The notes beneath the pieces were generated by a model. It did no database searches and had not been told where the DNA came from. It saw only the letters and a program-made list of their open reading frames with translations. The translations under genes were made by a program, and so were the position numbers. A stretch of DNA of 60,947 nt from a virus. Taxonomy: Duplodnaviria; Caudoviricetes. Below are positions 1 through 60,947 of the stretch, in pieces. The number at the start of each line of letters is the position of its first letter. Position 1 is the first letter of the stretch. The DNA lies in the IMG/VR virus record IMGVR_UViG_3300009703_000019, positions 1 through 60,947 of that record. One strand, 5' to 3'.

Positions 1-107
1 TCTGAATGTGTCATTCCCTGTACTTTAGCAAATTCCTCTGCAGTCATAGTTTGGCCAGGTTGTTTCTTTATCCACTCTTTTCTTTCTTTCTTATTCATAT
101 TATACAC

Positions 108-115
108 TATTTATA
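108..115 (-). promoter_or_regulatory. T4-type late promoter TATAAATA
   Basis: Exact TATAAATA on minus strand just upstream of an ATG at 98 whose ORF runs off the window edge. Confidence 0.6.
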
Positions 116-123
116 AAATAATG

Positions 124-1044
124 TCAAGGTCTTCTCAAAACTTTTGGTTCAGTATCCCAACGATCCTCAAGTTCCTTTTGAAGTTCTGATTCAGGAATAT
201 TATTAACAATCCATTGATATAGCTGTTGCATAATCTGATCAGGGGTCTTATTAGGTTTACCCCGCCGTTTGATAGTGATGTAAGTGAAGTCTTTAATAAC
301 ACCCAATTTCTCACCATCCTTACTTTTAATATATTTACCGGAGGTTCTATTCGCCGGGGAAACCCTGGCATCATCATCTTTCCAGTGAATTGTATTTTCT
401 AAATTATTAAGAATAACTTTGATTTCACCATTGATAGCTAATTTCTTACCCTTATTCTTAATAAGATCAAACATAGTATTAGCAGCACCAGTATGAGTTT
501 GAAATAGAATATCATCCTGCACAATTCGGGGTCTAGTTCTATTATTGGTAACAGCAAGTTGATAATCAGTAAGAACCCATACCATGTGAATATTAGCTGG
601 ATTATAACCAGCATTCAATAGGTTTGGCATCATCTTAGAAATCGAATTAATATCCTTTGCTGTAATATCAAACATGATGTTGGGTAGTACAGACTTGTTC
701 TTCATACCAGATAATAGAGCATTCATGGTATTATCTTTGATACCAAGTTTTTCTATAAATGCGTGTAGTTTAGATACATCAGCAGGTTTCTTTAGATTAA
801 GTCCTTGAATTTCTGGATACTTATTTTTGATAGCACCTATCTTCATGAATGCAGTTTTCCATTCGTCTACGTCGCGAACTTTAAACTTCTCTTTCTCCAT
901 GAAGTTAGTTGATGCGAATCCTTTACCACTTCCAGCACCACCAGCGAGGAATACTATTTGGCCGTACTTCTTACCATTGTTAATAAGAAGTAGCTTCTCC
1001 TCAAGGTATTCGAGTGATTCGTTGAACTCTTTGAATGGTTTCAT
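124..1044 (-). CDS. P-loop NTPase/kinase (zeta-toxin/AAA_33-like) with capsid-targeting-like N-terminus
   Basis: Walker A GGAGSGKG after hydrophobic strand IVFLA; starts MKPFKEFNESLEYLEE. Confidence 0.65.
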   Translation of the reverse strand: MKPFKEFNESLEYLEEKLLLINNGKKYGQIVFLAGGAGSGKGFASTNFMEKEKFKVRDVDEWKTAFMKIGAIKNKYPEIQGLNLKKPADVSKLHAFIEKLGIKDNTMNALLSGMKNKSVLPNIMFDITAKDINSISKMMPNLLNAGYNPANIHMVWVLTDYQLAVTNNRTRPRIVQDDILFQTHTGAANTMFDLIKNKGKKLAINGEIKVILNNLENTIHWKDDDARVSPANRTSGKYIKSKDGEKLGVIKDFTYITIKRRGKPNKTPDQIMQQLYQWIVNNIPESELQKELEDRWDTEPKVLRRP

Positions 1045-1214
1045 GCGCTATCCTTTTTTATAAAATATACTGCTAGTCCAGTAACATATAATAACATACT
1101 TAGTGGCATTAATAATATAAGAATTGGGTATTGTTCTATATTAGGAATTCCGAATACAACAAACACAATTCCTATGAGGACTACGCTTAGAGGTGCTATG
1201 CTAAATGATTCCAT
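1041..1214 (-). CDS. Small membrane protein (57 aa, not in ORF track)
   Basis: Hand translation MESFSIAPLSVVLIGIVFVVFGIPNIEQYPILILLMPLSMLLYVTGLAVYFIKKDSA; two hydrophobic stretches; TAATG and ATGA overlaps with neighbours. Confidence 0.6.
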   Translation of the reverse strand: MESFSIAPLSVVLIGIVFVVFGIPNIEQYPILILLMPLSMLLYVTGLAVYFIKKDSA

Positions 1215-1603
1215 TATACTTCCAGTTTAGGATCGTTGGACTTAAAGTCTTTCTTACGCATTACTGTTTTGGATATCATATCAAACTCTTGATTCTTAGC
1301 GTCCCACTTTAATACAAATGGTATATTAACATGAGAGTTGATATCATGTAGAATTGCTTCTGCGTTCTTACCTAACTTAGATATCTTTGATCTATGTTTC
1401 TTATAAGTTAGTTTAAATATCCGTACAAGTTCACCTGATGAAATAGGTTTCTTATTACGAGCATCATTTACTCTATCTAAGAAATGACGAGTAAACTCTA
1501 CATCAATACCTATTTTAGCAAACAGCTTATCTGCCATCCTCTCTACTGCATCTAAGTCTGCTTTACTTAGGTCTTCGGTAATAAACTCTTTAAATGATTC
1601 CAT
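1214..1603 (-). CDS. Hypothetical T4-like phage protein (putative internal head protein)
   Basis: 129 aa; starts MESFKEFITE; DVEFTRHFLDRVND motif. Confidence 0.6.
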   Translation of the reverse strand: MESFKEFITEDLSKADLDAVERMADKLFAKIGIDVEFTRHFLDRVNDARNKKPISSGELVRIFKLTYKKHRSKISKLGKNAEAILHDINSHVNIPFVLKWDAKNQEFDMISKTVMRKKDFKSNDPKLEV

Positions 1604-1649
1604 TCCTTTTATTCTTTCTTCTAATTATAAATCCTTTAAAACTTTTCAT
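1590..1649 (-). CDS. Micro-ORF (19 aa) MKSFKGFIIRRKNKRNGII
   Basis: ATGA overlap with upstream stop; fills the gap; carries the same MKSFK.F motif as neighbours. Confidence 0.35.
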   Translation of the reverse strand: MKSFKGFIIRRKNKRNGII

Positions 1650-2083
1650 TTAATAATCCCGAATGTGACAACCCCATCTTCTTTGGCTTGTATAATTTTA
1701 ATATTCATCGCCTTCAGAAATGCTATAACTTTCTCTGAACCAATCTTGTGAAGGAATTTAGGTAACTCCATTACTTGTTTACCACCACCAAAATGATATA
1801 GAACTGCGTCATATAACTTTTGCTGGACTGAGTTCATTGGTTTAGAGGCTACAGACTTCAGAAGATCAACTACAGTACCTTGAACATTAATCTCTGGTAT
1901 TATTAATCTAGAACCACTAACTCTAAAATTAACCTCAGAAACCTCATCACCATAGGTGGAGGCAAGTTCCTTCGAAGGTGTGATCCATGTTATACCCCTT
2001 CGATTGGGTTTCCCGGGATCAACCCCAGAAGGATGACCTCTGTAATATGTGGTTTCCTCTATGAATTCCTTAAATGGCTTCAT
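1646..2083 (-). CDS. Hypothetical protein, possible ADP-ribosyltransferase-like fold
   Basis: Likely start at 2083 (MKPFKEFIEE); YYRGH...WITPSKELASTYG resembles the ART YRG...T..A..Y pattern. Confidence 0.45.
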   Translation of the reverse strand: MKPFKEFIEETTYYRGHPSGVDPGKPNRRGITWITPSKELASTYGDEVSEVNFRVSGSRLIIPEINVQGTVVDLLKSVASKPMNSVQQKLYDAVLYHFGGGKQVMELPKFLHKIGSEKVIAFLKAMNIKIIQAKEDGVVTFGIIK

Positions 2084-2309
2084 AGTCGTATGCGCAATCA
2101 CCCTTTGAATTAAGGACAGAATGTATTCTGACCACACCAAGGAATTCGTACATATTTCTCATATTATTTGATGAGACTGAATCATCATAATAACAAACCA
2201 TTTTCTTATTTTTATACTGAGTCTTTAGATGTGCTTTAACTAGAGAATGGAATAATCCCTCTTCAAGTCTCCCCTCATTTAAGACACTTTTAAATGATTT
2301 CATTTCCAT
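2070..2309 (-). CDS. Hypothetical protein
   Basis: 79 aa; (ME)MKSFKSVLNE N-terminus; overlaps neighbours. Confidence 0.55.
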   Translation of the reverse strand: MEMKSFKSVLNEGRLEEGLFHSLVKAHLKTQYKNKKMVCYYDDSVSSNNMRNMYEFLGVVRIHSVLNSKGDCAYDYEAI

Positions 2310-2590
2310 TAACTCTTTTTATATTGATAAGAAACTGGTACATCTTCAGGACTATTAAACTTCTTAGCTTCTTTCTTTATACCCTGGAGTGACTTAATAA
2401 TATCATTTAATGCCTTAGCATTAAAGTCGTTACCGTTCTTCTGAGAACTATAGAAACTCTCAAATGCTTGCTTAACTGAATATAACTCATTACCTATGAC
2501 ATGACCTGGAAGTCTCATAAATGACTCTTGGAGAGGTTTATCTTCGAGCACTGATTGTGCTGCATCTTTCAAGCTTTTAAATGATTTCAT
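2309..2590 (-). CDS. Hypothetical protein
   Basis: 93 aa; MKSFKSLKD N-terminus; TAATG coupling. Confidence 0.6.
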   Translation of the reverse strand: MKSFKSLKDAAQSVLEDKPLQESFMRLPGHVIGNELYSVKQAFESFYSSQKNGNDFNAKALNDIIKSLQGIKKEAKKFNSPEDVPVSYQYKKS

Positions 2591-2762
2591 CGATTATATT
2601 TCCTTTTCTAAATTCTTTAACATTCTTTTTCCTAAGATTATTATAACATACAATCTCTGGTATCTTATAATATTTTATAGGTTTGATATATTTATAATTT
2701 TTAATTGCGTTTATGATCATAATGCTACGGGTGTTCGTACCTCGATTTTTTCTTCTCATCAT
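2577..2762 (-). CDS. Hypothetical basic protein
   Basis: 61 aa ORF filling the gap on the coding strand. Confidence 0.35.
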   Translation of the reverse strand: MMRRKNRGTNTRSIMIINAIKNYKYIKPIKYYKIPEIVCYNNLRKKNVKEFRKGNIIDEII

Positions 2763-3165
2763 CCTTGATGTGATCTGTTAAATTATCTGCGTTATTTAAT
2801 ATTTCTCCCGCATTTATATCAATTCTTTGTCTATTCTCTTTAGACTCTGCATCATATATAACCTTTTCAAGTTTGAGTGAAGATATCATTTCATTGGGTA
2901 CATATCGCCATACATAATCCCCATCCTCTTTTATGATAGAGAATACGGTTTGTCTTAATCCAATCTTTACAATGATAGCATCAGCATCATCTATTTTTAC
3001 TCTATCACCCTCTCCAAATGCACGATTCGTATAGAATATAATACCCTTTGAAACTGATGTTATAAAATCCTTTATCCAAATTGCTACAATGCCAGTCGCA
3101 AGGACCTTGATTATTGGCATCATATCGGATGTTAGGTTTTCTGCGAGGTGAATCTCGTCAATCAT
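2725..3165 (-). CDS. MscS-like mechanosensitive channel domain protein (short)
   Basis: Likely start 3165 (MIDEIHL); TM segment then F.EGDRVKID..AIIVKIGLRQT...VPNE, typical of the MscS TM3/beta domain. Confidence 0.6.
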   Translation of the reverse strand: MIDEIHLAENLTSDMMPIIKVLATGIVAIWIKDFITSVSKGIIFYTNRAFGEGDRVKIDDADAIIVKIGLRQTVFSIIKEDGDYVWRYVPNEMISSLKLEKVIYDAESKENRQRIDINAGEILNNADNLTDHIKDDEKKKSRYEHP

Positions 3166-3172
3166 ATTAGTC

Positions 3173-3616
3173 CTACCTTGGTGAGAGGAGCACGGGGAGA
3201 GCGCCAAAGAGAGCTCCACCCACAATGGCAAACCCAATAACCCATCCGAGTATCGTGATGATGAGCTCGGTCCTCTTAGCCCTTCTTTTAGCTTCTAAGA
3301 TTTTTTGTCTTGCTCTTTCTTTGGCTTGATCCCCTTCGAAGCGTAGGAAATCGTCCCACATCATATGGCGTGTTCGAATCATGAGTTCCTTGAGTTGTTC
3401 TCTTTTATTCTTTATAGCTTCCTGTGCCATAAATAATTCGAGATCAGATTCTTGTTCCTTACCTTTTCTTGCAAGTTTTGCTTTTTGATCTATTGCTCTG
3501 CCAGCATCTGAGAATGTTGCAAGATGTTCTCCCATCTCAAACAATTCCTTACCGTGGGCTAAACTTTCCTGTATAACCCTAAACGCGGCATTAGCCATCG
3601 CCAATTCTGCCAGCAT
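3173..3616 (-). CDS. Hypothetical coiled-coil protein with C-terminal TM anchor
   Basis: 147 aa; MLAELAMANAAF start; hydrophobic C-terminus. Confidence 0.6.
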   Translation of the reverse strand: MLAELAMANAAFRVIQESLAHGKELFEMGEHLATFSDAGRAIDQKAKLARKGKEQESDLELFMAQEAIKNKREQLKELMIRTRHMMWDDFLRFEGDQAKERARQKILEAKRRAKRTELIITILGWVIGFAIVGGALFGALPVLLSPR

Positions 3617-3741
3617 ATAAACTCCATTTTATATTACAAATTAAAGAAAAATTCGGAAATTAGTAATCCTGTAAGTAACCATATTCCGAATAATATTACG
3701 GTTCCTACTACTTTAAATATATTCATGATATATCCTCTATA

Positions 3742-3749
3742 TATTTATA
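3742..3749 (-). promoter_or_regulatory. T4-type late promoter TATAAATA
   Basis: Exact motif upstream of the cluster of MKxFK-type genes. Confidence 0.65.
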
Positions 3750-3842
3750 ATGAACGGTAATAAGAATATTACCGTGGTTTGAACTAAAAATGCAAATAGC
3801 ACAATCAGTGTAAGGTCTACAAATATTTTAAAATATTTCATA

Positions 3843-4340
3843 TCATTCCTCTGTGTCTTCAAAATATTGCGAATAATGATTGTTAATTTTTGGATTAAAC
3901 CAATTATCATTTATTTTATGTTTAACATGACCACAATGCTTACATTTATTCGCATGGTGCTCTGGTAGTTTTGGTACTGGTGTTGGTATCTTGGTAATAG
4001 GATCCACACCTACCATAAGGAATTGTGCGGTGACACATTTTATTTGAGCGGAAGTTTTAACATCCTCTTTAACTCCTACTACATCAACTACCATTGACGT
4101 TCTTCCGACCTTTGTAATTTCCCCCCTCACCGATAATAGGCATCCTATATCAATGGGTTCTAGAAATTGTACATCCATAATCTTAGCTGTAATACAGTAT
4201 AACCTACTGAATCTTCGGCTTGTGACCGAAGCAGTTTGATCTAATACTTTAAGTAATTCGCCCCCATGAAATTTATTATCAAAATTCGATTGTTCTGGAC
4301 TTGGTGAAATAACAATAGTTGTTGATATTGGATTATCCAT
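3843..4340 (-). CDS. Acyl-CoA thioesterase, hotdog fold (YciA-like)
   Basis: N..NKFHGGELLKVLDQTA and FLEPIDIG...VGRTSMVV hotdog motifs. Confidence 0.85.
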   Translation of the reverse strand: MDNPISTTIVISPSPEQSNFDNKFHGGELLKVLDQTASVTSRRFSRLYCITAKIMDVQFLEPIDIGCLLSVRGEITKVGRTSMVVDVVGVKEDVKTSAQIKCVTAQFLMVGVDPITKIPTPVPKLPEHHANKCKHCGHVKHKINDNWFNPKINNHYSQYFEDTEE

Positions 4341-4351
4341 ATTCTCCCCGT

Positions 4352-6163
4352 TTAGTGGTCGTACCCTTGTGGTTCTCTAATAACATCTCTTCTTTCTAAT
4401 AAATCGTCGAGTTGATATTTGTCAATCGTTTCATATTTCATGAGACATTCGGTCATAGAATGTAAGATGTCTTCATTATCTTCGAGTATTTTCTTAGCCT
4501 TATCATAATTTTTGGTTGTTAATTTAATAACTTCCTCGTCTAGAAGTTTAGATATTTCTGGTGAAACTGTTTGAGCGGGTTGGCCCATGCTCCTACCCAT
4601 GAACGGATCACCTTGTTCATCTTCATAGCAAAGTGGACCTACTGCGTCACATAATCCCCATCGTTTGACCATATTTCTAGCAATAGATGTTGCTCTCTCA
4701 ATATCATTAGATGCACCAGTTGTAACTTTATCTTTACCGTAAACTAATTCTTCTGCAATCCGACCCCCATATAACGATTGAAGTTGTGATTCTAATTTTT
4801 CTTTTGATGCGGAATAAGAATCCTTTTCTGGTAGGAACATAGTAACCCCAAGAGCTCCACCTCTCGGCATAATAGATACCTTATAAACTGGATCATGAGT
4901 TTCGGTTAATCTACCTACAATGGCATGACCAGCCTCATGATATGCTGTCATTCTCTTCTCGTCCTCACCCATTATCATGGTTTTCTTTTCTACCCCCATA
5001 ATGAGTTTATCTTTTGCCCTTTCGAGGTCTGCCATGCAGATGTTTTCTTTATTTTCTTTTGCGGCAAAAAGAGCGGCCTCATTAATGAGATTTGCAAGTT
5101 CAGCACCACTGAATCCAGTAGTACCCTGTGCAATATATTCAAGTTTAATATCCGCGGATATTGGCACCCTTCGCATATGCACTTGAAGTATTTGCCCTCT
5201 GCCCTTGACATCAGGAAGTCCAACATTAATTTCTCTGTCAAATCTTCCGGGTCTTAATAATGCTTTATCTAGAACATCTGCTCTATTGGTTGCACCGAGT
5301 ACAATGATTCCATCTGAATCATCGAACCCATCCATTTCAACTAATAATTGGTTTAGGGTTTGTTCTCTCTCATCATTACCTCCACCGTGACCTGCCCCAC
5401 GCTGTCTTCCTACTGCATCAATTTCGTCTATGAATATGATACATGGACTGGATTTTCTTGCTTCAGAGAACATATCCCGAACTCTAGATGCACCAACACC
5501 AACAAACATTTCTACAAAATCTGAACCACTTATTGAAAAGAACGGAACATCTGCTTCACCGGCAATAGCACGAGCAAGTAAAGTTTTACCTGTGCCTGGT
5601 GGACCAACCATCAATGCACCCTTCGGTATTTTTGCACCGAGTCTTACATATTTTGGTGGGTTTCTAAGAAAATCTACCATCTCAGAAACCTCATCAAGAG
5701 CTTCTTCTACACCTGCGACATCAGAGAAAGTAACTTTCTCCTTTGACTGTTCTAGTTTTTTAGCTTTGTTCTTTCCTACAAATTTACCAGCACCACCGCC
5801 ACCTTGTCGCTTCATCCACCATATCCACACCCCTATTAATAACAATATAGGAAACCACGAAATGAATATGCTGAGAAAAAGAGAACCTTCCTTTGGTGGA
5901 TTTGCAATGACATCTACACCATTCTGGAGGAGATCATCTACCATGTGGGGATCATTGGGAGCATATGTTATAAATTTTCCACCGTCATAATATTCACCAA
6001 CAACGGTTTGATCATCTACTACAACTTTTTTTACCACCTTATCATTGACTAAATCTATAAATTTAGCATATGATACTTCCGATCCTATCTGCCCCCCTTT
6101 AGAATTCCCGAGGAAAGAGATAATAACTAATCCCATAATTAACCAAATTATTAGTCTTTTCAT
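4352..6163 (-). CDS. ftsH: ATP-dependent zinc metalloprotease FtsH
   Basis: Two TM segments, [46 protein letters not shown]. Confidence 0.97.
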
Positions 6164-6173
6164 AAATTGAATC

Positions 6174-8564
6174 CTATAATTCTAATATTTCTGATTCTAC
6201 GGAATGAACAACGTTGTTCATTGTCAAAATAGAATCGTAATTAAGTGATAGCGAATCAATCTCATGATTAACCAACCACGATGTTATTTCCGGGAAATCC
6301 GATGGTGCTTGCCCACAGATCCCAATATATTTACCATGTCTTTTGCATGATGTTATTGCCATTTCCATTAATTTGAGCACTGCTCCATTCCTCTCGTCAC
6401 ATCCGTTAATATTAGACGAATCTCTATCAACCCCAAGGGTTAATTGGGTTAAGTCATTAGATCCTATAGAAAATCCATCACAGTATTCTAAGAATTCATC
6501 CGCCAATAATGCATTACTTGGAACTTCGCACATGAATATAATTTTAATACCATGTTGACCAGATTTTATTCCATTTTCTTCTAATAATTGTATTACATTT
6601 TTTGCTTCATTTACAGTTCTAATAAAAGGAACCATAACTTGTATATTATTTAATCCATATTCTAGAATAACTTTTCTTATTGCAGAGCATTCCAACTCAA
6701 ATGCAAGTTTAAATTCTGGGGAATTATATCTATATGCACCCCTAAATCCGAGCATAGGATTTTCTTCCTCTGGTTCATAGAGATCACCACCATAGAGGTG
6801 AGCATATTCATTAGTTTTAAAATCGGATAATCTGAATATAACTGGTTTGGGATATACCGAAGCCGCAATGGTAGCAATACCATCTGCCAGTCTACTTCTA
6901 TAAAATTCTGTTGGTCGTGAATACCCAACAGTTTTTTCCGTTATGTGATCGTGCATCTCCTCAGATAATAGTGCATGATCGAGTATTGCGTTTGGGTGTA
7001 TACCTATACGGGAATTGATTATAAATTCAAGTCTTGCAAGTCCAACACCATCATTAGGATACTTAGCTATTTTAAATGCCATATCTGGATTACCAAGATT
7101 TAGCATCAATTTTGTTTTTGTTTTCTTGTATGAAGAAAAGTCTATTTTCTCTGTGGTGTATAGTAGGAGTCCATCGTAAACATATCCTATTTCACCTTCT
7201 GCACAAGATATTGTTATCTCCTCGTCATTTCCTATAACTGAGGTAGCATCATCACATCCAACCACGGCAGGTATACCAAGTTCTCTTGCTATAATTGCTG
7301 CGTGGCAAGTCCTACCTCCTCGATTGGTAATAATACCAGAGGATTTTTTCATTATTGGTTCCCAATCAGGATCGGTTATATCAGTTACGAGTATATCCCC
7401 CTCATTGAATTGATTCATATCACTGATATCATTAATGATAGATGATTTCCCCGAACCAATTTTAGATCCAATGGGTTTACCTGTAGTAATTACGGAGGAT
7501 GTTCGTTCTAATTTAAACACCTCATCAGAGCAAGGAGAATCCGCAGAATGAACCGTTTCTGGTCTAGATTGAACTATAAAGATTTCATTGGTAATACCAT
7601 CAATCGCCCACTCTATGTCCATGTGGGTCTTTTTACCATATTTCTTAGAATAATGGTCTTCAATAATTACTGCAGATTTAGCTAATGATATAACTTCCTC
7701 ATCACTTAAACAAAATTCTTGCTGCATGGATTTATCAACTTCAATATTATTCGTCCTATTAGACTCAGAATAAATCATTTTGACTAATTTGGCACCAAGC
7801 TGTCTTTGTATAATAGATTTATATCCATCCTTGAGAGTTGGTTTGAATACATAAAATTCATCTGGATTGACATTACCAGATACCACATTCTCACCAAGTC
7901 CGTATGCACCGGTGATAAATACCACATCATCAAATCCTGATTCTGTATCGAGGGTAAACATAACACCCGCGGTACCTCTATCAGATCGAACCATTTTCTG
8001 AATACCAATTGAAACTTTTACATCCCTGTGAGAATATCCATTACATATTCTATATGATATAATCCTGTCTGTAAATAATGAAGCGAATACGAGTTTACAT
8101 GCATGTATAACATCAACCGCACCAAATACATTTAGATATGTATCTAACTGACCGGCAAATGAATTTGATAATGAATCTTCTGTAGTTGCAGAAGATCTGA
8201 TAGCAACAGACCCACCAAGTTCATGATACGCTTGAAGTATCTCGAATTCTAATCGTGGTGGCATCTCTCCATTAATAAACCATGACCTAATAGTTTTACC
8301 TATTTCTGATAATGAGTCAATATCATCAATATCAACGTTCTTTAATATATCTTCAATTTTATGTTCGAGTTGATTGTGTTCAATAAAATCAGTATAACCA
8401 TCTACCTTTATGGCGAATCCATTCGGTACATTAATACCAGATTCGGTGAGTTCGGAATACATTTCACCGAGAGAAGCATTTTTACCACCAACTATAGAGA
8501 CATCTGATATACTTAATTCAGAATATTCTCGAATATAAGATAAATCACGATCAAATGCATGCAT
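6174..8564 (-). CDS. ppsA: Phosphoenolpyruvate synthase (pyruvate, water dikinase)
   Basis: VGGKNASLGEM, RSSAT.ED, GGRTCHAAIIARELG phospho-His, GVGLARLEF, FSIGSNDLTQ, GICGQ. Confidence 0.97.
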   Translation of the reverse strand: MHAFDRDLSYIREYSELSISDVSIVGGKNASLGEMYSELTESGINVPNGFAIKVDGYTDFIEHNQLEHKIEDILKNVDIDDIDSLSEIGKTIRSWFINGEMPPRLEFEILQAYHELGGSVAIRSSATTEDSLSNSFAGQLDTYLNVFGAVDVIHACKLVFASLFTDRIISYRICNGYSHRDVKVSIGIQKMVRSDRGTAGVMFTLDTESGFDDVVFITGAYGLGENVVSGNVNPDEFYVFKPTLKDGYKSIIQRQLGAKLVKMIYSESNRTNNIEVDKSMQQEFCLSDEEVISLAKSAVIIEDHYSKKYGKKTHMDIEWAIDGITNEIFIVQSRPETVHSADSPCSDEVFKLERTSSVITTGKPIGSKIGSGKSSIINDISDMNQFNEGDILVTDITDPDWEPIMKKSSGIITNRGGRTCHAAIIARELGIPAVVGCDDATSVIGNDEEITISCAEGEIGYVYDGLLLYTTEKIDFSSYKKTKTKLMLNLGNPDMAFKIAKYPNDGVGLARLEFIINSRIGIHPNAILDHALLSEEMHDHITEKTVGYSRPTEFYRSRLADGIATIAASVYPKPVIFRLSDFKTNEYAHLYGGDLYEPEEENPMLGFRGAYRYNSPEFKLAFELECSAIRKVILEYGLNNIQVMVPFIRTVNEAKNVIQLLEENGIKSGQHGIKIIFMCEVPSNALLADEFLEYCDGFSIGSNDLTQLTLGVDRDSSNINGCDERNGAVLKLMEMAITSCKRHGKYIGICGQAPSDFPEITSWLVNHEIDSLSLNYDSILTMNNVVHSVESEILEL

Positions 8565-8579
8565 TATATTCTCCGATTA

Positions 8580-9038
8580 TTACATACGAATTTCGAAATG
8601 TGGTGCGTCAATGAAAGGTCTTCGACCCTGATTTCTACGAAGATCTATATATGATGTCATTAGAGATTCCATTGGAGCGTTCCATGCTCTGATATCATTG
8701 AGGTGCCATGCTGCACCCCATCTAAGTGGTATACCAACTTCAATTGCAGATTCTTTCATAGCCTCTGCAATATCATCATAGACCTTTAGTTCCCAAGAAA
8801 CCTGTGACCCAATATAAGCTACAAGATCAACCGCTTTCCCAGTAAGGTGATTCGATTTCATAGTTTTTGATGCACCCTTATTGAAAAGTTCTTCTTGCCT
8901 AGCAAGAGACCGAACTCCCTCAGATACACCAAAATCAATTTTAGTTAATGTGATAGCTCTATGAACACACGATACCAGTTGTTCATCAACACCCTCCAAT
9001 CTACCTAAACTTCTTGATGATAATCTAAAATTTGACAT
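8580..9038 (-). CDS. Endolysin, peptidase M15 family (L-Ala-D-Glu-type)
   Basis: EGVRS..RQ, SNHLTGKAVD, RWG..W, DAPHFE zinc motifs. Confidence 0.85.
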   Translation of the reverse strand: MSNFRLSSRSLGRLEGVDEQLVSCVHRAITLTKIDFGVSEGVRSLARQEELFNKGASKTMKSNHLTGKAVDLVAYIGSQVSWELKVYDDIAEAMKESAIEVGIPLRWGAAWHLNDIRAWNAPMESLMTSYIDLRRNQGRRPFIDAPHFEIRM

Positions 9039-9047
9039 ATTATTCCT

Positions 9048-10325
9048 CTAAAATTGTTCCTCTTCGGTCGAGCCATCCATAGCAGTAGTAGATGATTTTC
9101 CACCTTGTATAGTATTGGTAATTAAATCAAAATATCCAGCACCAACTTCCTCTTGATGTCTTGCAAATGTATATCCATCTTTAAGAGATGCGAATTCTGG
9201 TTCTTGAACTCCCTCAACATAAGCAGTCATACCCCTCTCAACATAATCCTTCGATAACTCAAACATAGAATGCCACATATCATGAATACCAGCAAGGGTA
9301 ATGAATTGCCATTTAAATCCCATCTCACCTAGGCGTTTCTGATAATGTGCTATGGTTTCATCATCTAAATTCTTTTTCCAATTGAATGATGGTGAACAGT
9401 TGTAAGCCAGCAACTTGCCAGGATATTGTTGATGTATCGCAGTCGCAAATTTCTGTGCTTCTTCGAGATTAGGTACTGCAGTTTCACACCAGAGCATATC
9501 AGCATACTGTGCATATGCAAGTCCTCTGGAAATGGCCTGATCGATTCCAGATTTAACCCTATAGAATCCTTCCTCTGTACGTTCCCCTGTAACAAATTCC
9601 TTATCACGAACATCTATATTAGAGGTCAGTAGAGTTGCGGCATTAGCATCGGTTCTAGCTACGATAATAGTTGGTACACCCATAACATCGGATGCTAATC
9701 TTGCGGATACGAGTTTTTGAATTGCTTCCTGAGTTGGAACCAGTACCTTACCGCCCATGTGACCACATTTTTTGGCAGAGGATAATTGATCTTCAAGATG
9801 TATACCAGACACACCATTCTCGATCATTGATTTGGTCAGTTCATATGAATTAAGAACTCCACCAAACCCAGCCTCGGCATCAGCAATAATAGGAGCAAAA
9901 TAATCTACTTCCCTCGATCCCTTTGCCCATTGAATTTCATCTGCTCGGCGAAACGTATTATTAATACGCTTAACCATTTGTGGCACTGAATTATATGCAT
10001 AGAGCGATTGATCTGGATACATAGTTTCGCTGGAATTGCCATCCGCTGCTACTTGCCATCCCGATAAATATATAACTTTAATTCCAGCCTTGACCTGTTG
10101 CATTGCCTGACCGGCAGTTATAGCTCCCATAGAATTAACATATCCATCTTCGTTAATTAAATCCCAAAGTTTTTTAGATCCCAGAGAAGCCATAGTGTAT
10201 TCTTCATCCATCGAACCTCTTAATCGAATAACATCTTCGGCCGAATAAGGTCTGGAGATACCATTCCATCGTTCATTCTCTCTCCAATCCTCTTCTAAAG
10301 TTCTCACTCTGCCCAAATTTTCCAT
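9048..10325 (-). CDS. aceA: Isocitrate lyase
   Basis: KKCGHMGGK catalytic motif, [27 protein letters not shown]-terminal STEEEQF; start moved to 10325 (GAGG RBS); ORF track start is 10430. Confidence 0.97.
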
Positions 10326-10472
10326 ATATATTTTTGACCTCGTAATTGTAATTAATTTGCTAAATTTAGTATTAACCATACTCCAACGCATATGATTAAT
10401 GGTATTGTCATTGTCAATATAGACATCCAAACTGACTTAGTAACAGATTTACATAACCCATTACATTGATAA

Positions 10473-10670
10473 TTAATCTTTTCCAGTATTATTTCTACCC
10501 CAGACTGTACTATTTCGTTCACTTTCTTTCTTCTCCGTTTTTTGTTTATTATTAAATATAATATCCCAATTATCTCTAAATTTTTTATTTGTTATTTTTG
10601 ACTGAAGCTTATCCCCAGTTATATCATTCTTTGCCGTCATGCCCTTCTCGTTTATAGTTCCATCGTGCAT
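10473..10670 (-). CDS. Hypothetical protein
   Basis: 65 aa; KNDITGDKLQSK...FRDNWDIIF looks like a conserved small myophage protein. Confidence 0.5.
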   Translation of the reverse strand: MHDGTINEKGMTAKNDITGDKLQSKITNKKFRDNWDIIFNNKQKTEKKESERNSTVWGRNNTGKD

Positions 10671-10700
10671 ATGTCTTTCCAGATCTCATAATTATATATG

Positions 10701-10898
10701 TCACCTACAAAATTCATTTAATATTGTAGCATTTCCTTCGATAACCTCAACAGTATTATCTTGAATGAAGGTGTATTTCTCCTCCATTTTATAACCGCAT
10801 TTCTTGTAATCACTCCAAGAAATGCACTCTATTTTACCGGAGAGTTTACCATCCCCATTCATTAAAGGAACTGATATCATTCCAGATTCAGTGATCAT
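10701..10898 (-). CDS. Hypothetical protein
   Basis: 65 aa; ATGA overlap. Confidence 0.5.
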   Translation of the reverse strand: MITESGMISVPLMNGDGKLSGKIECISWSDYKKCGYKMEEKYTFIQDNTVEVIEGNATILNEFCR

Positions 10899-11137
10899 AT
10901 TTCCTCGACCTTTCTTTTCAATTTATCACGCTTTCGTTTAAGATCTTTAATCTCCCGTTTTAATTCTTTCTTTTCATCTAAATATCTGTTTACATCACTT
11001 ATATCACCGCACTTAGCCTCCATACGATTACCGATACTCTGTAATTCCTCTAGTAATCCCATAACAATTGAAAAGTTTCGTGTTTTATAACAAGCTCGCA
11101 TTTCATCTATCACGGTACAAAAATATCTATTTGTCAT
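10895..11137 (-). CDS. Hypothetical coiled-coil protein
   Basis: 80 aa; strong AGGAGG RBS. Confidence 0.6.
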   Translation of the reverse strand: MTNRYFCTVIDEMRACYKTRNFSIVMGLLEELQSIGNRMEAKCGDISDVNRYLDEKKELKREIKDLKRKRDKLKRKVEEI

Positions 11138-11155
11138 GTAAATCCTCCTTTGTAA

Positions 11156-13297
11156 TTAGGCTACCAATCTAGCAAACTCTTGAGCAATTAATTTGTTCAT
11201 TTTCTTATTCTTTTGAAATTTCTTGAAATCCCGTTTAATTGTTGTAAGTCTTTTTTTATCAATAACATCACCCTTTGCTTCAGTTGAAAATTCTTCCTCC
11301 TCTGCATTGAGTCTCTTATCATGAACTACGATATAGTGATCATAACCAGCATTGTTGCTTGAGACCGAATAACCGCTTTTATCAACATCAATTCTTTTTG
11401 AAGTTAAGAAGAATCCAATCAAATTATATTTCTGACGAATTCTTTCGAATATTTTATTATTAATGATCTTCGGCATGTGACCATAAAGATCAGGATAAGG
11501 AATTTCTATATTGGGATGACCCTCAACAGAAACGATAAAGGTTTTAGTTTTAGTTGATCCAAAAAATCTAGAAGTATTATCGGGAGAAGTAACTCTCACA
11601 TCCTGTGCATCACCATCGGTTAAAAAGATAACATTCAATTTATCAACTCTATTTCTTTTGAGGAAATCGTCAATCATAAGAAGAGAAACTGCCGAGGTTT
11701 CAACAAGTGGTGTACCTCCGAGTTTAAATGCAGGCTCTATAGCCCATCTATGTCGGGACCATTTATTATCATTATGATCATATGGTTTATGACGAGCAGA
11801 AGTAATAACAGATGAAAACATAACTCTCTCAAACATTTTATTTAATTTGGGGGTTGACCATTTAGAGTCTCCGATCTTAACCAAATTAACTGCCCAATTG
11901 TGAGTATCATATTTAGATTTATTATCTTCTCCTCTCCAGGATCTATATTTTTCACTGTTAGTTGTAAAAGAATATAATTCAAAAGGAATATTAATTCTTT
12001 TAGCAAACATGGATAATATGATCGATTGTTTAACAGTTTCGTGGAGTCTGATAGACATTGAGGCTGAAAAATCAATGTACATAATGAGACCGTGATTCTT
12101 AGAATCTGGCATATTTAGAACAGTTTTAAAAATCCGATCGTCTAATTTATATTTCCAGAGTTTATTAACGTCAATTGAACCTGAAGTGGATTCTTTGATT
12201 TTTCTAGATTCCATTGCAGATTTACGAAGTTCGAATTGTTGAACCATCGCATTAACTGCTGGTTTAATATCCGAAATAAATTCTTTATATTCTGAGGAAT
12301 ATTCATTTCGAAGTCTTGTATATTCTTCGGAAAAATCTTTCATAACATATTCTAGAGATTTTTCAAAATCCTTCTCTGAATATAACCATTCTTCCTTTAA
12401 TTGTTTTTTAGTAAATTTAATTTGGGTTATTACAGAGTCGGAATGTGTTAATTTACTTTCATTGTTTCTAAAATTTTGATCGGTAACAGAATCATAGAGA
12501 TTGTTATCTCCAGTGAGAGCTTCATCTTCCGTTTCATAGTCACCGGGTGGGATATCATCATCTCTCTGCTGAACCATTTGGGTTTCTTCAGAATCTTTCC
12601 CTTCTTCGCTTTCTTCTGAATCCCCATCCTCTGAACCAGAATCTTCTTCACTTTCTTCTGAATCTCCATCCTCTGAATCGTAATCTTCTCCTTCTTCATT
12701 TTCAGATTCTGAATCCTCTGAGTATTCCTCTTTCTTAGATTCCTCATTTTCTTTTGAAATGAAGTCCATTAACTCTCGAGAAATTGAAATAGTATCATCA
12801 AAAGTTTGAATTTCAAAAACCTTTGACATCATAACAGATTCAGCGAAAGAGAATTCAAGATCAATTGAATTATTTAATTTAGCTTTAAGATTAAGTCTAT
12901 CAAGGAAACTGAGTTTATTTGGATCGACATCTTTAATTCCAAAGAAGTTATCCGCCATAAGACGTTTGTAACCTTTAACGAAATCATTAATTAATCCCGG
13001 ATAAAATTCTCGAATCATTCGTTCAATACGAACATCTTCGACAATATTCAAAATAGAATGAGGAATATCAACAATTTTGGGAAATGCCTCTCCATCGTGA
13101 GAGAAAATGTCAGGGGTATAAAGAGCGTGACCAACTTCGTGCCCAATAAAGAGCGGATAAGCGTCGGAATATTCTTCCTTCAATATAGGTAATCTAAGTA
13201 TTCGGTTCGCTGGATCAAAGGAGGCAGTTTTGAAGTTTCCCTCAATTACCTCCAAATCCTCTCGAGCCATTAACTTAGAAAGTAACGATTTATTCAT
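11156..13297 (-). CDS. CobT-like protein: HExxH metallopeptidase-like domain, acidic linker, VWA domain
   Basis: HEVGH and NIVEDVRIE; D/E/S-rich linker; MIDAS DFSAS...GGTP...LTDGD. Confidence 0.8.
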   Translation of the reverse strand: MNKSLLSKLMAREDLEVIEGNFKTASFDPANRILRLPILKEEYSDAYPLFIGHEVGHALYTPDIFSHDGEAFPKIVDIPHSILNIVEDVRIERMIREFYPGLINDFVKGYKRLMADNFFGIKDVDPNKLSFLDRLNLKAKLNNSIDLEFSFAESVMMSKVFEIQTFDDTISISRELMDFISKENEESKKEEYSEDSESENEEGEDYDSEDGDSEESEEDSGSEDGDSEESEEGKDSEETQMVQQRDDDIPPGDYETEDEALTGDNNLYDSVTDQNFRNNESKLTHSDSVITQIKFTKKQLKEEWLYSEKDFEKSLEYVMKDFSEEYTRLRNEYSSEYKEFISDIKPAVNAMVQQFELRKSAMESRKIKESTSGSIDVNKLWKYKLDDRIFKTVLNMPDSKNHGLIMYIDFSASMSIRLHETVKQSIILSMFAKRINIPFELYSFTTNSEKYRSWRGEDNKSKYDTHNWAVNLVKIGDSKWSTPKLNKMFERVMFSSVITSARHKPYDHNDNKWSRHRWAIEPAFKLGGTPLVETSAVSLLMIDDFLKRNRVDKLNVIFLTDGDAQDVRVTSPDNTSRFFGSTKTKTFIVSVEGHPNIEIPYPDLYGHMPKIINNKIFERIRQKYNLIGFFLTSKRIDVDKSGYSVSSNNAGYDHYIVVHDKRLNAEEEEFSTEAKGDVIDKKRLTTIKRDFKKFQKNKKMNKLIAQEFARLVA
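12601..12680. repeat. Imperfect 39-bp tandem repeat encoding SEDGDSEESEE twice in the acidic linker
   Basis: cttcttc.ctttcttctgaatc.ccatcctctgaa occurs twice. Confidence 0.7.
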
Positions 13298-13331
13298 AAT
13301 ATATATACACCTTTTATCAATTTATACATAT

Positions 13332-13361
13332 ATTATATCAAATTTAACAGTGAATGTAAAC
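13332..13361 (-). promoter_or_regulatory. Early-type sigma70 promoter GTTTACA-N17-TATAAT with AT-rich UP element
   Basis: Counted 17-nt spacer; T4 early -35 GTTTAC; upstream of the VWA gene. Confidence 0.8.
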
Positions 13362-13378
13362 AATTATTTTCATTTATT

Positions 13379-13534
13379 TCACCTTTGATGCTGTATTTTT
13401 GTCATACCCACTAATTTAAACCATCTTAGACAATGCGGACATCTAATTTTAGATAGAGAATAAAACCTAACAAAAGACCCGGGTTTACCCTCATCACACG
13501 GACATTTAAAGTCTGTTATATCAACTTCTTTCAT
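13379..13534 (-). CDS. Small Zn-ribbon-like protein (51 aa, not in ORF track)
   Basis: Hand translation MKEVDITDFKCPCDEG...RCPHC...; Cys pairs. Confidence 0.5.
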   Translation of the reverse strand: MKEVDITDFKCPCDEGKPGSFVRFYSLSKIRCPHCLRWFKLVGMTKIQHQR

Positions 13535-13985
13535 TTCCAAGCGCTAATACCAGATAATGAATAGCCTTAAGGAGATCTTTTTTATTTTTACCACCCTTTT
13601 TACCATATCGCATGAGATATTTAATGGTAGTATCAATACAAGAATCGGTCATAGACCCGCGCGCCTTCCATACATCTAAGGTTTGAACCTCATTATTTTG
13701 GTTGGTGTAATGCTCAGAATATGTCGATTCAATATATTTTTTGATTTCTGTTAATGTTGACAGTTCCGAATAATTATACTTAAAGTTAGTATCAGATCCA
13801 TACATTCTTTTGTATTCCGAATCCTCTTTAAAATCTATTTCTGGATCTGGAAATTCGTTGAAATTTGGTGCACTATTCAACTCGAACCATTCTTCCCAAT
13901 CAGTTTGAGTTGCTTTCCAATTAATAGCATCACAATTAATTTTGGAAAATTTAGAATCCATCATAGTACTCCATTCCTCACCCAT
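13521..13985 (-). CDS. DUF3310-like protein (T7 gp1.7 nucleotide-kinase-like)
   Basis: YSEHY...IKYLMRYGKKGG...DLLKAIHY. Confidence 0.7.
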   Translation of the reverse strand: MGEEWSTMMDSKFSKINCDAINWKATQTDWEEWFELNSAPNFNEFPDPEIDFKEDSEYKRMYGSDTNFKYNYSELSTLTEIKKYIESTYSEHYTNQNNEVQTLDVWKARGSMTDSCIDTTIKYLMRYGKKGGKNKKDLLKAIHYLVLALGNERS

Positions 13986-14106
13986 TTAGCAGTGGGATGT
14001 CGTTTTTTAGTATAGGTTCCATGCCCAGTTTGTTTTGCTAGAGGTTTACCCCTAGCAGTTCTTTCATTACTTTTGAATGGTTTATATCGTTTACTCATAA
14101 TTCACC

Positions 14107-15072
14107 TCACTCTTCGTATTTGTTTGATCTAGAATTAATGATATTAATTGTTTCTAATATATTCTTTGCCATTTTCTCTGATGCAACATCTATCATTTTA
14201 CCGTCAAGAGATGCTGCACCTTGTCCTGCTTTAGATGCTTTGTATAATGCATCAAGTATTCTTTCTGCCGTGGTGACTTCTTCTTTTGATGGTGTGAATA
14301 CTTCATTTGCAAGTGGTATTTGTGACGGATGTATTGCCCATTTACCAGTACATCCGAGAGCTGCTGCACGCTTAGCTGCTAGTACATATCCCTCTTTATC
14401 CTTAATATCACCGTATGGACCATCTACGGGTCTGAGACCATACGCTCTACATGCAACCACCATTCTTGATAAAGCAGAATGCCATTGATCACCAGGATAA
14501 TTCTCATTGAGCCCACCGATATTGGTAGTTCTTGCTCGAGTAGATGCAGCATAATCGGCAACTCCAAAATGCATGGATTCTAATCTAGAATTAACACTCT
14601 TCCTTGCAATTTCATCAACATTAGACATACCAAGAGCAGTTTCTATTAGGCATTCTAATCGAACAGATCCCTTTTTGAGATTGTGTTTTATTTCAAGAGT
14701 ATTAATGATACATTCAACCATGTATATATCATCAAATACACCTACCTTTGGTATTAATATAGTATCTAATTTTTCTCCGCAATGTTCAACCAACTGTATT
14801 ACATCATCAAGCCAATAACCAGTTTCAAGTCCGTTGATACGAACACATATAGTTTTATTTGCGCCTTTCCAATCTAGATTATTAATTCCAGCAATCACAT
14901 TAGCTCGTGCCTGTATCTTATCTGGTGTTGCAACAGAATCTTCCAAATCTAGGAATACAAAATCTGCATCGGAATTTAATGCTTTCTCAAACATTTTTGG
15001 ACTAGATCCCGGAACTGTTAAATCACATCTCTGAAGTCTTGATATTGCGGGTTCGTATACTGTATAACTCAT
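14107..15072 (-). CDS. mcl: Malyl-CoA lyase (CitE/HpcH-HpaI family)
   Basis: LDLEDSVA, VRINGL, LIETALGM, FGVADYAASTRART, ACRAYGLRPVDGPYGD, GKWAIHPSQI; follows recalled MclA sequences along its length. Confidence 0.88.
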   Translation of the reverse strand: MSYTVYEPAISRLQRCDLTVPGSSPKMFEKALNSDADFVFLDLEDSVATPDKIQARANVIAGINNLDWKGANKTICVRINGLETGYWLDDVIQLVEHCGEKLDTILIPKVGVFDDIYMVECIINTLEIKHNLKKGSVRLECLIETALGMSNVDEIARKSVNSRLESMHFGVADYAASTRARTTNIGGLNENYPGDQWHSALSRMVVACRAYGLRPVDGPYGDIKDKEGYVLAAKRAAALGCTGKWAIHPSQIPLANEVFTPSKEEVTTAERILDALYKASKAGQGAASLDGKMIDVASEKMAKNILETINIINSRSNKYEE

Positions 15073-15344
15073 AATTTTCCTTATTCAATTATATTAATAA
15101 TGATATGTATTAGTTCTATAACTCCAAGAGATAATATGTATATTATCATTCCTGAAGCTATTAATACTGTTATAATATCCCTCATTGATCCGGTTTTTTC
15201 TGGACAGGGAATTGTGCATCCTTCCATCTCAATTTAGCCCAAGTTCTATAGGTATCATCCTCGGGATCAACATTTTTGTCATACGTCTTATAAAATTTTA
15301 TAAGCAATGTTCTATTTGATCTTTCCCATTTATCAAAATTCATT

Positions 15345-16292
15345 TCAAGACACCAATGCCTTCAATGATTCCCCATTATAAAATCTTCTTATTGTTTCAG
15401 ATAATAAATCTTCAATACTAATAACTTTAATTTTGAGGGGGAGATCTTTTACTTGCTCAATGGAATCAGATATATATACCTTCCCTAGATTAGAATCCTC
15501 AATTCGTTGTATTGCCTTTCCAGAAAATACACCATGAATGGATATAGCATCCACCGATTTCGATCCAGATTTTTCTAATGCCTCTACAGCACCAATTAAT
15601 GTTCCACCCCCATCAATCATATCATCCACTATGACACATTTTTTATCGGTAACATTCCCAATAACATTCATAACTTTAGATTCGCCAGGCTCTGGTCTTC
15701 TCTTATCAATAATAGCTATAGGAAGATTTAATAAATTGGAAAAATATCGAGCCCTAGAAGTACCACCCACATCTGATGAGACTACAACATCCCAATAAGA
15801 AGGAACAATCGCGGCAACGATAGAATCCCTCATAGTTTTCAGTCCAGATATATGTTCACATACTACATTGTTATTAAAAAATCCCTGTGTCTGGAGTGAA
15901 TGAAGATCCATACAAATGACAGAATTTATACCAGTATGACAAAGCATATTAGCAATCACTTTACCCGATATTGGAGAGCGATTGGTTCTTCTATCCTGGC
16001 GAGCGTAAGGATAGTAAGGAAATATGACATTTATTTTGGAGGGGTTTGATCGACGAACAGCATCAATGATTAACATAAGTTCAAGTATGTCATTATTTTT
16101 ATTTGAGTCTTTAGAAAACCCCGCGATGAGGAAAATTTCTTCCCTTCGTATATTTTCTTTTATTTCAACGTATATTTCGGAATCGGGGAAATCCCGAACA
16201 TACATTTTTGCTAGTCTTACATTAAGTTTCTCTGCTACCTTTTCTGCTAGGATTCTATTCGATCTTGTAGAAACCAATTTAAAGTTTTGCAT
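15345..16292 (-). CDS. prs: Ribose-phosphate pyrophosphokinase (PRPP synthetase)
   Basis: FPDSE, PYYPYARQDR, DLHS.Q.QGFF, IDKRR, VIVDDMIDGGGT. Confidence 0.95.
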   Translation of the reverse strand: MQNFKLVSTRSNRILAEKVAEKLNVRLAKMYVRDFPDSEIYVEIKENIRREEIFLIAGFSKDSNKNNDILELMLIIDAVRRSNPSKINVIFPYYPYARQDRRTNRSPISGKVIANMLCHTGINSVICMDLHSLQTQGFFNNNVVCEHISGLKTMRDSIVAAIVPSYWDVVVSSDVGGTSRARYFSNLLNLPIAIIDKRRPEPGESKVMNVIGNVTDKKCVIVDDMIDGGGTLIGAVEALEKSGSKSVDAISIHGVFSGKAIQRIEDSNLGKVYISDSIEQVKDLPLKIKVISIEDLLSETIRRFYNGESLKALVS

Positions 16293-16321
16293 ATAGTCTC
16301 ACCTGTCATATCAATAATTAC

Positions 16322-16351
16322 ATTATACTACATTTCCTCAGTGTTGTAAAC
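16322..16351 (-). promoter_or_regulatory. Early-type promoter GTTTACA-N17-TATAAT for prs/mcl
   Basis: Counted 17-nt spacer. Confidence 0.8.
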
Positions 16352-17103
16352 TATTCTTGGGAATTAAATTTCTCGCAGAGTTTATGATATTTAACAGACG
16401 AATGATCCCAGAATGAATCAATCTCGAAGTTTTTAAGTCCTACCAGCATACCAATAACATATTGTTTAAACATGTACCATCTACTGAAACCGTGTACATG
16501 ATTACCCTTTCTATCAAAATAATTTAGGTGACCAATATGAGTATACCCAATGAATTCGGGTGGCTGGCGAGTTACAATATCATTGTTATTTCTAAATCGA
16601 TAGAATTTGGGTCTAAACGCTTCACGAAATTCTGAATTACCTACTCTCGGTGATCCGTATGTATATCCAACTACATTTTCGTCACCGAGTCTTCCAGCTG
16701 CAATGGTTGCTAGGGCAGCACCAAGGGAATGACCAGTGAGGAAAATATTTTTCTTGGAGACAGAATTCTTTTCAAAATGATCAAGAAAATCATCCCAAAT
16801 TAAATCAAGACCATCTTTAAATCCCCGGTGAACTCTACCAGAAGAATCTTCAGAAGCCTCTGTTTTACGAAATCTGATATCAGTTTTAATATCAGATAAT
16901 TTTTTTGGTTCGGTGCCTCGAAATGCATAAATTAAATCGTTGTCATCCCATAGGGCATAGCATTGTGTAGATCCAGAATTAAAAAACTTAATGTCAAAAT
17001 GCTCAGAATATATATCAGAAAATTCCATAACTTCAAGATAAGCATTCATCGACAATTCAGAAAAGAATTCTGCGTTCGCTTTAGAAAACCCTGAATCTAA
17101 CAT
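16351..17103 (-). CDS. Lipase, class 3 family
   Basis: AFRGT, VHRGF, LTGHSLGAALA nucleophile elbow, YTYGSPRVGN, DIVT..P, C-terminal DH. Confidence 0.9.
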   Translation of the reverse strand: MLDSGFSKANAEFFSELSMNAYLEVMEFSDIYSEHFDIKFFNSGSTQCYALWDDNDLIYAFRGTEPKKLSDIKTDIRFRKTEASEDSSGRVHRGFKDGLDLIWDDFLDHFEKNSVSKKNIFLTGHSLGAALATIAAGRLGDENVVGYTYGSPRVGNSEFREAFRPKFYRFRNNNDIVTRQPPEFIGYTHIGHLNYFDRKGNHVHGFSRWYMFKQYVIGMLVGLKNFEIDSFWDHSSVKYHKLCEKFNSQE

Positions 17104-17104
17104 A

Positions 17105-17296
17105 TCATTCTCCGCAGGTTACTTTAATAGAATGCGGGGCAAGAGATTCATTTAGACCCCTTCTAAGTGCATTTCTACCAGCTTCAGGAACAGAACAATA
17201 TTTGTTCACTGCATGAGATGCCGTCAACTTAATTGTATCTATTGTAGAACATCCCGATATAAACATAATCGAACACATTATTATTACTTTTTTCAT
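17105..17296 (-). CDS. Small lipoprotein
   Basis: Signal peptide with lipobox ISGC. Confidence 0.65.
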   Translation of the reverse strand: MKKVIIMCSIMFISGCSTIDTIKLTASHAVNKYCSVPEAGRNALRRGLNESLAPHSIKVTCGE

Positions 17297-17353
17297 AATT
17301 TACTCCAGTTGATAAATTGGGGTTTTCACACCCCAATCAATAGATATAATTTC

Positions 17354-17680
17354 CTATTTAAAATTATATTTATATTCTACAGCCACATTTTCAATATGTT
17401 GATCGGTACCTTGAAATACGTCCCAGGGACCAGACATATTGAAACGGTTATACATTACTCCAACCTCATGAACTTTTGCAGTGCCGATATAGGCAGTAGT
17501 AAACAGTCTTAGGGAATTGGAATTTTGAGAACCAGACCAAAAATCATTCATTGCATCCGCATCTTGTGTCCACCGAAATCCAGCATCCTTCATCTGAATG
17601 TCGAAAGCATCGCCAGACATTACTGCGCTGGATGTAGTTAAAGCAAACATTGCTAAAATCAAAACTAATATATTTTTCAT
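17354..17680 (-). CDS. Secreted protein, possibly outer-membrane
   Basis: Signal peptide; C-terminal VEYKYNF(K) resembles a beta-barrel signal. Confidence 0.55.
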   Translation of the reverse strand: MKNILVLILAMFALTTSSAVMSGDAFDIQMKDAGFRWTQDADAMNDFWSGSQNSNSLRLFTTAYIGTAKVHEVGVMYNRFNMSGPWDVFQGTDQHIENVAVEYKYNFK

Positions 17681-17705
17681 TTTCTACCTTTATTATTAAA
17701 CAACA

Positions 17706-17930
17706 AAATCGATCCGTTCTGTTGCCAAGTGGATCAGACTCCGCGTTTTAACCTAGAGGCTAAGCAGCAAGTGCAAAATTATCTTCTGCGTTTATATTTT
17801 TGATTTTTACATCTTTCTTGATGGGCGGTCAATATATCGTTAACACATTGTCGAAACTGTTCTCTCCCATTGGTGGAAGAGGCGGGAATCGCACCCGCGT
17901 CCAACATATCTCAAATATACATCATACTGC
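17706..17930 (-). ncRNA. ssrA: tmRNA, circularly permuted (two-piece); tag (A)AEDNFALAA
   Basis: Minus strand reads GGAC-GCGGG TGCGATT CCCGC-CTCTTCC-ACCA-AT-GGGAGAG-AACAGTTTCGAC, a perfect acceptor stem with G3.U70; tag ORF 17789-17760; downstream TCTG/CAGA + GATCC/GGATC pseudoknot; outer ends approximate. Confidence 0.9.
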
Positions 17931-17934
17931 CATA

Positions 17935-18150
17935 TTACCCAAGTGCTATAGCCATCGCTGTAGCTACTCCAGTATCTTCTTTTGTTGTAACATCAACATA
18001 GTTAGCAACCTCAACAATTGTCCCGCTAGCCAATTTTGTATATAGTTTTTTATCAACTGCATTCATAGCGATTTCACCCACATCTAGATCAGATGCAGTG
18101 GGAATACTACTTGCTGTTTCCGATCTTTTTATCTTTATTTTTGTCGCCAT
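17935..18150 (-). CDS. Short tail-fibre N-terminal-domain-like protein
   Basis: MATKIKIKRS..PT..L..GE.A.N..DKKLY, paralogous to the N-terminus of 18271..19887. Confidence 0.6.
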   Translation of the reverse strand: MATKIKIKRSETASSIPTASDLDVGEIAMNAVDKKLYTKLASGTIVEVANYVDVTTKEDTGVATAMAIALG

Positions 18151-18270
18151 TCTCTTTACTCAGTAATCTGGTTTCTAACAAAATATTTTGTGTTGTCAAT
18201 TCGTTGATCCGATTCTGCATAACTTTAATTAGATCATTAATATCATATTCATCAGTTATAGTTTTATTCA

Positions 18271-19887
18271 CTAAAAGGTACCACCATCTAGATCACCAAA
18301 TGCAGGGGCAGCGGCACCATTCGACATCATAACTTGACCTAAAGTCCCAGCACCAAGAACAGTTAATTCTCCTGTTCCACTTGCCATTAATAATCTATAG
18401 CTAGTTAAAGCTGAAACCCCTGTACCACCATTCAAAACAGGCAATATACCGGTAACTTTAGTCGTTAGATCAATACTTGCATTGGATATCATTGCATTAG
18501 TGATACCTAACGATTTTACATTTAATGCATCCGTTGTAATCTCAATTGATGAATCATCAACAGAAACGTCTATTTGATTCCCAACTTTAGTTAAACCCGC
18601 TCCTGCTGATATTTGACCTGCACCAGAGAACTGTGCGAATGTAATATCGGAAGTTCCAAGTGTTGGAGTTCCATTATGAGTTGTTACATAACCATTATCA
18701 GAATTATTCGATCCTTCTTCAACAAAGAAAAATGCTCCACCGGTTAATTTAGCTCCCGTATTTGCATCAGTCGCTCTACTTAATATATATGCAGCGGAAA
18801 CCGATCCAGCATTAGTTACAGTGTAAATACCATTATGTTCTTCATTTGGTGATACTTGATCTTTAACTAATATTCTATCCCCTACTGTCCATGTAGTAAT
18901 ACCATCAACTGAAAGAACCCCATTTGAAGATGCAGTTAAAACATTAGAACTATATGTTGTTCCCAAATTGGTTGTTGTAGCTACTCGAACAGATTCTTTA
19001 ACATCTAAACCATTTATTGTAGCATCAACATATGCTTTTGTTGCCGCATCCTGATCACCAGTTGGATCAGCGACATTAGTAAGTCTATTGCTACCCATTG
19101 AAACAGTTTGGGTTGAAGAAATTGACAATCCATCTAATGTGCCGAGTGAAGTAATATTAGGTTGTGCATTTGTTTGTAAAGTTCCTGTTAAATCTGTAGC
19201 AGAAAGAGAAGTTAATCCAGAAATTGTTGGGGATAATCCGAGAGTAAAAGTTCCACCTGATTGGGTTACAGTTGTTTCGTTTGCTATTGGAGAAATGGTA
19301 AATGAACCACCGAGGGAAATACTAGATGATGTTGTACCATCGGTAATAGAAATATCAGAATTTGTTAATGACGAATTTGGAATCGCTGATGTTGCAACGG
19401 TAGTAGTCCCAGCAGAATCGTTATAGGTAATTGAAATACCAGTACCATCTGTAATAGATCCACCAGATATATCTTCAATATATTCTTGGAGTGTCGTGGA
19501 AGAATCGGTATACATATTATCAACAACAGTTTTACCTGCGCCCGTTGGTGATATTATAATATCCCCTGATGTAGAACTTAATGTATTACCATTTAATTGT
19601 AGATTATCTACTTTAATCTGATCTATTTTATTGTTCGAATCTGTAACAATTCCAGATGATGCGGTCAGTACTCCTGGTACATGATCCAGCATTTCTGTGA
19701 AATATTTACCACCGACAATTTCGATATTAGCAGCAACTCCGTTAGTTTCTGTCCCAGTACCAACAAATAATCTATCTCCAAAATTCCCCTGAGAACCAGA
19801 TCCATAGGTATATGCTAATTCACCATTCCCTAGTTCATTTGGAGTAGTAGTACCAGCACTCCTTTTTATCTTTATTATAGTTGCCAT
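18271..19887 (-). CDS. Tail fibre / virion structural protein
   Basis: G/S/T-rich; DAATKAYVD and KESVRVATT...DRILVKDQ...NGIY motifs; C-terminal DGGTF. Confidence 0.8.
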   Translation of the reverse strand: MATIIKIKRSAGTTTPNELGNGELAYTYGSGSQGNFGDRLFVGTGTETNGVAANIEIVGGKYFTEMLDHVPGVLTASSGIVTDSNNKIDQIKVDNLQLNGNTLSSTSGDIIISPTGAGKTVVDNMYTDSSTTLQEYIEDISGGSITDGTGISITYNDSAGTTTVATSAIPNSSLTNSDISITDGTTSSSISLGGSFTISPIANETTVTQSGGTFTLGLSPTISGLTSLSATDLTGTLQTNAQPNITSLGTLDGLSISSTQTVSMGSNRLTNVADPTGDQDAATKAYVDATINGLDVKESVRVATTTNLGTTYSSNVLTASSNGVLSVDGITTWTVGDRILVKDQVSPNEEHNGIYTVTNAGSVSAAYILSRATDANTGAKLTGGAFFFVEEGSNNSDNGYVTTHNGTPTLGTSDITFAQFSGAGQISAGAGLTKVGNQIDVSVDDSSIEITTDALNVKSLGITNAMISNASIDLTTKVTGILPVLNGGTGVSALTSYRLLMASGTGELTVLGAGTLGQVMMSNGAAAPAFGDLDGGTF

Positions 19888-19900
19888 TTTTTATCCTTGT

Positions 19901-20179
19901 TTAAAAAAATCCACCCGACAAGATGATTGTCCCTGTTTCTAATTCATTCTGAGCAACCCATTTCTCTGTAGATGTGGAATACATTAACATTGATCCATCA
20001 GATAATGCTGTTGTATCAATATCTGCCAAGTTGCTTAGATTGAGACTCGTCGCTGCAATAATTGTACCATGATCCCCTTTGGGACCTGGAACTGTTGCGG
20101 TTACAACTTTACTTTTTTCCGAAGCACTAACCAAAACAGAGGTATTTGCTGAATTTCCTACTGTAGCTGTTATTGTCAT
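19901..20179 (-). CDS. Virion structural protein (tail-associated)
   Basis: GPKGD, LSNLADID..LSDGSML.Y....KW motif, C-terminal GGFF. Confidence 0.6.
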   Translation of the reverse strand: MTITATVGNSANTSVLVSASEKSKVVTATVPGPKGDHGTIIAATSLNLSNLADIDTTALSDGSMLMYSTSTEKWVAQNELETGTIILSGGFF

Positions 20180-20511
20180 TATTGTGTTACCATTGGGTTA
20201 ATTGTTACAGAACCTTCAACTACCCGGGTTTTAACAGTGTTATAATCTGATATTAATACATCATAAACATAAGAACCGGGATTTAATGCAGAGGTTTGAG
20301 CATTTGTGAGGGATAAAGTTATTTTACCAGTTAACCTATCCGCATCAAATACTACAGTAAAGTCTGTGAATGAAGAAGAAGAATATGTTTTTCGTATTTG
20401 TGCAGATGCTGTATAATTAGTTAAATCTAATGCAGCTCCGGCAGAATCATTTATCGTTATATTTGTAGAAAAATCACTCCCCTGATCGACGTATAAATTG
20501 GATATTGACAT
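20179..20511 (-). CDS. Virion structural protein (baseplate/BppU-like)
   Basis: NLYVDQGSDF...DLTNYTASAQIRK...YVYDV...RVVEG.VT.P. Confidence 0.7.
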   Translation of the reverse strand: MSISNLYVDQGSDFSTNITINDSAGAALDLTNYTASAQIRKTYSSSSFTDFTVVFDADRLTGKITLSLTNAQTSALNPGSYVYDVLISDYNTVKTRVVEGSVTINPMVTQ

Positions 20512-20544
20512 AACTTCCCTACTTTAATTGATATTAATAATACA

Positions 20545-20552
20545 TATTTATA
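20545..20552 (-). promoter_or_regulatory. T4-type late promoter TATAAATA
   Basis: Exact motif upstream of the structural gene block. Confidence 0.75.
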
Positions 20553-20567
20553 ATAAACTGAATGATG

Positions 20568-20825
20568 TTAATTTAAATTTGTTTCTTCTTTATTCTCTAT
20601 AATCGATTTAAATTGATCTATAAACGTTTTCTTTGCAGCCTCGTGACGAGCTATTAATAATCTAGTTTGTAATATATCCTTGTCGATAGTATTCAATTGA
20701 TTAACTACTATTTTCCCTGTATCGGGAAGTTCCGAATATTTGTAATCAATCCCATCAAAAGTTATAATTTGATCATCAGTTTGTTTCTTTTTAGCCATTC
20801 TCATTTTCCTCATTTTTATATTCAT
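20568..20825 (-). CDS. Hypothetical protein
   Basis: 85 aa; start uncertain (several Met). Confidence 0.55.
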   Translation of the reverse strand: MNIKMRKMRMAKKKQTDDQIITFDGIDYKYSELPDTGKIVVNQLNTIDKDILQTRLLIARHEAAKKTFIDQFKSIIENKEETNLN

Positions 20826-20890
20826 CGTCCTTTAGTATTGGCACTAAAGGCTCGTAGTCAATTTCGTTCTCTGCCACCCATATGTTAGTA

Positions 20891-20898
20891 TATTTATA
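20891..20898 (-). promoter_or_regulatory. T4-type late promoter TATAAATA
   Basis: Exact motif in intergenic gap. Confidence 0.65.
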
Positions 20899-20954
20899 AC
20901 CATATTTCTTTTGAAATTCGTTAAATGTTAAACTTCTTGCGTCCGACTCAATAC

Positions 20955-21320
20955 TCATAGAATGTGGAACCTTTTGACATTATCAGACTTAAAAGAACGC
21001 CAACCCCCAGCATTAATATCGAATGCGCTGATTACCCCGACATAAGGCTTTCTCGAACCCTTTGGTTTGAATTCCTCAGGGATTTTGTCGTCGAGTAAGG
21101 TACAGGTCATTATTCTTTCTTCTCCGTTAACTTTGGTAAATGTAACCTCACAAATATTAGTCTTTAGTTTTTGCCGCATTGTATTTTCAAACGTTTTCAT
21201 AGTATATTCTCCATCTGGATTATAAAAATCTTGATAATGTTGATCCCATTCCTCTTTGGAATATTTATTAATAAAATCTTCTTCTTTCATATCCAACCAT
21301 TCTTGCCCATTACTTATCAT
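20955..21320 (-). CDS. WYL_2/SH3-like domain protein
   Basis: VTFTKVNGEERIMTCTL...FD....WRSF. Confidence 0.7.
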   Translation of the reverse strand: MISNGQEWLDMKEEDFINKYSKEEWDQHYQDFYNPDGEYTMKTFENTMRQKLKTNICEVTFTKVNGEERIMTCTLLDDKIPEEFKPKGSRKPYVGVISAFDINAGGWRSFKSDNVKRFHIL

Positions 21321-21504
21321 AATTAATCACCTCATATAACCACGCCATCACCCCAATCATGCCAAATACTGCTATTATTGAATAAAGTATTATATCCGTT
21401 ATCGTAAATAGTTTAATTGCCATAGTGAATACTACGATCACCAAAGCCGATAGGAGAACGAACAATACAATCATCGAACACCACCAATTAAGATTCTTTT
21501 TCAT
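21310..21504 (-). CDS. Small two-TM membrane protein
   Basis: Hydrophobic; similar to adjacent ORF (TITDIILYSII vs TISEMILYSML). Confidence 0.55.
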   Translation of the reverse strand: MKKNLNWWCSMIVLFVLLSALVIVVFTMAIKLFTITDIILYSIIAVFGMIGVMAWLYEVINYDK

Positions 21505-21673
21505 CTTCTACATCCTCATGTAATATCATTCCTGCCGCCATAGCAGAAAATCCTAACATTGAATATAGAATCATCTCGGAAATGGTGTAAACATCAACCG
21601 AAGTTGCTCCCATTACAACGAATACTCCAAGTAACACAAGCGTTACACATAACATATTATATATCTTATTCAT
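21488..21673 (-). CDS. Small two-TM membrane protein
   Basis: Hydrophobic; first gene after early promoter, GAGG RBS. Confidence 0.6.
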   Translation of the reverse strand: MNKIYNMLCVTLVLLGVFVVMGATSVDVYTISEMILYSMLGFSAMAAGMILHEDVEDEKES

Positions 21674-21703
21674 ATCTGACCTCTTTTCTTAATTTATATG
21701 ATT

Positions 21704-21733
21704 ATTATATAACATTTTCAGTCAAATGTAAAC
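21704..21733 (-). promoter_or_regulatory. Early-type promoter GTTTACA-N17-TATAAT
   Basis: Counted 17-nt spacer; shares the ATAAATT..GAGG leader. Confidence 0.8.
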
Positions 21734-21758
21734 AATTATTTTAAGTACTTTAAGTACT

Positions 21759-23684
21759 TTAAGTTTTTTCCTCTGAATAATGGAGTGGTCCACCCCGAAA
21801 TGGAGCAAATCCTGTACCAAAAATAATACCAGCATCTACAAGATCTGCAGACTCAACAATGCCTTCGCTCAAGCATTTTTCACACTCAGCGATAATTGTT
21901 CCAACTAATCTAGATGTTATTTCTGGTTTTGGATTTCCGTGAGTCTTCTCTACATAGACATCATGTATATAAAACCCAACCCCTGATTTAATACCAAGAT
22001 TTCCATTCTCAACCAACCTCTCAAGCCTCTCTGGTATTTTAAGTCCTAGTTCCCCACAAATTGTATCCATGACAAAATAACAGACATCAAGTCCTACCGT
22101 ATCAGCCAGTTTCAATGGTCCTATAGGCATACCAAAATCTGTGAATGAAGCATCAATTTCTTCTTTAAGATATCCCTCATCAAGCATATTAATAGCTTCA
22201 ATGAGTGTAGGCATCAACACCCTATTAACGAGGAAACCCGGAGAAGATTTAACCTTCAATGGAAGTTTATCAATATGTCTGCAAAATGCCAAGGATTTTT
22301 CTATAACATCTGTCGAAGTAATGGGAGAATATATAACTTCAATTAGCGGCATCTTCGCAACTGGATTGAAAAAATGAATACCAACCAACCTCTCTGGATT
22401 TTGCATCTCAGCAGATAATACTTCTAATTTAATAGATGATGTGTTGGTTGCAAGTATTGCCGTGCTTTTCATTTCCTTTTCGAGTTTAGAATATAGATCC
22501 CTCTTGATATCTACATTTTCAATAATTGCTTCAATAACTATATCTGCAGATGGTATGCCAAACCCCTTTGAGTCTGGTATTAATCTGTCATATACTTCAT
22601 TGATTAGATGTTCTTGACCCGAAAATCTTTTTTTATAGAACTTATATGACCTAGCCATCCCCTTTGCTATGGTAGTCTCATCAATATCTTGAAGAGTTAC
22701 CTTATAACCAGATAGTGCTGCCCACATTGCGATATCAGAACCCATTGTTCCAGCACCAATAACATGAACGTGCTTGAGGTCGAGTTTTGATTTATCCCCC
22801 TCCCCTTTAAGCATATCCTGAAGCATGAACACACGAAGAAGATTCTTTGCGGTGGGAGTTACAGCTAATTTCGAAACACTTTCTGCCTCTGCTTTCATGA
22901 ACCTAAATTCATCGTACCCATATTTCTCCCATATATCAACTAATGCGTATGGTGCTGGGTAATGCTTTTCTTTAACTTTAGAATGGAGATTTCTTCGAAT
23001 CTTAGTGGATACCAATTTCCTACCAATAGACGAATGAAGTAGTGAATCGAGTTTATCTGATCTTCTCGGTGGAGGAGATTTTTTAATTATATCCACCGCC
23101 GATTTATCGAATAAGCGAAGAGGAACAACGTAATCAACGAGACCCATCTTTTTAGCTTGATATGCAGATAAAGTACGACCCGTCAGCATTATACCCATTG
23201 CCTTAATGACCCCAAGTACTCTAATGGATCTAACAGAACCACCAAATCCGGGATGTATTCCAAGCTTAACTTCTGGGAATCCGATTCTCGATTTTGTCGA
23301 GTCAAGAATGATTCTATAATCACAAGACAATGCAAGTTCAAGACCACCACCAAGACATACTCCATTAATCAGTGCGAGTGTGGGAAAGTCCATAGTATCA
23401 ATTAACCACATAACCTCTTGACCCTTGGTTATGGCTTTATGTGCATCTTCATATTCGTGGAATTTCTTAAATTCTTTAACATCAGCACCAGCAATAAATC
23501 CAGAAGATTTGGCAGAGGTAATTACCATACCCGCAGGTGAAATATTCCTAACTTCTAATAACACTTCTCTTAATTCATCTAATACCTCAGACGATAATAC
23601 ATTCATTGATCCATCAGCATAATCGAAATATACCCATGCGATTTGATTATTATCTAGTACTAATTTAAAATGTTTATAATCCAT
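21759..23684 (-). CDS. fadJ: Fatty acid oxidation complex alpha subunit (enoyl-CoA hydratase + 3-hydroxyacyl-CoA dehydrogenase)
   Basis: FIAGAD, CLGGGLELAL, FPEVKLGIHPGFGG; GAGTMG, TNTSS, HFFNP, PGFLVNR, GP..L.D.VGLD, GFAPFRGGP. Confidence 0.93.
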   Translation of the reverse strand: MDYKHFKLVLDNNQIAWVYFDYADGSMNVLSSEVLDELREVLLEVRNISPAGMVITSAKSSGFIAGADVKEFKKFHEYEDAHKAITKGQEVMWLIDTMDFPTLALINGVCLGGGLELALSCDYRIILDSTKSRIGFPEVKLGIHPGFGGSVRSIRVLGVIKAMGIMLTGRTLSAYQAKKMGLVDYVVPLRLFDKSAVDIIKKSPPPRRSDKLDSLLHSSIGRKLVSTKIRRNLHSKVKEKHYPAPYALVDIWEKYGYDEFRFMKAEAESVSKLAVTPTAKNLLRVFMLQDMLKGEGDKSKLDLKHVHVIGAGTMGSDIAMWAALSGYKVTLQDIDETTIAKGMARSYKFYKKRFSGQEHLINEVYDRLIPDSKGFGIPSADIVIEAIIENVDIKRDLYSKLEKEMKSTAILATNTSSIKLEVLSAEMQNPERLVGIHFFNPVAKMPLIEVIYSPITSTDVIEKSLAFCRHIDKLPLKVKSSPGFLVNRVLMPTLIEAINMLDEGYLKEEIDASFTDFGMPIGPLKLADTVGLDVCYFVMDTICGELGLKIPERLERLVENGNLGIKSGVGFYIHDVYVEKTHGNPKPEITSRLVGTIIAECEKCLSEGIVESADLVDAGIIFGTGFAPFRGGPLHYSEEKT

Positions 23685-23687
23685 AAT

Positions 23688-24986
23688 TTATCTCTTTAAA
23701 TTTTCAATTAATATTGCACCACCTTGCCCATGTCCAATACATAGAGATGCAACCCCATATTGAGTGGAATTCGCCTCAAGTGTTTTGGCAAGGTGATATA
23801 CAATTCGTGTACCAGAAGCACCAACCGGATGACCTATAGAAATAGAACCCCCGTGCATGTTTAACTTGGTGGGATCAATCTCCCCGAATGCTTCTTCCAT
23901 TCCAAATTCCTCTGAGCAATAATCCTTCGATTCCATTGCCTTTAAGCACCCAATTACCTGTGCGGCAAATGCTTCATTTAATTCGAAAGAATCGATATCC
24001 CCGACACTAAGACCATTTCTCGTAACCATTGGAACTAACGATTTTACTGGACCAAGACCCATTTCAGAAGGATCTACTCCAGCCCAATTGATATCGACGA
24101 TTTTAGCAAGAACCTTATCCCGAAGTCCATACTTATCGAGTGCTGCATCACTTGCCAATAAAACAAATGAAGCACCATCAGTAATAGGTGCAGAATTACC
24201 TGCAGTCACATTACCAAATAATTTATCAAAAACTGGTCGGAGTTTCGCCAGTTTTTCAATGGAATTCTTGGATCGTACGCTTTCATCGGTATTATAAACC
24301 CCCCCAACCTTATCATATATATTGGTTATCTCGTTTTCAAGTATATCGATACTCTGCTCTGTGTTATATTTTTTATGAGAGTTCACAGCATATTCATCCA
24401 TATCAGTTCTTGTAATACCAAACCTCCATGCTAAATTCTCGGCCGTTTGACCCATACTTAAATTTATAGTTGGATCTTTTAATGCTCTGAGGAGAGAGAT
24501 TACTGGGACTAACAACTTCGGTCTAAATTGAAGCGCGACAAGTAATTTTTTAGGAAAGGATTTAGCCATGTTGAATTTAGATAACCACATTGCCATATCA
24601 TCATTAAATAATAATGGTGCGCGAGACATGGTTTCTGTTCCACCAGCAAGAACCAAATCAGATGTACCAGAGGCTATATTTTTATACGCAGAATCAATCG
24701 CTTGAAGACCTGATGCACAATTACGTTGAACCGTATGTGCTGGTATATTAACATTGAGTCCGAGTCTCAAGGCTAGGAGTTTAGCTATATTACACTCATC
24801 GGCATTGGGATTCATGCAACCAACAACCAATTCATCTATATCATTATCTCCAATTCCATTACGAATTAAGAGAGGACGAGCGGCCTGAATTGCAAGGTCA
24901 AGAGCTTTAAATTTACCCGGAGTTCCCTTTGCCTTTAAAAATGGCGTTCTTGAACCATCTACTATATACACATCATTATATTTCAT
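23688..24986 (-). CDS. fadI: 3-ketoacyl-CoA thiolase (acetyl-CoA C-acyltransferase)
   Basis: RTPF, NCASG, TAGNS.PITDGA, NEAFA, GHPVGASG, CIGHGQG; directly upstream of fadJ as in fadIJ. Confidence 0.93.
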   Translation of the reverse strand: MKYNDVYIVDGSRTPFLKAKGTPGKFKALDLAIQAARPLLIRNGIGDNDIDELVVGCMNPNADECNIAKLLALRLGLNVNIPAHTVQRNCASGLQAIDSAYKNIASGTSDLVLAGGTETMSRAPLLFNDDMAMWLSKFNMAKSFPKKLLVALQFRPKLLVPVISLLRALKDPTINLSMGQTAENLAWRFGITRTDMDEYAVNSHKKYNTEQSIDILENEITNIYDKVGGVYNTDESVRSKNSIEKLAKLRPVFDKLFGNVTAGNSAPITDGASFVLLASDAALDKYGLRDKVLAKIVDINWAGVDPSEMGLGPVKSLVPMVTRNGLSVGDIDSFELNEAFAAQVIGCLKAMESKDYCSEEFGMEEAFGEIDPTKLNMHGGSISIGHPVGASGTRIVYHLAKTLEANSTQYGVASLCIGHGQGGAILIENLKR

Positions 24987-24994
24987 AATCTCCC

Positions 24995-25210
24995 TTATTT
25001 AATTTCTTTAATTTTTTTCCATAATTTAGCAACAAGACTTGAATGTTTTTTTCTTCTATCGATATCAATATCAAAAAGCTGGGATCCCAGCTCTTCGAGT
25101 TCGAGTTTGGTCATCCCCTTAAGTTCTTCGTGCGTTATATTTTTCGTTTCGATGACCCCCGCTTTCGGTTGTCGTAGAGACATATACATAACTTTAATCC
25201 ATTCTAGCAT
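24995..25210 (-). CDS. Hypothetical protein
   Basis: 71 aa; MTK.ELEELG....I.IDRRKK motif. Confidence 0.55.
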   Translation of the reverse strand: MLEWIKVMYMSLRQPKAGVIETKNITHEELKGMTKLELEELGSQLFDIDIDRRKKHSSLVAKLWKKIKEIK

Positions 25211-25862
25211 TATATTCCTTGATGGTTTGTATTAATCTTCTGGTCCAATTGTCCCGATGTTCAACAAAAACTTGAGGTCTTGCATTATCTACGGCAATTA
25301 ATATTACAAGTTTTGTAATAGGTATACCAGTTCGTTCTTCCCACATAATAGCATATGCGGCACATTGCATAAAATATGCTGAAATCCATTCCTTCTTTTT
25401 TGGTTTCCTTGATGTTTTAAAATCAATTACACTTAATTCGGAATCATATTTACCTATACAATCAACTCTCCCAGCAAGACCGAGATGATCGGAATATAAT
25501 GCACATTCCTGAAGATAGATTTCATTAATATTTTCTAATTCAATCTTAATATCCTTAAACGATTGAATCACGTGAGGAAGATAACCAGAAGCATAATCGG
25601 GAGTATTATCGAGGTATTTTTCGATAATTTCATGGACTTCAGTTCCCCTTTTACTTGCTCTTTTAGAAATCTTGTCAGCTTCCCTGTGTCCAATTCTGTC
25701 TCTCCATTTTTTAATTCCTTCTTCTGAGAGGATAGATAAAACTGTCGTAACCGACGGATATGCCCTTCCAAGAGGCGTAATATATTTCCGACCAGATTCT
25801 CGGGTCTCACATTTAAGATCATCATATTCAAGGAACTTTCGAGGCGAATGAGCAAACATCAC
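25194..25862 (-). CDS. PD-(D/E)XK exonuclease (T4-like)
   Basis: YPSVTTVL, RGT.VH, AGRVD, IDFKTS, Q..AYA. Confidence 0.85.
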   Translation of the reverse strand: MMFAHSPRKFLEYDDLKCETRESGRKYITPLGRAYPSVTTVLSILSEEGIKKWRDRIGHREADKISKRASKRGTEVHEIIEKYLDNTPDYASGYLPHVIQSFKDIKIELENINEIYLQECALYSDHLGLAGRVDCIGKYDSELSVIDFKTSRKPKKKEWISAYFMQCAAYAIMWEERTGIPITKLVILIAVDNARPQVFVEHRDNWTRRLIQTIKEYNARMD

Positions 25863-26044
25863 TTATCACCAGTCCACCCAATTACATACTCATATTTTTT
25901 TAAATTCCATTTAAGGTTAGTATATGCGACCATCCCCTCATCTTGTGGCTTAGGCATTTTAACCCACCTCATATTAAAATTTTTATATCTAACTTTAATA
26001 TCTTTACCCATGATCCATGCTCTATCTAAAATTTCTTTAGTCAT
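25859..26044 (-). CDS. Hypothetical protein
   Basis: Likely start MTKEILD at 26044 after GAGG RBS. Confidence 0.5.
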   Translation of the reverse strand: MTKEILDRAWIMGKDIKVRYKNFNMRWVKMPKPQDEGMVAYTNLKWNLKKYEYVIGWTGDK

Positions 26045-26057
26045 AATATTACCTCTC

Positions 26058-26288
26058 TCAAAAAAACCATCTATAAACTGCAAAGGAATCGATAACAAAA
26101 TAAGCAACATTCATCCACATCAAGGGGTATTCACGTATTCTATATGCGTAAATAAACCACAGTATAGAAGATACCCCAAATAATATAAATGAATATGGAG
26201 AGATACTTATATTTACTGACAACAATATTGCAGCTATAATACCTAGTATCGTACCCCAATCATCGATTCCAAACTTTCGAAAATTCAT
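26058..26288 (-). CDS. Small three-TM membrane protein
   Basis: Likely start MNFRK at 26288, coupled to thyX stop; hydrophobic. Confidence 0.55.
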   Translation of the reverse strand: MNFRKFGIDDWGTILGIIAAILLSVNISISPYSFILFGVSSILWFIYAYRIREYPLMWMNVAYFVIDSFAVYRWFF

Positions 26289-27025
26289 TAGTCTCTCGTT
26301 AATGCTTCCCATGAAATTGGATATAAAGCACCCACAATTCTATTCCACTCATCAGCAAGATCACGTATCTCAAGTTGAGCTGTAGAACTTTTCCTAAGAT
26401 TATATGCTCTTGCCCAAGCATATAAAGATCCCGTTACATAATACTCAGTCATCATTGACTGTGGTAGAACCATACGTGCTTGTTCTGGACAGACCCCAGA
26501 CCCCAGCATTTCCGTATATAATCTAGTAGATTTAATGACATGGGTCATGTACGCTTCTTCAAGCGTAGGAGAAGTTAAACCATCGAGTATTGGTTCTTTA
26601 AAATTGGTTACAAAATCTGTGGGGGAAGAACCTTGCTTAACATTCTCGGGTCGTGATCTCCAATTCTCTGGTACATGAAAATCTGGTGGATCAGAAACAT
26701 ATCTTCTCGACACTTCATTATACGAAAATCCTACAACATGCTTGAATCTTTGTCGTGCAACGAAGATCGGTACTTTCTCACGAAGAGTTACCATTGCATG
26801 TGTGAATGGTGTAAAGTGATTATGCTTAGCTAAGAAGTTAATTAACTTTTTATCAGGATCGTTTAGATTAGGTATAAATGCATATAATGTACATTCGCCA
26901 TTTTCGTCTACATGATCCACACATTCGTCAACTCCGACCCCATCAGATGTTTTATTAAATGATACTCTAGCAGCATTAACCACCGAAATATCATCACCCA
27001 TATTATCTATAAATTCAACTTTCAT
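26288..27025 (-). CDS. thyX: Flavin-dependent thymidylate synthase
   Basis: VVNAARVSF, H.TPF.H, PIFVARQ..KH, SYNEVSRRY, EQARMVLPQ, AQLEIR; start at 27025. Confidence 0.93.
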   Translation of the reverse strand: MKVEFIDNMGDDISVVNAARVSFNKTSDGVGVDECVDHVDENGECTLYAFIPNLNDPDKKLINFLAKHNHFTPFTHAMVTLREKVPIFVARQRFKHVVGFSYNEVSRRYVSDPPDFHVPENWRSRPENVKQGSSPTDFVTNFKEPILDGLTSPTLEEAYMTHVIKSTRLYTEMLGSGVCPEQARMVLPQSMMTEYYVTGSLYAWARAYNLRKSSTAQLEIRDLADEWNRIVGALYPISWEALTRD

Positions 27026-27362
27026 TAGTATCCCGCCTCTCATTATATAACGCAATGTAATAATTATATTTTATTCTTGTCTCAAACATTTTAATACACT
27101 GATCTCTCCATTGAGTTAATGTTCCTTGCGGAAGTGTTAAATTTATCTTATCTGCTCCATTATATACTGATAGCGGCATATAGATTGGAGCTCTTTTATC
27201 AAAAAAACCAAATTTACCATTTCCATTTTGAAGGATTTTATTTTGTACTAACCCCGCTTCAATTATTTCAATTTTCCAATGATCAGATTGTGCAAAAATA
27301 CTCATGTGTTTACACCATAGAAAATAAAACAGAAAAGAAGACCCCAATAAAGAATAGCACAT
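27015..27362 (-). CDS. Hypothetical protein
   Basis: ORF on coding strand; true start possibly 27305. Confidence 0.45.
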   Translation of the reverse strand: MCYSLLGSSFLFYFLWCKHMSIFAQSDHWKIEIIEAGLVQNKILQNGNGKFGFFDKRAPIYMPLSVYNGADKINLTLPQGTLTQWRDQCIKMFETRIKYNYYIALYNERRDTNES

Positions 27363-27387
27363 ATAATTAGCTTTATTGGGATATGAT

Positions 27388-27735
27388 TCATTTTTCAGCA
27401 GGGTTATATTCCGGAATACCTTTCAATTGGTCCTCGGGATCAAAGTTTTCTGGACCACCATCCAAGAAAAATGAATCGTATGTATTAACTGGTTTCACTT
27501 TTTTTGGATATGGAATACATATCACTTCTGCATTTGCATCATATTCTCCAGGAGATGTTTGCATACAAAATTGAAGTATCTTTGTTTTGGTATTATATAC
27601 CCAACCATGCGAAGATCCCGGTTCTTTGGTAGCTACTTGATCTTCTTTGACCACATCATCTGCTGTAATAATACCACCATAAACTAATAGGCAGACTCCC
27701 ACAACGATCATCATTTCTAAACTATAGTCTTTCAT
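27388..27735 (-). CDS. Hypothetical secreted or membrane-anchored protein
   Basis: N-terminal hydrophobic segment; GAGG RBS. Confidence 0.6.
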   Translation of the reverse strand: MKDYSLEMMIVVGVCLLVYGGIITADDVVKEDQVATKEPGSSHGWVYNTKTKILQFCMQTSPGEYDANAEVICIPYPKKVKPVNTYDSFFLDGGPENFDPEDQLKGIPEYNPAEK

Positions 27736-27825
27736 TTCAATTCCTCATTTTATCTTTCAAATTTTTATACGCAATATATCCATAAAACAAATAGAATACA
27801 TCGTCATCCATCCAAACTTCTTTTT

Positions 27826-28188
27826 TCATAATGTAAAACTCTCCCCACACCCACACGAATTCTTATCTGGTATTGTCACTTTAAATGCAGGATTAAAAGG
27901 TCCACCGGTATAATCTATCTTACTCTCATTACCCATAATATCGAGGGTAATTTTATCTATCACAAACATATTAGGACAATTATGACAGTCTTCTTCTTGC
28001 TCCATTGCCGCGGCGCAATATGAACCATCCTCACACGACCTCCACATTACAGTGTCTTTCTCTACATCTAACTTATCTATAATATCCCATTTACCCATTA
28101 ATCCAGAACATCCTCCTCCATTCAAGGAATATCTAATAATACCCCCGATCTCAGAGAATTGTTTCTTTGCTGAATCACTTATATTCAT
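27826..28188 (-). CDS. A-type Fe-S carrier (IscA/HesB-like) with Cys-rich insertion
   Basis: GGGCSG and C-terminal SCGCGESF. Confidence 0.8.
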   Translation of the reverse strand: MNISDSAKKQFSEIGGIIRYSLNGGGCSGLMGKWDIIDKLDVEKDTVMWRSCEDGSYCAAAMEQEEDCHNCPNMFVIDKITLDIMGNESKIDYTGGPFNPAFKVTIPDKNSCGCGESFTL

Positions 28189-28324
28189 TGATAACTTCCG
28201 TTATCTTTGATATTTCAGGATCAGTAAATACCTTATTACCCACAGTCTCTGGTAATATTAATAATAAAATTACTACAGTTAAAAACGTTACTAATATTGC
28301 TAATCTTAATACATATTTCATTGC

Positions 28325-28552
28325 TTATACCTCGGGTTTCTTTGGCCATATTAGATTTTCGGCACATTGTCCTGTTGCTAATTCTTCTTGATAAATTTCT
28401 TCGGGAAAGTCCCGAATTTTTTGCCTATACTTATCCCACGCTTCAAGTTCAGACACCGATAGATTGGCATTTGGTTCCTGAGTCCATTCTGACTCTATTA
28501 ATAAAGCAGTGACTTTGCCTTTAATGTCTTCGCTTATATAAAAATCACTCAT
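28325..28552 (-). CDS. Tail fibre assembly chaperone-like protein
   Basis: LL.ES.WTQ.P...W..YRQ.IRD.P...WP.KP. Confidence 0.7.
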   Translation of the reverse strand: MSDFYISEDIKGKVTALLIESEWTQEPNANLSVSELEAWDKYRQKIRDFPEEIYQEELATGQCAENLIWPKKPEV

Positions 28553-28580
28553 CTCGTAATACCTCTATTATAGTATATTT

Positions 28581-29000
28581 TTAAGTATTTGTAAAATATT
28601 TTGTTAAATGAGATTTTCTAACTTTAACCATAATCCATCTATTGTAGTATTTATCTGATTCAAGAACTTTTCTATCAAATTGATATTTTGCTTCGAAATA
28701 AGAACATTCAGATTTAGTCTTGCAGAGCTTGAGAATAACCCTCTCAAAATTATCTGTACCTACCTCAACAATATCCTCCAACAATAATTCAGAACTACCA
28801 TAATAATCTTTCCAATTTGATTCAACTATTTTTTTCTTTCTCTTAAGATTCTTTTGATAAGTTTTTCTAGACCAAAACGATTTCTTACCAATATATTTTT
28901 TACCATTATTTAGATTAGTTATTTCATAGACAAATCCGTGTATCTTTTTAGGATCTGATTCAGTGAGATTATATTCTTTTCCTCTGTATATCCATGTCAT
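28581..29000 (-). CDS. GIY-YIG-family nuclease (T4-like)
   Basis: GFVYEITN...KKYIGKK, YYGSS, YYN. Confidence 0.8.
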   Translation of the reverse strand: MTWIYRGKEYNLTESDPKKIHGFVYEITNLNNGKKYIGKKSFWSRKTYQKNLKRKKKIVESNWKDYYGSSELLLEDIVEVGTDNFERVILKLCKTKSECSYFEAKYQFDRKVLESDKYYNRWIMVKVRKSHLTKYFTNT

Positions 29001-29042
29001 ATATATTATTCATAGTCTTAAATAAATAAATATATATAACAA

Positions 29043-30239
29043 TCAGTAAACATCATTCCAAGATCCTTTAAGTCCACCTACTTCATATTCTGTTACACGG
29101 TTTTCAAAGAAATTTGTATGATCAGGAGCATTAAGAACCCAATCAAGCCATGGAAGGGGGTTATCCTTTACCTTAAAATTTGGTTTTAATCCGAGTTGAA
29201 GGAGTCTTCTATCTGCAATGTACCTAATATATTTTTTAACTTCTTTTTTCGAAAGATTATCAACTCCAGAGTTATTACCATACGCAAGATCAATGAACTT
29301 ATCCTCAAGTTCAACAGTTTTTCGAAGCATTGAATATATTTCTTTTTTAAATTCGTCTGTCACAACCCTCGGATGTTCCACACAAAATTCTTTGAAGAGT
29401 TGCGACATACCATCAACATGCATAGATTCATCGCGAATAGACCATTCTACAACCTTACACATTCCTTTCATTTTACCCGAGCGTTGGAAATTTAGCAGCA
29501 TTACAAATGATGCAAACAAAGAAATACCCTCTGAGAATACAGATTTAGCTATAGCAGTAGCCAAATTGGAATAATTAGATGTATCATTATCCCTCATAAA
29601 TTTTACTTTATTTTCCATCTCTTTATATTCAAGAAATGCATGAAACTCAGACTCAGGAAGTCCGAGAGTATCATTTAATAGGGCATATGCTCTTTGATGA
29701 ACCCCCTCTCTTGAAGCAAATGAACCAAGCATATTACGAATTTCATTATTCTTTATCTTTGGTATAAAATATTCATAATAATTCTGTCCTACCGCAACAT
29801 CAGATTGTGTAAATAGTCGAAGAACCTGCATGACAAATTCTTTTTCCGACGAATCTAATACATTCTTTTTCCAATCTGATACATCATCAGACAAATCAAT
29901 TTCCTCTTCAATCCAATGGGATTGCTCATGTTTCTTTGTTAATTCAACAGCCCAAGGATATCTGAATGGTTTATAAGTTTCAGATGGAGTGAACATTGTA
30001 ACTTTTTTCTCAAAGAGAAACAACTCCTTAGATTTCATTAACGTATCATAGTTGCCCAGATACTTACCATCTATAACAATTTGTGGTACAGTTCTCTGAC
30101 CGAGTTTCGACCAATTATCAAAATATTCATCTTTCTCGGTTATATCATATATGGAATACCTCACATTATGTTTATCAAACCAGTTTTTCACGCTTACGCA
30201 AAAAGAACAATCTGGTTTTGAATATAATTCAATTTTCAT
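29043..30239 (-). CDS. nrdB: Glutaredoxin-fused ribonucleotide reductase class I beta subunit
   Basis: N-terminal CSFC...TVPQI Grx; FTQSD, EGVHQRAY, SEG..LF.SF, DESMH, NFFE.R.TEY. Confidence 0.93.
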   Translation of the reverse strand: MKIELYSKPDCSFCVSVKNWFDKHNVRYSIYDITEKDEYFDNWSKLGQRTVPQIVIDGKYLGNYDTLMKSKELFLFEKKVTMFTPSETYKPFRYPWAVELTKKHEQSHWIEEEIDLSDDVSDWKKNVLDSSEKEFVMQVLRLFTQSDVAVGQNYYEYFIPKIKNNEIRNMLGSFASREGVHQRAYALLNDTLGLPESEFHAFLEYKEMENKVKFMRDNDTSNYSNLATAIAKSVFSEGISLFASFVMLLNFQRSGKMKGMCKVVEWSIRDESMHVDGMSQLFKEFCVEHPRVVTDEFKKEIYSMLRKTVELEDKFIDLAYGNNSGVDNLSKKEVKKYIRYIADRRLLQLGLKPNFKVKDNPLPWLDWVLNAPDHTNFFENRVTEYEVGGLKGSWNDVY

Positions 30240-30251
30240 TAAAATCCTTAT

Positions 30252-30857
30252 TTAATTTATTAAAGTGGTGTCACCGTATATAATAGAGTTGTGTATTTCT
30301 TCCCAATAATATACTCTATTACCGGGATAATCAGTATTATGAGGATGTGACATTAGAATTCCGGTCAATCCGAGATCTTCTCCTACATCTAGATTTTCTC
30401 CCTTATCTTCTATCCAGTGGAAGTTTTCTCCGGGATATTTTGTAGTAATATCCTTCAAGGCATCACCTTTATCATCCCCTGTGTCGAGTATGGTGTAATC
30501 AATGAACACCTTTCCAAAAAGATTCTCGAGGTTTGAGATTCTTAATTTTTGTGAATATGGATCTAGACTCTGTGAGGTTATAACATGAAACATATAACCT
30601 CTTTCATATAATTTTTTAACGTATTTAACAGAATCCCGCAAAGGATTAAGGTATCCAATTCTAGCAGAATTGTTAAATTCTCGAGAAAGTGCTCTACCCT
30701 CTTTCGATGTTATATTGAATTTTTCTCCAACCTTATAAGCATCGGGATTTACGAGTTTGAGACTTGGGTATCGGGATTTTATAAAATCATAAAACCCCCA
30801 TTCCCAATCAAGCAGAACCCCATCAACATCAACTAATATTAAATTTTCTTTTCTCAT
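30252..30857 (-). CDS. HAD-family 5'(3')-deoxyribonucleotidase-like phosphatase
   Basis: DVDGVLLDW, ITS, WIEDK..N. Confidence 0.8.
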   Translation of the reverse strand: MRKENLILVDVDGVLLDWEWGFYDFIKSRYPSLKLVNPDAYKVGEKFNITSKEGRALSREFNNSARIGYLNPLRDSVKYVKKLYERGYMFHVITSQSLDPYSQKLRISNLENLFGKVFIDYTILDTGDDKGDALKDITTKYPGENFHWIEDKGENLDVGEDLGLTGILMSHPHNTDYPGNRVYYWEEIHNSIIYGDTTLIN

Positions 30858-30863
30858 AATTTT

Positions 30864-31127
30864 TTAATGTAGTATATACTCTTCAGCAATAATTATTCTA
30901 TCTTTGAAATCGTTCATCATGTATTTTGGTTTGGGGACGATAACTTCCTCACCAACCCGAGAATAATCTCTATCCTCTGACCACGAATCCACTAGGACAT
31001 CAATAACATATGAATTTACTCGAACTTCTGTAATTACCCCTATGACATAGAGTTCTTCTCTGGTCGCCATAGGTTCAAAATCATATGCTTTAATAACGGT
31101 CTCAATACCTAACTCATTTACATCCAT
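30864..31127 (-). CDS. Hypothetical early protein
   Basis: First gene after early promoter; likely start MDVNE. Confidence 0.6.
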   Translation of the reverse strand: MDVNELGIETVIKAYDFEPMATREELYVIGVITEVRVNSYVIDVLVDSWSEDRDYSRVGEEVIVPKPKYMMNDFKDRIIIAEEYILH

Positions 31128-31158
31128 AATACACACCTCTTTATCAATTTATATGTAT

Positions 31159-31188
31159 ATTATATAACATTACTTCACGAAAGTAAAC
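31159..31188 (-). promoter_or_regulatory. Early-type promoter GTTTACT-N17-TATAAT
   Basis: Counted 17-nt spacer; ATAAATTGATAAAGAGG leader. Confidence 0.8.
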
Positions 31189-31196
31189 CTTTTCTT

Positions 31197-33395
31197 TCAT
31201 TTATTTTCTAAATATGAAGGAATAGCCAATCGTGCATATAGTGTTATTTTCTTAACAAACTTATCCACAGATATGACCTCTGAGGATAATTTTCTGTCAT
31301 TTGTTATTCTAGCTTCTTCCATTTTTGTTAACGGATCATTCGGATCTTTGGATAAAAACGTTTTTGAAATGATTCTGTTTCTCAGGGATAATGGATATGA
31401 CATCAATTCATTATTATCAGAGAGATCAAATTCACATGCTCTTCTTACAATATTGTGACCCAGATTATCGGATGGTGGAATGTATCTTCTCCCTAGAGGG
31501 AAAATAATTTTACGCAAAATCCCTCTTATAAGGGGATTGGGATAGTTATTTAAAATCTCTTCAAATGAAGTTTGAATTTTAAACAAAGAATTTTGAAGAT
31601 TCCATTCAACTATAGGGGATACAGTCTTACTTTCTTCTTCACCTTCAAATCGTTTTAGAACGGCAGACATGATATACATTTCAGAGAGTATATCTGCAAA
31701 TCTACCAGATATTTTTTGTTTCTTTTTGAGAGATCCACCAAGAATCATGAGAGTTATATCAGAAAGGAGTGCAAAGTTTCTAGATTCCTGACCAAGCCTG
31801 CCATAATACTTCTTGAGAAGTTTTTTGTGTGTGGTGCCGGAAGTCTTTGGTGGTCCCACAAACATTCTATTTAGGAGGTTGTTACCAAATGCTTTAAAAA
31901 TATTAGATAACGTATATTTAATATGACCAAATAATGCTGCTCTAAATTCTTTTTCATTTCCATTGGTTGCCGACTCAATCTCACGACCAAGGAAAGGATG
32001 ACATCGCAGAGCTCCCTGAGAGAAAACGATTAAGGATCGAGTGAGAATATTAGCACCCTCTACCGTAATAGCAATTGGTTGTCCTATATACATATTCAGA
32101 AGGAAATTAGAAGGACCGTCACTTATAGCCTTACCCCCTAAAATATCCATACCATCATTAATACCACTTCTCATTTTTTCTGTCGACTGATATTTTAGAA
32201 GTGCTGATATCACAGAGGGTCTTTGACCGGAATCAATCCCAGCATATGTTAAGTCACAAGCAGCTTCGAGAGCATAAGCATCAGAGAGAATCCGAATCAT
32301 TGGTTCCTCAATACCCTCCATTTTACCAAGAGAAACTTTAAATTGTTTTCTAATACGAGTGTAGGCGGTGGTGACACGAGCAGTATGTTTTAAACCCGCC
32401 ATTGATAGACTCGGTAGGCTTATGGCACGACCTGCAGCAAGACATTGCATCAACATCATCCATCCTTTACCAATACCATTATGTTCACCAATGATATGAT
32501 CAATGGGAATAAACACATCTTCCCCATAATTAGGACCATTCATAAATGCTTGTCGAGCAGGGGAATGTCTTAAACCGATCTCAACACCCTTTGTATTTCT
32601 TGGTACTAAAGCTAGGGTAATCCCTCTGTCATGAGTAGGATCCCATTTTCCTTTGTTAACGTGCTTTAGAGTTTGGTCATGAGACTCCCCATAACTTTTA
32701 AGTAGATTATGTGGATCACGAAGTCTAAATGCTAAACCAATGAGAGTAGCTACTGGACCAAGGGTTATGTACCGCTTATCCCAATTTAATCTAACCCCTA
32801 GAGTTTCTCGACCCTTCCACATTCCCATTTCAACCACACCATCATCCGGGAGAGAACCGGCATCAGAACCAGCGGTGGGACCAGTAAGAGCAAATGCTGG
32901 GATTTCGGCACCTACTGCTAAATCGGGAAGCCATTTCCTTTGTTGTTTTTCAGTTCCAAATTCATGAAGTAATTCTCCCGGTCCAAGCGAGTTAGGCACC
33001 ATAGCTGTGATTGCAAGAGATAATGATCTGGATGCCAGGATTGATATAACTTCACTCTGAGCATATGCGGAAAATTCAAGACCCCCATATTCTTTCTTTA
33101 TATTCAGACCAAAGAATTTATTATCTTTGAGATAAGCCCAAACCTCTTTAGGGAGATCCATTGCCTGATTGATTTCATAATCATTTGTCATTTCACAGAG
33201 TTCTTGAACAGGACCATCAATGAACCTTTGTTCTTCGGGACTGAGTTTAGGAATCTCTATATCTCTTAATATATCCCAATTCGGGTTTCCAGAGAATAAT
33301 TCAGATTCCCACCAAACGGTACCAGCTTCAAGAGCTTCTCTTTCGGTTGAAGACATTTTCGGAAGTATTTTCCGAAATAATTTATGTAGTTTCAT
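31197..33395 (-). CDS. fadE: Acyl-CoA dehydrogenase, FadE-type, lacking N-terminal TM segments
   Basis: LP.MS.TE.EALEAG.VWW..ELFSG.P.W, MVPNSLGPGELL, FALT.P.AGSDA, KRYITL.PVAT, GRAISLP, ITVEGANILTR. Confidence 0.93.
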   Translation of the reverse strand: MKLHKLFRKILPKMSSTEREALEAGTVWWESELFSGNPNWDILRDIEIPKLSPEEQRFIDGPVQELCEMTNDYEINQAMDLPKEVWAYLKDNKFFGLNIKKEYGGLEFSAYAQSEVISILASRSLSLAITAMVPNSLGPGELLHEFGTEKQQRKWLPDLAVGAEIPAFALTGPTAGSDAGSLPDDGVVEMGMWKGRETLGVRLNWDKRYITLGPVATLIGLAFRLRDPHNLLKSYGESHDQTLKHVNKGKWDPTHDRGITLALVPRNTKGVEIGLRHSPARQAFMNGPNYGEDVFIPIDHIIGEHNGIGKGWMMLMQCLAAGRAISLPSLSMAGLKHTARVTTAYTRIRKQFKVSLGKMEGIEEPMIRILSDAYALEAACDLTYAGIDSGQRPSVISALLKYQSTEKMRSGINDGMDILGGKAISDGPSNFLLNMYIGQPIAITVEGANILTRSLIVFSQGALRCHPFLGREIESATNGNEKEFRAALFGHIKYTLSNIFKAFGNNLLNRMFVGPPKTSGTTHKKLLKKYYGRLGQESRNFALLSDITLMILGGSLKKKQKISGRFADILSEMYIMSAVLKRFEGEEESKTVSPIVEWNLQNSLFKIQTSFEEILNNYPNPLIRGILRKIIFPLGRRYIPPSDNLGHNIVRRACEFDLSDNNELMSYPLSLRNRIISKTFLSKDPNDPLTKMEEARITNDRKLSSEVISVDKFVKKITLYARLAIPSYLENK

Positions 33396-33411
33396 ATTCC
33401 TCCTAACGTGC

Positions 33412-33756
33412 TTAATGAAGTTTTTTACGATCTCGGGTTGCTAAGGCATCGGACCAAGACATTGCTAAATTCCTAATTACTTCTGGATAAACTACTTCAT
33501 CATATTCAAGACACATTCCCATTTCGAGATATGCTTTTCTGAGAAGATCTCCATCTCTGTGTTCTGGGAGATCATCCCAATTTTCATAGAGTCTGAATAC
33601 CATTTCATCAAATTCCCCCTGACTCATTATGTTAGGATGATCCTTACGATGAGTTGCTAAGAATGAATATATTATATAATGAGATATATCTTTGGTTAAT
33701 ATATATTCTTCCGATTCCATTTTTTCTATAAATTCTTGCACTCTAGTTTTCTTCAT
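33412..33756 (-). CDS. Hypothetical protein (possible NAD-ligase domain-Ia-like)
   Basis: Y...S.L......IMS..EFD pattern; weak. Confidence 0.45.
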   Translation of the reverse strand: MKKTRVQEFIEKMESEEYILTKDISHYIIYSFLATHRKDHPNIMSQGEFDEMVFRLYENWDDLPEHRDGDLLRKAYLEMGMCLEYDEVVYPEVIRNLAMSWSDALATRDRKKLH

Positions 33757-33757
33757 A

Positions 33758-34183
33758 TTATGACCAAGAATGTCCCTTTTCTATTATAGTTTCCATACCG
33801 TCAGAATCATAGATATAATAATCCGTGCCATTGGGTATTTCTACAACCTTTAACTGAGCACAGAATCCCCACGATTTAGTTCCGAGTTTTTCTACGACAT
33901 CAACCAGTTTTGGATCATGTCTTTCTATTTTCCAAGAACTCCAGAGTTCATCCTCCGTGATGCGAGGTTTTTTCCCCGAGAGATAATCATCACGACTTTT
34001 CATACCAATATATTTTATTGCTTCTTGCGATAAATCAAACCCGCCATAACTAGAATTAATAACTACTTTCATAACCTTATTCCTCGATGTTGATTTACAT
34101 TTTCCACAAACAGTTCCCATACCGTCTATATTTCCATCTTCTACCATAGACTCTGTAATGCGTTTACAAATACAGACGTACAT
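33758..34183 (-). CDS. Bfd-like [2Fe-2S] motif fused in frame to a conserved phage protein
   Basis: MYVCIC...GTVCGKC, then internal Met38 (34072, own RBS) KVVINSSYGGFDLS...RHDPKLV.VVE.LG. Confidence 0.65.
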   Translation of the reverse strand: MYVCICKRITESMVEDGNIDGMGTVCGKCKSTSRNKVMKVVINSSYGGFDLSQEAIKYIGMKSRDDYLSGKKPRITEDELWSSWKIERHDPKLVDVVEKLGTKSWGFCAQLKVVEIPNGTDYYIYDSDGMETIIEKGHSWS

Positions 34184-34198
34184 TTGAATGCCATTCGG

Positions 34199-35962
34199 CT
34201 AACCCTGGCATGACACGCAATCCTCTTGCGAAGCAAACTCTGCTGTCACACCCCCCAATAAATCTTGCCCACTCGGGGTTTCTGCATAATCTTTCATTGT
34301 GTTCTGTTCAATTTTCTCGGACAATACCTCGGTTTTATTTGATGTCTCGGTTCTCAGATAATACAAGGATTTATTACCCTCTTTCCACGCATTATAATGT
34401 ACATCATGAAGATATCCCTTATCTACACCTGCCGGGAAGAATACATTAAGTGACTGAGATTGACAAATATACTTAGCTCTCTGTCCTCCAAGACGCATAA
34501 TAGCATTCTGATCAATCTCTATTGCCGTTTTGAATACATCCTTTTCATGATCGCTTAAAAATTCAAGATGCTGAACCGAACCATTATTCCCAATAATAGA
34601 ATTCCAAATCGGGTCGTTATTTTGTCCCTTTTCTCCCAATAGCATTTCAAGGTATTTATTCTTGATTAAATGCGAACCTGCTCGAGTTCTATGTACAAAG
34701 GCATTTGCTTTAATAGGCTCAACTGATGGCGATGTCCCTGCAATAGAAGATGAATTAGCATTAGGGGCAATTGCTAATAAATTGGCATTACGCCTACCTG
34801 TACCTTCCATATCAGGGCATTCCCCGCGTTCTTCCCCTAATATTTCGGACATAGCTACTGCACGATCTTTGATAAGAGAAAATACTTCTTCATTCAATTC
34901 AGCAGCTGCTTGCGATTCAAAGGGTATAGATTTCTTCATTAATAAATTATGCCACCCCATAGCTCCGATACCAATACTTCTTTCTTGTGATGCAGAATAC
35001 TTAGCTTTAGATATTTCATCTGGAGCATTATCAATAAAGTATTGGAGCACATTATCTAAAAAGCAAGTCAGATCCTGTACCAATAGGGAATCTTTCCATT
35101 CATCATATTTTTCAAGGTTTAATGAACTTAAACAACATACCGCTGTTCTTTCTTCGTTGGTAGGTAAGGTAATTTCAATGCAAAGATTAGAACCACGTGA
35201 GAATAAACCTTTATCCTTTTGTGTTTGAGGATAAGCCTCATTAGCCCTATCAATGAAATAGATATAAGGTTCACCTGTACGATAACGGGTTTCTAGAAGA
35301 GTTTCCCATAACTCACGTGCCTTTACGATTTCAGATACTTTCTGTGTCTTAGGATCAATTAGATTCCACGGTAAGTCTTGTTCAACAGCTTCCATAAACA
35401 CATCGGGTACATTAACCCCATGATGAAGATTTAGACATTTTCTATTAACATCACCAGTAGGTATTCTTAGTGACATGAATTCCATGATATCTGGATGTGA
35501 TATATCCATGTAGGCTGCATATGACCCTTTGCGAGTTACCCCTTGTTTATATGCTGTCATATCGGCATCAACAGTATGAAGGAATGGAATTGGACCTGGC
35601 GCTATATTTGATACAGATCGAACATCGCTCCAATGACCACCAACACCACCGCCTTTAACAGATAACCATCTTAGTTCTGATGTATGATCTATAAGACCTT
35701 CGAGTGTATCGGGTACATATCCAAGAAAACATGATATAGGAAGACCTCGCACTTTCTCATCCTTCTCTGGTGCATTGGATAAAATGGGACTGGAGAACAT
35801 GAACCAGTTATTTATCACATACTTGTAAATTCTCTTAGCGAGGGCCTTGTCTCCTCCCGAGAATGCGTATGATGTTCTTTTGAATGCTTCTTCGGGTTTC
35901 TTTTCATACTCCCTCATGTAATAATCCTTGAGAAGTTTCAGGGATTGTTCACTTAGCTCCAT
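34199..35962 (-). CDS. nrdA: Ribonucleotide reductase class I alpha subunit (no ATP cone)
   Basis: PISCF, GGGVG, SNLCIEI, AVCCLSS, APNANSS, SLYYLR, C-terminal CVSCQG. Confidence 0.95.
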   Translation of the reverse strand: MELSEQSLKLLKDYYMREYEKKPEEAFKRTSYAFSGGDKALAKRIYKYVINNWFMFSSPILSNAPEKDEKVRGLPISCFLGYVPDTLEGLIDHTSELRWLSVKGGGVGGHWSDVRSVSNIAPGPIPFLHTVDADMTAYKQGVTRKGSYAAYMDISHPDIMEFMSLRIPTGDVNRKCLNLHHGVNVPDVFMEAVEQDLPWNLIDPKTQKVSEIVKARELWETLLETRYRTGEPYIYFIDRANEAYPQTQKDKGLFSRGSNLCIEITLPTNEERTAVCCLSSLNLEKYDEWKDSLLVQDLTCFLDNVLQYFIDNAPDEISKAKYSASQERSIGIGAMGWHNLLMKKSIPFESQAAAELNEEVFSLIKDRAVAMSEILGEERGECPDMEGTGRRNANLLAIAPNANSSSIAGTSPSVEPIKANAFVHRTRAGSHLIKNKYLEMLLGEKGQNNDPIWNSIIGNNGSVQHLEFLSDHEKDVFKTAIEIDQNAIMRLGGQRAKYICQSQSLNVFFPAGVDKGYLHDVHYNAWKEGNKSLYYLRTETSNKTEVLSEKIEQNTMKDYAETPSGQDLLGGVTAEFASQEDCVSCQG

Positions 35963-36114
35963 TATTTCCCCCGTCTACGGGATTCCATAACACCTCATCC
36001 TTGAGCTGTTGAAGAGAACTAGAATATTCGAGATCTTTAACTCTAACTTTAAGTTCGTCGTTTTCTCTTTCTAGGTCTTGAAGTTCTTCTTGTTTATTCA
36101 TTTCGTGCTCCATC

Positions 36115-36729
36115 TTATTTAGCGACAGTTAATAAATAATCTTTATATTTATTTTTATCATATTTCGTGAAATATTTTAATAATGAATTATAGTTTTTAA
36201 CCTTATAATTCATAAGCGGCCATAAATAATGTTCCATCTCCTTATCGAATTTTTCTGAAAAATTTACCATTGAATCTAGAATTGTGAGCGTTTCTATTGA
36301 CACATTAGTTTGAAGTACCAAGGGAATTTGATTCTTCTCAATTACAAATAAATCGTTGAACGAATCTGCAGTATCCATTAATCTAGAAATATCATTTTTG
36401 AAATTGTAAAATAGGCTTTCGGTTTTTCCATTCCAAACTTTCAATTTATCTTCAGACATTTCGGATAAATGCATTCTTGTCACATGATTCTTTGATGTTG
36501 ATGCATAAATTATGTTAGATAAGATATATTTGAGATATTCAAGGGGTTTGTATTGATTAGACAATCTCTGAAATAATACTCTATCCTTTCTGTTGATATA
36601 ATGTTCCGATTTATAAAAACATTTATTCTGCTTCAGCATTCTAAGAAAATCAAATTTATCATTACCAAAATGTGCTCTTAGCCCTATGTAGTAATTACAG
36701 GCTATCCATTCATTCCAATTTCCGTTCAT
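36115..36729 (-). CDS. gp59: Helicase loader gp59-like
   Basis: Y..L..HF...KFDF...RKD...F..L, VSIETL.ILD; follows gp33 as in T4. Confidence 0.75.
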   Translation of the reverse strand: MNGNWNEWIACNYYIGLRAHFGNDKFDFLRMLKQNKCFYKSEHYINRKDRVLFQRLSNQYKPLEYLKYILSNIIYASTSKNHVTRMHLSEMSEDKLKVWNGKTESLFYNFKNDISRLMDTADSFNDLFVIEKNQIPLVLQTNVSIETLTILDSMVNFSEKFDKEMEHYLWPLMNYKVKNYNSLLKYFTKYDKNKYKDYLLTVAK

Positions 36730-36941
36730 AATGGTAATTCTGGTTTTTTCTTAACACATCTTAATTTCGACGCTTCGTAATATATTTTCTCCTTTATATT
36801 GGGGGTCAACATTTTAACCACAGATTCAATTTCAATTTCATTTTTTTCTGCATACCAAGTTATAGTATCTATAAGACTTAGTGTATGTTCTTCTGATAGG
36901 TTTTCAATTGTACGAGAAAATTCTTTCGCCGTCTTTAGCAT
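36726..36941 (-). CDS. gp33: Late transcription coactivator gp33
   Basis: FS..IE......LID.I..Y.E.NEIE.ESV.K......KEKI..EA..L......LPL. Confidence 0.8.
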   Translation of the reverse strand: MLKTAKEFSRTIENLSEEHTLSLIDTITWYAEKNEIEIESVVKMLTPNIKEKIYYEASKLRCVKKKPELPL

Positions 36942-36953
36942 TACGCTCTCCTT

Positions 36954-36985
36954 TTCTTCCAGTTCTTCCAGTTCTTCCAGTTCTT
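36954..36985. repeat. Tandem 9-bp repeat (ttcttccag) x3 in the gp33 leader
   Basis: Directly visible between promoter and RBS. Confidence 0.7.
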
Positions 36986-36988
36986 TAC

Positions 36989-37018
36989 ATTATATATTAT
37001 ATTCGGGGAGTTGTAAAC
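36989..37018 (-). promoter_or_regulatory. Early-type promoter GTTTACA-N17-TATAAT (gp33-gp59-nrdA-fadE unit)
   Basis: Counted 17-nt spacer. Confidence 0.8.
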
Positions 37019-37019
37019 T

Positions 37020-37709
37020 CTATTTTCCAACTTTCATTTTAGCTATGAGATACGATTTAATAAACCCAGATCTAACAATGTCATTGAGACCGAATTCTAT
37101 ACATTTAAATTCTTCCATCAAATTTAGAATACTGTGTAGAATAGAAAACCCTTCTGCTTCGGAATTTTTAAGGTCTGTTTGATCAATATCCCCAGCAAAG
37201 ATAATTTTAGAATCTTGTCCAACTCTCGTAATAATAGAATTAAGTTCCCAGAATGTTAAGTTCTGTGATTCATCAACAATTATGATAGAGTTATCAAGGG
37301 TAATACCCCTCAGAAATGATGTGCTCAAAAATTGTATAGTTTCCTGTTCAACAAGTCTATTGTACAGGGAAGAAAATTCCGAATCAGATTGTTGCTTGAA
37401 CATATATTTAACCATATTCTTATATGGAGATTGATATAGCTCGGATTTTTCCTCTATAGTTCCCGGAAGAAAACCGACATCTCTGGTTGGTACAAGAGAA
37501 CGAACTATATATACTTGTTTCTTAGTTTCCAATGCCTCCTTTAGAGCTAGATATAATGTGATAAACGTTTTCCCTGTTCCGGCAGAACCGAAGAGAAAAA
37601 GATTTTTATGTTCTTCATATGCCTTCACAGTTTCTCTTTGTGCATCTGTGATAGGCACTATTTTTATTAAATTTTGTTCCGTGACTGTCATTTTCTTTCT
37701 CGATGCCAA
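37020..37709 (-). CDS. phoH: PhoH-family ATPase
   Basis: GSAGTGKT, GFLPG...EK, FLRG.TLD, IVDE.QN, GD..QTDL, DIVRSG; TTG start. Confidence 0.92.
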   Translation of the reverse strand: MASRKKMTVTEQNLIKIVPITDAQRETVKAYEEHKNLFLFGSAGTGKTFITLYLALKEALETKKQVYIVRSLVPTRDVGFLPGTIEEKSELYQSPYKNMVKYMFKQQSDSEFSSLYNRLVEQETIQFLSTSFLRGITLDNSIIIVDESQNLTFWELNSIITRVGQDSKIIFAGDIDQTDLKNSEAEGFSILHSILNLMEEFKCIEFGLNDIVRSGFIKSYLIAKMKVGK

Positions 37710-37721
37710 TTTAATTATCCT

Positions 37722-37952
37722 TTAGTTAATTTCCATTGTCGCTTTCGGTGACTTCCCTTTAACTTCCCTTAATATATCCTTGAATTCATTTGGTGTATTT
37801 TTTAACGGCGAACCAACCCCGGTAACTATTTTGGGTGATCCTATAATTTGAACATATTCTCCAGAGGCAACCAATTCTTCCATTCTAGATATTGGTAAAA
37901 ATACTTCTGAAGTAATTCCAGTTTTAATTTCTTTTAATGTGTATGTCGGCAT
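37722..37952 (-). CDS. Conserved small T4-like protein (FmdB-like MPTY start)
   Basis: MPTYTL.E..TG...E; usual position upstream of phoH. Confidence 0.6.
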   Translation of the reverse strand: MPTYTLKEIKTGITSEVFLPISRMEELVASGEYVQIIGSPKIVTGVGSPLKNTPNEFKDILREVKGKSPKATMEIN

Positions 37953-38389
37953 TATACTTTACGATATTCTGAGTTCCAATTAAATGCTTCCCTTACCACA
38001 TTATCCGATAATTTATATTCTTTATATAAACCTTTGTCCTTAGCTAATATTAATAGTTCCGCTTCGCTTTCATGAAGAGACTCTAGCAATTCAATAAACA
38101 TTTGCTCTCTCTTTGGTTGCTTAAGTGAGGGGTTACCTCCTTTAACGAAATGGTATAATGTTGATATCTCTGTGAAAAGAAACTTATGCGATCCATCCCC
38201 AAGTTTATAATCCTTTTTATCGTATGGTACATCCCCTTCTGGTAAAAGCCACCTGATACCTGGGTCATAAGAAGACTTCACTAGTGATCTAAGTTCAGGG
38301 GAATCAAATTCTCGGAGAAGTTTAATCTTATTAGCATTAGATCTTTGATTACCAGCTTTCTTTAATATTTCGTGCATTGTGTATTTCAT
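37952..38389 (-). CDS. Conserved hypothetical T4-like protein
   Basis: LPEGDVPY...LYHFVKGG...KREQMFIELLE.LH..EAE. Confidence 0.7.
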   Translation of the reverse strand: MKYTMHEILKKAGNQRSNANKIKLLREFDSPELRSLVKSSYDPGIRWLLPEGDVPYDKKDYKLGDGSHKFLFTEISTLYHFVKGGNPSLKQPKREQMFIELLESLHESEAELLILAKDKGLYKEYKLSDNVVREAFNWNSEYRKV

Positions 38390-38401
38390 TATATTTCCTT
38401 T

Positions 38402-39241
38402 TTAAAAATTGTCAATTTTAGGTATAAATTCTTTGAATCTATTTTCAATAAAATAATTTAATAATTTCGATTTTTTATGTATTACAGAGTTTGCGTAGCT
38501 TTCAAGTATACTATTCTCAATTTCTTTTGGTATTTTATCAAAATCAATTAACAATTCATTTCTCTGAAAATTTCTGAGCATAGTCTCATCACAAAACTCT
38601 TTGGGGTCTTTACCAAACCAAGAGTCTAATTTCTTTTTGGTAATTGGTGCCTGTCTTCCTCCTTCGACAAAAATATTATCTGCAGATAGAAAGTTTGGTA
38701 TACCGTCTCCCTTATCACCCCTGATAATATGTTCTCTCAGATAATTAGAAGGAGACCCATCCGGTTTAACTTGCTTTTTAGTAATAGGGGAATATTGTGA
38801 TATCCAATTATATCTCTGAAGTTGAAAATAATCTTTGTCCGAAGATATGATGAGACTTTTATCTTGGATATGTTTAGATAAAATACCTATAACATCATCT
38901 GCCTCAGCATTTTCAACTTCAATACACTTGAAGGGGAAATAATTATTTAAATCCAATTTAGTTGCATCTATGACTTTAAATATAGCTGGCCAATCTATTT
39001 TGGTTTCCTCTTTTCTTGCTTTCCTGCGACTTGCTTTGTAATATTCAAATACAGTTCTTCTCCAGTTCTTCTTTGAATCAAAACATAATATCATATCACC
39101 ATATTTTCCTTTATTCTTCATGTAAGATAAAAGGGAAGAATAAATCATGAATTTATATTTATTTTCATCTAGCTCATCATTATAAGACAGATATACCATT
39201 GCATTGGAAATAAACATCTGACTCGCATCAATATAGATCAT
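38402..39241 (-). CDS. rnh: T4-type RNase H (5'-3' exonuclease)
   Basis: WRR....YKA.R, EADD.I, SSDKD..QL, GDKGDGIPN. Confidence 0.92.
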   Translation of the reverse strand: MIYIDASQMFISNAMVYLSYNDELDENKYKFMIYSSLLSYMKNKGKYGDMILCFDSKKNWRRTVFEYYKASRRKARKEETKIDWPAIFKVIDATKLDLNNYFPFKCIEVENAEADDVIGILSKHIQDKSLIISSDKDYFQLQRYNWISQYSPITKKQVKPDGSPSNYLREHIIRGDKGDGIPNFLSADNIFVEGGRQAPITKKKLDSWFGKDPKEFCDETMLRNFQRNELLIDFDKIPKEIENSILESYANSVIHKKSKLLNYFIENRFKEFIPKIDNF

Positions 39242-39242
39242 A

Positions 39243-39392
39243 TCATTCCTCTATAATTTCATCAACATCTAAATTATCACTGCTACAAAACGGGCAGTGT
39301 TTAATTGTATATACTACTGGATCAAGTGAATGCGATATTTTAAAACTAGCATCGCAAGAATCACAGAGATAGTAGCTATTTAAATCCTCCAT
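39243..39392 (-). CDS. Small Zn-ribbon protein (49 aa, not in ORF track)
   Basis: Hand translation MEDLNSYYLCDSC...HCPFC...; TAATG overlap with primase stop. Confidence 0.6.
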   Translation of the reverse strand: MEDLNSYYLCDSCDASFKISHSLDPVVYTIKHCPFCSSDNLDVDEIIEE

Positions 39393-40366
39393 TATATTCT
39401 CTTCCATTCCGTTAATTTTAATTTAGCTCTCATTCCACAATATATATTATCATTTATAATATTCTGAATTTTAGTATCATTTAATATATATTCATTTATA
39501 TCTTTACCAATTATTTCATGGGGTATTAAAGAGATCCTAAATCCGAGATTAATAAATTTTTCAATATTATTAATAATAGTTTTATTTCTTGGTTCCTTGT
39601 CGGGTATTAAAATACATTTTTCTTTCGGTGCAACAGACTCCACTCGCGATAAATTTGAATTATTTACAGCAATTGAATTTTCGAGGAACATAGAATCTAT
39701 AGCGCCTTCTACAATATATATATCCTTTTTTAAATCGACTTCGCGAAGTCCGTAGAAAAGTTGTTCCTCTGTGTAAGAAACATTTGCATATCTTAATCCA
39801 CTCGGATTCAGAGCTCTTCCAGTAAATCCAATCAATTTGCCCTCCATATTATAATATGGAATAATAAGTCTTTCATCTTTTATATTTGATTTGGGATCCA
39901 ATTTATTAAACTTGTCTATATAGAAAAGCGAATCATATTTTTTCTTGGGGATTTTTCTCGACTCGACATATTTTATAGCGATATGATTTGAGGGGAGTTC
40001 AGTCAAAGAAATCGCAGACTTTTTGAGAGGGTTCGTATTGAATATGGGTTTCGAGAATTTAAATTCCTCAATGATAGGTTTCCTAACATCCTCCGTGGAT
40101 TTAAATTTTTCGAAATAATATTCCCTCGAAAGATTGGTATCAATCTCATTGATAAGGGAATAAAGGGATTTGGATATGTTACAATTATGACAGTAATAGA
40201 ACGATTCTTGCTTTTTTTCTATGATCCATCCCCGAGCCTTGGTTTGAGATTTCTGGGAATCCCCACAAAAAGGACAGCGAAAATTGTACTCCGTCATAGA
40301 TTTTTTCTTAAATCTATTGAGTCGGGGTGATAAGAGATTGATATATTTTAGATCAACATAATTCAT
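39392..40366 (-). CDS. gp61: DNA primase gp61
   Basis: NFRCPFCGDS...CHNC Zn ribbon; RLIIP, GRAL, VEG.IDS.F, D.EPRN, KDIN TOPRIM. Confidence 0.93.
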   Translation of the reverse strand: MNYVDLKYINLLSPRLNRFKKKSMTEYNFRCPFCGDSQKSQTKARGWIIEKKQESFYYCHNCNISKSLYSLINEIDTNLSREYYFEKFKSTEDVRKPIIEEFKFSKPIFNTNPLKKSAISLTELPSNHIAIKYVESRKIPKKKYDSLFYIDKFNKLDPKSNIKDERLIIPYYNMEGKLIGFTGRALNPSGLRYANVSYTEEQLFYGLREVDLKKDIYIVEGAIDSMFLENSIAVNNSNLSRVESVAPKEKCILIPDKEPRNKTIINNIEKFINLGFRISLIPHEIIGKDINEYILNDTKIQNIINDNIYCGMRAKLKLTEWKRI

Positions 40367-40472
40367 AATGTAATTATACCATAAAAACTTCTAATTGTAT
40401 AATAAAAGTGATTTAAAACTGTATATAAATCAATGGGTTAAAACCCCTATATTCAATCTATACGTAATTTTC

Positions 40473-40516
40473 TTGTGATTAAGGTGATTATAGGGGACCA
40501 ATCACCTTAATTGTAA
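40473..40516. other. Intergenic hairpin (12-bp perfect stem) with potential pseudoknot
   Basis: attaaggtgatt / aatcaccttaat; loop tatagggg is complementary to cccctata at 40444-40451. Confidence 0.5.
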
Positions 40517-40537
40517 AACTAGAGCATATAGCAGGTT

Positions 40538-40783
40538 TTACGGAAAAAGAACAGACTTCACAACCTCAACAAATCCAACAGACTGCAGTAGATATGCCAA
40601 AGCACCGCCATACGCAAGCCATTTGAGTTGTATCAAAGTCAGATTAATAGAAGCTATAGACTCTGCCATTTTAACGGTGGAATCATGAAGCTCTTCGATA
40701 TCTTCTTCGTGTTGCTCTAATATCCATTCGTGTCGATCCATCCTTCTATCTGGACAAGTCGTTTCACTTTTCTTGTCTGTCAT
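40538..40783 (-). CDS. Coiled-coil plus C-terminal TM protein (holin/XhlA-like, tentative)
   Basis: Likely start MTDKK; amphipathic helix then hydrophobic tail. Confidence 0.45.
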   Translation of the reverse strand: MTDKKSETTCPDRRMDRHEWILEQHEEDIEELHDSTVKMAESIASINLTLIQLKWLAYGGALAYLLQSVGFVEVVKSVLFP

Positions 40784-40784
40784 T

Positions 40785-41546
40785 TTAATCGGTCTCGTTT
40801 TCGCCAGCGTCCCAATTTTTATCAACCCAATTAAAAAATTTCACTCTTTCTTTATCGTTTAAATCTTCAATATCTTTTATTTTAAATTTTTTCATTGCTT
40901 TCTTGAAGAAAACTTCGTATTCTTCTTCATTGACAACTTCTTCTTTTATACCCCATTTTGCCAATTTAGCCTTGAGAAGTTTTTCTTGTTCTTTGAGTTT
41001 ACGTTCTTTGATGCGCTTCATAACAGATTTGAAATTTTTAGATCTACCATCAAACTTCATTACATTATCTTTCTTCGCAATATGCCCATCACCCATATTA
41101 TTTGTTGGTGCATCTTCCGTTACATCTTTATCCATGTTCTCTTCCTCTAATAAGCATAATGCTTCTGTTAATGTTAATTGTTCTGTTAGTTCGCCAATAC
41201 CGCTAAAATCTCTATTAGACTCTAAATATTCGACTAATATGTTATATTCGTCTTCCCTCATATGCTCTTTCAATAGGAATAATGCTGCAGCATAAGTTCC
41301 GAGTTTAGATTTAACCAAAGGGATCTTGGATAAAATTCTTTTGAAATTGAATACCATTCTATGAAGCATGGTATACGCATTCTTTTCTTCCGAAGAAGTA
41401 ACTTTCTTCTCTTTTATTCTTTTCCCCTCTCCATTAATTATACCGAGTTTAAATGCCTCTTGATCTTCCCACGGTATAGTAAGAATTCGGAGAAACCGAT
41501 ATGTTGCAAATAAATCAATATATTTGCCTTCTGTTATAGTATTCAT
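40785..41546 (-). CDS. Conserved hypothetical T4-like protein (late block)
   Basis: YRFL..L..PWE...AFKLGII...G, YAAALFL.KE, EDAPTN. Confidence 0.65.
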   Translation of the reverse strand: MNTITEGKYIDLFATYRFLRILTIPWEDQEAFKLGIINGEGKRIKEKKVTSSEEKNAYTMLHRMVFNFKRILSKIPLVKSKLGTYAAALFLLKEHMREDEYNILVEYLESNRDFSGIGELTEQLTLTEALCLLEEENMDKDVTEDAPTNNMGDGHIAKKDNVMKFDGRSKNFKSVMKRIKERKLKEQEKLLKAKLAKWGIKEEVVNEEEYEVFFKKAMKKFKIKDIEDLNDKERVKFFNWVDKNWDAGENETD

Positions 41547-41893
41547 ATTTTCTCCAATTCCTGTAAAATATCATAATCGGGAACAATTGAAACCATTTCA
41601 TCTGGACTTAAATATCCAAGATATATCAAAATTGATTTCAATTTACCCCAATGCTTAGGGTTTGTGTGATAAAATAATAAAGCTCTAACACCCTCGGTTG
41701 AAAATGTATTTTGGAGAATTATAATGGTATTTAATATTAACCTGTGATTAATATTTGCCGAATTTAAAAGTTTATTCATCAATTTAAACTTTTTATAATC
41801 TTCTTCAAATTCATCTTCACCTCTTAAAGATGGGTTAGAATAATGTTTAATAGCAAACATCACAACATTTTTGCTATTTAAATTCTCAAACAT
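41543..41893 (-). CDS. Conserved hypothetical T4-like protein
   Basis: FAIKHY.NP.....EF.ED.K.FK...RLILN. Confidence 0.65.
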   Translation of the reverse strand: MFENLNSKNVVMFAIKHYSNPSLRGEDEFEEDYKKFKLMNKLLNSANINHRLILNTIIILQNTFSTEGVRALLFYHTNPKHWGKLKSILIYLGYLSPDEMVSIVPDYDILQELEKI

Positions 41894-42339
41894 TATATTA
41901 TAGTAGCACCATTATTTGAAATAATCGCCCAACCAGATGCAGTATAAAGTAATAAGACGGAATCCCCGACAGAATCAAATACCATCGATGTACCGTTAAT
42001 AAAGCTAGTAGGTGTTATAGTAACATCACCCCCTGCATCAACAGTCATTACAATAAATTTCAATTGTCCAGTACCGCCGTTAGCTAATGTTCCGGTTATA
42101 TTCGATGCTCCACTGCTGATTAAACTAATTACCTTATCTATATCCATTACACCAGAAGAAGTTATAGTTTCTGGTGTTTGAGCTAAATTTAATAATCCTG
42201 GAATATTCTCAAAAAGATTACCGATACTTAATTTTTTATTTACTGGAGATCCACTTGGATCATCTATAACATGAAGTAAATCTACAGTAGAAACGGTAGT
42301 ACCAATGTCAGTTAATTGTGTGATTTTTTTATTTGCCAT
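41893..42339 (-). CDS. Virion structural protein
   Basis: MANKKITQL..., GQLK.I, beta-rich. Confidence 0.6.
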
Positions 42340-42392
42340 CTTTTAAACCCTCCCGGGAATTGTTATGCTGGAACTCAGCTCAAATTGACGAA

Positions 42393-42554
42393 TTAATCCT
42401 CTACCGGAGCTTCGGATTTTTTCTGGTTTTTCTTCGATACTGATAAATCAAGAGATTTATCAGATACGTATAATTCACCGGTTACGGGATCTTTCCATCC
42501 TTCTTTAGTTGCTACTGCGTTTGAACACCAAAATGGTGCAGTTTGTTTAGACAT
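42393..42554 (-). CDS. Small hypothetical protein (53 aa, not in ORF track)
   Basis: Hand translation MSKQTAPFWCSNAVATKEGWKDPVTGELYVS...; AAGGAG RBS; late promoter upstream. Confidence 0.6.
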   Translation of the reverse strand: MSKQTAPFWCSNAVATKEGWKDPVTGELYVSDKSLDLSVSKKNQKKSEAPVED

Positions 42555-42579
42555 AAGTTTCTCCTTTCGTACACTTGTA

Positions 42580-44439
42580 TTATTTATTTATAATGGCTTT
42601 GAAGCCTATTCTACTTCTAGAGGGAGCAGTTGCTCCGTGACCCCAAGAGAATTCGAATTTCATATTCTTAAATTTGGCGTATTTAAACCTAAGTTTACCG
42701 GGTAGAGCATCAGCGTTTAATTGGAGTATCGATATCCTAGCTAGCATGCTTGATAAAATTTCAGTATACTCCTTCGAATTCAAAACTTGTAGTAAAGCTT
42801 TTGTTAAAGGCGCGATAATAATACCCTCTGGTTGAGTCAGTCTGTCATCATCATATTTTTTCCAAGTAGCGTCAGATATTTTATATTTCGTCATTTTAAA
42901 AAATTTAGACAGCAATACCTTTAATTCCTTTGAATTTTTTTGTTTTAACCAAGCCCTTAACACTGTAGAATCGACAACCTTAGTTCCGGTTACGCGATAT
43001 AATTCTTTAATTGGAGCAGTATTCAAGTGCCCATGTGCTTGTATCGAGGATTCTAGAACTGGCGCCATTATTATCATTTTTAGAATAGTTATAAGTTTTT
43101 CTTCAGTTGGGTTTAAACCCTTTGCGGCTATGATTTTATCCATAATACCGTCAAGGTTTGTTATTGACGCTGAAGACCCCTGACCAGATTTAACCGATAT
43201 TGGATACCTAATGCTACCCCTAATTCCATAAAAATCCAGTAGAGGTTCATTAATCGCTGAGGGAAATAAAACTTTACTAAACCCGATATTAGACATTGCC
43301 CAAATAGCAGCGCATGATTCCCCGAAATTCGCTGAAATAGTTTTAAGTTCTTTAGGATTAAAGGGTGATTTAGAAGGAACGGGTATATCATTTCCCTTTG
43401 TCTGCGAGAGAGTTAATAATTCTATTAAATATGAAGTTTGGGAAGTATTAAGTCCCATTTCCAGCTTAAGTTTATTAATCTTCTTTTTAACTATAGTTAT
43501 GAGAGCTTTTGCTGTTAATTCTTGTCCTGTAACACCAAGATGGTCTGGTGTTAAGTCTTTGCCTCCTACAATATTATCAATCACATTTCGCAAAACAATA
43601 TAGACTGATCCAATTTCAGACGTCGCTTTGTACGTATTATATTTGCTAGATCTAGATTCGCGGTCTCCAGCGAGACTAACCTTATAGCCAAGCGGTGATA
43701 GTTTTTCTTCTAACCCCTCTGATGGATTCAGCTTCAATCGAATATGAAATCCGCCATTTTTGTAGGAGTTAGTTATTTGATAGGAAGGAAGTTTTGATTT
43801 TATATCCGATAATATATCAGATTCAATATCAGTCATCTTTGAACGAGATTCAATTAACTTGATCCATTCGTTAAATGATTTTATATTCATTTCACCTTTA
43901 AGAATATCGAATAATTCTTGACCCTTTTTAAATCGAGGTGGAAGACCTTTCTTAAATAATTCAAAATCATTACTTGATACTGCCGCTCTCATTTTGGAAG
44001 CGGACATACCCTCAACACCTTCGGCATCTGGGTCACGATCCCCTGCAGAGACAACATCCACCTTTTTAAAATCATAGAATCCGTGCCTCTTTCCATCAAC
44101 CCCATTATATTTAAGAATAAGTTTTTTGAAGTCAGAGATTCTGTCAGAACCAACAACCATTTTTACTTCCTCATATCCTTCATCATAAAACTTAACCAAA
44201 ATATCAAATACATTAGTTACAGATTCATCCATAATATAAAGGGAATGTTTCGGGAACATTAATCTAGAATACTTCACCTTATCTTTGAATGAGAGGGGAT
44301 TCTTTTTCTTATCGTGGGACTTGGAAAGATATAATCTATATCCACCAGATCCAGAATTCTTTTTCAGAGCATCTAATAATTTACCATGACCTGTGGTCGG
44401 TGGGTTTAATCTTCCAAATGAAAATGTTATATTTTTCAT
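42580..44439 (-). CDS. Cytidylyltransferase-like (HxGH) domain fused to a putative PD-(D/E)XK nuclease-like domain
   Basis: FGRLNPPTTGH, VGSDR, SAGDRDPD...MSASKMR; C-half FGE...FP...NEPLLDF...ISVKSG. Confidence 0.7.
   Translation of the reverse strand: MKNITFSFGRLNPPTTGHGKLLDALKKNSGSGGYRLYLSKSHDKKKNPLSFKDKVKYSRLMFPKHSLYIMDESVTNVFDILVKFYDEGYEEVKMVVGSDRISDFKKLILKYNGVDGKRHGFYDFKKVDVVSAGDRDPDAEGVEGMSASKMRAAVSSNDFELFKKGLPPRFKKGQELFDILKGEMNIKSFNEWIKLIESRSKMTDIESDILSDIKSKLPSYQITNSYKNGGFHIRLKLNPSEGLEEKLSPLGYKVSLAGDRESRSSKYNTYKATSEIGSVYIVLRNVIDNIVGGKDLTPDHLGVTGQELTAKALITIVKKKINKLKLEMGLNTSQTSYLIELLTLSQTKGNDIPVPSKSPFNPKELKTISANFGESCAAIWAMSNIGFSKVLFPSAINEPLLDFYGIRGSIRYPISVKSGQGSSASITNLDGIMDKIIAAKGLNPTEEKLITILKMIIMAPVLESSIQAHGHLNTAPIKELYRVTGTKVVDSTVLRAWLKQKNSKELKVLLSKFFKMTKYKISDATWKKYDDDRLTQPEGIIIAPLTKALLQVLNSKEYTEILSSMLARISILQLNADALPGKLRFKYAKFKNMKFEFSWGHGATAPSRSRIGFKAIINK
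42585..42592 (-). promoter_or_regulatory. T4-type late promoter TATAAATA
   Basis: Exact motif overlapping the end of the upstream gene. Confidence 0.65.
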
Positions 44440-45158
44440 TACTTATTCCTTTTATTACCTATGGAGTCACCATACGCAACAGCCAAAGGAAGTAATTTAA
44501 GAAGGGGTAGATTGATTTTCAGGACATTGAGTTTCATATTCCTATCTAATAATATAGCAGACAGAAATCTATGATGACCGTCAATAATACGATTATCAGA
44601 TGATACGATTAATATTTTAGAATTTAATAGTTTAATGGTCCCGTCGACGCCATTCCTGGCTATAGTACCCAGACCCTTATCAAAATATATTTGATCTTGA
44701 ATTGGGGTTAAATCCTTTGCTGCGATCTTATCTCTTGTGACACTTACAACGTCATCTTTTTTATTACCATCATTCTTTTTTAATCCCGCCTCTAAAAATT
44801 TATTAGCTTTATCCCCAGACAGACCTTCGGGGAATGGATTCGCTTGATTGGTGTCTTTGGAAAATGGTTTAGTTATATCAAGTTTACCCTGACTCAATCT
44901 CTTTTGAAATTTATCAACATCCTTCGAGGTTATAACCGGCATATCCTTTCTTTTGGTAGAACCTTTATATGCGAGTTTTTGTGCTAGGATATAGTTTTCA
45001 TCAAAATCCGGAATATCTTTATCTAGTGTTGGGAATTTAGATAATGCATATTCTCTTGCATCTTCAAGCGAAGTGGTGATAACTTCCAATTGGCCAGCTG
45101 AAGCACCTCCCCCTTCCATCAACATAACAGCTATTAAGTAATTCTTAAATCCCTTCAT
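44439..45158 (-). CDS. ParB/Srx-like domain protein
   Basis: L.PIQ.QI...IIDGHHR; N-terminus MKGFKNYL. Confidence 0.65.
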   Translation of the reverse strand: MKGFKNYLIAVMLMEGGGASAGQLEVITTSLEDAREYALSKFPTLDKDIPDFDENYILAQKLAYKGSTKRKDMPVITSKDVDKFQKRLSQGKLDITKPFSKDTNQANPFPEGLSGDKANKFLEAGLKKNDGNKKDDVVSVTRDKIAAKDLTPIQDQIYFDKGLGTIARNGVDGTIKLLNSKILIVSSDNRIIDGHHRFLSAILLDRNMKLNVLKINLPLLKLLPLAVAYGDSIGNKRNK

Positions 45159-46372
45159 TTTTCCCAGCCCTTAATTATATTTGGATTAAAATTATTCGAA
45201 GAAAATTCCATGCGATCTACGAGTTTGACAGCATTGCCATCTCTATTAATAGCAACATATCCCTCAGTACCCGTAACCTTAAATCCATTTTTAGTTTTTA
45301 CAAATGTTGATATACTAGAAACTCTATTCATTTTAGAGATAAGTATTTCCTTAGCATCAACTAAATAATTTTGAAGTTCGAACATTAATCTTAAATTAGT
45401 TTTATTGGAAGGGGAAAAGAACTCTAGAGTTTTATCCCGTGCCGCTGTCTTTCTCTCCTTACCCTTCGCTGACTTGAGTTTATCAATCTGTTTTTGATAC
45501 CTCTCATTTATCCAATCTATTAGGTCAGATGTATGCTTCTTGGGGTCGGTAATGCGTTCTTGACTTCTGACCTTGGTATTGTTAAATGTATTGATGAGAA
45601 GATTAATTTCAGAATCCTGAGCAACTAATTTTAATGTTGTGGAGGAGATTTTTCTGAATATTTTACCTGCAGAAGATAGATGTGAAGTAACCAAATCCGT
45701 TTCGTCCTTGGTCATTGTGGCAGTACCACTTAAATCATCTAGATCAGCAGTTCTCATCCAAACCGATTTAGTTTTATTTAACTTTGATATATCAATCAAG
45801 AAAGATGCTGACATATCTTCAAAAGAAGATCCTGTATATTCTGTGTGCCAAACAACACCTATTTTAGATTGAAGAAGTGGATCAGCTTGATCAAATGGAA
45901 CTGCATATACTATAGTATTTGGATGAAATGTAATATACGAATCACCATCAATTCTCTCTTTTTTGAGATCGGATTTGGTAAACATAATATCACCTTGAAG
46001 AACACCTTTGATATTGAGTTTCTTCAATTCTGTATATGCAATTTTTAATTTGGCAGATAAATCCCCAGAAGTATCATCATCAATATCAGAATGTGATTTA
46101 TAAACTTTGGGATTCTTATTAAAGATCCCTTTCTTTGCTACAAAAAACTCACCATCACTAGGATCTATTCCAGCGAACACAGCAGGCGCTCCATCCCATT
46201 TTACTGTTACAGAATGAGATGTATTTGAATCACCCTTCAACATATCTCTCAGGGATCTAAGGGCATTAATAGCATCGCGCGTACCATCAACCCCACCATC
46301 AAGAACTAAATCCTCAATATGAGTCATATGGGTGTTCTTTGCTTCTTTCAAGTGTGATTTAAATGACAACAT
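45155..46372 (-). CDS. Conserved T4-like protein with ligase-like KxDG motif (DUF6267-like)
   Basis: NTHMTHIED, TVKWDGAPA, QGD.MF, FHPNTI.Y, EGYV...KLVDR.EFS. Confidence 0.65.
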   Translation of the reverse strand: MLSFKSHLKEAKNTHMTHIEDLVLDGGVDGTRDAINALRSLRDMLKGDSNTSHSVTVKWDGAPAVFAGIDPSDGEFFVAKKGIFNKNPKVYKSHSDIDDDTSGDLSAKLKIAYTELKKLNIKGVLQGDIMFTKSDLKKERIDGDSYITFHPNTIVYAVPFDQADPLLQSKIGVVWHTEYTGSSFEDMSASFLIDISKLNKTKSVWMRTADLDDLSGTATMTKDETDLVTSHLSSAGKIFRKISSTTLKLVAQDSEINLLINTFNNTKVRSQERITDPKKHTSDLIDWINERYQKQIDKLKSAKGKERKTAARDKTLEFFSPSNKTNLRLMFELQNYLVDAKEILISKMNRVSSISTFVKTKNGFKVTGTEGYVAINRDGNAVKLVDRMEFSSNNFNPNIIKGWEK

Positions 46373-46725
46373 TATTTTTCCATATTGGCCTTAACTCTCG
46401 CGAGTTCTTGCTTCTTAACAGCCTTCATGAGCTTTTTAGATAATTTTTCAATCGCGCTTTTCTTTTTGGCAAGTTTCTTTTCAATATTACTTTTCTCTTG
46501 ATCCGATAAATCATTCCACGATTTATCACCAATTAATTTATTTGCAAAAACTTCCTTAGCCTTTTTGTGAGCTTTAGATTTAATTTTTTCAGGTGAAGCT
46601 ATCTTTAATGCTGATCGGGCTTTCTTCAATTTTGTGGAAGATTTCTTAGCCAGTTTTGCCATGTTGCGAGACATCTTCCTTCTCGTTTCTCTAGATATAA
46701 CTTCATCTAATTCAGATTCAGACAT
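46372..46725 (-). CDS. Lys-rich hypothetical protein
   Basis: 117 aa; basic; ELDEV N-terminus. Confidence 0.6.
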   Translation of the reverse strand: MSESELDEVISRETRRKMSRNMAKLAKKSSTKLKKARSALKIASPEKIKSKAHKKAKEVFANKLIGDKSWNDLSDQEKSNIEKKLAKKKSAIEKLSKKLMKAVKKQELARVKANMEK

Positions 46726-46739
46726 AGTATTGTTTCCTA

Positions 46740-46973
46740 TTAATATCTAGATCTAGTTTTTTTGAGTCGGCGACTTCTCTCTTTATCTATTTTGATAGAT
46801 CCCTTAGCAATCTTCTCTCTACGTTTTTTAGCTTTAATTGCTGCTTTTTTACCACCTGCAGTTTTTGCATATTTCTTACGTTTTTTAGCATCAGATACCC
46901 TATCGGCGACAGTTTTCTTTTTAGGTAATTCCTTTTCTTCTAATGATTTGATTAACTCAGAATAAGTTAACAT
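46740..46973 (-). CDS. Lys/Arg-rich small protein (possible internal head/core protein)
   Basis: MLTYSELIKSLEE; first gene after late promoter. Confidence 0.6.
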   Translation of the reverse strand: MLTYSELIKSLEEKELPKKKTVADRVSDAKKRKKYAKTAGGKKAAIKAKKRREKIAKGSIKIDKERSRRLKKTRSRY

Positions 46974-47002
46974 ACCAAACTCCTATAATTATTATACTAA
47001 AC

Positions 47003-47010
47003 TATTTATA
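47003..47010 (-). promoter_or_regulatory. T4-type late promoter TATAAATA
   Basis: Exact motif heading the 46973-40538 block. Confidence 0.75.
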
Positions 47011-47022
47011 ATAATTAAAAGT

Positions 47023-48375
47023 TTATATAACAAATCCTGAGTATTGAGATTTTTCTTTTTGTGAATTAGATTGGGTCGAAACTAAACCGTCCTGTGCCTT
47101 AGCCTCCAGATCATAGAGTCTCATTTTCGAGCGATCAATTCCAACAGTAAACCTTTTATAATAGGATACATCATTATATCTATTTTTCAATTGTTTGATC
47201 ATAATCTGATTCATTTCTTCCAGATCCTCTGTTGATATGAGAGCTAACATGAGATCAACTGTAGCAGGAAGTCCAAACGATTCTGCAGTATTAGTTAGAT
47301 CGATATCCGCATCACCAGCACCAGATCTGTTAACTTGTGTTGCAGTAACGATAGGAAGATTTTGCATAACAGAAAGTCCTCTAAGTTCCTCTGCAATGCT
47401 CTTAATAATCGTATATGAATTATGATTAGACCCTGCCTTGAATCTCTTAGATGTGCAGAGATTTATATAATCCACAAAAATAATATCAGGTTTAAATGAT
47501 TTCTTTATCCTAAGTTCATCTAGAAGATGTTCAAAATGACCAGCATGAGCAGAGGATGTCGGATATTCTTTGACAATTAATTTACCTCTACATTTCTTTT
47601 TAACCTTATCTATCCTTGCATCGAACTCAAATTTATTAAGTTTAGGAACATCTACTATACTAACATCCATTAAATTAGCATCGATTCTTTCTGCGATTCT
47701 TTCTTCGGACATTTCTAAGGTTATATACAATACATTAGATCCTACTTCCATGGCTGCAGCTGCCTGATGACACATGACCAGAGATTTACCAACACCAGTT
47801 CCAGACATCCAGCATAGGAGTGATTTATTAGGTAGACCCCCCTTCGTAATTTTATTAAGAATATCTATATCAAATGGTATTTTTTCTTCTTTTCTGTGAT
47901 AGAAATCGAATCTATCTTCTGCAGAATCATAGTAATCATGCCCAACATTAGAATCAAAAGAAACCGATAGAGCATCAGATAATATAGAAGGTAATGCATC
48001 TGGTGTTAAATCTTTCTCTTTACCATCAATAATAGAAATGGATTTCAGTACTGCATTATATACAGATCTATCTTTACAGAATTGCTCTGTCTCATTAACC
48101 AACCAGTCTACATCAACTTCAGATGGAGAAATAGAATTGATATGATCTATTAATTTGGAATGTACATCATCAGTTATATTATTTCTTTTATTAATTCCTA
48201 TGATCAGAGCTTCTTTGGATGGAATATTTGAATATTCACCTACATAATTATGGATTTCCTTAAATATTTCCCTTTCTATATTTCCTTGGAAATATTCTTC
48301 CCTAATAAAAGGTATTACCTTTCTAAGAAATACCTCATTCGTTATCAGGTTTTTGATTATCGTTTCTTCTATCAT
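47023..48375 (-). CDS. gp41: Replicative DNA helicase gp41
   Basis: GTGVGKS, TLEM.EERI..RID, KEYPT, DY.N, AEELRG, TATQ..R, ESFGLP, KQLKNRY. Confidence 0.95.
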   Translation of the reverse strand: MIEETIIKNLITNEVFLRKVIPFIREEYFQGNIEREIFKEIHNYVGEYSNIPSKEALIIGINKRNNITDDVHSKLIDHINSISPSEVDVDWLVNETEQFCKDRSVYNAVLKSISIIDGKEKDLTPDALPSILSDALSVSFDSNVGHDYYDSAEDRFDFYHRKEEKIPFDIDILNKITKGGLPNKSLLCWMSGTGVGKSLVMCHQAAAAMEVGSNVLYITLEMSEERIAERIDANLMDVSIVDVPKLNKFEFDARIDKVKKKCRGKLIVKEYPTSSAHAGHFEHLLDELRIKKSFKPDIIFVDYINLCTSKRFKAGSNHNSYTIIKSIAEELRGLSVMQNLPIVTATQVNRSGAGDADIDLTNTAESFGLPATVDLMLALISTEDLEEMNQIMIKQLKNRYNDVSYYKRFTVGIDRSKMRLYDLEAKAQDGLVSTQSNSQKEKSQYSGFVI

Positions 48376-48631
48376 CTTTGCTCATACTCTTATCAATTTC
48401 TTGTACAAGGACATCCCCCATTATACATTCAAATTCTTCGGAATCTTTATAATCTTTGTTATTAGGATTATTAAGAACCTCAAAATCAAATGTTAAAACA
48501 GGTGGATCATCCTCAGAGAATCTAACATCGCCATATATATAAATTATATCATCAAAATTCCCACCCCTTAGTTTAATACCAGTTCTATCTGGCACATTTT
48601 CATTTTCAACATACGAATATTCTTGTTTCAT
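48335..48631 (-). CDS. gp40-like head vertex assembly chaperone (tentative)
   Basis: Sits between uvsX and gp41 as T4 gene 40; YGDV.F...L.FDF.V pattern. Confidence 0.5.
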   Translation of the reverse strand: MKQEYSYVENENVPDRTGIKLRGGNFDDIIYIYGDVRFSEDDPPVLTFDFEVLNNPNNKDYKDSEEFECIMGDVLVQEIDKSMSKDDRRNDNQKPDNE

Positions 48632-48635
48632 TTAT

Positions 48636-48665
48636 ATTATACCATTTTTTCGAATCACTGTAAAC
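48636..48665 (-). promoter_or_regulatory. Early-type promoter GTTTACA-N17-TATAAT
   Basis: Counted 17-nt spacer; the -10 lies within 5 nt of the ATG at 48631, so the mRNA may be leaderless. Confidence 0.75.
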
Positions 48666-48892
48666 TAATGAAGGAAAAATTTGTGTGGGCAGTCGTTTTT
48701 TAGATTTAAAATTTCGACGGATTTTTGCGATACAGGTTCCTTAATACCCTTTCGTTCTCTCCACATCAATTCTAACTTATAACCAAATAATTTAAAATCT
48801 TCATACTTGATACACAGCATCCACCCTGTGTTTTTATCATCCTCGTTCCTTTCTGGTAATGACAATATTCCTTTTACTTTAGTATATTTCAT
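48665..48892 (-). CDS. Hypothetical protein
   Basis: 75 aa; GAGG RBS. Confidence 0.5.
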   Translation of the reverse strand: MKYTKVKGILSLPERNEDDKNTGWMLCIKYEDFKLFGYKLELMWRERKGIKEPVSQKSVEILNLKNDCPHKFFLH

Positions 48893-49056
48893 ATTTTACC
48901 TCTTTCCAGATTGCATTCTACCAAATTCTGATAGTCGAACCCAATCGTGTTTAACATCATCCGTAAAATGATGATGTATTAATAATACAAATACCCAGAG
49001 AACTAATAGAAATATTATTAGTATCCCTGCTGCGTACATGATTATTTTTTTGATAA

Positions 49057-50073
49057 CTAATCCAGCATTTGTATATACCCTATAGAGAATTTTTCCTCTA
49101 CATATTCTGAGAAATTTGTATCTTCAAAGATTGGTTTCCAAAACTCCTCATTGAGGGTATCCTTTTCTCTGAAATTTTTATCATCTGTTACTGTTGGTCG
49201 AGTATACCAGCCAACCTTGGGTTTAGTTACAAACCCAGATTCAACTGCGACTTCTAGGAGACCCGAATATTTTTGAATACCCCCTTCCCATGATACCGAT
49301 ATAGGTATTTTAGATTTTTCTTTAACGAATCTGGATTTCTCAACATTAATGATAAAATCATAACCTATAATTTCTTTACCGACTTTATCTTGGCGACGAC
49401 CTATGATCCAAACTGTATTTGCTGAATATGTTATTCCGGTACCACCAGAAACTACCTGTTTTGAAAACATTTCCTGTGTTTCGTAGGTATGATTAACAGT
49501 AATCATAGGAATATCATTCAGTGTAAGATATGGAGTAGCCATACGAAATAATGACTTCATTTGCTTTGCTCTAGTCATATCTGCAACAGACTTAGAATCT
49601 TTTGCATCATCAATTTCTTTTTTGGATGCAAGATTACCGATAGAATCGATCATAACAAACACTTTGTCAGACGGGGTAATCTCTTCCAAGTGGGTTATAA
49701 GGTCGAATTTTAGTTCTTCAATATTTTTAATAGGAATATGAAGAACTCTATTCATATCAATACCAAACGAATCCCAATATGCTTGAGGTGATCCAAATTC
49801 AGAATCATAAAATAATGTTATGGAATCAGGAAATTTATCCTGATATGCCTTGAGCATCAAAAGACCAAAGGAGGTTTTATAATTTTTAGAAGGACCAGCA
49901 ATCACAGTGAGTCCAGAAGTAATACCACCATCAAATTTTCCTGATAATGCAACATTGATCATAGGAACTGCAGTTGAGATTGGTTCGCTTTGATTTAATA
50001 TTTTGGACTCTGACATAATTGATGCCAGTTTTATTTTGGATGTAGATTTCATTCTCTCAAGTAAACTCATCAA
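49057..50073 (-). CDS. uvsX: RecA-like recombinase UvsX
   Basis: NVALSG..DGG, AGPSK.YKT, YDSEFG, DSIGNLASKKE, DMTRAK, EKSRFVKEKSKIP. Confidence 0.95.
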   Translation of the reverse strand: MMSLLERMKSTSKIKLASIMSESKILNQSEPISTAVPMINVALSGKFDGGITSGLTVIAGPSKNYKTSFGLLMLKAYQDKFPDSITLFYDSEFGSPQAYWDSFGIDMNRVLHIPIKNIEELKFDLITHLEEITPSDKVFVMIDSIGNLASKKEIDDAKDSKSVADMTRAKQMKSLFRMATPYLTLNDIPMITVNHTYETQEMFSKQVVSGGTGITYSANTVWIIGRRQDKVGKEIIGYDFIINVEKSRFVKEKSKIPISVSWEGGIQKYSGLLEVAVESGFVTKPKVGWYTRPTVTDDKNFREKDTLNEEFWKPIFEDTNFSEYVEEKFSIGYIQMLD

Positions 50074-50076
50074 TAT

Positions 50077-50337
50077 TTACCCCGTGACTTTGAGATTTTG
50101 TATATGCCATGTTCCACCAGCACCAGATTTAAACACCAAACGGACTAGTTCAGCAGAAACAATCTCTACTATTTTAGCTTGTTCTGAACTCTTGAATTGA
50201 TAAAGCTCATCATATTTTAATGAAACGATATCCCCTATTCTAGTACCCCATTTTTCAAAAAAGGTTCTTTCCATCTCTTCCCTTTTTTCTTGTAGTTTCT
50301 TTTCTGCATCCAGATCTTTCATGTCTTGTAAATTCAT
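50077..50337 (-). CDS. Hypothetical protein
   Basis: Likely start MNLQD, ATGA-coupled to gp43 stop. Confidence 0.55.
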   Translation of the reverse strand: MNLQDMKDLDAEKKLQEKREEMERTFFEKWGTRIGDIVSLKYDELYQFKSSEQAKIVEIVSAELVRLVFKSGAGGTWHIQNLKVTG

Positions 50338-52790
50338 GTAAAAAATTCCTCCAATGTATTTCTTTTTTCGGGTGTCCAATTAATAATTTTTAACATATTA
50401 TCAACTGGCATTAAAAATGCTTTCTCGAATTGAAGATCATAATCTATATATTCAGATAACTCAAGTTCTCTAGGAAGAACAGAAGGAACCGAAATTACAT
50501 TAGATTTTATAGGATTAGGCATTTTAAGATAACAAAATTTAATCTTAGTCCCATTCTCTATATATTCGTATTTAGAATCTAATCCTAGTATTCTTACATA
50601 TTCATTATATAATATTGAACCTCGTACATGTATAGGGGTTCCTTTTTTAAATAATGTGGTATTATCATAAAATTTATCCAAATTGTTAGCAGTCCTAGGG
50701 AATGCGATATCTATGTAATCTGCCTTTGCAAATTCGAGTTTAAAATTGGAATAATATTCTTGTGCCTCCTTCTCTGTACCATTTAAAATAATTTTAATAA
50801 ATTCCTTTAGAGCTGTTCGGCATATAGGTGGTGTTGAACTTTTAATAGCCTCAATACCCATCATTTTAATTTTAGGGGTTTTATATCTAACCCCTTCATT
50901 ATCAATGACATTCATAATATATCTTTTTTTGGCAAAGAACACGGTTGAATCAGCAATTGCCTCTCGATCCATAAACATTTTCTGATCATAGGCATTCGTA
51001 TAATCTGCAAGATCTTGATACGATTCATCAATTAATTTTCGGAATTGATTAGATCCTATTGCATCAAGAAAATTAACTTTCTCCTCAACAGTCCGGGTTG
51101 ATTCAAATAATTTAGAAACAAGTGAATCGAATGTTACATAAACTGAATCCGTATCAGAAGCAATTATATAATCAACATCCCCTGTTAACATTATTTTGTT
51201 CATGTATTTATTAATAGTACGTTCGATCCATCGAATACTTAATTGCCCTGCTGTTGTAATGGATTCTGCCATATTAACATCGAAATGACGAAAATATTTA
51301 TTCCCAAGAGCACCATATAAAGAATTTAGAAGAATTTTAAGAGCCATTTGTTCAACATAAAGTTTCTCTTCGAGGTCTTTGTTTCCTTCCCTTTGAGCCA
51401 GGATCATTTTGCTCTTTACTGTTTTTCTTGTCGTGAAAAATTGATCCATTAATTCTGGAATAAAACCCCGGACTTTAGTAGAATAGGTCATTCCGTTTGG
51501 GGTTATAGTGTAATCTCCCAAATCAAATACGTTGGTTTTATCCAACATAGAATCAATCGACACATTAGGAATACGAGATTGAATGGTTTCCGGTGAAATA
51601 TTATACTGCATAATTAGATGAGGATACAGCGAAGCAAGGTCAAATGACATTACCCAAGAATGTCTTCCTGTTTGGGTTTCTTTAACATATCCACCAACAA
51701 AATCCCGGAACTCAGATTCCTTATTAGATCCAACAACAATATTTTTCTTTATAAGATGATTATAGCATATTACGTCCCAAACCTTTAATGTCCCAAGGAC
51801 ATCTACATAATTAGATTTAGCTTTATACGTCATCATGTAAACCAAATCCAGGAGTTTGAGTTTATCATCAAGTCTTCTGACTAGCTCAGTATCCTTTATA
51901 TTATAATCTATAAAGAGTTCATAATTTTTCTCATATAAATTAAAAAGGTTTTCATATTCAGAATAATCAAGTTTCTTTTCCTCTAGTTCTTCGAATGATA
52001 TGTTATTAAGGGAATATGATTCTCTATTTACAAATGTAAATTTTTTATATAGAGAGACATAATCTAGATTAGATATACCGAGTATATCATAGGTTTGCTG
52101 TTCTCTACCAAAAGAGGTATTAACTCTTTTCTCTCTTATAATCCCCCATGGACTTAATTTTTGGGCAAAATCGAAAGAAATGATTTTTGATATTCTGTTG
52201 ACGATATAAGGAACATCAAAGAATTCAATATTCCATCCGGTGATAACATCAGGTTTAATAAATTCCCAAAGATTTACAAATTTCGTTAGGAGATCCTTTT
52301 CATCTTCGCATTTAATATATTTAGAATTATCCCTTTTCGATGTATAATCCCCTGTACCAAATGTGAAATAATCATTATTATATTCTATGGTAATGGCATT
52401 GATTTCACCATTAGCCTTTTCTGGGTATGGAAACCCACCCTCGGGTGGTTGCATGGTTTCAATATCGAAATTGAGTACCCGGATATCTTCGGCATTAAAT
52501 TCAATATCATCTTCCCAGTTCTCAGCTATATATTTGTACTGATTCGGAAAATCCCCGTATACAGGGAATACATCTTTGAATTGATTAAAATACTCACGAG
52601 ATTTCTTAATGGTTTTAAATTCTTTTTTTATTAAAGATTTTTCCCCACTTAGATCTTTATATGATCCTTCCCCCTCAATCCAAAGAGATGGTTTGTATCT
52701 TATTTTTCGGAAATATTGTTTACCAGAATCGTATCCTCTGGTATAAATCATTCCGTTTTGTTGAATAGTATTTGTATAAAAACAATTCAT
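50334..52790 (-). CDS. gp43: Family B DNA polymerase gp43
   Basis: FDIET, GWN..FFD, YN..D, SFDLASLYP, K..LNSLYG, DTDS, KKRY, KSSTP. Confidence 0.97.
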   Translation of the reverse strand: MNCFYTNTIQQNGMIYTRGYDSGKQYFRKIRYKPSLWIEGEGSYKDLSGEKSLIKKEFKTIKKSREYFNQFKDVFPVYGDFPNQYKYIAENWEDDIEFNAEDIRVLNFDIETMQPPEGGFPYPEKANGEINAITIEYNNDYFTFGTGDYTSKRDNSKYIKCEDEKDLLTKFVNLWEFIKPDVITGWNIEFFDVPYIVNRISKIISFDFAQKLSPWGIIREKRVNTSFGREQQTYDILGISNLDYVSLYKKFTFVNRESYSLNNISFEELEEKKLDYSEYENLFNLYEKNYELFIDYNIKDTELVRRLDDKLKLLDLVYMMTYKAKSNYVDVLGTLKVWDVICYNHLIKKNIVVGSNKESEFRDFVGGYVKETQTGRHSWVMSFDLASLYPHLIMQYNISPETIQSRIPNVSIDSMLDKTNVFDLGDYTITPNGMTYSTKVRGFIPELMDQFFTTRKTVKSKMILAQREGNKDLEEKLYVEQMALKILLNSLYGALGNKYFRHFDVNMAESITTAGQLSIRWIERTINKYMNKIMLTGDVDYIIASDTDSVYVTFDSLVSKLFESTRTVEEKVNFLDAIGSNQFRKLIDESYQDLADYTNAYDQKMFMDREAIADSTVFFAKKRYIMNVIDNEGVRYKTPKIKMMGIEAIKSSTPPICRTALKEFIKIILNGTEKEAQEYYSNFKLEFAKADYIDIAFPRTANNLDKFYDNTTLFKKGTPIHVRGSILYNEYVRILGLDSKYEYIENGTKIKFCYLKMPNPIKSNVISVPSVLPRELELSEYIDYDLQFEKAFLMPVDNMLKIINWTPEKRNTLEEFFT

Positions 52791-52821
52791 GAAGAACCCT
52801 CAATTTGTAGATCATAATAAC

Positions 52822-52851
52822 ATTATATATTAAATTCCGGGAATTGTAAAC
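52822..52851 (-). promoter_or_regulatory. Early-type promoter GTTTACA-N17-TATAAT for gp43
   Basis: Counted 17-nt spacer. Confidence 0.8.
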
Positions 52852-52852
52852 T

Positions 52853-53149
52853 TTATGACAGAATTTGTGATTTTGGTGCGTATATTTTAGAATACATAGA
52901 CGAATAAGAAGAAAGAATATCTTCTGTTGGGGCGGCAGAAGTTACAACAAAATCATTCGGAATTGTGAATTCTGTATTTGTTGAATACGGCATCCATGGA
53001 GATAATGCCATTTGCATTGCACCATCATCATTTCTACCAACTGGCATAACTACGGCAGGATTTTCCACCACATAGTTATCATCAACTTCAGTAATAACAT
53101 CACATAAAATATCTTCACCACTTCTCAATCTTAAAATCTCAATACTCAT
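52853..53149 (-). CDS. Conserved small T4-like protein (Sm-like)
   Basis: L.SGED....V...NP...PWMP. Confidence 0.65.
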   Translation of the reverse strand: MSIEILRLRSGEDILCDVITEVDDNYVVENPAVVMPVGRNDDGAMQMALSPWMPYSTNTEFTIPNDFVVTSAAPTEDILSSYSSMYSKIYAPKSQILS

Positions 53150-53532
53150 TTAATTCCTCCTATATTATATTTCGCTATTAATTCCCACTTATCTTTATCT
53201 TTGTGAGAAATAACCTTAATTTGGTTCATTGGTGCTAGGTTTCCTAGCTCATGTTTAACTTTCAGGAGACCCCAATCTGATAATAATTTAGCAATAGCAT
53301 TTCTTCTCTCGAGATCGTTATCTGATATATCAGTAGGTTTACCATCAAGTTTAAATAATTCCTTAAAATGAACAAGGTAATATTTATTTTGTTTATGAAG
53401 GATATGGCAAGACTGATAAAGTTTATTATCTTTTCGGGATGCCACACCAATCCTTGTCAATGTCTCTTTAATTTTCAGAAAATCATCAGCTTGTCCGAAA
53501 GAGATTTCTAATAATGAATCTATGTCACTCAT
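53146..53532 (-). CDS. regA: Translational repressor RegA
   Basis: DDFLKIKETLTRIGVAS...LYQSCHILHKQ..Y.VHFKELF.LDG. Confidence 0.95.
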   Translation of the reverse strand: MSDIDSLLEISFGQADDFLKIKETLTRIGVASRKDNKLYQSCHILHKQNKYYLVHFKELFKLDGKPTDISDNDLERRNAIAKLLSDWGLLKVKHELGNLAPMNQIKVISHKDKDKWELIAKYNIGGIK

Positions 53533-53559
53533 AATATTTAGTCCGTTATAAAATATTGA

Positions 53560-53567
53560 TATTTATA
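53560..53567 (-). promoter_or_regulatory. T4-type late promoter TATAAATA upstream of regA
   Basis: Exact motif in intergenic gap. Confidence 0.6.
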
Positions 53568-53570
53568 AAA

Positions 53571-53942
53571 TCAAGTTCCACCCTTGTATAAGAATTTTTT
53601 GATTTCAGTGAGATGATCAATAGATAACAAATCAAGTACGGCCTTAGCTTTTTTATCGGAATAATTATAATATTCTTTTATTGCAGAAATATTATCATCC
53701 TCTACAGATTTTAACCATGGTGCATATCGTCTCTTCTTTTTGATCACCTTCAAGTAGTATTTATATTGAATATCTTTATCAAGAAAATGGAATCTATTTA
53801 ACTCGTTGGCAAAAAATAATGTATCAATATTTGCAGACATACATTTATTAATGATAAATGGAGAATATTGGTCGATATACTCAGACAAATCTGTTTTATT
53901 AGAATTAACGGAATTGAGCCAATCTGATAATTTTAATTTCAT
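53571..53942 (-). CDS. gp62: Clamp loader small subunit gp62
   Basis: Y.PFIIN..S...D....N..N, KRRYAPW.K, YY.YS..KA; synteny. Confidence 0.88.
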   Translation of the reverse strand: MKLKLSDWLNSVNSNKTDLSEYIDQYSPFIINKCMSANIDTLFFANELNRFHFLDKDIQYKYYLKVIKKKRRYAPWLKSVEDDNISAIKEYYNYSDKKAKAVLDLLSIDHLTEIKKFLYKGGT

Positions 53943-54871
53943 TTGAATTCACATCTAAGCATAATTTCTGTTAGAGCTGCAAGAATATTAATCTCAGGAT
54001 CAGCAACAAATGCAGACTTATATTGATATTCAGCTATGATAACAACTGCTTCTGGAATAGATGGCGGTTTTAAATAATCATAGAGAGAATCATAAACCAA
54101 TCTATAGATGGCATCGCTTTCATTATCAATATTATCTACAACCCATTTTCTAACATTAGTAAATTCCTTCCTCGAAAGAAACCCAATGAGTTCGTTAATT
54201 TGAATTGAATTTGTCGATAAAATACCAGAGTTTATTCCACCAGAACTTGAATACCTTTGAAGTTCATTAATAAGTCTTCTGAAATCTGGAAAGAATTTCA
54301 TTATGAGTTGAACCAGAACTTCTTTATCATACTTAACAGATTCAGCGGTTAATATATACTCAATACGGTTAAGAAGTTTAAGAGCTAAGGTGGGTTTATT
54401 TGAGGGTGTAATCGAAAAATCAATTACAGAACATCTAGAATGTATCGGCTCAATAAGTTTATTTTTATAATTACACGTTAATATAAATCTACAGTTTCTA
54501 TAAAATTCTTCAAATACACCACGAATAGCCTTTTGAGCCTCTGGTGTCATTGAGTCAGCTTCATCGAGAATAATAACTTTACCAGTGGAAGAAAACGATT
54601 TTGTTGATGCAAATTGTTTTACTTTATTTCGAATGGTATCAATACCTCGTTCATCCGAGGCGTTAATCATCACAAAATCCGCACCAATCTCGTTACACAG
54701 TATTTTCGCTATGGTGGTTTTGCCTATACCAGCAGAACCCGTCAGCATAAGATGTGGTATTTCTTTATTTTTAATAAACCCCTCGAATATTTTAGAAGAT
54801 GATTCTTCCAATATACATTCCGGAATTTTGGTTGGTCTATATTTTTCTACCCATAAAAAATTATTACTCAT
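53939..54871 (-). CDS. gp44: Clamp loader large subunit gp44
   Basis: WVEKYRP, GSAGIGKTT, INAS, ILDEAD, SRC. Confidence 0.95.
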   Translation of the reverse strand: MSNNFLWVEKYRPTKIPECILEESSSKIFEGFIKNKEIPHLMLTGSAGIGKTTIAKILCNEIGADFVMINASDERGIDTIRNKVKQFASTKSFSSTGKVIILDEADSMTPEAQKAIRGVFEEFYRNCRFILTCNYKNKLIEPIHSRCSVIDFSITPSNKPTLALKLLNRIEYILTAESVKYDKEVLVQLIMKFFPDFRRLINELQRYSSSGGINSGILSTNSIQINELIGFLSRKEFTNVRKWVVDNIDNESDAIYRLVYDSLYDYLKPPSIPEAVVIIAEYQYKSAFVADPEINILAALTEIMLRCEFK

Positions 54872-54888
54872 TCACTCACCTCATAATA

Positions 54889-55227
54889 TTATTTTAAATC
54901 TATCACCATATAATAAATTGCTAGAGGAATTGCCATTCCCACTATTATCGGGATCACCAGAATAGCTACTATATAATTCGATACATTAACATTCTCAGAG
55001 TTCATGGAAGACCATCTCATCATAGTATTTTTCCTATATGGTTTGAGTTTCCATAGTTTTACCTTATTCTTATATTTTTCTATTTTCCCGTCGGTATATT
55101 TTTCTATCTCGTATGATCTTCCATTTGAATATCTATAGAGATTATATCCAAAGAGAAGACATACTAATATAGCTACTCCAAATATACCAGAACTTAATAA
55201 TAATATTGATGTGTATAATGATAACAA
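54889..55227 (-). CDS. Two-TM membrane protein inserted between gp45 and gp44
   Basis: TTG start; two hydrophobic segments. Confidence 0.5.
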   Translation of the reverse strand: MLSLYTSILLLSSGIFGVAILVCLLFGYNLYRYSNGRSYEIEKYTDGKIEKYKNKVKLWKLKPYRKNTMMRWSSMNSENVNVSNYIVAILVIPIIVGMAIPLAIYYMVIDLK

Positions 55228-55878
55228 TTAATTTTCCGTTGTAACCCAATAAGTGACATTCTCACTATCAAATTTAGCAATTCCCTCTTTCGAAATTGAT
55301 AAGGTATAATCGTTTGGAATCATTTTAAGATTTTCATACTTAAAATAAAATTCATATTCTGTAGTTGAATCGACATTATCAATTACCGTGAGATGTGAAT
55401 TTTTATTACCATCTTTCTTATCAATAACACCAAAGGTTGTGGTAATCCCATCGGATTTTAAAACAATGTCAGACAGCTGAAGAACGGCGGCAGACTTCAC
55501 TGTATCGGATAACAGATCCTTTGGTAGTTTGATAGATACAAAAAAATCTTCAATATCGATTGTTTTGTCCGATACTGTTAAAATGTTTTTTGCTGCAAAA
55601 TGAAAACGAACTACCGTATTCGCTTTATCTTTCCATGAAATATCAACATAATCATCGGAGAAGTCGATACATGGTGATCTATATAAAGATAGAACAGAAA
55701 GGAATTCTGATAAATCATATATACCAAATTCTGGAAGATCTTCTTCAATAGCAGAATTGGCTAATATATTTTTCATGGGAGAGACGGTTTTGATTTTCCC
55801 CCCACCTGAATAATAAAAATTCGAATTGATAGTCGCAAAGTTTTTTAAGACTTCAAGAGTCTTTTTTGATAAATTCAT
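55228..55878 (-). CDS. gp45: Sliding clamp gp45
   Basis: LS..TL.VLKNFATIN, FGIYDL.EFL, ENLK..P.DY, YW...E. Confidence 0.93.
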   Translation of the reverse strand: MNLSKKTLEVLKNFATINSNFYYSGGGKIKTVSPMKNILANSAIEEDLPEFGIYDLSEFLSVLSLYRSPCIDFSDDYVDISWKDKANTVVRFHFAAKNILTVSDKTIDIEDFFVSIKLPKDLLSDTVKSAAVLQLSDIVLKSDGITTTFGVIDKKDGNKNSHLTVIDNVDSTTEYEFYFKYENLKMIPNDYTLSISKEGIAKFDSENVTYWVTTEN

Positions 55879-55907
55879 TCATTTCACCTCTTTTTAAATA
55901 TAATTCA

Positions 55908-55937
55908 ATTATACAACATTAATGCATGGTTGTAAAC
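55908..55937 (-). promoter_or_regulatory. Early-type promoter GTTTACA-N17-TATAAT for gp45
   Basis: Counted 17-nt spacer. Confidence 0.8.
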
Positions 55938-56126
55938 TTTATTGATGTGTGTGTCCGTCAGAGCTATGAGCATTCCCAGAAGGAAAAGTCGCACAATAGG
56001 ATATGTCAGGAGTGTGATTCAAGCACCTTTTAAATTCTGTATAATAATTCATAAATATAACAAATAATACAATATACAATAATAATTTCATAATAATCTT
56101 CCCATCGCTATTGTGCGATTAATTTT

Positions 56127-56567
56127 CTATTTAATATCCATAGTTCTTCGTTTTTTGTTTTCTGGTATAATTTTCTCGAGGTCGATATATAACATACCAT
56201 TTTCCATCTTGACTGATGATATCTCTATATTTTCAGAAATTTTAAAAACTCTTTCAAATTTACGTTTTGATATACCACGATGAAGATATTCTACAGATTT
56301 CTCATTGTTTTTTAATTCTGGCTGATCTTTAGATTTAACGATAACATTCGAATCATAATATTCAACCTGAATTTCATCTTTAGCGAAACCAGCGAGTGCC
56401 AGTTCAATAACATACATATCATCGGTTTTTTCTACGATATTATATGGAGGATATTTGGGTTGATTTAGATTGGAAATGTTTTCAAGTTCATGAAAAACCT
56501 TATCCATCCCAACAGAGAATTGGTTGTAGGGAAATCCTAAAAGTGGTCTAGTAAATTCGTTTAGCAT
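56127..56567 (-). CDS. Small heat-shock protein (Hsp20, IbpA-like)
   Basis: YPPYNI, IELALAGF, YLHRGIS.R.F.R.F, NGML.I.L...IPE. Confidence 0.92.
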   Translation of the reverse strand: MLNEFTRPLLGFPYNQFSVGMDKVFHELENISNLNQPKYPPYNIVEKTDDMYVIELALAGFAKDEIQVEYYDSNVIVKSKDQPELKNNEKSVEYLHRGISKRKFERVFKISENIEISSVKMENGMLYIDLEKIIPENKKRRTMDIK

Positions 56568-56633
56568 AGTAGCTCCTTATTAAGCAAGTTGTAATGACCA
56601 ATATTGGTCGGCGTAATCCCTTTCGGCAATTAC
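56568..56633 (-). promoter_or_regulatory. ROSE-like RNA thermometer leader of hsp20
   Basis: Three hairpins; the last pairs CUUGCUU with AAGGAG (SD) leaving a bulged G. Confidence 0.6.
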
Positions 56634-56638
56634 TTTAT

Positions 56639-56646
56639 TATTTATA
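56639..56646 (-). promoter_or_regulatory. T4-type late promoter TATAAATA for hsp20
   Basis: Exact motif immediately before the structured leader. Confidence 0.7.
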
Positions 56647-56752
56647 ACACTTACACAAACCTATATGTAAATGTTATTAATAAATACGTCATTAACATAA
56701 CCATGAATATGAATGTTAATAATAAATTTCTCATATATCTTCTATTCCTATC

Positions 56753-57931
56753 TTATGTTAATGATACATCATCATAATAACCTGATTTTTCAGCTGTTTC
56801 TTCTAGGGAAGTATTATTTTCTTTTTCAATATTAGCCGAAGCATCGAACTTGGTATATAACTCTTTGAAGGTGTTTTTAGTATCTTCATCAAAACGAGAA
56901 ATAGCTAAATCGATTGACTTCATACGATCACCGAAAATAGCGAAGGTTTGAACAATGTGAGCTAAACGACGGGTTGAGATAACATCATCAACACCTTCAT
57001 CATAGAAGGTTTTACGAATACCATCTGCCCATGAGACCAGAAGTTTAGCAAATTCTTCATCAACTGAACCAAAGGCCTTCATGTGATTCATAATGATTTT
57101 CTCTTCTGTTGCCGCCGGGGCAAAAGGTTGTTCAATGGTAATGGAAAATCTCTCGAGGAATGCTTCATCAATAATAGTAGCGGCTGAGAATTTACCAGAC
57201 TCTGAACCTTGACCTTTAGTATTAGCAGTAGCAATAACATTGAAACCTGGTTTGGGTTCGATAAGCTCACCAGTTTTTTTAATAACAATTGGTTTACCTT
57301 CAAGAACACCTTGAAGAGCCATAATCTTATTAGAACCGCGATCGATCTCATCAATCAAGAGGACTGCACCAAGTTCCATAGCCTTAACAATAGGTCCTTT
57401 CTCAAAAACTGTTTCACCATCAACAAGACGAAAACCACCAATTAAATCATCTTGATCCGTTTCTGGTGAAATCTGAACACGAATGAACTCGCGTTTAGCA
57501 TTAGCAGCAGCTTGTTCTACCATCATAGTTTTACCATTACCAGATAAACCAGTAACGAAGATAGGGTAGAAAAATTCAGTTTTAATAATTTTGAGAACAT
57601 CTTTATAAGCACCCCATTTAACAAAATTAGGATCAACCTGCGGTACATAAGAGGATTTAAATTCATCAACAAAAACAGTTTTTCTTACCTCCCTAACTAG
57701 GGTTTTCTCAACAATGTTATCCATTTCCTTTCTTTCTTGGAAGGGAAGAGGGACAATAACACCAGATATATCATATGTACCCCGGGAAACCCGGGGAATC
57801 TCATTTGTAGTAGGACCCATATTTTTATAACCAGAAGCTATAGCGGCATCATTTAGTTCGGACGAAGAATAAATGGTTTTATTCGGGTTCTGAGATTGTA
57901 GATAATCAACAATCTTTTGTAATTTCTTCAT
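56753..57931 (-). CDS. CobS/MoxR-like AAA+ ATPase
   Basis: GLSGNGKT, DDLIGGFRL, LLIDEID, ATANTKG.G, AFLERF, ISTRRL; start moved to 57931. Confidence 0.88.
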   Translation of the reverse strand: MKKLQKIVDYLQSQNPNKTIYSSSELNDAAIASGYKNMGPTTNEIPRVSRGTYDISGVIVPLPFQERKEMDNIVEKTLVREVRKTVFVDEFKSSYVPQVDPNFVKWGAYKDVLKIIKTEFFYPIFVTGLSGNGKTMMVEQAAANAKREFIRVQISPETDQDDLIGGFRLVDGETVFEKGPIVKAMELGAVLLIDEIDRGSNKIMALQGVLEGKPIVIKKTGELIEPKPGFNVIATANTKGQGSESGKFSAATIIDEAFLERFSITIEQPFAPAATEEKIIMNHMKAFGSVDEEFAKLLVSWADGIRKTFYDEGVDDVISTRRLAHIVQTFAIFGDRMKSIDLAISRFDEDTKNTFKELYTKFDASANIEKENNTSLEETAEKSGYYDDVSLT

Positions 57932-57963
57932 AATATAGTACCTCTTTATCAATTTATAGCTAC

Positions 57964-57993
57964 ATTATACCATATCCTCTCGATGTTGTAAAC
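57964..57993 (-). promoter_or_regulatory. Early-type promoter GTTTACA-N17-TATAAT with UP element
   Basis: Counted 17-nt spacer; flanks nearly identical to the 13332 promoter. Confidence 0.8.
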
Positions 57994-58011
57994 ACTTATT
58001 TTCATTTATTT

Positions 58012-58590
58012 TCACATATTACTCATATCTGTTCGGTATGTTGATGGATGTACATCATCTACTTCATCTACATGAGGATAACTATTCCTAGTTGGATGTA
58101 CATCCTCTGTTTCTGTTACACACGTCAGGGATTCTATTGTAACTTCTCCTTTGTACGGCCAAGTCTGCCGAGGGGGTAGTTTTCCAACCAGGCTACCATT
58201 GTCATACCATCGTTTTCCCTGTGCCATCTGGTTAACGGGATCACCAGTATCAAGGAAAGTAACTACAGTTGGTTTATATCCAAGTTCTGTTAATTCAAGA
58301 TGTCGAACCCATGTAACAGTACCATAGGCAACTATTATAACTTCATCAGACACATCACACATTCGTGCAGCAGCTCCATTTACAGAAATTGTAAAGGATC
58401 TAGGATCTGGAATTGCATATGTTGTGAACCTATTACCGTTGGTGATGTTGTATATTTCAATTTGCTGATATGGTAATATATTCGCCTTCTCCAATATATC
58501 ATTCGAAATCCCGCAAGATCCCTCATAATTAATATCACATTCGGTGACTATTGCACCGTGTATTTTTGACTTTAATATTTTTATTTCCAT
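58012..58590 (-). CDS. panD: Aspartate 1-decarboxylase with C-terminal extension
   Basis: LKSKIH, YEG/S self-cleavage site, NGNRFTTYAI, NGAAAR, D.VII..Y. Confidence 0.88.
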   Translation of the reverse strand: MEIKILKSKIHGAIVTECDINYEGSCGISNDILEKANILPYQQIEIYNITNGNRFTTYAIPDPRSFTISVNGAAARMCDVSDEVIIVAYGTVTWVRHLELTELGYKPTVVTFLDTGDPVNQMAQGKRWYDNGSLVGKLPPRQTWPYKGEVTIESLTCVTETEDVHPTRNSYPHVDEVDDVHPSTYRTDMSNM

Positions 58591-59051
58591 ATCCCACTCC
58601 CAAAATCAAACGATGGACCACCAGACCGAGAAACAAATGATTCCATACAAGTTAGGACAGACCCACTAAAATTCTTATGAGCCTCACCCAATCCCCTCTG
58701 ACCAAATTCACGCTTTAATTTATACCATAGATCTTTTGGGGTAAGTTCTTCCATAGTATGAAGTTCTTTATTGAATGTGCTAGAATAGTTGGATGTAATT
58801 GTTTTGAATTTAACCAAATCCGAATATAATTCATAATGCTCGGTGCGTCGAGGATCGAATTTAAATAATCCAGGCATATTCTTACCAGATACATCAACAA
58901 CACATTCGGAGAACGATCTCGGGTCGATTGAATAATCTACGAGATCCTGCTCATTCTCAAATAATCTGAATACATCTTCTTCATACTTATCTTTGGATTC
59001 GGAACATCCGACCAAAAATAATATGGATAATAATAACATAAATTTTTTCAT
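58581..59051 (-). CDS. Lipoprotein
   Basis: Signal peptide with lipobox LVGC. Confidence 0.65.
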   Translation of the reverse strand: MKKFMLLLSILFLVGCSESKDKYEEDVFRLFENEQDLVDYSIDPRSFSECVVDVSGKNMPGLFKFDPRRTEHYELYSDLVKFKTITSNYSSTFNKELHTMEELTPKDLWYKLKREFGQRGLGEAHKNFSGSVLTCMESFVSRSGGPSFDFGSGIWK

Positions 59052-59095
59052 ATCAAGTCTCTCATTTATTTAATAGAGTTTTATATAATATATAT
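59041..59095. repeat. Direct repeat copy 1 (55 bp, one mismatch vs copy 2)
   Basis: aattt(t/a)ttcatatcaagtctctcatttatttaatagagttttatataatatat(at). Confidence 0.9.
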
Positions 59096-59250
59096 AAAGC
59101 TGCAATAATCAAAACAGGGAGCAATACTATATAACCAATCGCTTCCATGAATGTTACTTCTGATGCAAATAAAACCAAAACCTCGAGGTTAGTTTTATCT
59201 GGCATTATTCTCATTAGGAATTCTGAATATAATACCCCAAAACCCACCAT
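59062..59250 (-). CDS. Small membrane protein
   Basis: 62 aa; hydrophobic; 3' end lies in the repeat. Confidence 0.4.
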   Translation of the reverse strand: MVGFGVLYSEFLMRIMPDKTNLEVLVLFASEVTFMEAIGYIVLLPVLIIAALYILYKTLLNK

Positions 59251-59329
59251 ACTATGAAAGGTAATGTGATTATAAAATGAGATAGGAATGTAGTCTTATT
59301 ACACCTTAAAATATATAACTTTTGTTTCT

Positions 59330-59521
59330 TCATAATAACTTATCCTTATAATCATCAGACCAGCGCTTTAAAGCCTCTATTGCTGGTATTTCAGCGGTGT
59401 TGGTATTTCCGTATTTTCCAGTAGTAGAATGCGCTAATATATGAAGATAACTAAAATATAACGCACGCTTTGGTAACAATCTTACAATATAATACCACAT
59501 ATCAATCACAAATTTATTCAT
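59330..59521 (-). CDS. Hypothetical protein
   Basis: 63 aa; start codon supplied by repeat copy 2. Confidence 0.55.
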   Translation of the reverse strand: MNKFVIDMWYYIVRLLPKRALYFSYLHILAHSTTGKYGNTNTAEIPAIEALKRWSDDYKDKLL

Positions 59522-59565
59522 ATCAAGTCTCTCATTTATTTAATAGAGTTTTATATAATATATAT
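59511..59565. repeat. Direct repeat copy 2, abutting the tRNA 3' end
   Basis: 470 bp from copy 1. Confidence 0.9.
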
Positions 59566-59640
59566 GGTGGGACCGGTAGGACTCGAACCTACGACCTGCC
59601 GATTATGAGTCGGATGCTCTCCCAACTGAGCTACGGTCCC
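59565..59640 (-). tRNA. tRNA with CAU anticodon (Ile2/lysidine-type or elongator Met; not initiator)
   Basis: GGGACCG TA GCTC AGTTGGGA GAGC A TCCGA CTCATAA TCGGC AGGTC GTAGG TTCGAGT CCTAC CGGTCCC ACCA; 76 nt; encoded CCA. Confidence 0.95.
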
Positions 59641-59731
59641 GTTATCAGGTTAGGTATAGAAAACCGCCCGTTACTCTATACCTGTGGAAACCCCCAATAC
59701 TAAGCTTTCTGGTTTCCTTTCCATTTAATTG

Positions 59732-60109
59732 TTATAACTCATTGCTTTCCCACACCTTCTGATATGATAACTCAGACTTTATGTTAAGATATCCGGACGT
59801 ACAAGTCCAAACACCACAATCTATATGCTCTGTCATGTAGGAAAACCATTTATTAATGCTATTATAGTCTTCGATATCATCCCCATAATCTCTAAGATTA
59901 CCGTATACATTAACTCTAAACCACTCAGCCCCAACGGTACTCGAATAATACCCCATAGGAATCACTTGTACACCAATTTCACCCTCTGATCCAGTGGGTA
60001 CACCAATCTTTGATTTTTCGGATATTGATTTTAATAATACCTCTGTCACACGTTCATTTGAATTCGAATAATAATCGAAATATCCTGTAATTCCACACCA
60101 TCTACTCAT
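59732..60109 (-). CDS. Hypothetical protein
   Basis: Likely start MSRWC after GGAG; P.GSEG...G.LRD motif. Confidence 0.6.
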   Translation of the reverse strand: MSRWCGITGYFDYYSNSNERVTEVLLKSISEKSKIGVPTGSEGEIGVQVIPMGYYSSTVGAEWFRVNVYGNLRDYGDDIEDYNSINKWFSYMTEHIDCGVWTCTSGYLNIKSELSYQKVWESNEL

Positions 60110-60205
60110 AATAAACTCCAAAAATTAAACTAACATCAGGTTCATACTCAAGCTGAACCACTACTTTAGAACATTACCGTACCGTCCTTAATACTAACAA
60201 TAACT

Positions 60206-60947
60206 TTAGAAGACGACCTGAGCACGCGCTGTTAAGGCATGAACAAAATCATCTTTCGCGGTATCAGTGACTACATCACGGTCTGAGAAAACATAATTTA
60301 ACCGTAGTGAAACATTATTCGTTGCCCACCAGTTAAGAGCGGCCGTCCAGTTATTCGCTCGACCCGCCGCGCTCATATTCCCATCAGATAAATCAAGATG
60401 ACTGTAACGCGCGGCTACTTCCCAAGCCCCGATACCACCGTGTCCAACTTCATGACCGACTTTAACACGTTTCCATTGACCCGATGATTGTTTCCAGTTC
60501 ATATGTTCACCGGTTAAGAAATACCCCAACTGACCATAAAAACCCTGATAATTCAAATCAACACCATTATCTCTTTCAACATTCATAGAAACATATTCAG
60601 CCTGACCGTGGAATGGTCCAAGATAACCAGCCATCTCAGCATTAGTCGCTAAAATCTGCGTTGCACTGGAAATAACTCCTGTATCAAGCCATTTACCACC
60701 AACATGGGCTTCCGGGTGATATTTAAATCTGAGGTCAACACCATCAGCATTATGTTTTGACTGCGTATTTGGATCCATATCACGATAGTGAATGGCACCG
60801 CCCAGATGAAAATGCTCGTTCTTTGTATCGACTACACTGACTAAGCCTCTAAAAGCAGTTCCAAAACTCTGATTAAATTCACCGTCCTCATTAATGCCGG
60901 CCGCAAAAGCACCGACTCGCCCGTAAAAAAGATCATCATCATAAGCA
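60206..60947 (-). CDS. OprO/OprP-like (phosphate/anion-selective) porin, 5'-truncated by the window
   Basis: Frame is open to the window edge; QAEY, GFYGQLGYFLTGE, GAWEVAARYS.LDL, LNWW....LRLNY, terminal ARAQVVF. Confidence 0.8.
   Translation of the reverse strand, partial: AYDDDLFYGRVGAFAAGINEDGEFNQSFGTAFRGLVSVVDTKNEHFHLGGAIHYRDMDPNTQSKHNADGVDLRFKYHPEAHVGGKWLDTGVISSATQILATNAEMAGYLGPFHGQAEYVSMNVERDNGVDLNYQGFYGQLGYFLTGEHMNWKQSSGQWKRVKVGHEVGHGGIGAWEVAARYSHLDLSDGNMSAAGRANNWTAALNWWATNNVSLRLNYVFSDRDVVTDTAKDDFVHALTARAQVVF

Follow-up and report, generated by a model that had tools for sequence, protein, structure and literature searches.

A multi-step set of fatty-acid, glyoxylate-bypass and nucleotide-precursor genes in an uncultured marine T4-like phage lineage, with a proposed flow of carbon from lipid to nucleotides

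Phage auxiliary metabolic genes (AMGs) usually supply single steps, and the best-known multi-gene cases are cyanophage photosynthesis and the pentose phosphate pathway. The stretch of viral DNA analysed here over its full length of 60,947 nucleotides (the window; IMG/VR record IMGVR_UViG_3300009703_000019) raises the question of whether a single phage could encode a route from fatty acids to nucleotides. This was the original prediction, which was made from the DNA letters and listed genes for beta-oxidation, a glyoxylate shunt, entry into gluconeogenesis, and the synthesis of PRPP and a CoA precursor. Family assignment by Pfam, NCBIfam curated cutoffs and PDB homology searches recovered every listed gene, all on the minus strand and with boundaries that agreed exactly or to within one start codon.

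The window represents 61 kb of the genome of an uncultured marine T4-like phage. Pfam searches identified the T4-type replication genes gp43, gp41, gp44, gp45, gp59, UvsX, RNase H and primase, and on the same basis the T4-type replication module (gp43, gp41, gp44/62, gp45, gp59, gp61, UvsX and RNase H) is present. The T4-like backbone marker, the family-B DNA polymerase gp43 (50334..52790, minus strand; Pfam), is 45-46% identical to its counterparts in cyanomyoviruses, in marine single-virus genomes and in the Kyanoviridae member Phage C48C1; the description of the window as a T4-like segment holds. The only virion-type ORF is tail-fibre/decoration-like (18271-19887), and no major head, portal or terminase genes were found within the 61 kb. 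Contigs of relatives do carry virion genes: terminase and portal (G007), major head and portal (G002), and tail fibres (G006). By the CheckV estimate a 115-kb relative (G001) is 64% complete, so that a full genome would measure roughly 180 kb and the window would hold about one third of it. A two-piece (permuted) tmRNA lies at 17707-17975 (RF04321, 106 bits against an Rfam gathering score of 47; RF01849, 71.7 against 50) and is also predicted by ARAGORN. A SegE-type homing endonuclease is encoded near the metabolic genes.

The FadE-type acyl-CoA dehydrogenase (31197..33395), encoded between nrdA and nrdB, scores 911.9 bits with NCBIfam NF007000 (cutoff 600) and contains four ACAD Pfam domains. 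Measured against the E. coli FadE profile, the protein is shorter at both ends, by ~67 positions at the start and ~86 at the end (FadE_coli positions 70-730 of 816 are matched), and the strict FadE_coli model stays below its cutoff (852 vs 1300). A 641-residue fusion of enoyl-CoA hydratase and 3-hydroxyacyl-CoA dehydrogenase (21759..23684; Pfam ECH_1, 3HCDH_N and 3HCDH) resembles FadJ/FadB, the alpha subunit of the trifunctional enzyme (TFE), and aligns over residues 12-638 with the alpha subunit of the fatty acid oxidation complex in the PDB (E 6e-101). Because it combines hydratase and dehydrogenase domains and aligns to solved TFE alpha subunits, this FadJ-like protein is predicted to be alpha-subunit-like and not a strict FadJ, for which NF008363 (500.6 vs cutoff 869) and TIGR02440 (432.8 vs 968) fall short; its identity to the nearest listed 50%-cluster representatives does not exceed 48%. 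Only 4 nt upstream lies the gene for the beta subunit, a 3-ketoacyl-CoA thiolase (23688..24986), which passes NF006030 (PRK08170; 603.7 bits vs cutoff 593), an acetyl-CoA C-acetyltransferase family; the FadI model NF006516 reaches 303.9 against a cutoff of 560. The predicted fadI and fadJ are thus present as thiolase and hydratase/dehydrogenase genes, but not under their strict names. The pair adjoins a PD-(D/E)XK gene and thyX. A class-3 lipase (16351..17103; Lipase_3, PF01764, 86.7 bits; dN/dS 0.11-0.16) has no signal peptide evident by eye.

Isocitrate lyase (ICL; 9048..10325) passes NF011645 with 752 bits against a cutoff of 562. Although the longest ORF begins with a TTG at 10430, matches to relatives set in only at residue 30-42 (in one case at residue 6), which favours the ATG start of the original prediction. 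The protein is 85-95% identical in 14 of 21 IMG/VR loci (dN/dS 0.041-0.111) and 66% identical to enterobacterial ICL, and homologues 58-67% identical occur on IMG/VR contigs labelled GVMAG. No malate synthase (AceB/GlcB) was found in the window or among the G001 ORFs scanned; the only trace of one in the window is a sub-threshold MS_TIM-barrel match inside the CoA-ester lyase described below. Owing to this absence of AceB, the predicted glyoxylate shunt stands for its first enzyme but not as a canonical AceA and AceB shunt.

An HpcH-family CoA-ester lyase (14107..15072) of the malyl-CoA/beta-methylmalyl-CoA lyase type (Mcl) is the likely substitute for malate synthase. Full-length PDB matches were obtained with 5ugr_A, a malyl-CoA/beta-methylmalyl-CoA lyase and the best match (E 1.7e-102, 346 bits), and with 4l9y_A (E 1.5e-84, 287 bits), compared with 110 bits for CLYBL and 56-101 bits for CitE, which places the protein and its predicted activity closer to characterised Mcl1-type enzymes than to CitE, RipC or CLYBL. 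It passes no NCBIfam cutoff (haloarchaeal model, 132.9 vs 500), and NCBIfam holds no curated bacterial Mcl model. The apparent malate synthase of Rhodobacter sphaeroides consists of the lyase Mcl1 and the malyl-CoA thioesterase Mcl2, and Methylobacterium also has a malyl-CoA lyase; condensation of glyoxylate with acetyl-CoA, followed by thioester hydrolysis, yields malate without AceB. Judged by its top PDB matches, the phage lyase is closely related to these enzymes over its full length, but whereas Mcl2 is CitE-like, the candidate partner in the phage is an unrelated hotdog thioesterase (3843..4340; 4HBT, PF03061, 50 bits), which the PDB places with Acot/YciA-type acyl-CoA hydrolases (E 2e-18 to 1e-16). 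This protein (76% amino acid identity in G001; dN/dS 0.056) is perhaps a malyl-CoA thioesterase that completes the malate synthase substitute, although it could just as well waste acyl-CoA. Its gene ends a tight array, ICL - M15 peptidase - PpsA - FtsH - thioesterase, in which the AAA+ metalloprotease FtsH (4352..6163, minus strand; Peptidase_M41, AAA and FtsH_ext; 89% amino acid identity in G001) lies outside the proposed pathway. Mcl is 5 kb from ICL in the window and 56 kb from it in G001.

Phosphoenolpyruvate synthase (PpsA; 6174..8564; dN/dS 0.055-0.112) scores 1104 bits with NF005057 (cutoff 598) and 1068 with a second NCBIfam model (cutoff 739.75), and has three Pfam domains. Ribose-phosphate diphosphokinase (Prs; 15345..16292) passes both NF002320 (335.8 vs cutoff 297) and TIGR01251 (300.8 vs 113). 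Aspartate 1-decarboxylase (PanD; 58012..58590), found at 15 IMG/VR loci, matches PF02261 with 121 bits (cutoff 25) and falls narrowly under the equivalog cutoff of TIGR00223 (101.3 vs 106); it carries an extra, variable C-terminal tail of ~80 residues, and its gene adjoins cobS and gp45. Pfam matches also place ThyX thymidylate synthase (26288..27055; PF02511), NrdB fused to glutaredoxin (29043..30239; Ribonuc_red_sm and Glutaredoxin) and NrdA (34199..35962; Ribonuc_red_lgC and lgN) alongside these genes, as predicted. The claim that the genes are intact agrees with motifs visible in the translations: KKCGH in ICL (residues 220-224 of the longest ORF), GGRTCHAAI (His421) and Cys750 in PpsA, Cys90 and the C-terminal His and Cys in the thiolase, GHSLG in the lipase, DDMIDGGGT in Prs, and VEGAN in FadE (V445-E446-G447-A448-N449, unchanged in all 8 aligned sequences), all presumably catalytic. 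PanD conserves K9, H11, the G24-S25 processing site and Y58 in an alignment with the E. coli enzyme, residues that we likewise take to be catalytic. Acyl-CoA synthetase, ETF, Mdh, malic enzyme and PEPCK, which had been listed as not seen, were absent from all minus-strand ORFs of at least 200 residues in the window, and no other FadE electron acceptor or malate synthase was found in the window's scanned ORFs.

All eleven metabolic genes recur, in another order, on the diverged 115-kb contig G001, whose gp43 is 44% identical, and subsets occur on four further contigs; the co-occurrence anticipated across IMG/VR is thus real. Between the window and this relative, replication proteins are 31-57% identical and metabolic genes 76-90% (ICL 90%, with FadE at 58%). 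The relative additionally encodes Mdh (418 vs cutoff 271), a quinone DHODH (269.9 vs 267), an alanine dehydrogenase (393.3 vs 391.85) and a PurN-like protein. Its Mdh fills one of the gaps named at the outset and, like the DHODH and PurN-like genes, fits a nucleotide sink; the extra enzymes fit a route through oxaloacetate or pyruvate to nucleotides. A scan of 20 further ORFs of this relative recovered no acyl-CoA synthetase, no ETF or other FadE acceptor, no malate synthase, no malic enzyme and no PEPCK.

On balance, we favour the reading that this is a widespread uncultured marine T4-like myovirus lineage, with a genome of roughly 180 kb and a fixed multi-step set of host-derived metabolic genes, for which a flow from lipid to nucleotides is proposed. 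The set would comprise a cytoplasmic class-3 lipase, a soluble FadE-type dehydrogenase, the trifunctional alpha/beta pair, ICL, Mcl with the thioesterase, PpsA, Prs and PanD. As host transcription falls, the phage copies would sustain fatty-acid oxidation to acetyl-CoA, NADH and reduced flavin. ICL and Mcl (with the thioesterase) would then turn acetyl-CoA into a net gain of succinate and malate rather than lose it as CO2, and host enzymes (phage Mdh in relatives) together with PpsA would lead the carbon on to PEP and into gluconeogenesis. Prs, NrdAB and ThyX could pull pentose phosphate into dNTPs, while PanD would help to maintain the CoA pool. Such a carbon flow is plausible from the gene content; expression, the direction of flux, the pairing of Mcl with the thioesterase, what the lipase acts on, and the role of nucleotides as the chief sink are inferences.

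An alternative is that the genes serve energy and anaplerosis only, with beta-oxidation meeting the ATP and reductant needs of a large phage whose host is poor in carbon, and no meaningful amount of lipid carbon reaching nucleotides. ICL and Mcl would then just replenish TCA intermediates on acetyl-CoA fuel, and PpsA, Prs and PanD would be unrelated single-step boosters. The direct products of beta-oxidation are indeed NADH, reduced flavin and acetyl-CoA, as is established biochemistry, and PpsA is the sole gluconeogenic enzyme in the window. In an ocean virome study, fad and aceAB signals are interpreted as a sign of energy production (PMC4053976). In a virocell study, host fatty-acid degradation proteins rise in infected Pseudoalteromonas at low phosphate, which also fits the favoured reading; the study regards this degradation as a source of energy (PMC11170926). 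We nevertheless consider this explanation unlikely: PpsA, Prs, NrdAB and ThyX accompany the set, the relative adds Mdh, DHODH and the PurN-like gene, and a glyoxylate bypass saves carbon at the cost of NADH, which an energy-only strategy does not need.

The genes could also have been acquired separately, each relieving a short-lived or rate-limiting host enzyme, so that the look of a pathway mirrors the main diet of the host. They do lie, as predicted, at several loci among core phage genes (at least five, each flanked by phage genes); gene order varies between lineages, and adjacency is limited to the thiolase/alpha-subunit pair and the ICL-to-thioesterase array. The 58% identity of FadE between lineages, set against 90% for ICL, suggests unlinked histories. 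A strict TTTACA-N17-TATAAT early promoter lies at 16322-16350, 30 nt upstream of prs, and prs alone among the pathway genes has a strict promoter directly upstream, which counts against the favoured reading. The same sigma70-like type precedes gp43, gp45, primase, cobS and others, which counts for it, and neither a loose promoter scan nor the T4 late motif revealed enrichment; the claim that the genes sit behind phage-type promoters therefore survives for prs, but the other pathway genes have no consensus promoter directly upstream.

Selection points the other way. All eleven metabolic genes have dN/dS of 0.04-0.19, equal to that of core genes in close pairs, and are thus under purifying selection. 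Such similar constraint, the joint retention of all eleven in two lineages that share only 31-57% identity in their replication proteins, and the little use of three beta-oxidation enzymes each on its own make separate acquisition quite improbable. The expectation that the phage copies form their own clades is confirmed for FadE, whose tree contains a sister pair of phage-only clades (99% SH-aLRT), and is supported for Mcl and ICL by identity gaps only: the Mcl phage clade is 88-96% identical, followed by cellular copies at 64-68%, and cellular ICL copies lie at 74-76%, in each case among the listed matches. The FadJ-like protein likewise stands apart, by the 48% ceiling given above. FadE was found at 11 IMG/VR loci at 83-97% identity, and its clusters hold 36 and 25 member sequences from dozens of contigs and several sources; the phage lineage is abundant enough for study.

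Independent contigs from IMG/VR and from metagenomes run collinear with the window over 4723-41327 and 49122-59338 at ~84-96% nucleotide identity (L001-L011, 21937-41327; L034, 4723-17936; L044, 49122-59338; L143, 11449-29906; L146, 8140-18972; L144, 17702-21594). Identical gene order comes from at least 10 different metagenome assemblies, and fadE, the thiolase/alpha pair and panD have phage-gene neighbours in independent contigs too. The concern about chimeric joins at the metabolic genes is answered by this collinearity across the metabolic loci, and that about near-identity to bacterial genes by the listed matches, among which no cellular homologue exceeds 76% (ICL), 68% (Mcl) or 62% (FadE) identity. 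That the assembly is chimeric, or that bacterial DNA was mis-called viral, is scarcely credible and largely refuted by the shared gene order, these identity ceilings, the phage genes flanking every metabolic gene and the virion genes on relatives' contigs, even though FadE, FadJ, PpsA and Mcl match GenBank phage records only at up to 55% identity (records that look like bacterial or mixed assemblies, judged from names and gene content), G+C in 2-kb bins is slightly higher in AMG-rich regions (0.38-0.40) than in the replication region (0.31-0.33), and positions 1-4722, 41328-49121 and 59339-60947 have no match of at least 85% nucleotide identity among the loci compared. The metabolic genes are truly phage-borne host-type genes flanked by viral genes, as expected of AMGs.

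Several known systems resemble parts of this set. The cyanophage AMGs talC, zwf, gnd, cp12 and psbA steer host carbon into the pentose phosphate pathway and dNTPs; these phages share the T4-like marine myovirus backbone, AMGs interleaved with core genes and a nucleotide-feeding logic, but draw on photosynthate instead of fatty acids and acetyl-CoA and use different enzyme families. Giant viruses (Nucleocytoviricota), of which PkV RF01 is an example, reportedly encode energy-metabolism genes including beta-oxidation, according to an eLife review of 2022; they too have acyl-CoA dehydrogenase and beta-oxidation steps, but infect eukaryotes and have different backbones, whereas the window belongs to a tailed phage. 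Bacterial FadE with FadBA/FadJI and AceA with AceB represent the same enzyme families and chemistry. Compared with bacteria, the phage FadE lacks the E. coli N-terminal segment, the thiolase is of the PRK08170 type, the alpha subunit is ~70 residues shorter, Mcl stands in for malate synthase, FadD, FadL and FadR are missing, and the genes are dispersed in a virus.

The closest published genome is the T4-like environmental viral genome TARA_ERS478052_N000008 (179 kb), which contains an aceBA operon (Nishimura et al. 2017, PMC5332604). It is likewise marine, with T4-like structural genes, a size of ~180 kb, and isocitrate lyase plus a second glyoxylate-shunt step, from which its authors similarly infer net carbon assimilation from acetyl-CoA. 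Compared by description, it has a canonical AceB beside AceA, whereas our phage has no AceB and its Mcl lies apart from ICL; the available text of that report does not mention beta-oxidation genes, PpsA or PanD (PMC5332604). Hurwitz, Hallam and Sullivan (2013, PMC4053976) detected fadB, fadL, aceAB and prs in ocean viromes, the same gene families, and proposed the same idea of carbon channelled to energy and dNTPs. Their data are at read level, with only fadL and prs among the relevant genes validated by linkage to viral genes, and the available text describes no single genome with the set and mentions no fadE, thiolase, Mcl, PpsA or PanD (PMC4053976). No phage with a beta-oxidation set was found in the literature searched. 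The novelty claimed at the outset has to be toned down, since an aceBA operon had already been published in a complete T4-like viral genome (PMC5332604).

A bolder extension of the favoured reading, which we put forward tentatively and think more doubtful than probable, is that globally distributed T4-like phages encode a near self-sufficient heterotrophic carbon module whose genes are exchangeable between distant phage backbones. Lipase, soluble FadE and TFE alpha/beta might deliver acetyl-CoA, ICL and a new two-protein malate synthase, made up of Mcl and the hotdog thioesterase, might form malate, phage Mdh and PpsA might lead to PEP, and Prs, DHODH, NrdAB and ThyX might lead to nucleotides. 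With proteostasis backing from FtsH, tmRNA and DnaK/DnaJ, the central metabolism of the infected cell might then run largely on viral enzymes. The notion of an exchangeable unit derives from the contrast between metabolic genes (76-90%; FadE 58%) and replication proteins (31-57%), and from the SegE-type endonuclease nearby.

One phage of a heterotrophic marine host combines all three enzymes of the beta-oxidation spiral with a carbon-conserving bypass, a gluconeogenic entry and PRPP synthesis. Among bacterial viruses such a repertoire is of unusual completeness, and its relatives extend it by Mdh and by steps of pyrimidine and purine synthesis. Should these genes be active, they would provide a natural two-protein alternative to malate synthase, and compact soluble versions of FadE and of the trifunctional enzyme for study. 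Viral enzymes would, on the same condition, turn lipid into phage DNA and CO2 in infected cells, which would change the place of infection in models of marine lipid and dissolved-carbon turnover.

All of the metabolic genes named in the original prediction are present and intact, as judged by Pfam, NCBIfam and comparison with solved structures. Measured against NCBIfam curated cutoffs, the names are secure for PpsA (1104 versus a cutoff of 598), isocitrate lyase (ICL; 752 versus 562), Prs (335.8 versus 297) and the FadE-type dehydrogenase (911.9 versus 600). Two of the predicted names had to be given up: the thiolase passes the cutoff of the model PRK08170 (603.7 versus 593) rather than that of FadI, and the hydratase/dehydrogenase fusion is not FadJ in the strict sense (500.6 versus 869), although this two-domain alpha subunit aligns with solved fatty-acid-oxidation alpha subunits over residues 12–638. 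No NCBIfam cutoff is passed by the HpcH-family protein (14107–15072), the best solved relatives of which are malyl-CoA/β-methylmalyl-CoA lyases (5ugr_A, E 1.7e-102; 4l9y_A, E 1.5e-84; both full length) that rank far above CLYBL or CitE; it is referred to as Mcl. PanD scores just under its cutoff (101.3 versus 106), but keeps Lys9, the Gly24-Ser25 processing site and Tyr58 when aligned with E. coli PanD, and ends in a variable tail about 80 residues long. The thioesterase belongs to the hotdog proteins of Acot/YciA type, and the lipase contains a GHSLG motif; the residues called catalytic in these metabolic proteins are predicted to be so. The predicted absences of acyl-CoA synthetase, ETF, Mdh, malic enzyme and PEPCK were borne out among window ORFs of at least 200 aa, a set that also contains no malate synthase.

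The panD locus has further features. The PanD tail varies in length among relatives (168–192 aa matched) and is encoded in part by an imperfect 48-nt direct repeat (58045–58120). A 156-aa ORF overlapping the panD start (58581–59051, minus strand) has no Pfam or PHROG match and, by eye, a lipoprotein-like N-terminus (LVGC); it is kept beside panD, at 77%, in G001, a contig of a diverged relative.

The window makes up its entire 60,947-bp virus record. Every substantial ORF in it lies on the minus strand, and G+C content is 31–40%; in 2-kb bins it is 0.38–0.40 where metabolic genes are abundant (4–6, 8–10, 22–24 and 32–36 kb) and 0.31–0.35 across the replication-gene region (36–56 kb). Pfam identified a T4-type replication set (gp43 polymerase, gp41 helicase, gp44 clamp loader, gp45 clamp, gp59, UvsX, RNase H and primase) together with NrdA, an NrdB-glutaredoxin fusion, ThyX, PhoH, a CobS-like ATPase and Hsp20. 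Because gp43 is only 45–46% identical to its counterparts in cyanomyoviruses, marine single-virus genomes and Phage C48C1 (a Kyanoviridae record), this complement marks the source, on sequence grounds, as a distant, uncultured marine T4-like phage. A pelagimyophage identity was rejected: the best 25 gp43 matches are of cyanophage type, and a term search of the pelagimyophage paper (PMC7029224) returned no mention of ICL, fatty acids, glyoxylate, tmRNA, acyl-CoA or FtsH.

That the metabolic genes entered through chimeric assembly or contamination was rejected on the basis of collinear independent contigs and of virion genes on the contigs of relatives. FadE occurs on 11 IMG/VR contigs (83–97% identity) that are collinear with window positions 21937–41327 at 84–96% nucleotide identity, a stretch running through thyX, nrdB, fadE, nrdA, gp59, phoH, RNase H and primase. 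Positions 4723–17936 are matched collinearly by a 37-kb IMG/VR contig and 49122–59338 by others, while a 39-kb metagenome contig spans 11449–29906 and so links the ICL/Mcl/Prs/lipase block with that of the thiolase and alpha subunit; two more cover 8140–18972 and 17702–21594. Terminase and portal genes (G007), major head and portal genes (G002) and tail-fibre genes (G006) are found on contigs of relatives. Positions 1–4722, 41328–49121 and 59339–60947 have no match of at least 85% among the loci compared; a relative encodes homologues of most of the larger proteins from the first two. Matches to FadE, FadJ, PpsA, Mcl and PanD in GenBank phage records are all at most 55% identical, and most of them lie in records that look like bacterial or mixed assemblies. 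An ORF that runs off the window (60206–60946, minus strand; Pfam 118 bits) encodes the C-terminal portion of a phosphate-selective porin O/P, for which no counterpart turned up in a pattern scan of IMG/VR or in five relatives; it lies in the end segment uncorroborated by other assemblies and was set aside.

A co-occurrence search, suggested in the original prediction, found eleven genes (thioesterase, FtsH, PpsA, Mcl, FadE, PanD, Prs, lipase, alpha subunit, thiolase and ICL) together on G001 (115 kb; 64% complete by CheckV), in an order differing from that of the window, and subsets of them on four further contigs (G002–G005, all fragments). For all eleven genes, pairwise NG86 dN/dS is 0.04–0.19 in both close (dS 0.16–0.45) and distant pairs, and in close pairs the metabolic genes fall within the core-gene range. 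We have little hesitation in predicting that the gene set is real, phage-borne and functional. G001 additionally encodes a malate dehydrogenase (418 versus a cutoff of 271), an alanine dehydrogenase (393.3 versus 391.85), a quinone-dependent dihydroorotate dehydrogenase (269.9 versus 267), a PurN-like formyltransferase, a TPP-dependent decarboxylase-like enzyme, DnaK, DnaJ, gp32, GST and an FTR1-type permease. FtsH is full length in the window (4352–6163, minus strand) and 89% identical in the diverged lineage, with a relative at L137:3279–6221; FtsH and tmRNA, with DnaK and DnaJ in G001, form a sizeable proteostasis set.

A gene tree, likewise suggested earlier, was built for FadE (45 sequences; quick maximum likelihood, midpoint root only) and placed the window-type and G001-type phage clades as sisters with 99% SH-aLRT support, with a further unnamed clade separating them from gammaproteobacterial FadE. 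Among GTDB genomes, the closest cellular FadE (62% identity) comes from a 5.7-kb MAG contig grouping with the phage clade; others reach at most 52%. This contig (L054), assigned to a gammaproteobacterial MAG, carries a FadE that falls inside the G001-type clade and is probably phage DNA binned into the MAG. Phage Mcl proteins are 88–96% identical, followed by a gap to 64–68% (Methylococcales, Nitrosomonas and others), and phage ICL proteins are 85–97% identical, with cellular copies next at 74–76% (gammaproteobacterial MAGs, Thiotrichales and Ca. Thioglobus); no listed 50%-cluster representative exceeds 48% identity to the alpha subunit. The FadE tree and these identity gaps between phage and cellular proteins indicate that the metabolic genes were acquired long ago and have evolved in phages since. 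ICL homologues (58–67% identity) also occur on four IMG/VR contigs labelled as giant-virus MAGs (L024, L025, L026 and L033), and a publication reportedly discusses β-oxidation genes of giant viruses (PMC9270025).

Between the window and G001, metabolic proteins are 76–90% identical (FadE 58%), versus 44% for gp43, 54% for gp41, 57% for UvsX, 49% for gp44, 31% for gp45 and 35% for primase. This disparity could reflect either very different constraints or exchange between phage backbones. The dS values of FtsH (0.69), Mcl (0.77) and PpsA (0.93) are below those of core genes (at least 1.4), but NG86 is unreliable at such divergence, and ICL, Prs, PanD, FadJ and NrdA are also near saturation. A SegE-type GIY-YIG homing endonuclease (28581–29000, minus strand; Pfam 126.6 bits; 73% in G001) adjoins nrdB and may mobilize genes between co-infecting phages.

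The original prediction had placed the pathway genes behind phage-type promoters. This holds for prs, which has a consensus promoter, but not for the other pathway genes, which lie in tight co-directional arrays without consensus promoters of their own, such as ICL–M15 peptidase–PpsA–FtsH–thioesterase (gaps of 9–15 nt) and nrdA–two small ORFs–fadE. A strict search (TTTACA/TTGACA-N16–18-TATAAT) gave 16 sites on the coding strand and 7 on the other, against an average of 5.4 over 50 mononucleotide shuffles; 13 of the 16 fall outside listed ORFs, two are internal to thyX and ppsA, and the last overlaps the start of RNase H. Genes with such a site in front of them include gp43, gp45, primase, cobS, a peptidase and prs. 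Among the motifs scanned, only the strict TTTACA-N17-TATAAT class is conspicuous: the T4 late promoter TATAAATA is not enriched (11 matches versus 13 expected), nor are loose sigma70 sites in 3500–17200 (52 versus 62 in shuffles). Given the shared promoter class, the tight arrays and the unenriched late motif, early/middle co-expression of the pathway with replication genes is plausible. Four strict sites belong to a repeat family of about 67 nt (13313–13379, 21685–21751, 31140–31206 and 57945–58011), also present at 36987–37023 and 52820–52856, whose coding strand reads as a near-consensus sigma70 promoter, TTTACA-N17-TATAAT. The element lies upstream of the peptidase, an ORF that follows the alpha-subunit gene, orf90/NT5C/nrdB, cobS, the gp59 region and gp43. 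A second repeat of 59 nt (59037–59095 and 59507–59565; 97% identical), with one copy starting beside tRNA-Met (59565–59640) and the other about 470 nt downstream, each entering a small-ORF start, is possibly another promoter/RBS cassette.

Other auxiliary genes, all on the minus strand, encode an MscS-like channel domain (2725–3237), an NT5C-type 5′-nucleotidase (30252–30857), PhoH (37020–37709) and Hsp20 (56127–56567); the CobS-like AAA ATPase (56753–57952, minus strand) matches phrog_249. A 713-aa protein (11156–13297, minus strand) has no Pfam match but a full-length match to the PHROG "peptidase" phrog_459 (468 bits), an acidic 42-nt tandem repeat (12601–12684) and its own consensus promoter. 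A two-piece (permuted) tmRNA (17707–17975, minus strand; RF04321, 106 bits; RF01849, 71.7 bits) with the tag AEDNFALAA is followed by a 108-aa ORF (17354–17680). In the close relative G006, collinearity with the window stops inside the tmRNA gene, where tail-fibre genes start.

This tmRNA is of alphaproteobacterial type, but similar ssrA genes are described in OM43 and SAR11 myophages, and the Melnitz paper reports such tmRNAs in an OM43 phage with a gammaproteobacterial host (PMC9004378), so it is not diagnostic of the host. Among cellular ICL, Mcl and FadE proteins of named origin, the nearest are from gammaproteobacterial MAGs, Thiotrichales, Methylococcales, Nitrosomonas and Ca. Thioglobus, and at 50–76% identity they are too distant to identify a host; cluster look-ups supplied no taxon.

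Among published work, a virome survey reports fadB, fadL, aceAB and prs reads, with only fadL and prs of these tied to viral genes (PMC4053976); an aceBA operon is described for a complete 179-kb T4-like environmental genome (PMC5332604), and infected Pseudoalteromonas cells are stated to raise host fatty-acid degradation at low phosphate (PMC11170926). No phage with a β-oxidation set was found in open-access main texts; supplementary AMG tables may list such genes.

An acyl-CoA dehydrogenase and a trifunctional alpha/beta pair make up a full β-oxidation cycle. ICL cleaves isocitrate to succinate and glyoxylate; in a reversible reaction, malyl-CoA lyase joins glyoxylate to acetyl-CoA, and hydrolysis of malyl-CoA yields malate, a route known as the Rhodobacter "apparent malate synthase". 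A pathway is proposed where the lipase is a possible source of fatty acids, their activation to acyl-CoA and the re-oxidation of FadE would require host functions, and malyl-CoA would be hydrolyzed by the phage thioesterase or a host enzyme. Malate could then be converted into oxaloacetate by host Mdh, or by phage Mdh in relatives, or into pyruvate; PpsA would supply PEP, host gluconeogenesis and pentose-phosphate enzymes ribose 5-phosphate, and Prs PRPP, with NrdAB and ThyX completing dNTP supply and PanD supporting CoA synthesis. The interpretation originally offered is partly supported: we lean modestly towards the pathway as a whole, from lipid to nucleotide precursors, the main benefit of which may be either carbon for nucleotides or energy. 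The gene set itself belongs with phage AMG modules, a known kind of phage gene complement.

Follow-up and report, generated by a model that had tools for sequence, protein, structure and literature searches.

In a partial genome of an uncultured T4-like phage, we found intact genes for isocitrate lyase (ICL) and an MclA-type malyl-CoA lyase (Mcl), a pair conserved and linked among related phages, in whose DNA neither malate synthase nor malate thiokinase could be detected. In the best reading, to which we give an even chance, Mcl would condense glyoxylate made by ICL with acetyl-CoA from beta-oxidation, and the malyl-CoA would be resolved by a thioesterase or by a host malate thiokinase. No printed report of a phage pair of ICL and malyl-CoA lyase was found in the literature. 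The window, that is, the whole stretch of DNA analysed (a record of 60,947 nt), was approximately 32% complete. T4-type gp43, gp44, gp45, gp41, gp59, UvsX, RNase H and primase were all present in it, in agreement with the phage origin assumed in the earlier note. The features used below were as follows:

3843..4340, minus strand: hotdog (4HBT) acyl-CoA thioesterase, 165 aa (PF03061, E 3.5e-13)
4352..6163, minus strand: FtsH protease (Pfam Peptidase_M41, AAA, FtsH_ext)
6174..8564, minus strand: PpsA, phosphoenolpyruvate synthase (pyruvate to PEP, the gluconeogenic exit; NF005057, 1104 bits vs cut-off 598)
9048..10325, minus strand: isocitrate lyase AceA, 425 aa, preferred start ATG at 10325
14107..15072, minus strand: L-malyl-CoA/beta-methylmalyl-CoA lyase (MclA/Mcl1 type), 321 aa
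15345..16292, minus strand: Prs, ribose-phosphate diphosphokinase (PRPP for nucleotides; NF002320, 335.8 bits vs cut-off 297)
16351..17103, minus strand: class-3 lipase (PF01764, E 1.8e-24)
21759..23684, minus strand: FadB/FadJ-type enoyl-CoA hydratase / 3-hydroxyacyl-CoA dehydrogenase (Pfam 3HCDH_N, ECH_1, 3HCDH)
23688..24986, minus strand: thiolase, acetyl-CoA C-acyltransferase (Pfam Thiolase_N/C; NF006030, 603.7 bits vs cut-off 593)
31197..33395, minus strand: long FadE-type acyl-CoA dehydrogenase (Pfam ACDH_C and related domains; phrog_15032)

The ICL protein matched the NCBIfam equivalog model NF011645 with 752 bits (cut-off 562, residues 40-460) and the Pfam ICL model with an E value of 1.8e-113, and was judged from these matches to be a genuine, full-length isocitrate lyase. 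The ORF is open from 9048 to 10430 on the minus strand (460 aa), as far as a TTG at 10430; the ATG at 10325 is the most probable start, because homologues are 425-433 aa long and cover 92% of the 460-aa ORF. The query itself supplied the stretch AKKCGHMG, used as a search pattern, and we take its KKCGH to be the active-site loop. Among 49 other ICL-bearing viral records, of which two were near-complete (337 kb and 320 kb) and the remainder fragments, malate synthase (PF01274) was found in 0/49 and an Mcl-type or HpcH-family gene in 0/49; ICL occurs there alone, and a phage ICL therefore needs no phage-encoded partner.

The Mcl protein revealed both the HpcH/HpaI-CitE TIM-barrel (PF03328 HpcH_HpaI, 127 bits, E 8.8e-37, residues 19-249) and the C-terminal lid (PF15617 C-C_Bond_Lyase, residues 238-306). 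The top solved structures were malyl-CoA lyases, 5ugr (346 bits, E 1.7e-102) and 4l9y (287 bits, E 1.5e-84); these matches, together with that of ICL to NF011645, bore out the earlier assignment of aceA and an MclA-like lyase to the window. Weaker PDB matches were to CLYBL (110 bits), 3qll (101 bits), CitE chains (at most 81 bits) and 3oyx (47 bits). A CLYBL, RipC-like or CitE identity was rejected, since all scored no higher than 110 bits against 346 for 5ugr, and the RipC, citE and haloarchaeal Mcl models each scored under their cut-offs. Specificity for citryl- or citramalyl-CoA was likewise rejected on sequence criteria, in line with the earlier note, which had not taken the lyase for such an enzyme.

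The catalytic and Mg-binding residues of Rhodobacter sphaeroides Mcl are Asp42, Glu44, Asp45, Arg76, Glu141, Asp168 and the lid Asp299 (PMC3832036). HMMER alignment placed D42, E44, D45, R78, E144, D173 and D295 of the phage protein at these positions. The lid residue is Asp in lyases and Glu in the thioesterase clade (PMC3832036); that of the phage Mcl is Asp, the lyase type, and not Glu. The phage protein retains 131 positions that 95% or more of 80 cellular Mcl have in common, all seven catalytic or metal residues included. Between phage lineages, dN/dS was 0.08-0.10 for Mcl and 0.06-0.09 for ICL at a dS of 0.8-1.4, indicating strong purifying selection on both genes. The phage protein is thus a genuine MclA-type malyl-CoA lyase as far as its residues tell, with all catalytic residues intact and its activity predicted. 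Mcl reactions are reversible, and malyl-CoA is not hydrolysed by Mcl (PMC3832036). The haloarchaeal CitE-type malate synthase (3oyx) shares fold and catalytic residues with the phage Mcl and demonstrates a scaffold able to condense and to hydrolyse (PMC3832036); however, it is only distant (E 1.8e-11; NF041315, 66 bits vs cut-off 780), and nothing points to malyl-CoA hydrolysis by the phage Mcl.

Besides the window, ICL was present in 4/5 Mcl-bearing IMG/VR records, the fifth contig stopping short of the ICL region, and both genes occurred in 5/5 contigs long enough to test (the window, G001, G002, G004 and G005); since all Mcl-bearing contigs are related phages, these counts are not independent. 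The pair persisted through three different gene orders. In G004 and the metagenome contigs L211 and L213, ICL, Mcl and FadE stood side by side with a 28-nt spacer, and ICL and Mcl were likewise neighbours in the metagenome contig L215, giving adjacency on four separate contigs; with ICL and FadE next to it, Mcl would receive both of its substrates from enzymes encoded by its neighbours. The pairing is more than chance.

A search of the whole record with the malate synthase model (PF01274) produced a sole signal on the lyase itself, at 16.3 bits against a cut-off of 26.4, as the earlier note had held of aceB/glcB, and 0/5 related phage contigs carried the gene; this covers the window (32% complete) and fragments of relatives, the longest 64%, so that a malate synthase may lie in unseen DNA. 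A canonical glyoxylate shunt of AceA with AceB or GlcB thus lacks its malate synthase in the phage DNA seen. Malate thiokinase, which the earlier note had also proposed to look for, was likewise found neither in the window nor in the relatives' fragments. The closest cellular mcl genes were directly followed by mtkA/mtkB-like malate thiokinase genes in 75/80 genome and 60/65 metagenome loci, the others being mostly contigs that end just past mcl, whereas such genes stood beside the phage mcl in 0/6 phage contigs and 0/15 phage-type metagenome loci. Aminotran_5 (0/5) and SHMT (0/5) were also absent from the phage contigs; therefore, no other serine-cycle gene travels with the phage Mcl. A phage-encoded icl+ serine cycle would thus lack mtk, serine-glyoxylate aminotransferase and SHMT, although the host could supply them. 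Cellular precedent for ICL with mcl-mtkAB and without malate synthase was found in 8 of the 30 mcl-bearing genomes, three of which are single-chromosome assemblies.

In the proposed pathway, the lipase with FadE, FadB and thiolase would yield acetyl-CoA out of host lipid. The FadE-type protein scored 911.9 bits against NF007000 (cut-off 600), and the FadB/FadJ-type protein scored 500 bits with the FadJ and 452 bits with the FadB model, both below the equivalog cut-offs. The acyl-CoA synthetase PF00501 was not found on the phage contigs, and the lipid route is incomplete on the phage for this reason. ICL would split isocitrate into succinate and glyoxylate, and Mcl, for which we infer the condensing direction, would join glyoxylate and acetyl-CoA to malyl-CoA in place of malate synthase. 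Malate could then be freed by hydrolysis, with the phage hotdog thioesterase as the candidate, or by a host malate thiokinase in reverse, by which ATP would also be gained. Malate would feed oxaloacetate, a step for which a relative of the phage carries malate dehydrogenase, and PEP would be reached via PpsA; G005, L204 and L217 each encode a genuine malate dehydrogenase close to PpsA. The route would end in PRPP via Prs, for phage DNA. The full beta-oxidation set, the lipase, Prs and the coupling of mcl to malate thiokinase in cells had been missed by the earlier note.

ICL, an endolysin-like gene, PpsA, FtsH and the thioesterase form a tight co-directional string with spacers of 9-15 nt, and the 4HBT protein closes this string after ftsH, so that the acyl-CoA thioesterase which the earlier note had placed in the aceA-ppsA-ftsH run is indeed there. 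Its hotdog domain is akin to those of acyl-CoA hydrolases, with 2gvh, ACOT7, a Neisseria acyl-CoA hydrolase and YciA HI0827 (E 1.3e-6) as PDB relatives. The gene followed ftsH in 7/7 viral loci with upstream sequence, adjoined mcl in none, and lay 2 kb from fadA-fadB in two of the seven. It goes with ftsH rather than with mcl, and the suggestion that this YciA-like enzyme acts on malyl-CoA found no genomic support. Homologues above 58% identity were on metagenome or viral contigs, and three of them also appeared in NCBI records; none was demonstrably cellular, and no characterised close relative was found. As a malyl-CoA hydrolase, the phage thioesterase is a candidate, unproven. It counts against the best reading that the enzyme resolving malyl-CoA would be such a candidate only, linked to ftsH and in two loci to fadA-fadB, and that this Mcl clade, where it works alongside thiokinase, is classically assigned to cleavage in the serine cycle (PMC3832036, PMC517821).

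Comparison with known systems revealed partial parallels. The marine viral genome TARA_ERS478052_N000008 carries a phage aceBA operon, for which a glyoxylate shunt in the infected cell was proposed (Nishimura et al. 2017, PMC5332604). Its structural genes are T4-like, and this large marine phage likewise combines ICL with an enzyme joining glyoxylate and acetyl-CoA; however, the enzyme there is AceB, a canonical malate synthase whose gene shares an operon with aceA, whereas here it is Mcl, which releases malyl-CoA, and therefore one further step is needed. The present pair, moreover, is accompanied by beta-oxidation genes. In the apparent malate synthase of R. sphaeroides, the Mcl1-type lyase of 4l9y joins acetyl-CoA to glyoxylate, and malate is set free by another enzyme (PMC3832036). 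To this extent the Rhodobacter model of the earlier note held, but the thioesterase there is a CitE-like paralogue with a lid Glu and not a hotdog protein. The phage contigs revealed a single CitE-like gene, with Asp (one PF03328 match per contig in 5/5 relatives; the window's sole CitE-like ORF is Mcl), and thus no second paralogue that could form a Rhodobacter-type pair of Mcl1 and thioesterase Mcl2. Glyoxylate comes from the ethylmalonyl-CoA pathway in Rhodobacter and from ICL in the phage. The Chloroflexus lyase, also cited earlier as a malate synthase substitute, works in the 3-hydroxypropionate bi-cycle and not in that role (PMC3832036). The serine-cycle mcl-mtkA-mtkB operon of Methylorubrum extorquens and Methylococcus capsulatus (MCA1739-1741, PMC517821) holds the same Mcl family, 5ugr being the M. 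extorquens enzyme. The phage differs from it in the lack of thiokinase genes, in its long stem, and in having ICL and FadE, not serine-cycle genes, as neighbours.

The affinity of the host-like genes was gamma/betaproteobacterial, nearest to Methylococcaceae. The nearest cellular Mcl clade comprised Methylococcaceae and Nitrosomonadaceae (SH-aLRT 99 for the set holding the phage clade), with the phage clade on a long stem of 1.18 changes per column. FtsH, which lies within the ICL-thioesterase string and outside the pathway, was used here as a marker of gene origin; its best identity was with Methylococcaceae (64-65%), against 53-54% for Pelagibacterales, and DnaK of a related phage was 70-71% identical to that of Methylococcaceae, its nearest group. 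In the genome panel, ICL and malate synthase were both absent from Methylococcaceae (0/4) and Nitrosomonadaceae (0/4). Malate synthase was present in 12/13 mcl-bearing Pelagibacterales genomes; in a host that has malate synthase as these do, Mcl would be redundant for acetyl-CoA assimilation.

These affinities bear on the main alternative, possible though rather unlikely, in which both enzymes make glyoxylate, ICL from isocitrate and Mcl by cleaving malyl-CoA supplied by a host malate thiokinase. Such a loop, an icl+ serine cycle or a means of regenerating glyoxylate, would supply glycine, serine and C1 assimilation, and through them purine synthesis, in a methylotroph-like or glycine-limited host. 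The Mcl, FtsH and DnaK affinities are consistent with it, and Methylococcaceae and Nitrosomonadaceae hosts carry mcl-mtkAB and, in the panel, have neither ICL nor malate synthase, so that a phage ICL would close the loop; the PurN-like formyltransferase, DHODH, Prs and alanine dehydrogenase of related phages, which are nucleotide- or C1-linked genes, also fit. However, the phage has dropped the thiokinase genes that are near-universal beside cellular mcl, it carries neither Aminotran_5 nor SHMT, its conserved Mcl neighbours ICL and FadE are producers of condensation substrates, and the host in that scenario already owns Mcl. The earlier note had left a glyoxylate cycle and C1 assimilation in a methylotroph side by side; the evidence leans to the cycle but is unsettled, and the Methylococcaceae-nearest donor or host signal keeps the C1 option alive.

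It is improbable that the two genes are mutually independent auxiliary members of a large island of host-like genes, each topping up a host step outside any dedicated pathway and co-occurring through shared island ancestry. The 56 kb between the two genes in the G005/G002 order, the relatedness of all Mcl-bearing contigs, the 49 viral records with ICL and no Mcl, and an island rich in unrelated host-like genes (FtsH, DnaK/J, GST, an MscS-like gene and a porin) would suit this view. The pair was nevertheless retained in three gene orders, including the four adjacent cases, and across lineages with DNA polymerases of no more than 43-44% identity, with strong purifying selection on both members. 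A main role of Mcl on the C5 substrate, joining glyoxylate and propionyl-CoA to beta-methylmalyl-CoA and so removing the propionyl-CoA that arises when odd-chain or branched lipids are broken down, is very unlikely: Mcl of this type handles both malyl-CoA and beta-methylmalyl-CoA (5ugr name; PMC3832036) and the phage has beta-oxidation genes, but no enzyme carrying beta-methylmalyl-CoA onward was found among the Pfam- and NCBIfam-annotated ORFs, and the sequence offers nothing to mark such a preference.

Cells of the Methylococcaceae and Nitrosomonadaceae type are packed with internal membranes. For the condensing pathway we infer host lipid as the source of acetyl-CoA, and a bolder, doubtful form of it would have the phage infect an obligate C1-user or chemolithoautotroph of this kind and bring the full lipid-to-C4 route, burning membranes to acetyl-CoA, with a glyoxylate cycle, set up by phage ICL and phage Mcl, that is new to the host, and the host malate thiokinase running in reverse. 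If this were true, the malate synthase step would yield ATP instead of a wasted thioester. If the condensing reading itself is true, the phage would carry a portable acetyl-CoA assimilation route, an unusual form of the glyoxylate bypass, turning fat-derived acetyl-CoA of infected cells into four-carbon building blocks.

Annotation of the window revealed every element named in the earlier note, namely isocitrate lyase (ICL), an MclA-like lyase, a thioesterase within the gene string and the lack of malate synthase. It also revealed a complete beta-oxidation core, a class-3 lipase and Prs, none of which that note had contained. The features concerned were as follows:

3843–4340, minus strand: thioesterase of the 4HBT hotdog type, kin of ACOT7 and the Neisseria acyl-CoA hydrolase, with YciA more distant
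9048–10325, minus strand: isocitrate lyase, 752 bits against the NCBIfam equivalog cut-off of 562 bits
14107–15072, minus strand: malyl-CoA lyase (Mcl), the closest solved structures being malyl-CoA lyases
15345–16292: Prs, directly upstream of Mcl
16351–17103: class-3 lipase, 5' of Mcl
21759–23684: FadB/J, part of the beta-oxidation core
23688–24986: thiolase, part of the beta-oxidation core
31197–33395: long FadE, part of the beta-oxidation core

ICL, an endolysin-like gene, PpsA, FtsH and the thioesterase formed a tight co-directional string with spacers of 9–15 nt. In a scan of positions 3400–17200, promoter-like sites (52, where 61.7 were expected) and terminator-like sites (3, where 6.3 were expected) were no more frequent than expectation and so said nothing on operon structure. 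The ICL probably starts at the ATG at 10325 and not at the TTG at 10430, which would give a longer ORF, since homologues are 425–433 aa long and the ATG opens a typical N-terminus.

Judged from its sequence, the MclA-like lyase is a true malyl-CoA lyase. The best matches were to the enzymes of Methylorubrum extorquens (5ugr; E = 1.7e-102, 346 bits) and Rhodobacter sphaeroides (4l9y; E = 1.5e-84), those to CLYBL, RipC-like 3qll and CitE chains were much weaker, and neither the citE nor the RipC model reached its cut-off. Residues D42, E44, D45, R78, E144, D173 and D295 aligned with the seven listed for Rhodobacter malyl-CoA lyase in the accessible text of Zarzycki and Kerfeld (PMC3832036), and all seven fell within the 131 positions common to at least 95% of 80 cellular Mcl proteins. 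The lid residue was Asp, the lyase type, as opposed to the Glu of the malyl-CoA thioesterase clade described in the same text (PMC3832036). Only 12 cell-conserved positions were altered in the phage clade, most of them conservatively.

The window, which is an entire IMG/VR virus record of 60,947 bases with an estimated completeness of 32% and 31–40% G+C, carried 83 of its 88 ORFs (at least 60 aa, overlaps removed) on the minus strand. By gene content it is a T4-like phage, encoding gp43 DNA polymerase, gp44 clamp loader, gp45 clamp, gp41 helicase and UvsX, along with gp59, primase, RNase H, PhoH, ThyX and NrdA/NrdB. Among deposited phages, gp43 had at most 46% identity, nearest to cyanophages and single-cell-derived marine viruses; the 6-kb region had no DNA match, and Mcl had distant CitE-like matches only (at most 32% identity). 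Contigs near-identical to the window came from a run labelled subsurface metagenome, and relatives 90–95% alike came from runs labelled marine, runs with small shares being left out. Contigs 90–95% alike were also found in RNA-seq runs X19 and X20 of one marine sample, where Mcl, ICL, the thioesterase, FtsH and Prs were each partly covered; as DNA carry-over is possible, this RNA evidence is weak. A metagenome scan for a complete genome yielded phage-type contigs of at most 115 kb.

Scanning IMG/VR with Mcl recovered five more phage contigs (G001–G005), four of which carried ICL. The fifth, G003, stops about 16 kb before the ICL position of its near-identical relative G005 and was therefore excluded, so that both genes were present in 5/5 testable contigs, the window counted. 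Three gene orders were seen among the related contigs. The window type has Mcl 4 kb upstream of an ICL-PpsA-FtsH block; ICL adjoins Mcl in G004 (spacer of 28 nt) and in the metagenome contigs L211, L213 and L215, with FadE next to the pair in three of these four; in G005 and G002 the two genes are 56 kb apart, ICL being flanked by nrdA and a DUF6267 gene. Both genes showed dN/dS of 0.06–0.10 at large dS (0.7–1.4), so sequence comparison indicates that ICL and Mcl are maintained by selection in phage genomes.

Comparison of the window with loci L016–L021 of G005 revealed bimodal conservation. Metabolic and nucleotide proteins (ICL, Mcl, PpsA, FtsH, NrdA, ThyX, FadA/B, Prs) were 76–90% identical, with ICL at 90%, Mcl at 89%, PpsA at 86% and FtsH at 89%, while replication proteins (gp43 at 44%, gp44, gp45, gp41, UvsX, primase, RNase H) were 29–57% identical. 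This pattern suggests a module swap, or a metabolic island exchanged between divergent T4-like lineages. In G005, the longest relative (115 kb, 64% complete), PpsA had a true malate dehydrogenase nearby (418 bits, cut-off 271), and the contig further encoded alanine dehydrogenase, dihydroorotate dehydrogenase, a PurN-like formyltransferase, a TPP decarboxylase-like protein, DnaK and DnaJ. An acyltransferase/alpha-beta-hydrolase fusion, GST, a Mom-like protein and several DNA methyltransferases were also host-like. The host-like gene regions of G005 were:

L017:12768–13745, L018:11939–13652, L019:2694–3860
L019:7333–9063, L019:15161–18103, L020:9062–13053

The lack of malate synthase was borne out, as its domain was detected neither in the window nor in any of the five relatives (0/5). 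The earlier note had also proposed looking for malate synthase or malate thiokinase elsewhere in the genome, and neither gene occurred in the available phage contigs. Genes resembling malate thiokinase (mtkA and mtkB) were found in 0/6 phage contigs, 0/15 phage-type metagenome loci and 0/79 ICL-bearing viral loci.

Cells presented a different arrangement. A scan with the Mcl alignment, taking one genome per species, gave at least 596 loci. In 75 of the best 80, the two genes directly downstream of mcl, co-directional with it, resembled those of the Pelagibacterales locus L192; in three of the five exceptions within these best 80, the contig ended less than 500 nt after mcl. The two genes carry Pfam domains of succinyl-CoA-synthetase-type beta and alpha subunits, and by sequence the arrangement is the mcl-mtkA-mtkB order of Methylococcus capsulatus MCA1739–1741, described in the accessible text of PMC517821. 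Among metagenome contigs the same order was seen in 60/65, all five exceptions being cut within 340 nt. On this genomic comparison, the phage lineage appears to have acquired mcl without thiokinase, its normal cellular partner.

Among 30 non-Pelagibacterales genomes with mcl, ICL was present in 12 and malate synthase in 8. Eight of the 30, three of them single-chromosome, combined ICL with mcl-mtkAB and had no detectable malate synthase; these uncultured gammaproteobacterial genomes (G071, G072, G074, G075, G076, G078, G079 and G090; loci L120, L122, L126, L128, L130, L144, L145 and L169) may represent the proposed bypass as it occurs naturally in cells. Thirteen Pelagibacterales genomes with mcl (loci L132–L192, e.g. 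L192:10001–12991) had mtkA/mtkB-like genes directly after mcl in 12, the remaining locus, L164, being cut 51 nt after mcl. Malate synthase was found in 12/13 and ICL in 11/13, full length in 10 (59–61% identity) and split in two in one. Three glyoxylate-handling enzymes thus occur together in these Pelagibacterales genomes.

ICL relatives in IMG/VR amounted to 79 loci. Fifty were chosen for whole-record searches and L085 was then dropped, giving 49 records; those left out were mostly short contigs plus four loci duplicating G001, G002, G004 and G005. Neither malate synthase nor an HpcH-family gene was detected in any of the 49; the HpcH-family search found Mcl in 5/5 positive controls. Ten records were fragments of the window ICL clade too short to reach mcl. 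The other 39 (G016–G054; loci L044–L107) carried ICL alone, at 54–63% identity, and two of them were near-complete jumbo genomes, one of 337 kb bearing terminal repeats and one of 320 kb with a completeness rating of 93%. From these record searches, a lone ICL therefore appears to be the usual state in phages, and Mcl an addition specific to this clade, gained in a distinct event and then kept. The claim that a phage ICL needs a phage partner is accordingly weakened. A further ICL homologue, 53% identical, could be located at 11992–13233 of the deposited complete genome of Phage C48C1 (OQ984149.1, locus L033; Kyanoviridae, 156 kb), whose annotation lists it simply as hypothetical.

According to PMC3832036, Mcl catalyses a reversible reaction and has no malyl-CoA hydrolase activity of its own. 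Working in the cleavage direction, the phage enzyme would need malyl-CoA supplied by a host thiokinase. In condensation, it would draw glyoxylate from ICL and acetyl-CoA from FadE, FadB and thiolase, all encoded by phage neighbours. Since both substrates have phage-encoded sources, Aminotran_5 and SHMT genes are absent from the phage contigs, and PpsA and Prs are present with malate dehydrogenase added in relatives, we rank condensation first, at about even confidence: Mcl would serve a malate-synthase-free glyoxylate bypass within a route from lipid to C4 compounds, PEP and PRPP. No acyl-CoA synthetase was found in a search of the phage contigs.

The weak point of this route is the step from malyl-CoA to malate. 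The earlier note had put forward the thioesterase, a link left unsupported by gene order, as the gene followed ftsH in all seven viral loci having upstream sequence and adjoined mcl in none. In a fourth gene order, seen in related phages (IMG/VR loci L199 and L200), FtsH and the thioesterase are followed about 2 kb on by fadA-fadB, so that the link of the thioesterase with beta-oxidation is no weaker than that with the bypass, and a helper role in beta-oxidation is equally possible. A search for close cellular relatives of the thioesterase returned 12 proteins; those above 58% identity lay on metagenome and viral contigs, three of them also in NCBI records, and a cellular origin could be demonstrated for none of these. 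Alternatively, a host thiokinase running in reverse could resolve malyl-CoA, conserving the thioester as ATP. The earlier interpretation is partly supported: its bypass is the first-ranked reading, and its thioesterase link is unsupported.

A serious rival, which we consider rather unlikely, is that the phage ICL closes the icl+ serine cycle in a Methylococcaceae- or Nitrosomonadaceae-like host, because the same supply of ICL would serve either pathway equally. The Methylococcaceae (n = 4) and Nitrosomonadaceae (n = 4) of our panel, which was restricted to mcl-carrying genomes and hence biased, had neither ICL nor malate synthase; the missing Aminotran_5 and SHMT genes count against this rival. 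PF04896 (pmoC/amoC) was detected in 0/5 relatives, and the positive control likewise gave no match.

Evidence on host and gene origin was mixed, with the protein-coding genes pointing by similarity to Gamma/Betaproteobacteria. The phage ICL was 74–76% identical to uncultured gammaproteobacterial proteins, and the phage Mcl clade fell, on a long stem, inside a set with Nitrosomonadaceae and Methylococcaceae (SH-aLRT 99). FtsH was 64–65% identical to four Methylococcaceae genomes versus 53–54% to Pelagibacterales, and in an even sample of 300 gammaproteobacterial genomes (three flagged unpublished) no match exceeded that 65%. DnaK of G005 was 70–71% identical to the same four genomes versus 59–63% to Alphaproteobacteria (59–62% to Pelagibacterales). 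FadE and the phosphate porin had homologues in gamma/beta panel genomes and in 0/6 Pelagibacterales. Further features of the window were:

2725–3237, minus strand: small MscS-like channel fragment, host-like
17707–17975, minus strand: permuted two-piece-type tmRNA, tag peptide AEDNFALAA
56753–57952, minus strand: CbbQ/NorQ-type AAA_5 ATPase, host-like
60206–60946, minus strand: partial phosphate-selective porin O/P, host-like, 30–36% identity, in gamma/beta genomes only

The best Rfam families for the tmRNA were tmRNA_permuted (106 bits) and alpha_tmRNA (72 bits), and BLAST against 41 genomes gave matches of 22–40 nt only. The tmRNA is thus alpha-type while the host-like protein genes look gamma/betaproteobacterial. 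A pelagimyophage origin, prompted by the low G+C and this tmRNA, is disfavoured because Pelagibacterales ICL (59–61%), FtsH (53–54%) and DnaK (59–62%) are below the gammaproteobacterial values and FadE and porin homologues are absent from the Pelagibacterales searched; the pelagimyophage paper PMC7029224 makes no mention of tmRNA, isocitrate, glyoxylate, fatty acid, FtsH or lyase.

Phage glyoxylate-shunt genes have so far been known only in canonical form: an aceBA operon on one 179-kb T4-like marine viral genome in the accessible text of Nishimura et al. (PMC5332604), and aceAB virome reads, with fadB, in that of Hurwitz et al. (PMC4053976). Unlike that aceBA genome, the phage described here has Mcl at the second step, and whereas cells pair Mcl with malate thiokinase, it has Mcl alone beside ICL and FadE. 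Our literature search found no paper on a viral malyl-CoA lyase, although the supplementary tables of PMC4053976 and PMC5332604 might list one. As predicted from sequence, the finding is a phage glyoxylate-bypass module with a non-canonical second enzyme. The proposal is directly testable, two or three recombinant enzymes being sufficient, and metabolic engineers gain an ICL/Mcl pair that is compact and has been shaped by natural selection. Should the lyase function as proposed, the phage would amount to a natural experiment in which Mcl replaces malate synthase in vivo. Phages would then be able to equip the host with an entire path for carbon from lipid to nucleotides (lipase, beta-oxidation, bypass, PpsA and Prs) and, in Methylococcaceae- or Nitrosomonadaceae-like hosts, with a bypass that the host wholly lacks, with relevance to carbon flow in infected cells of marine and subsurface waters.
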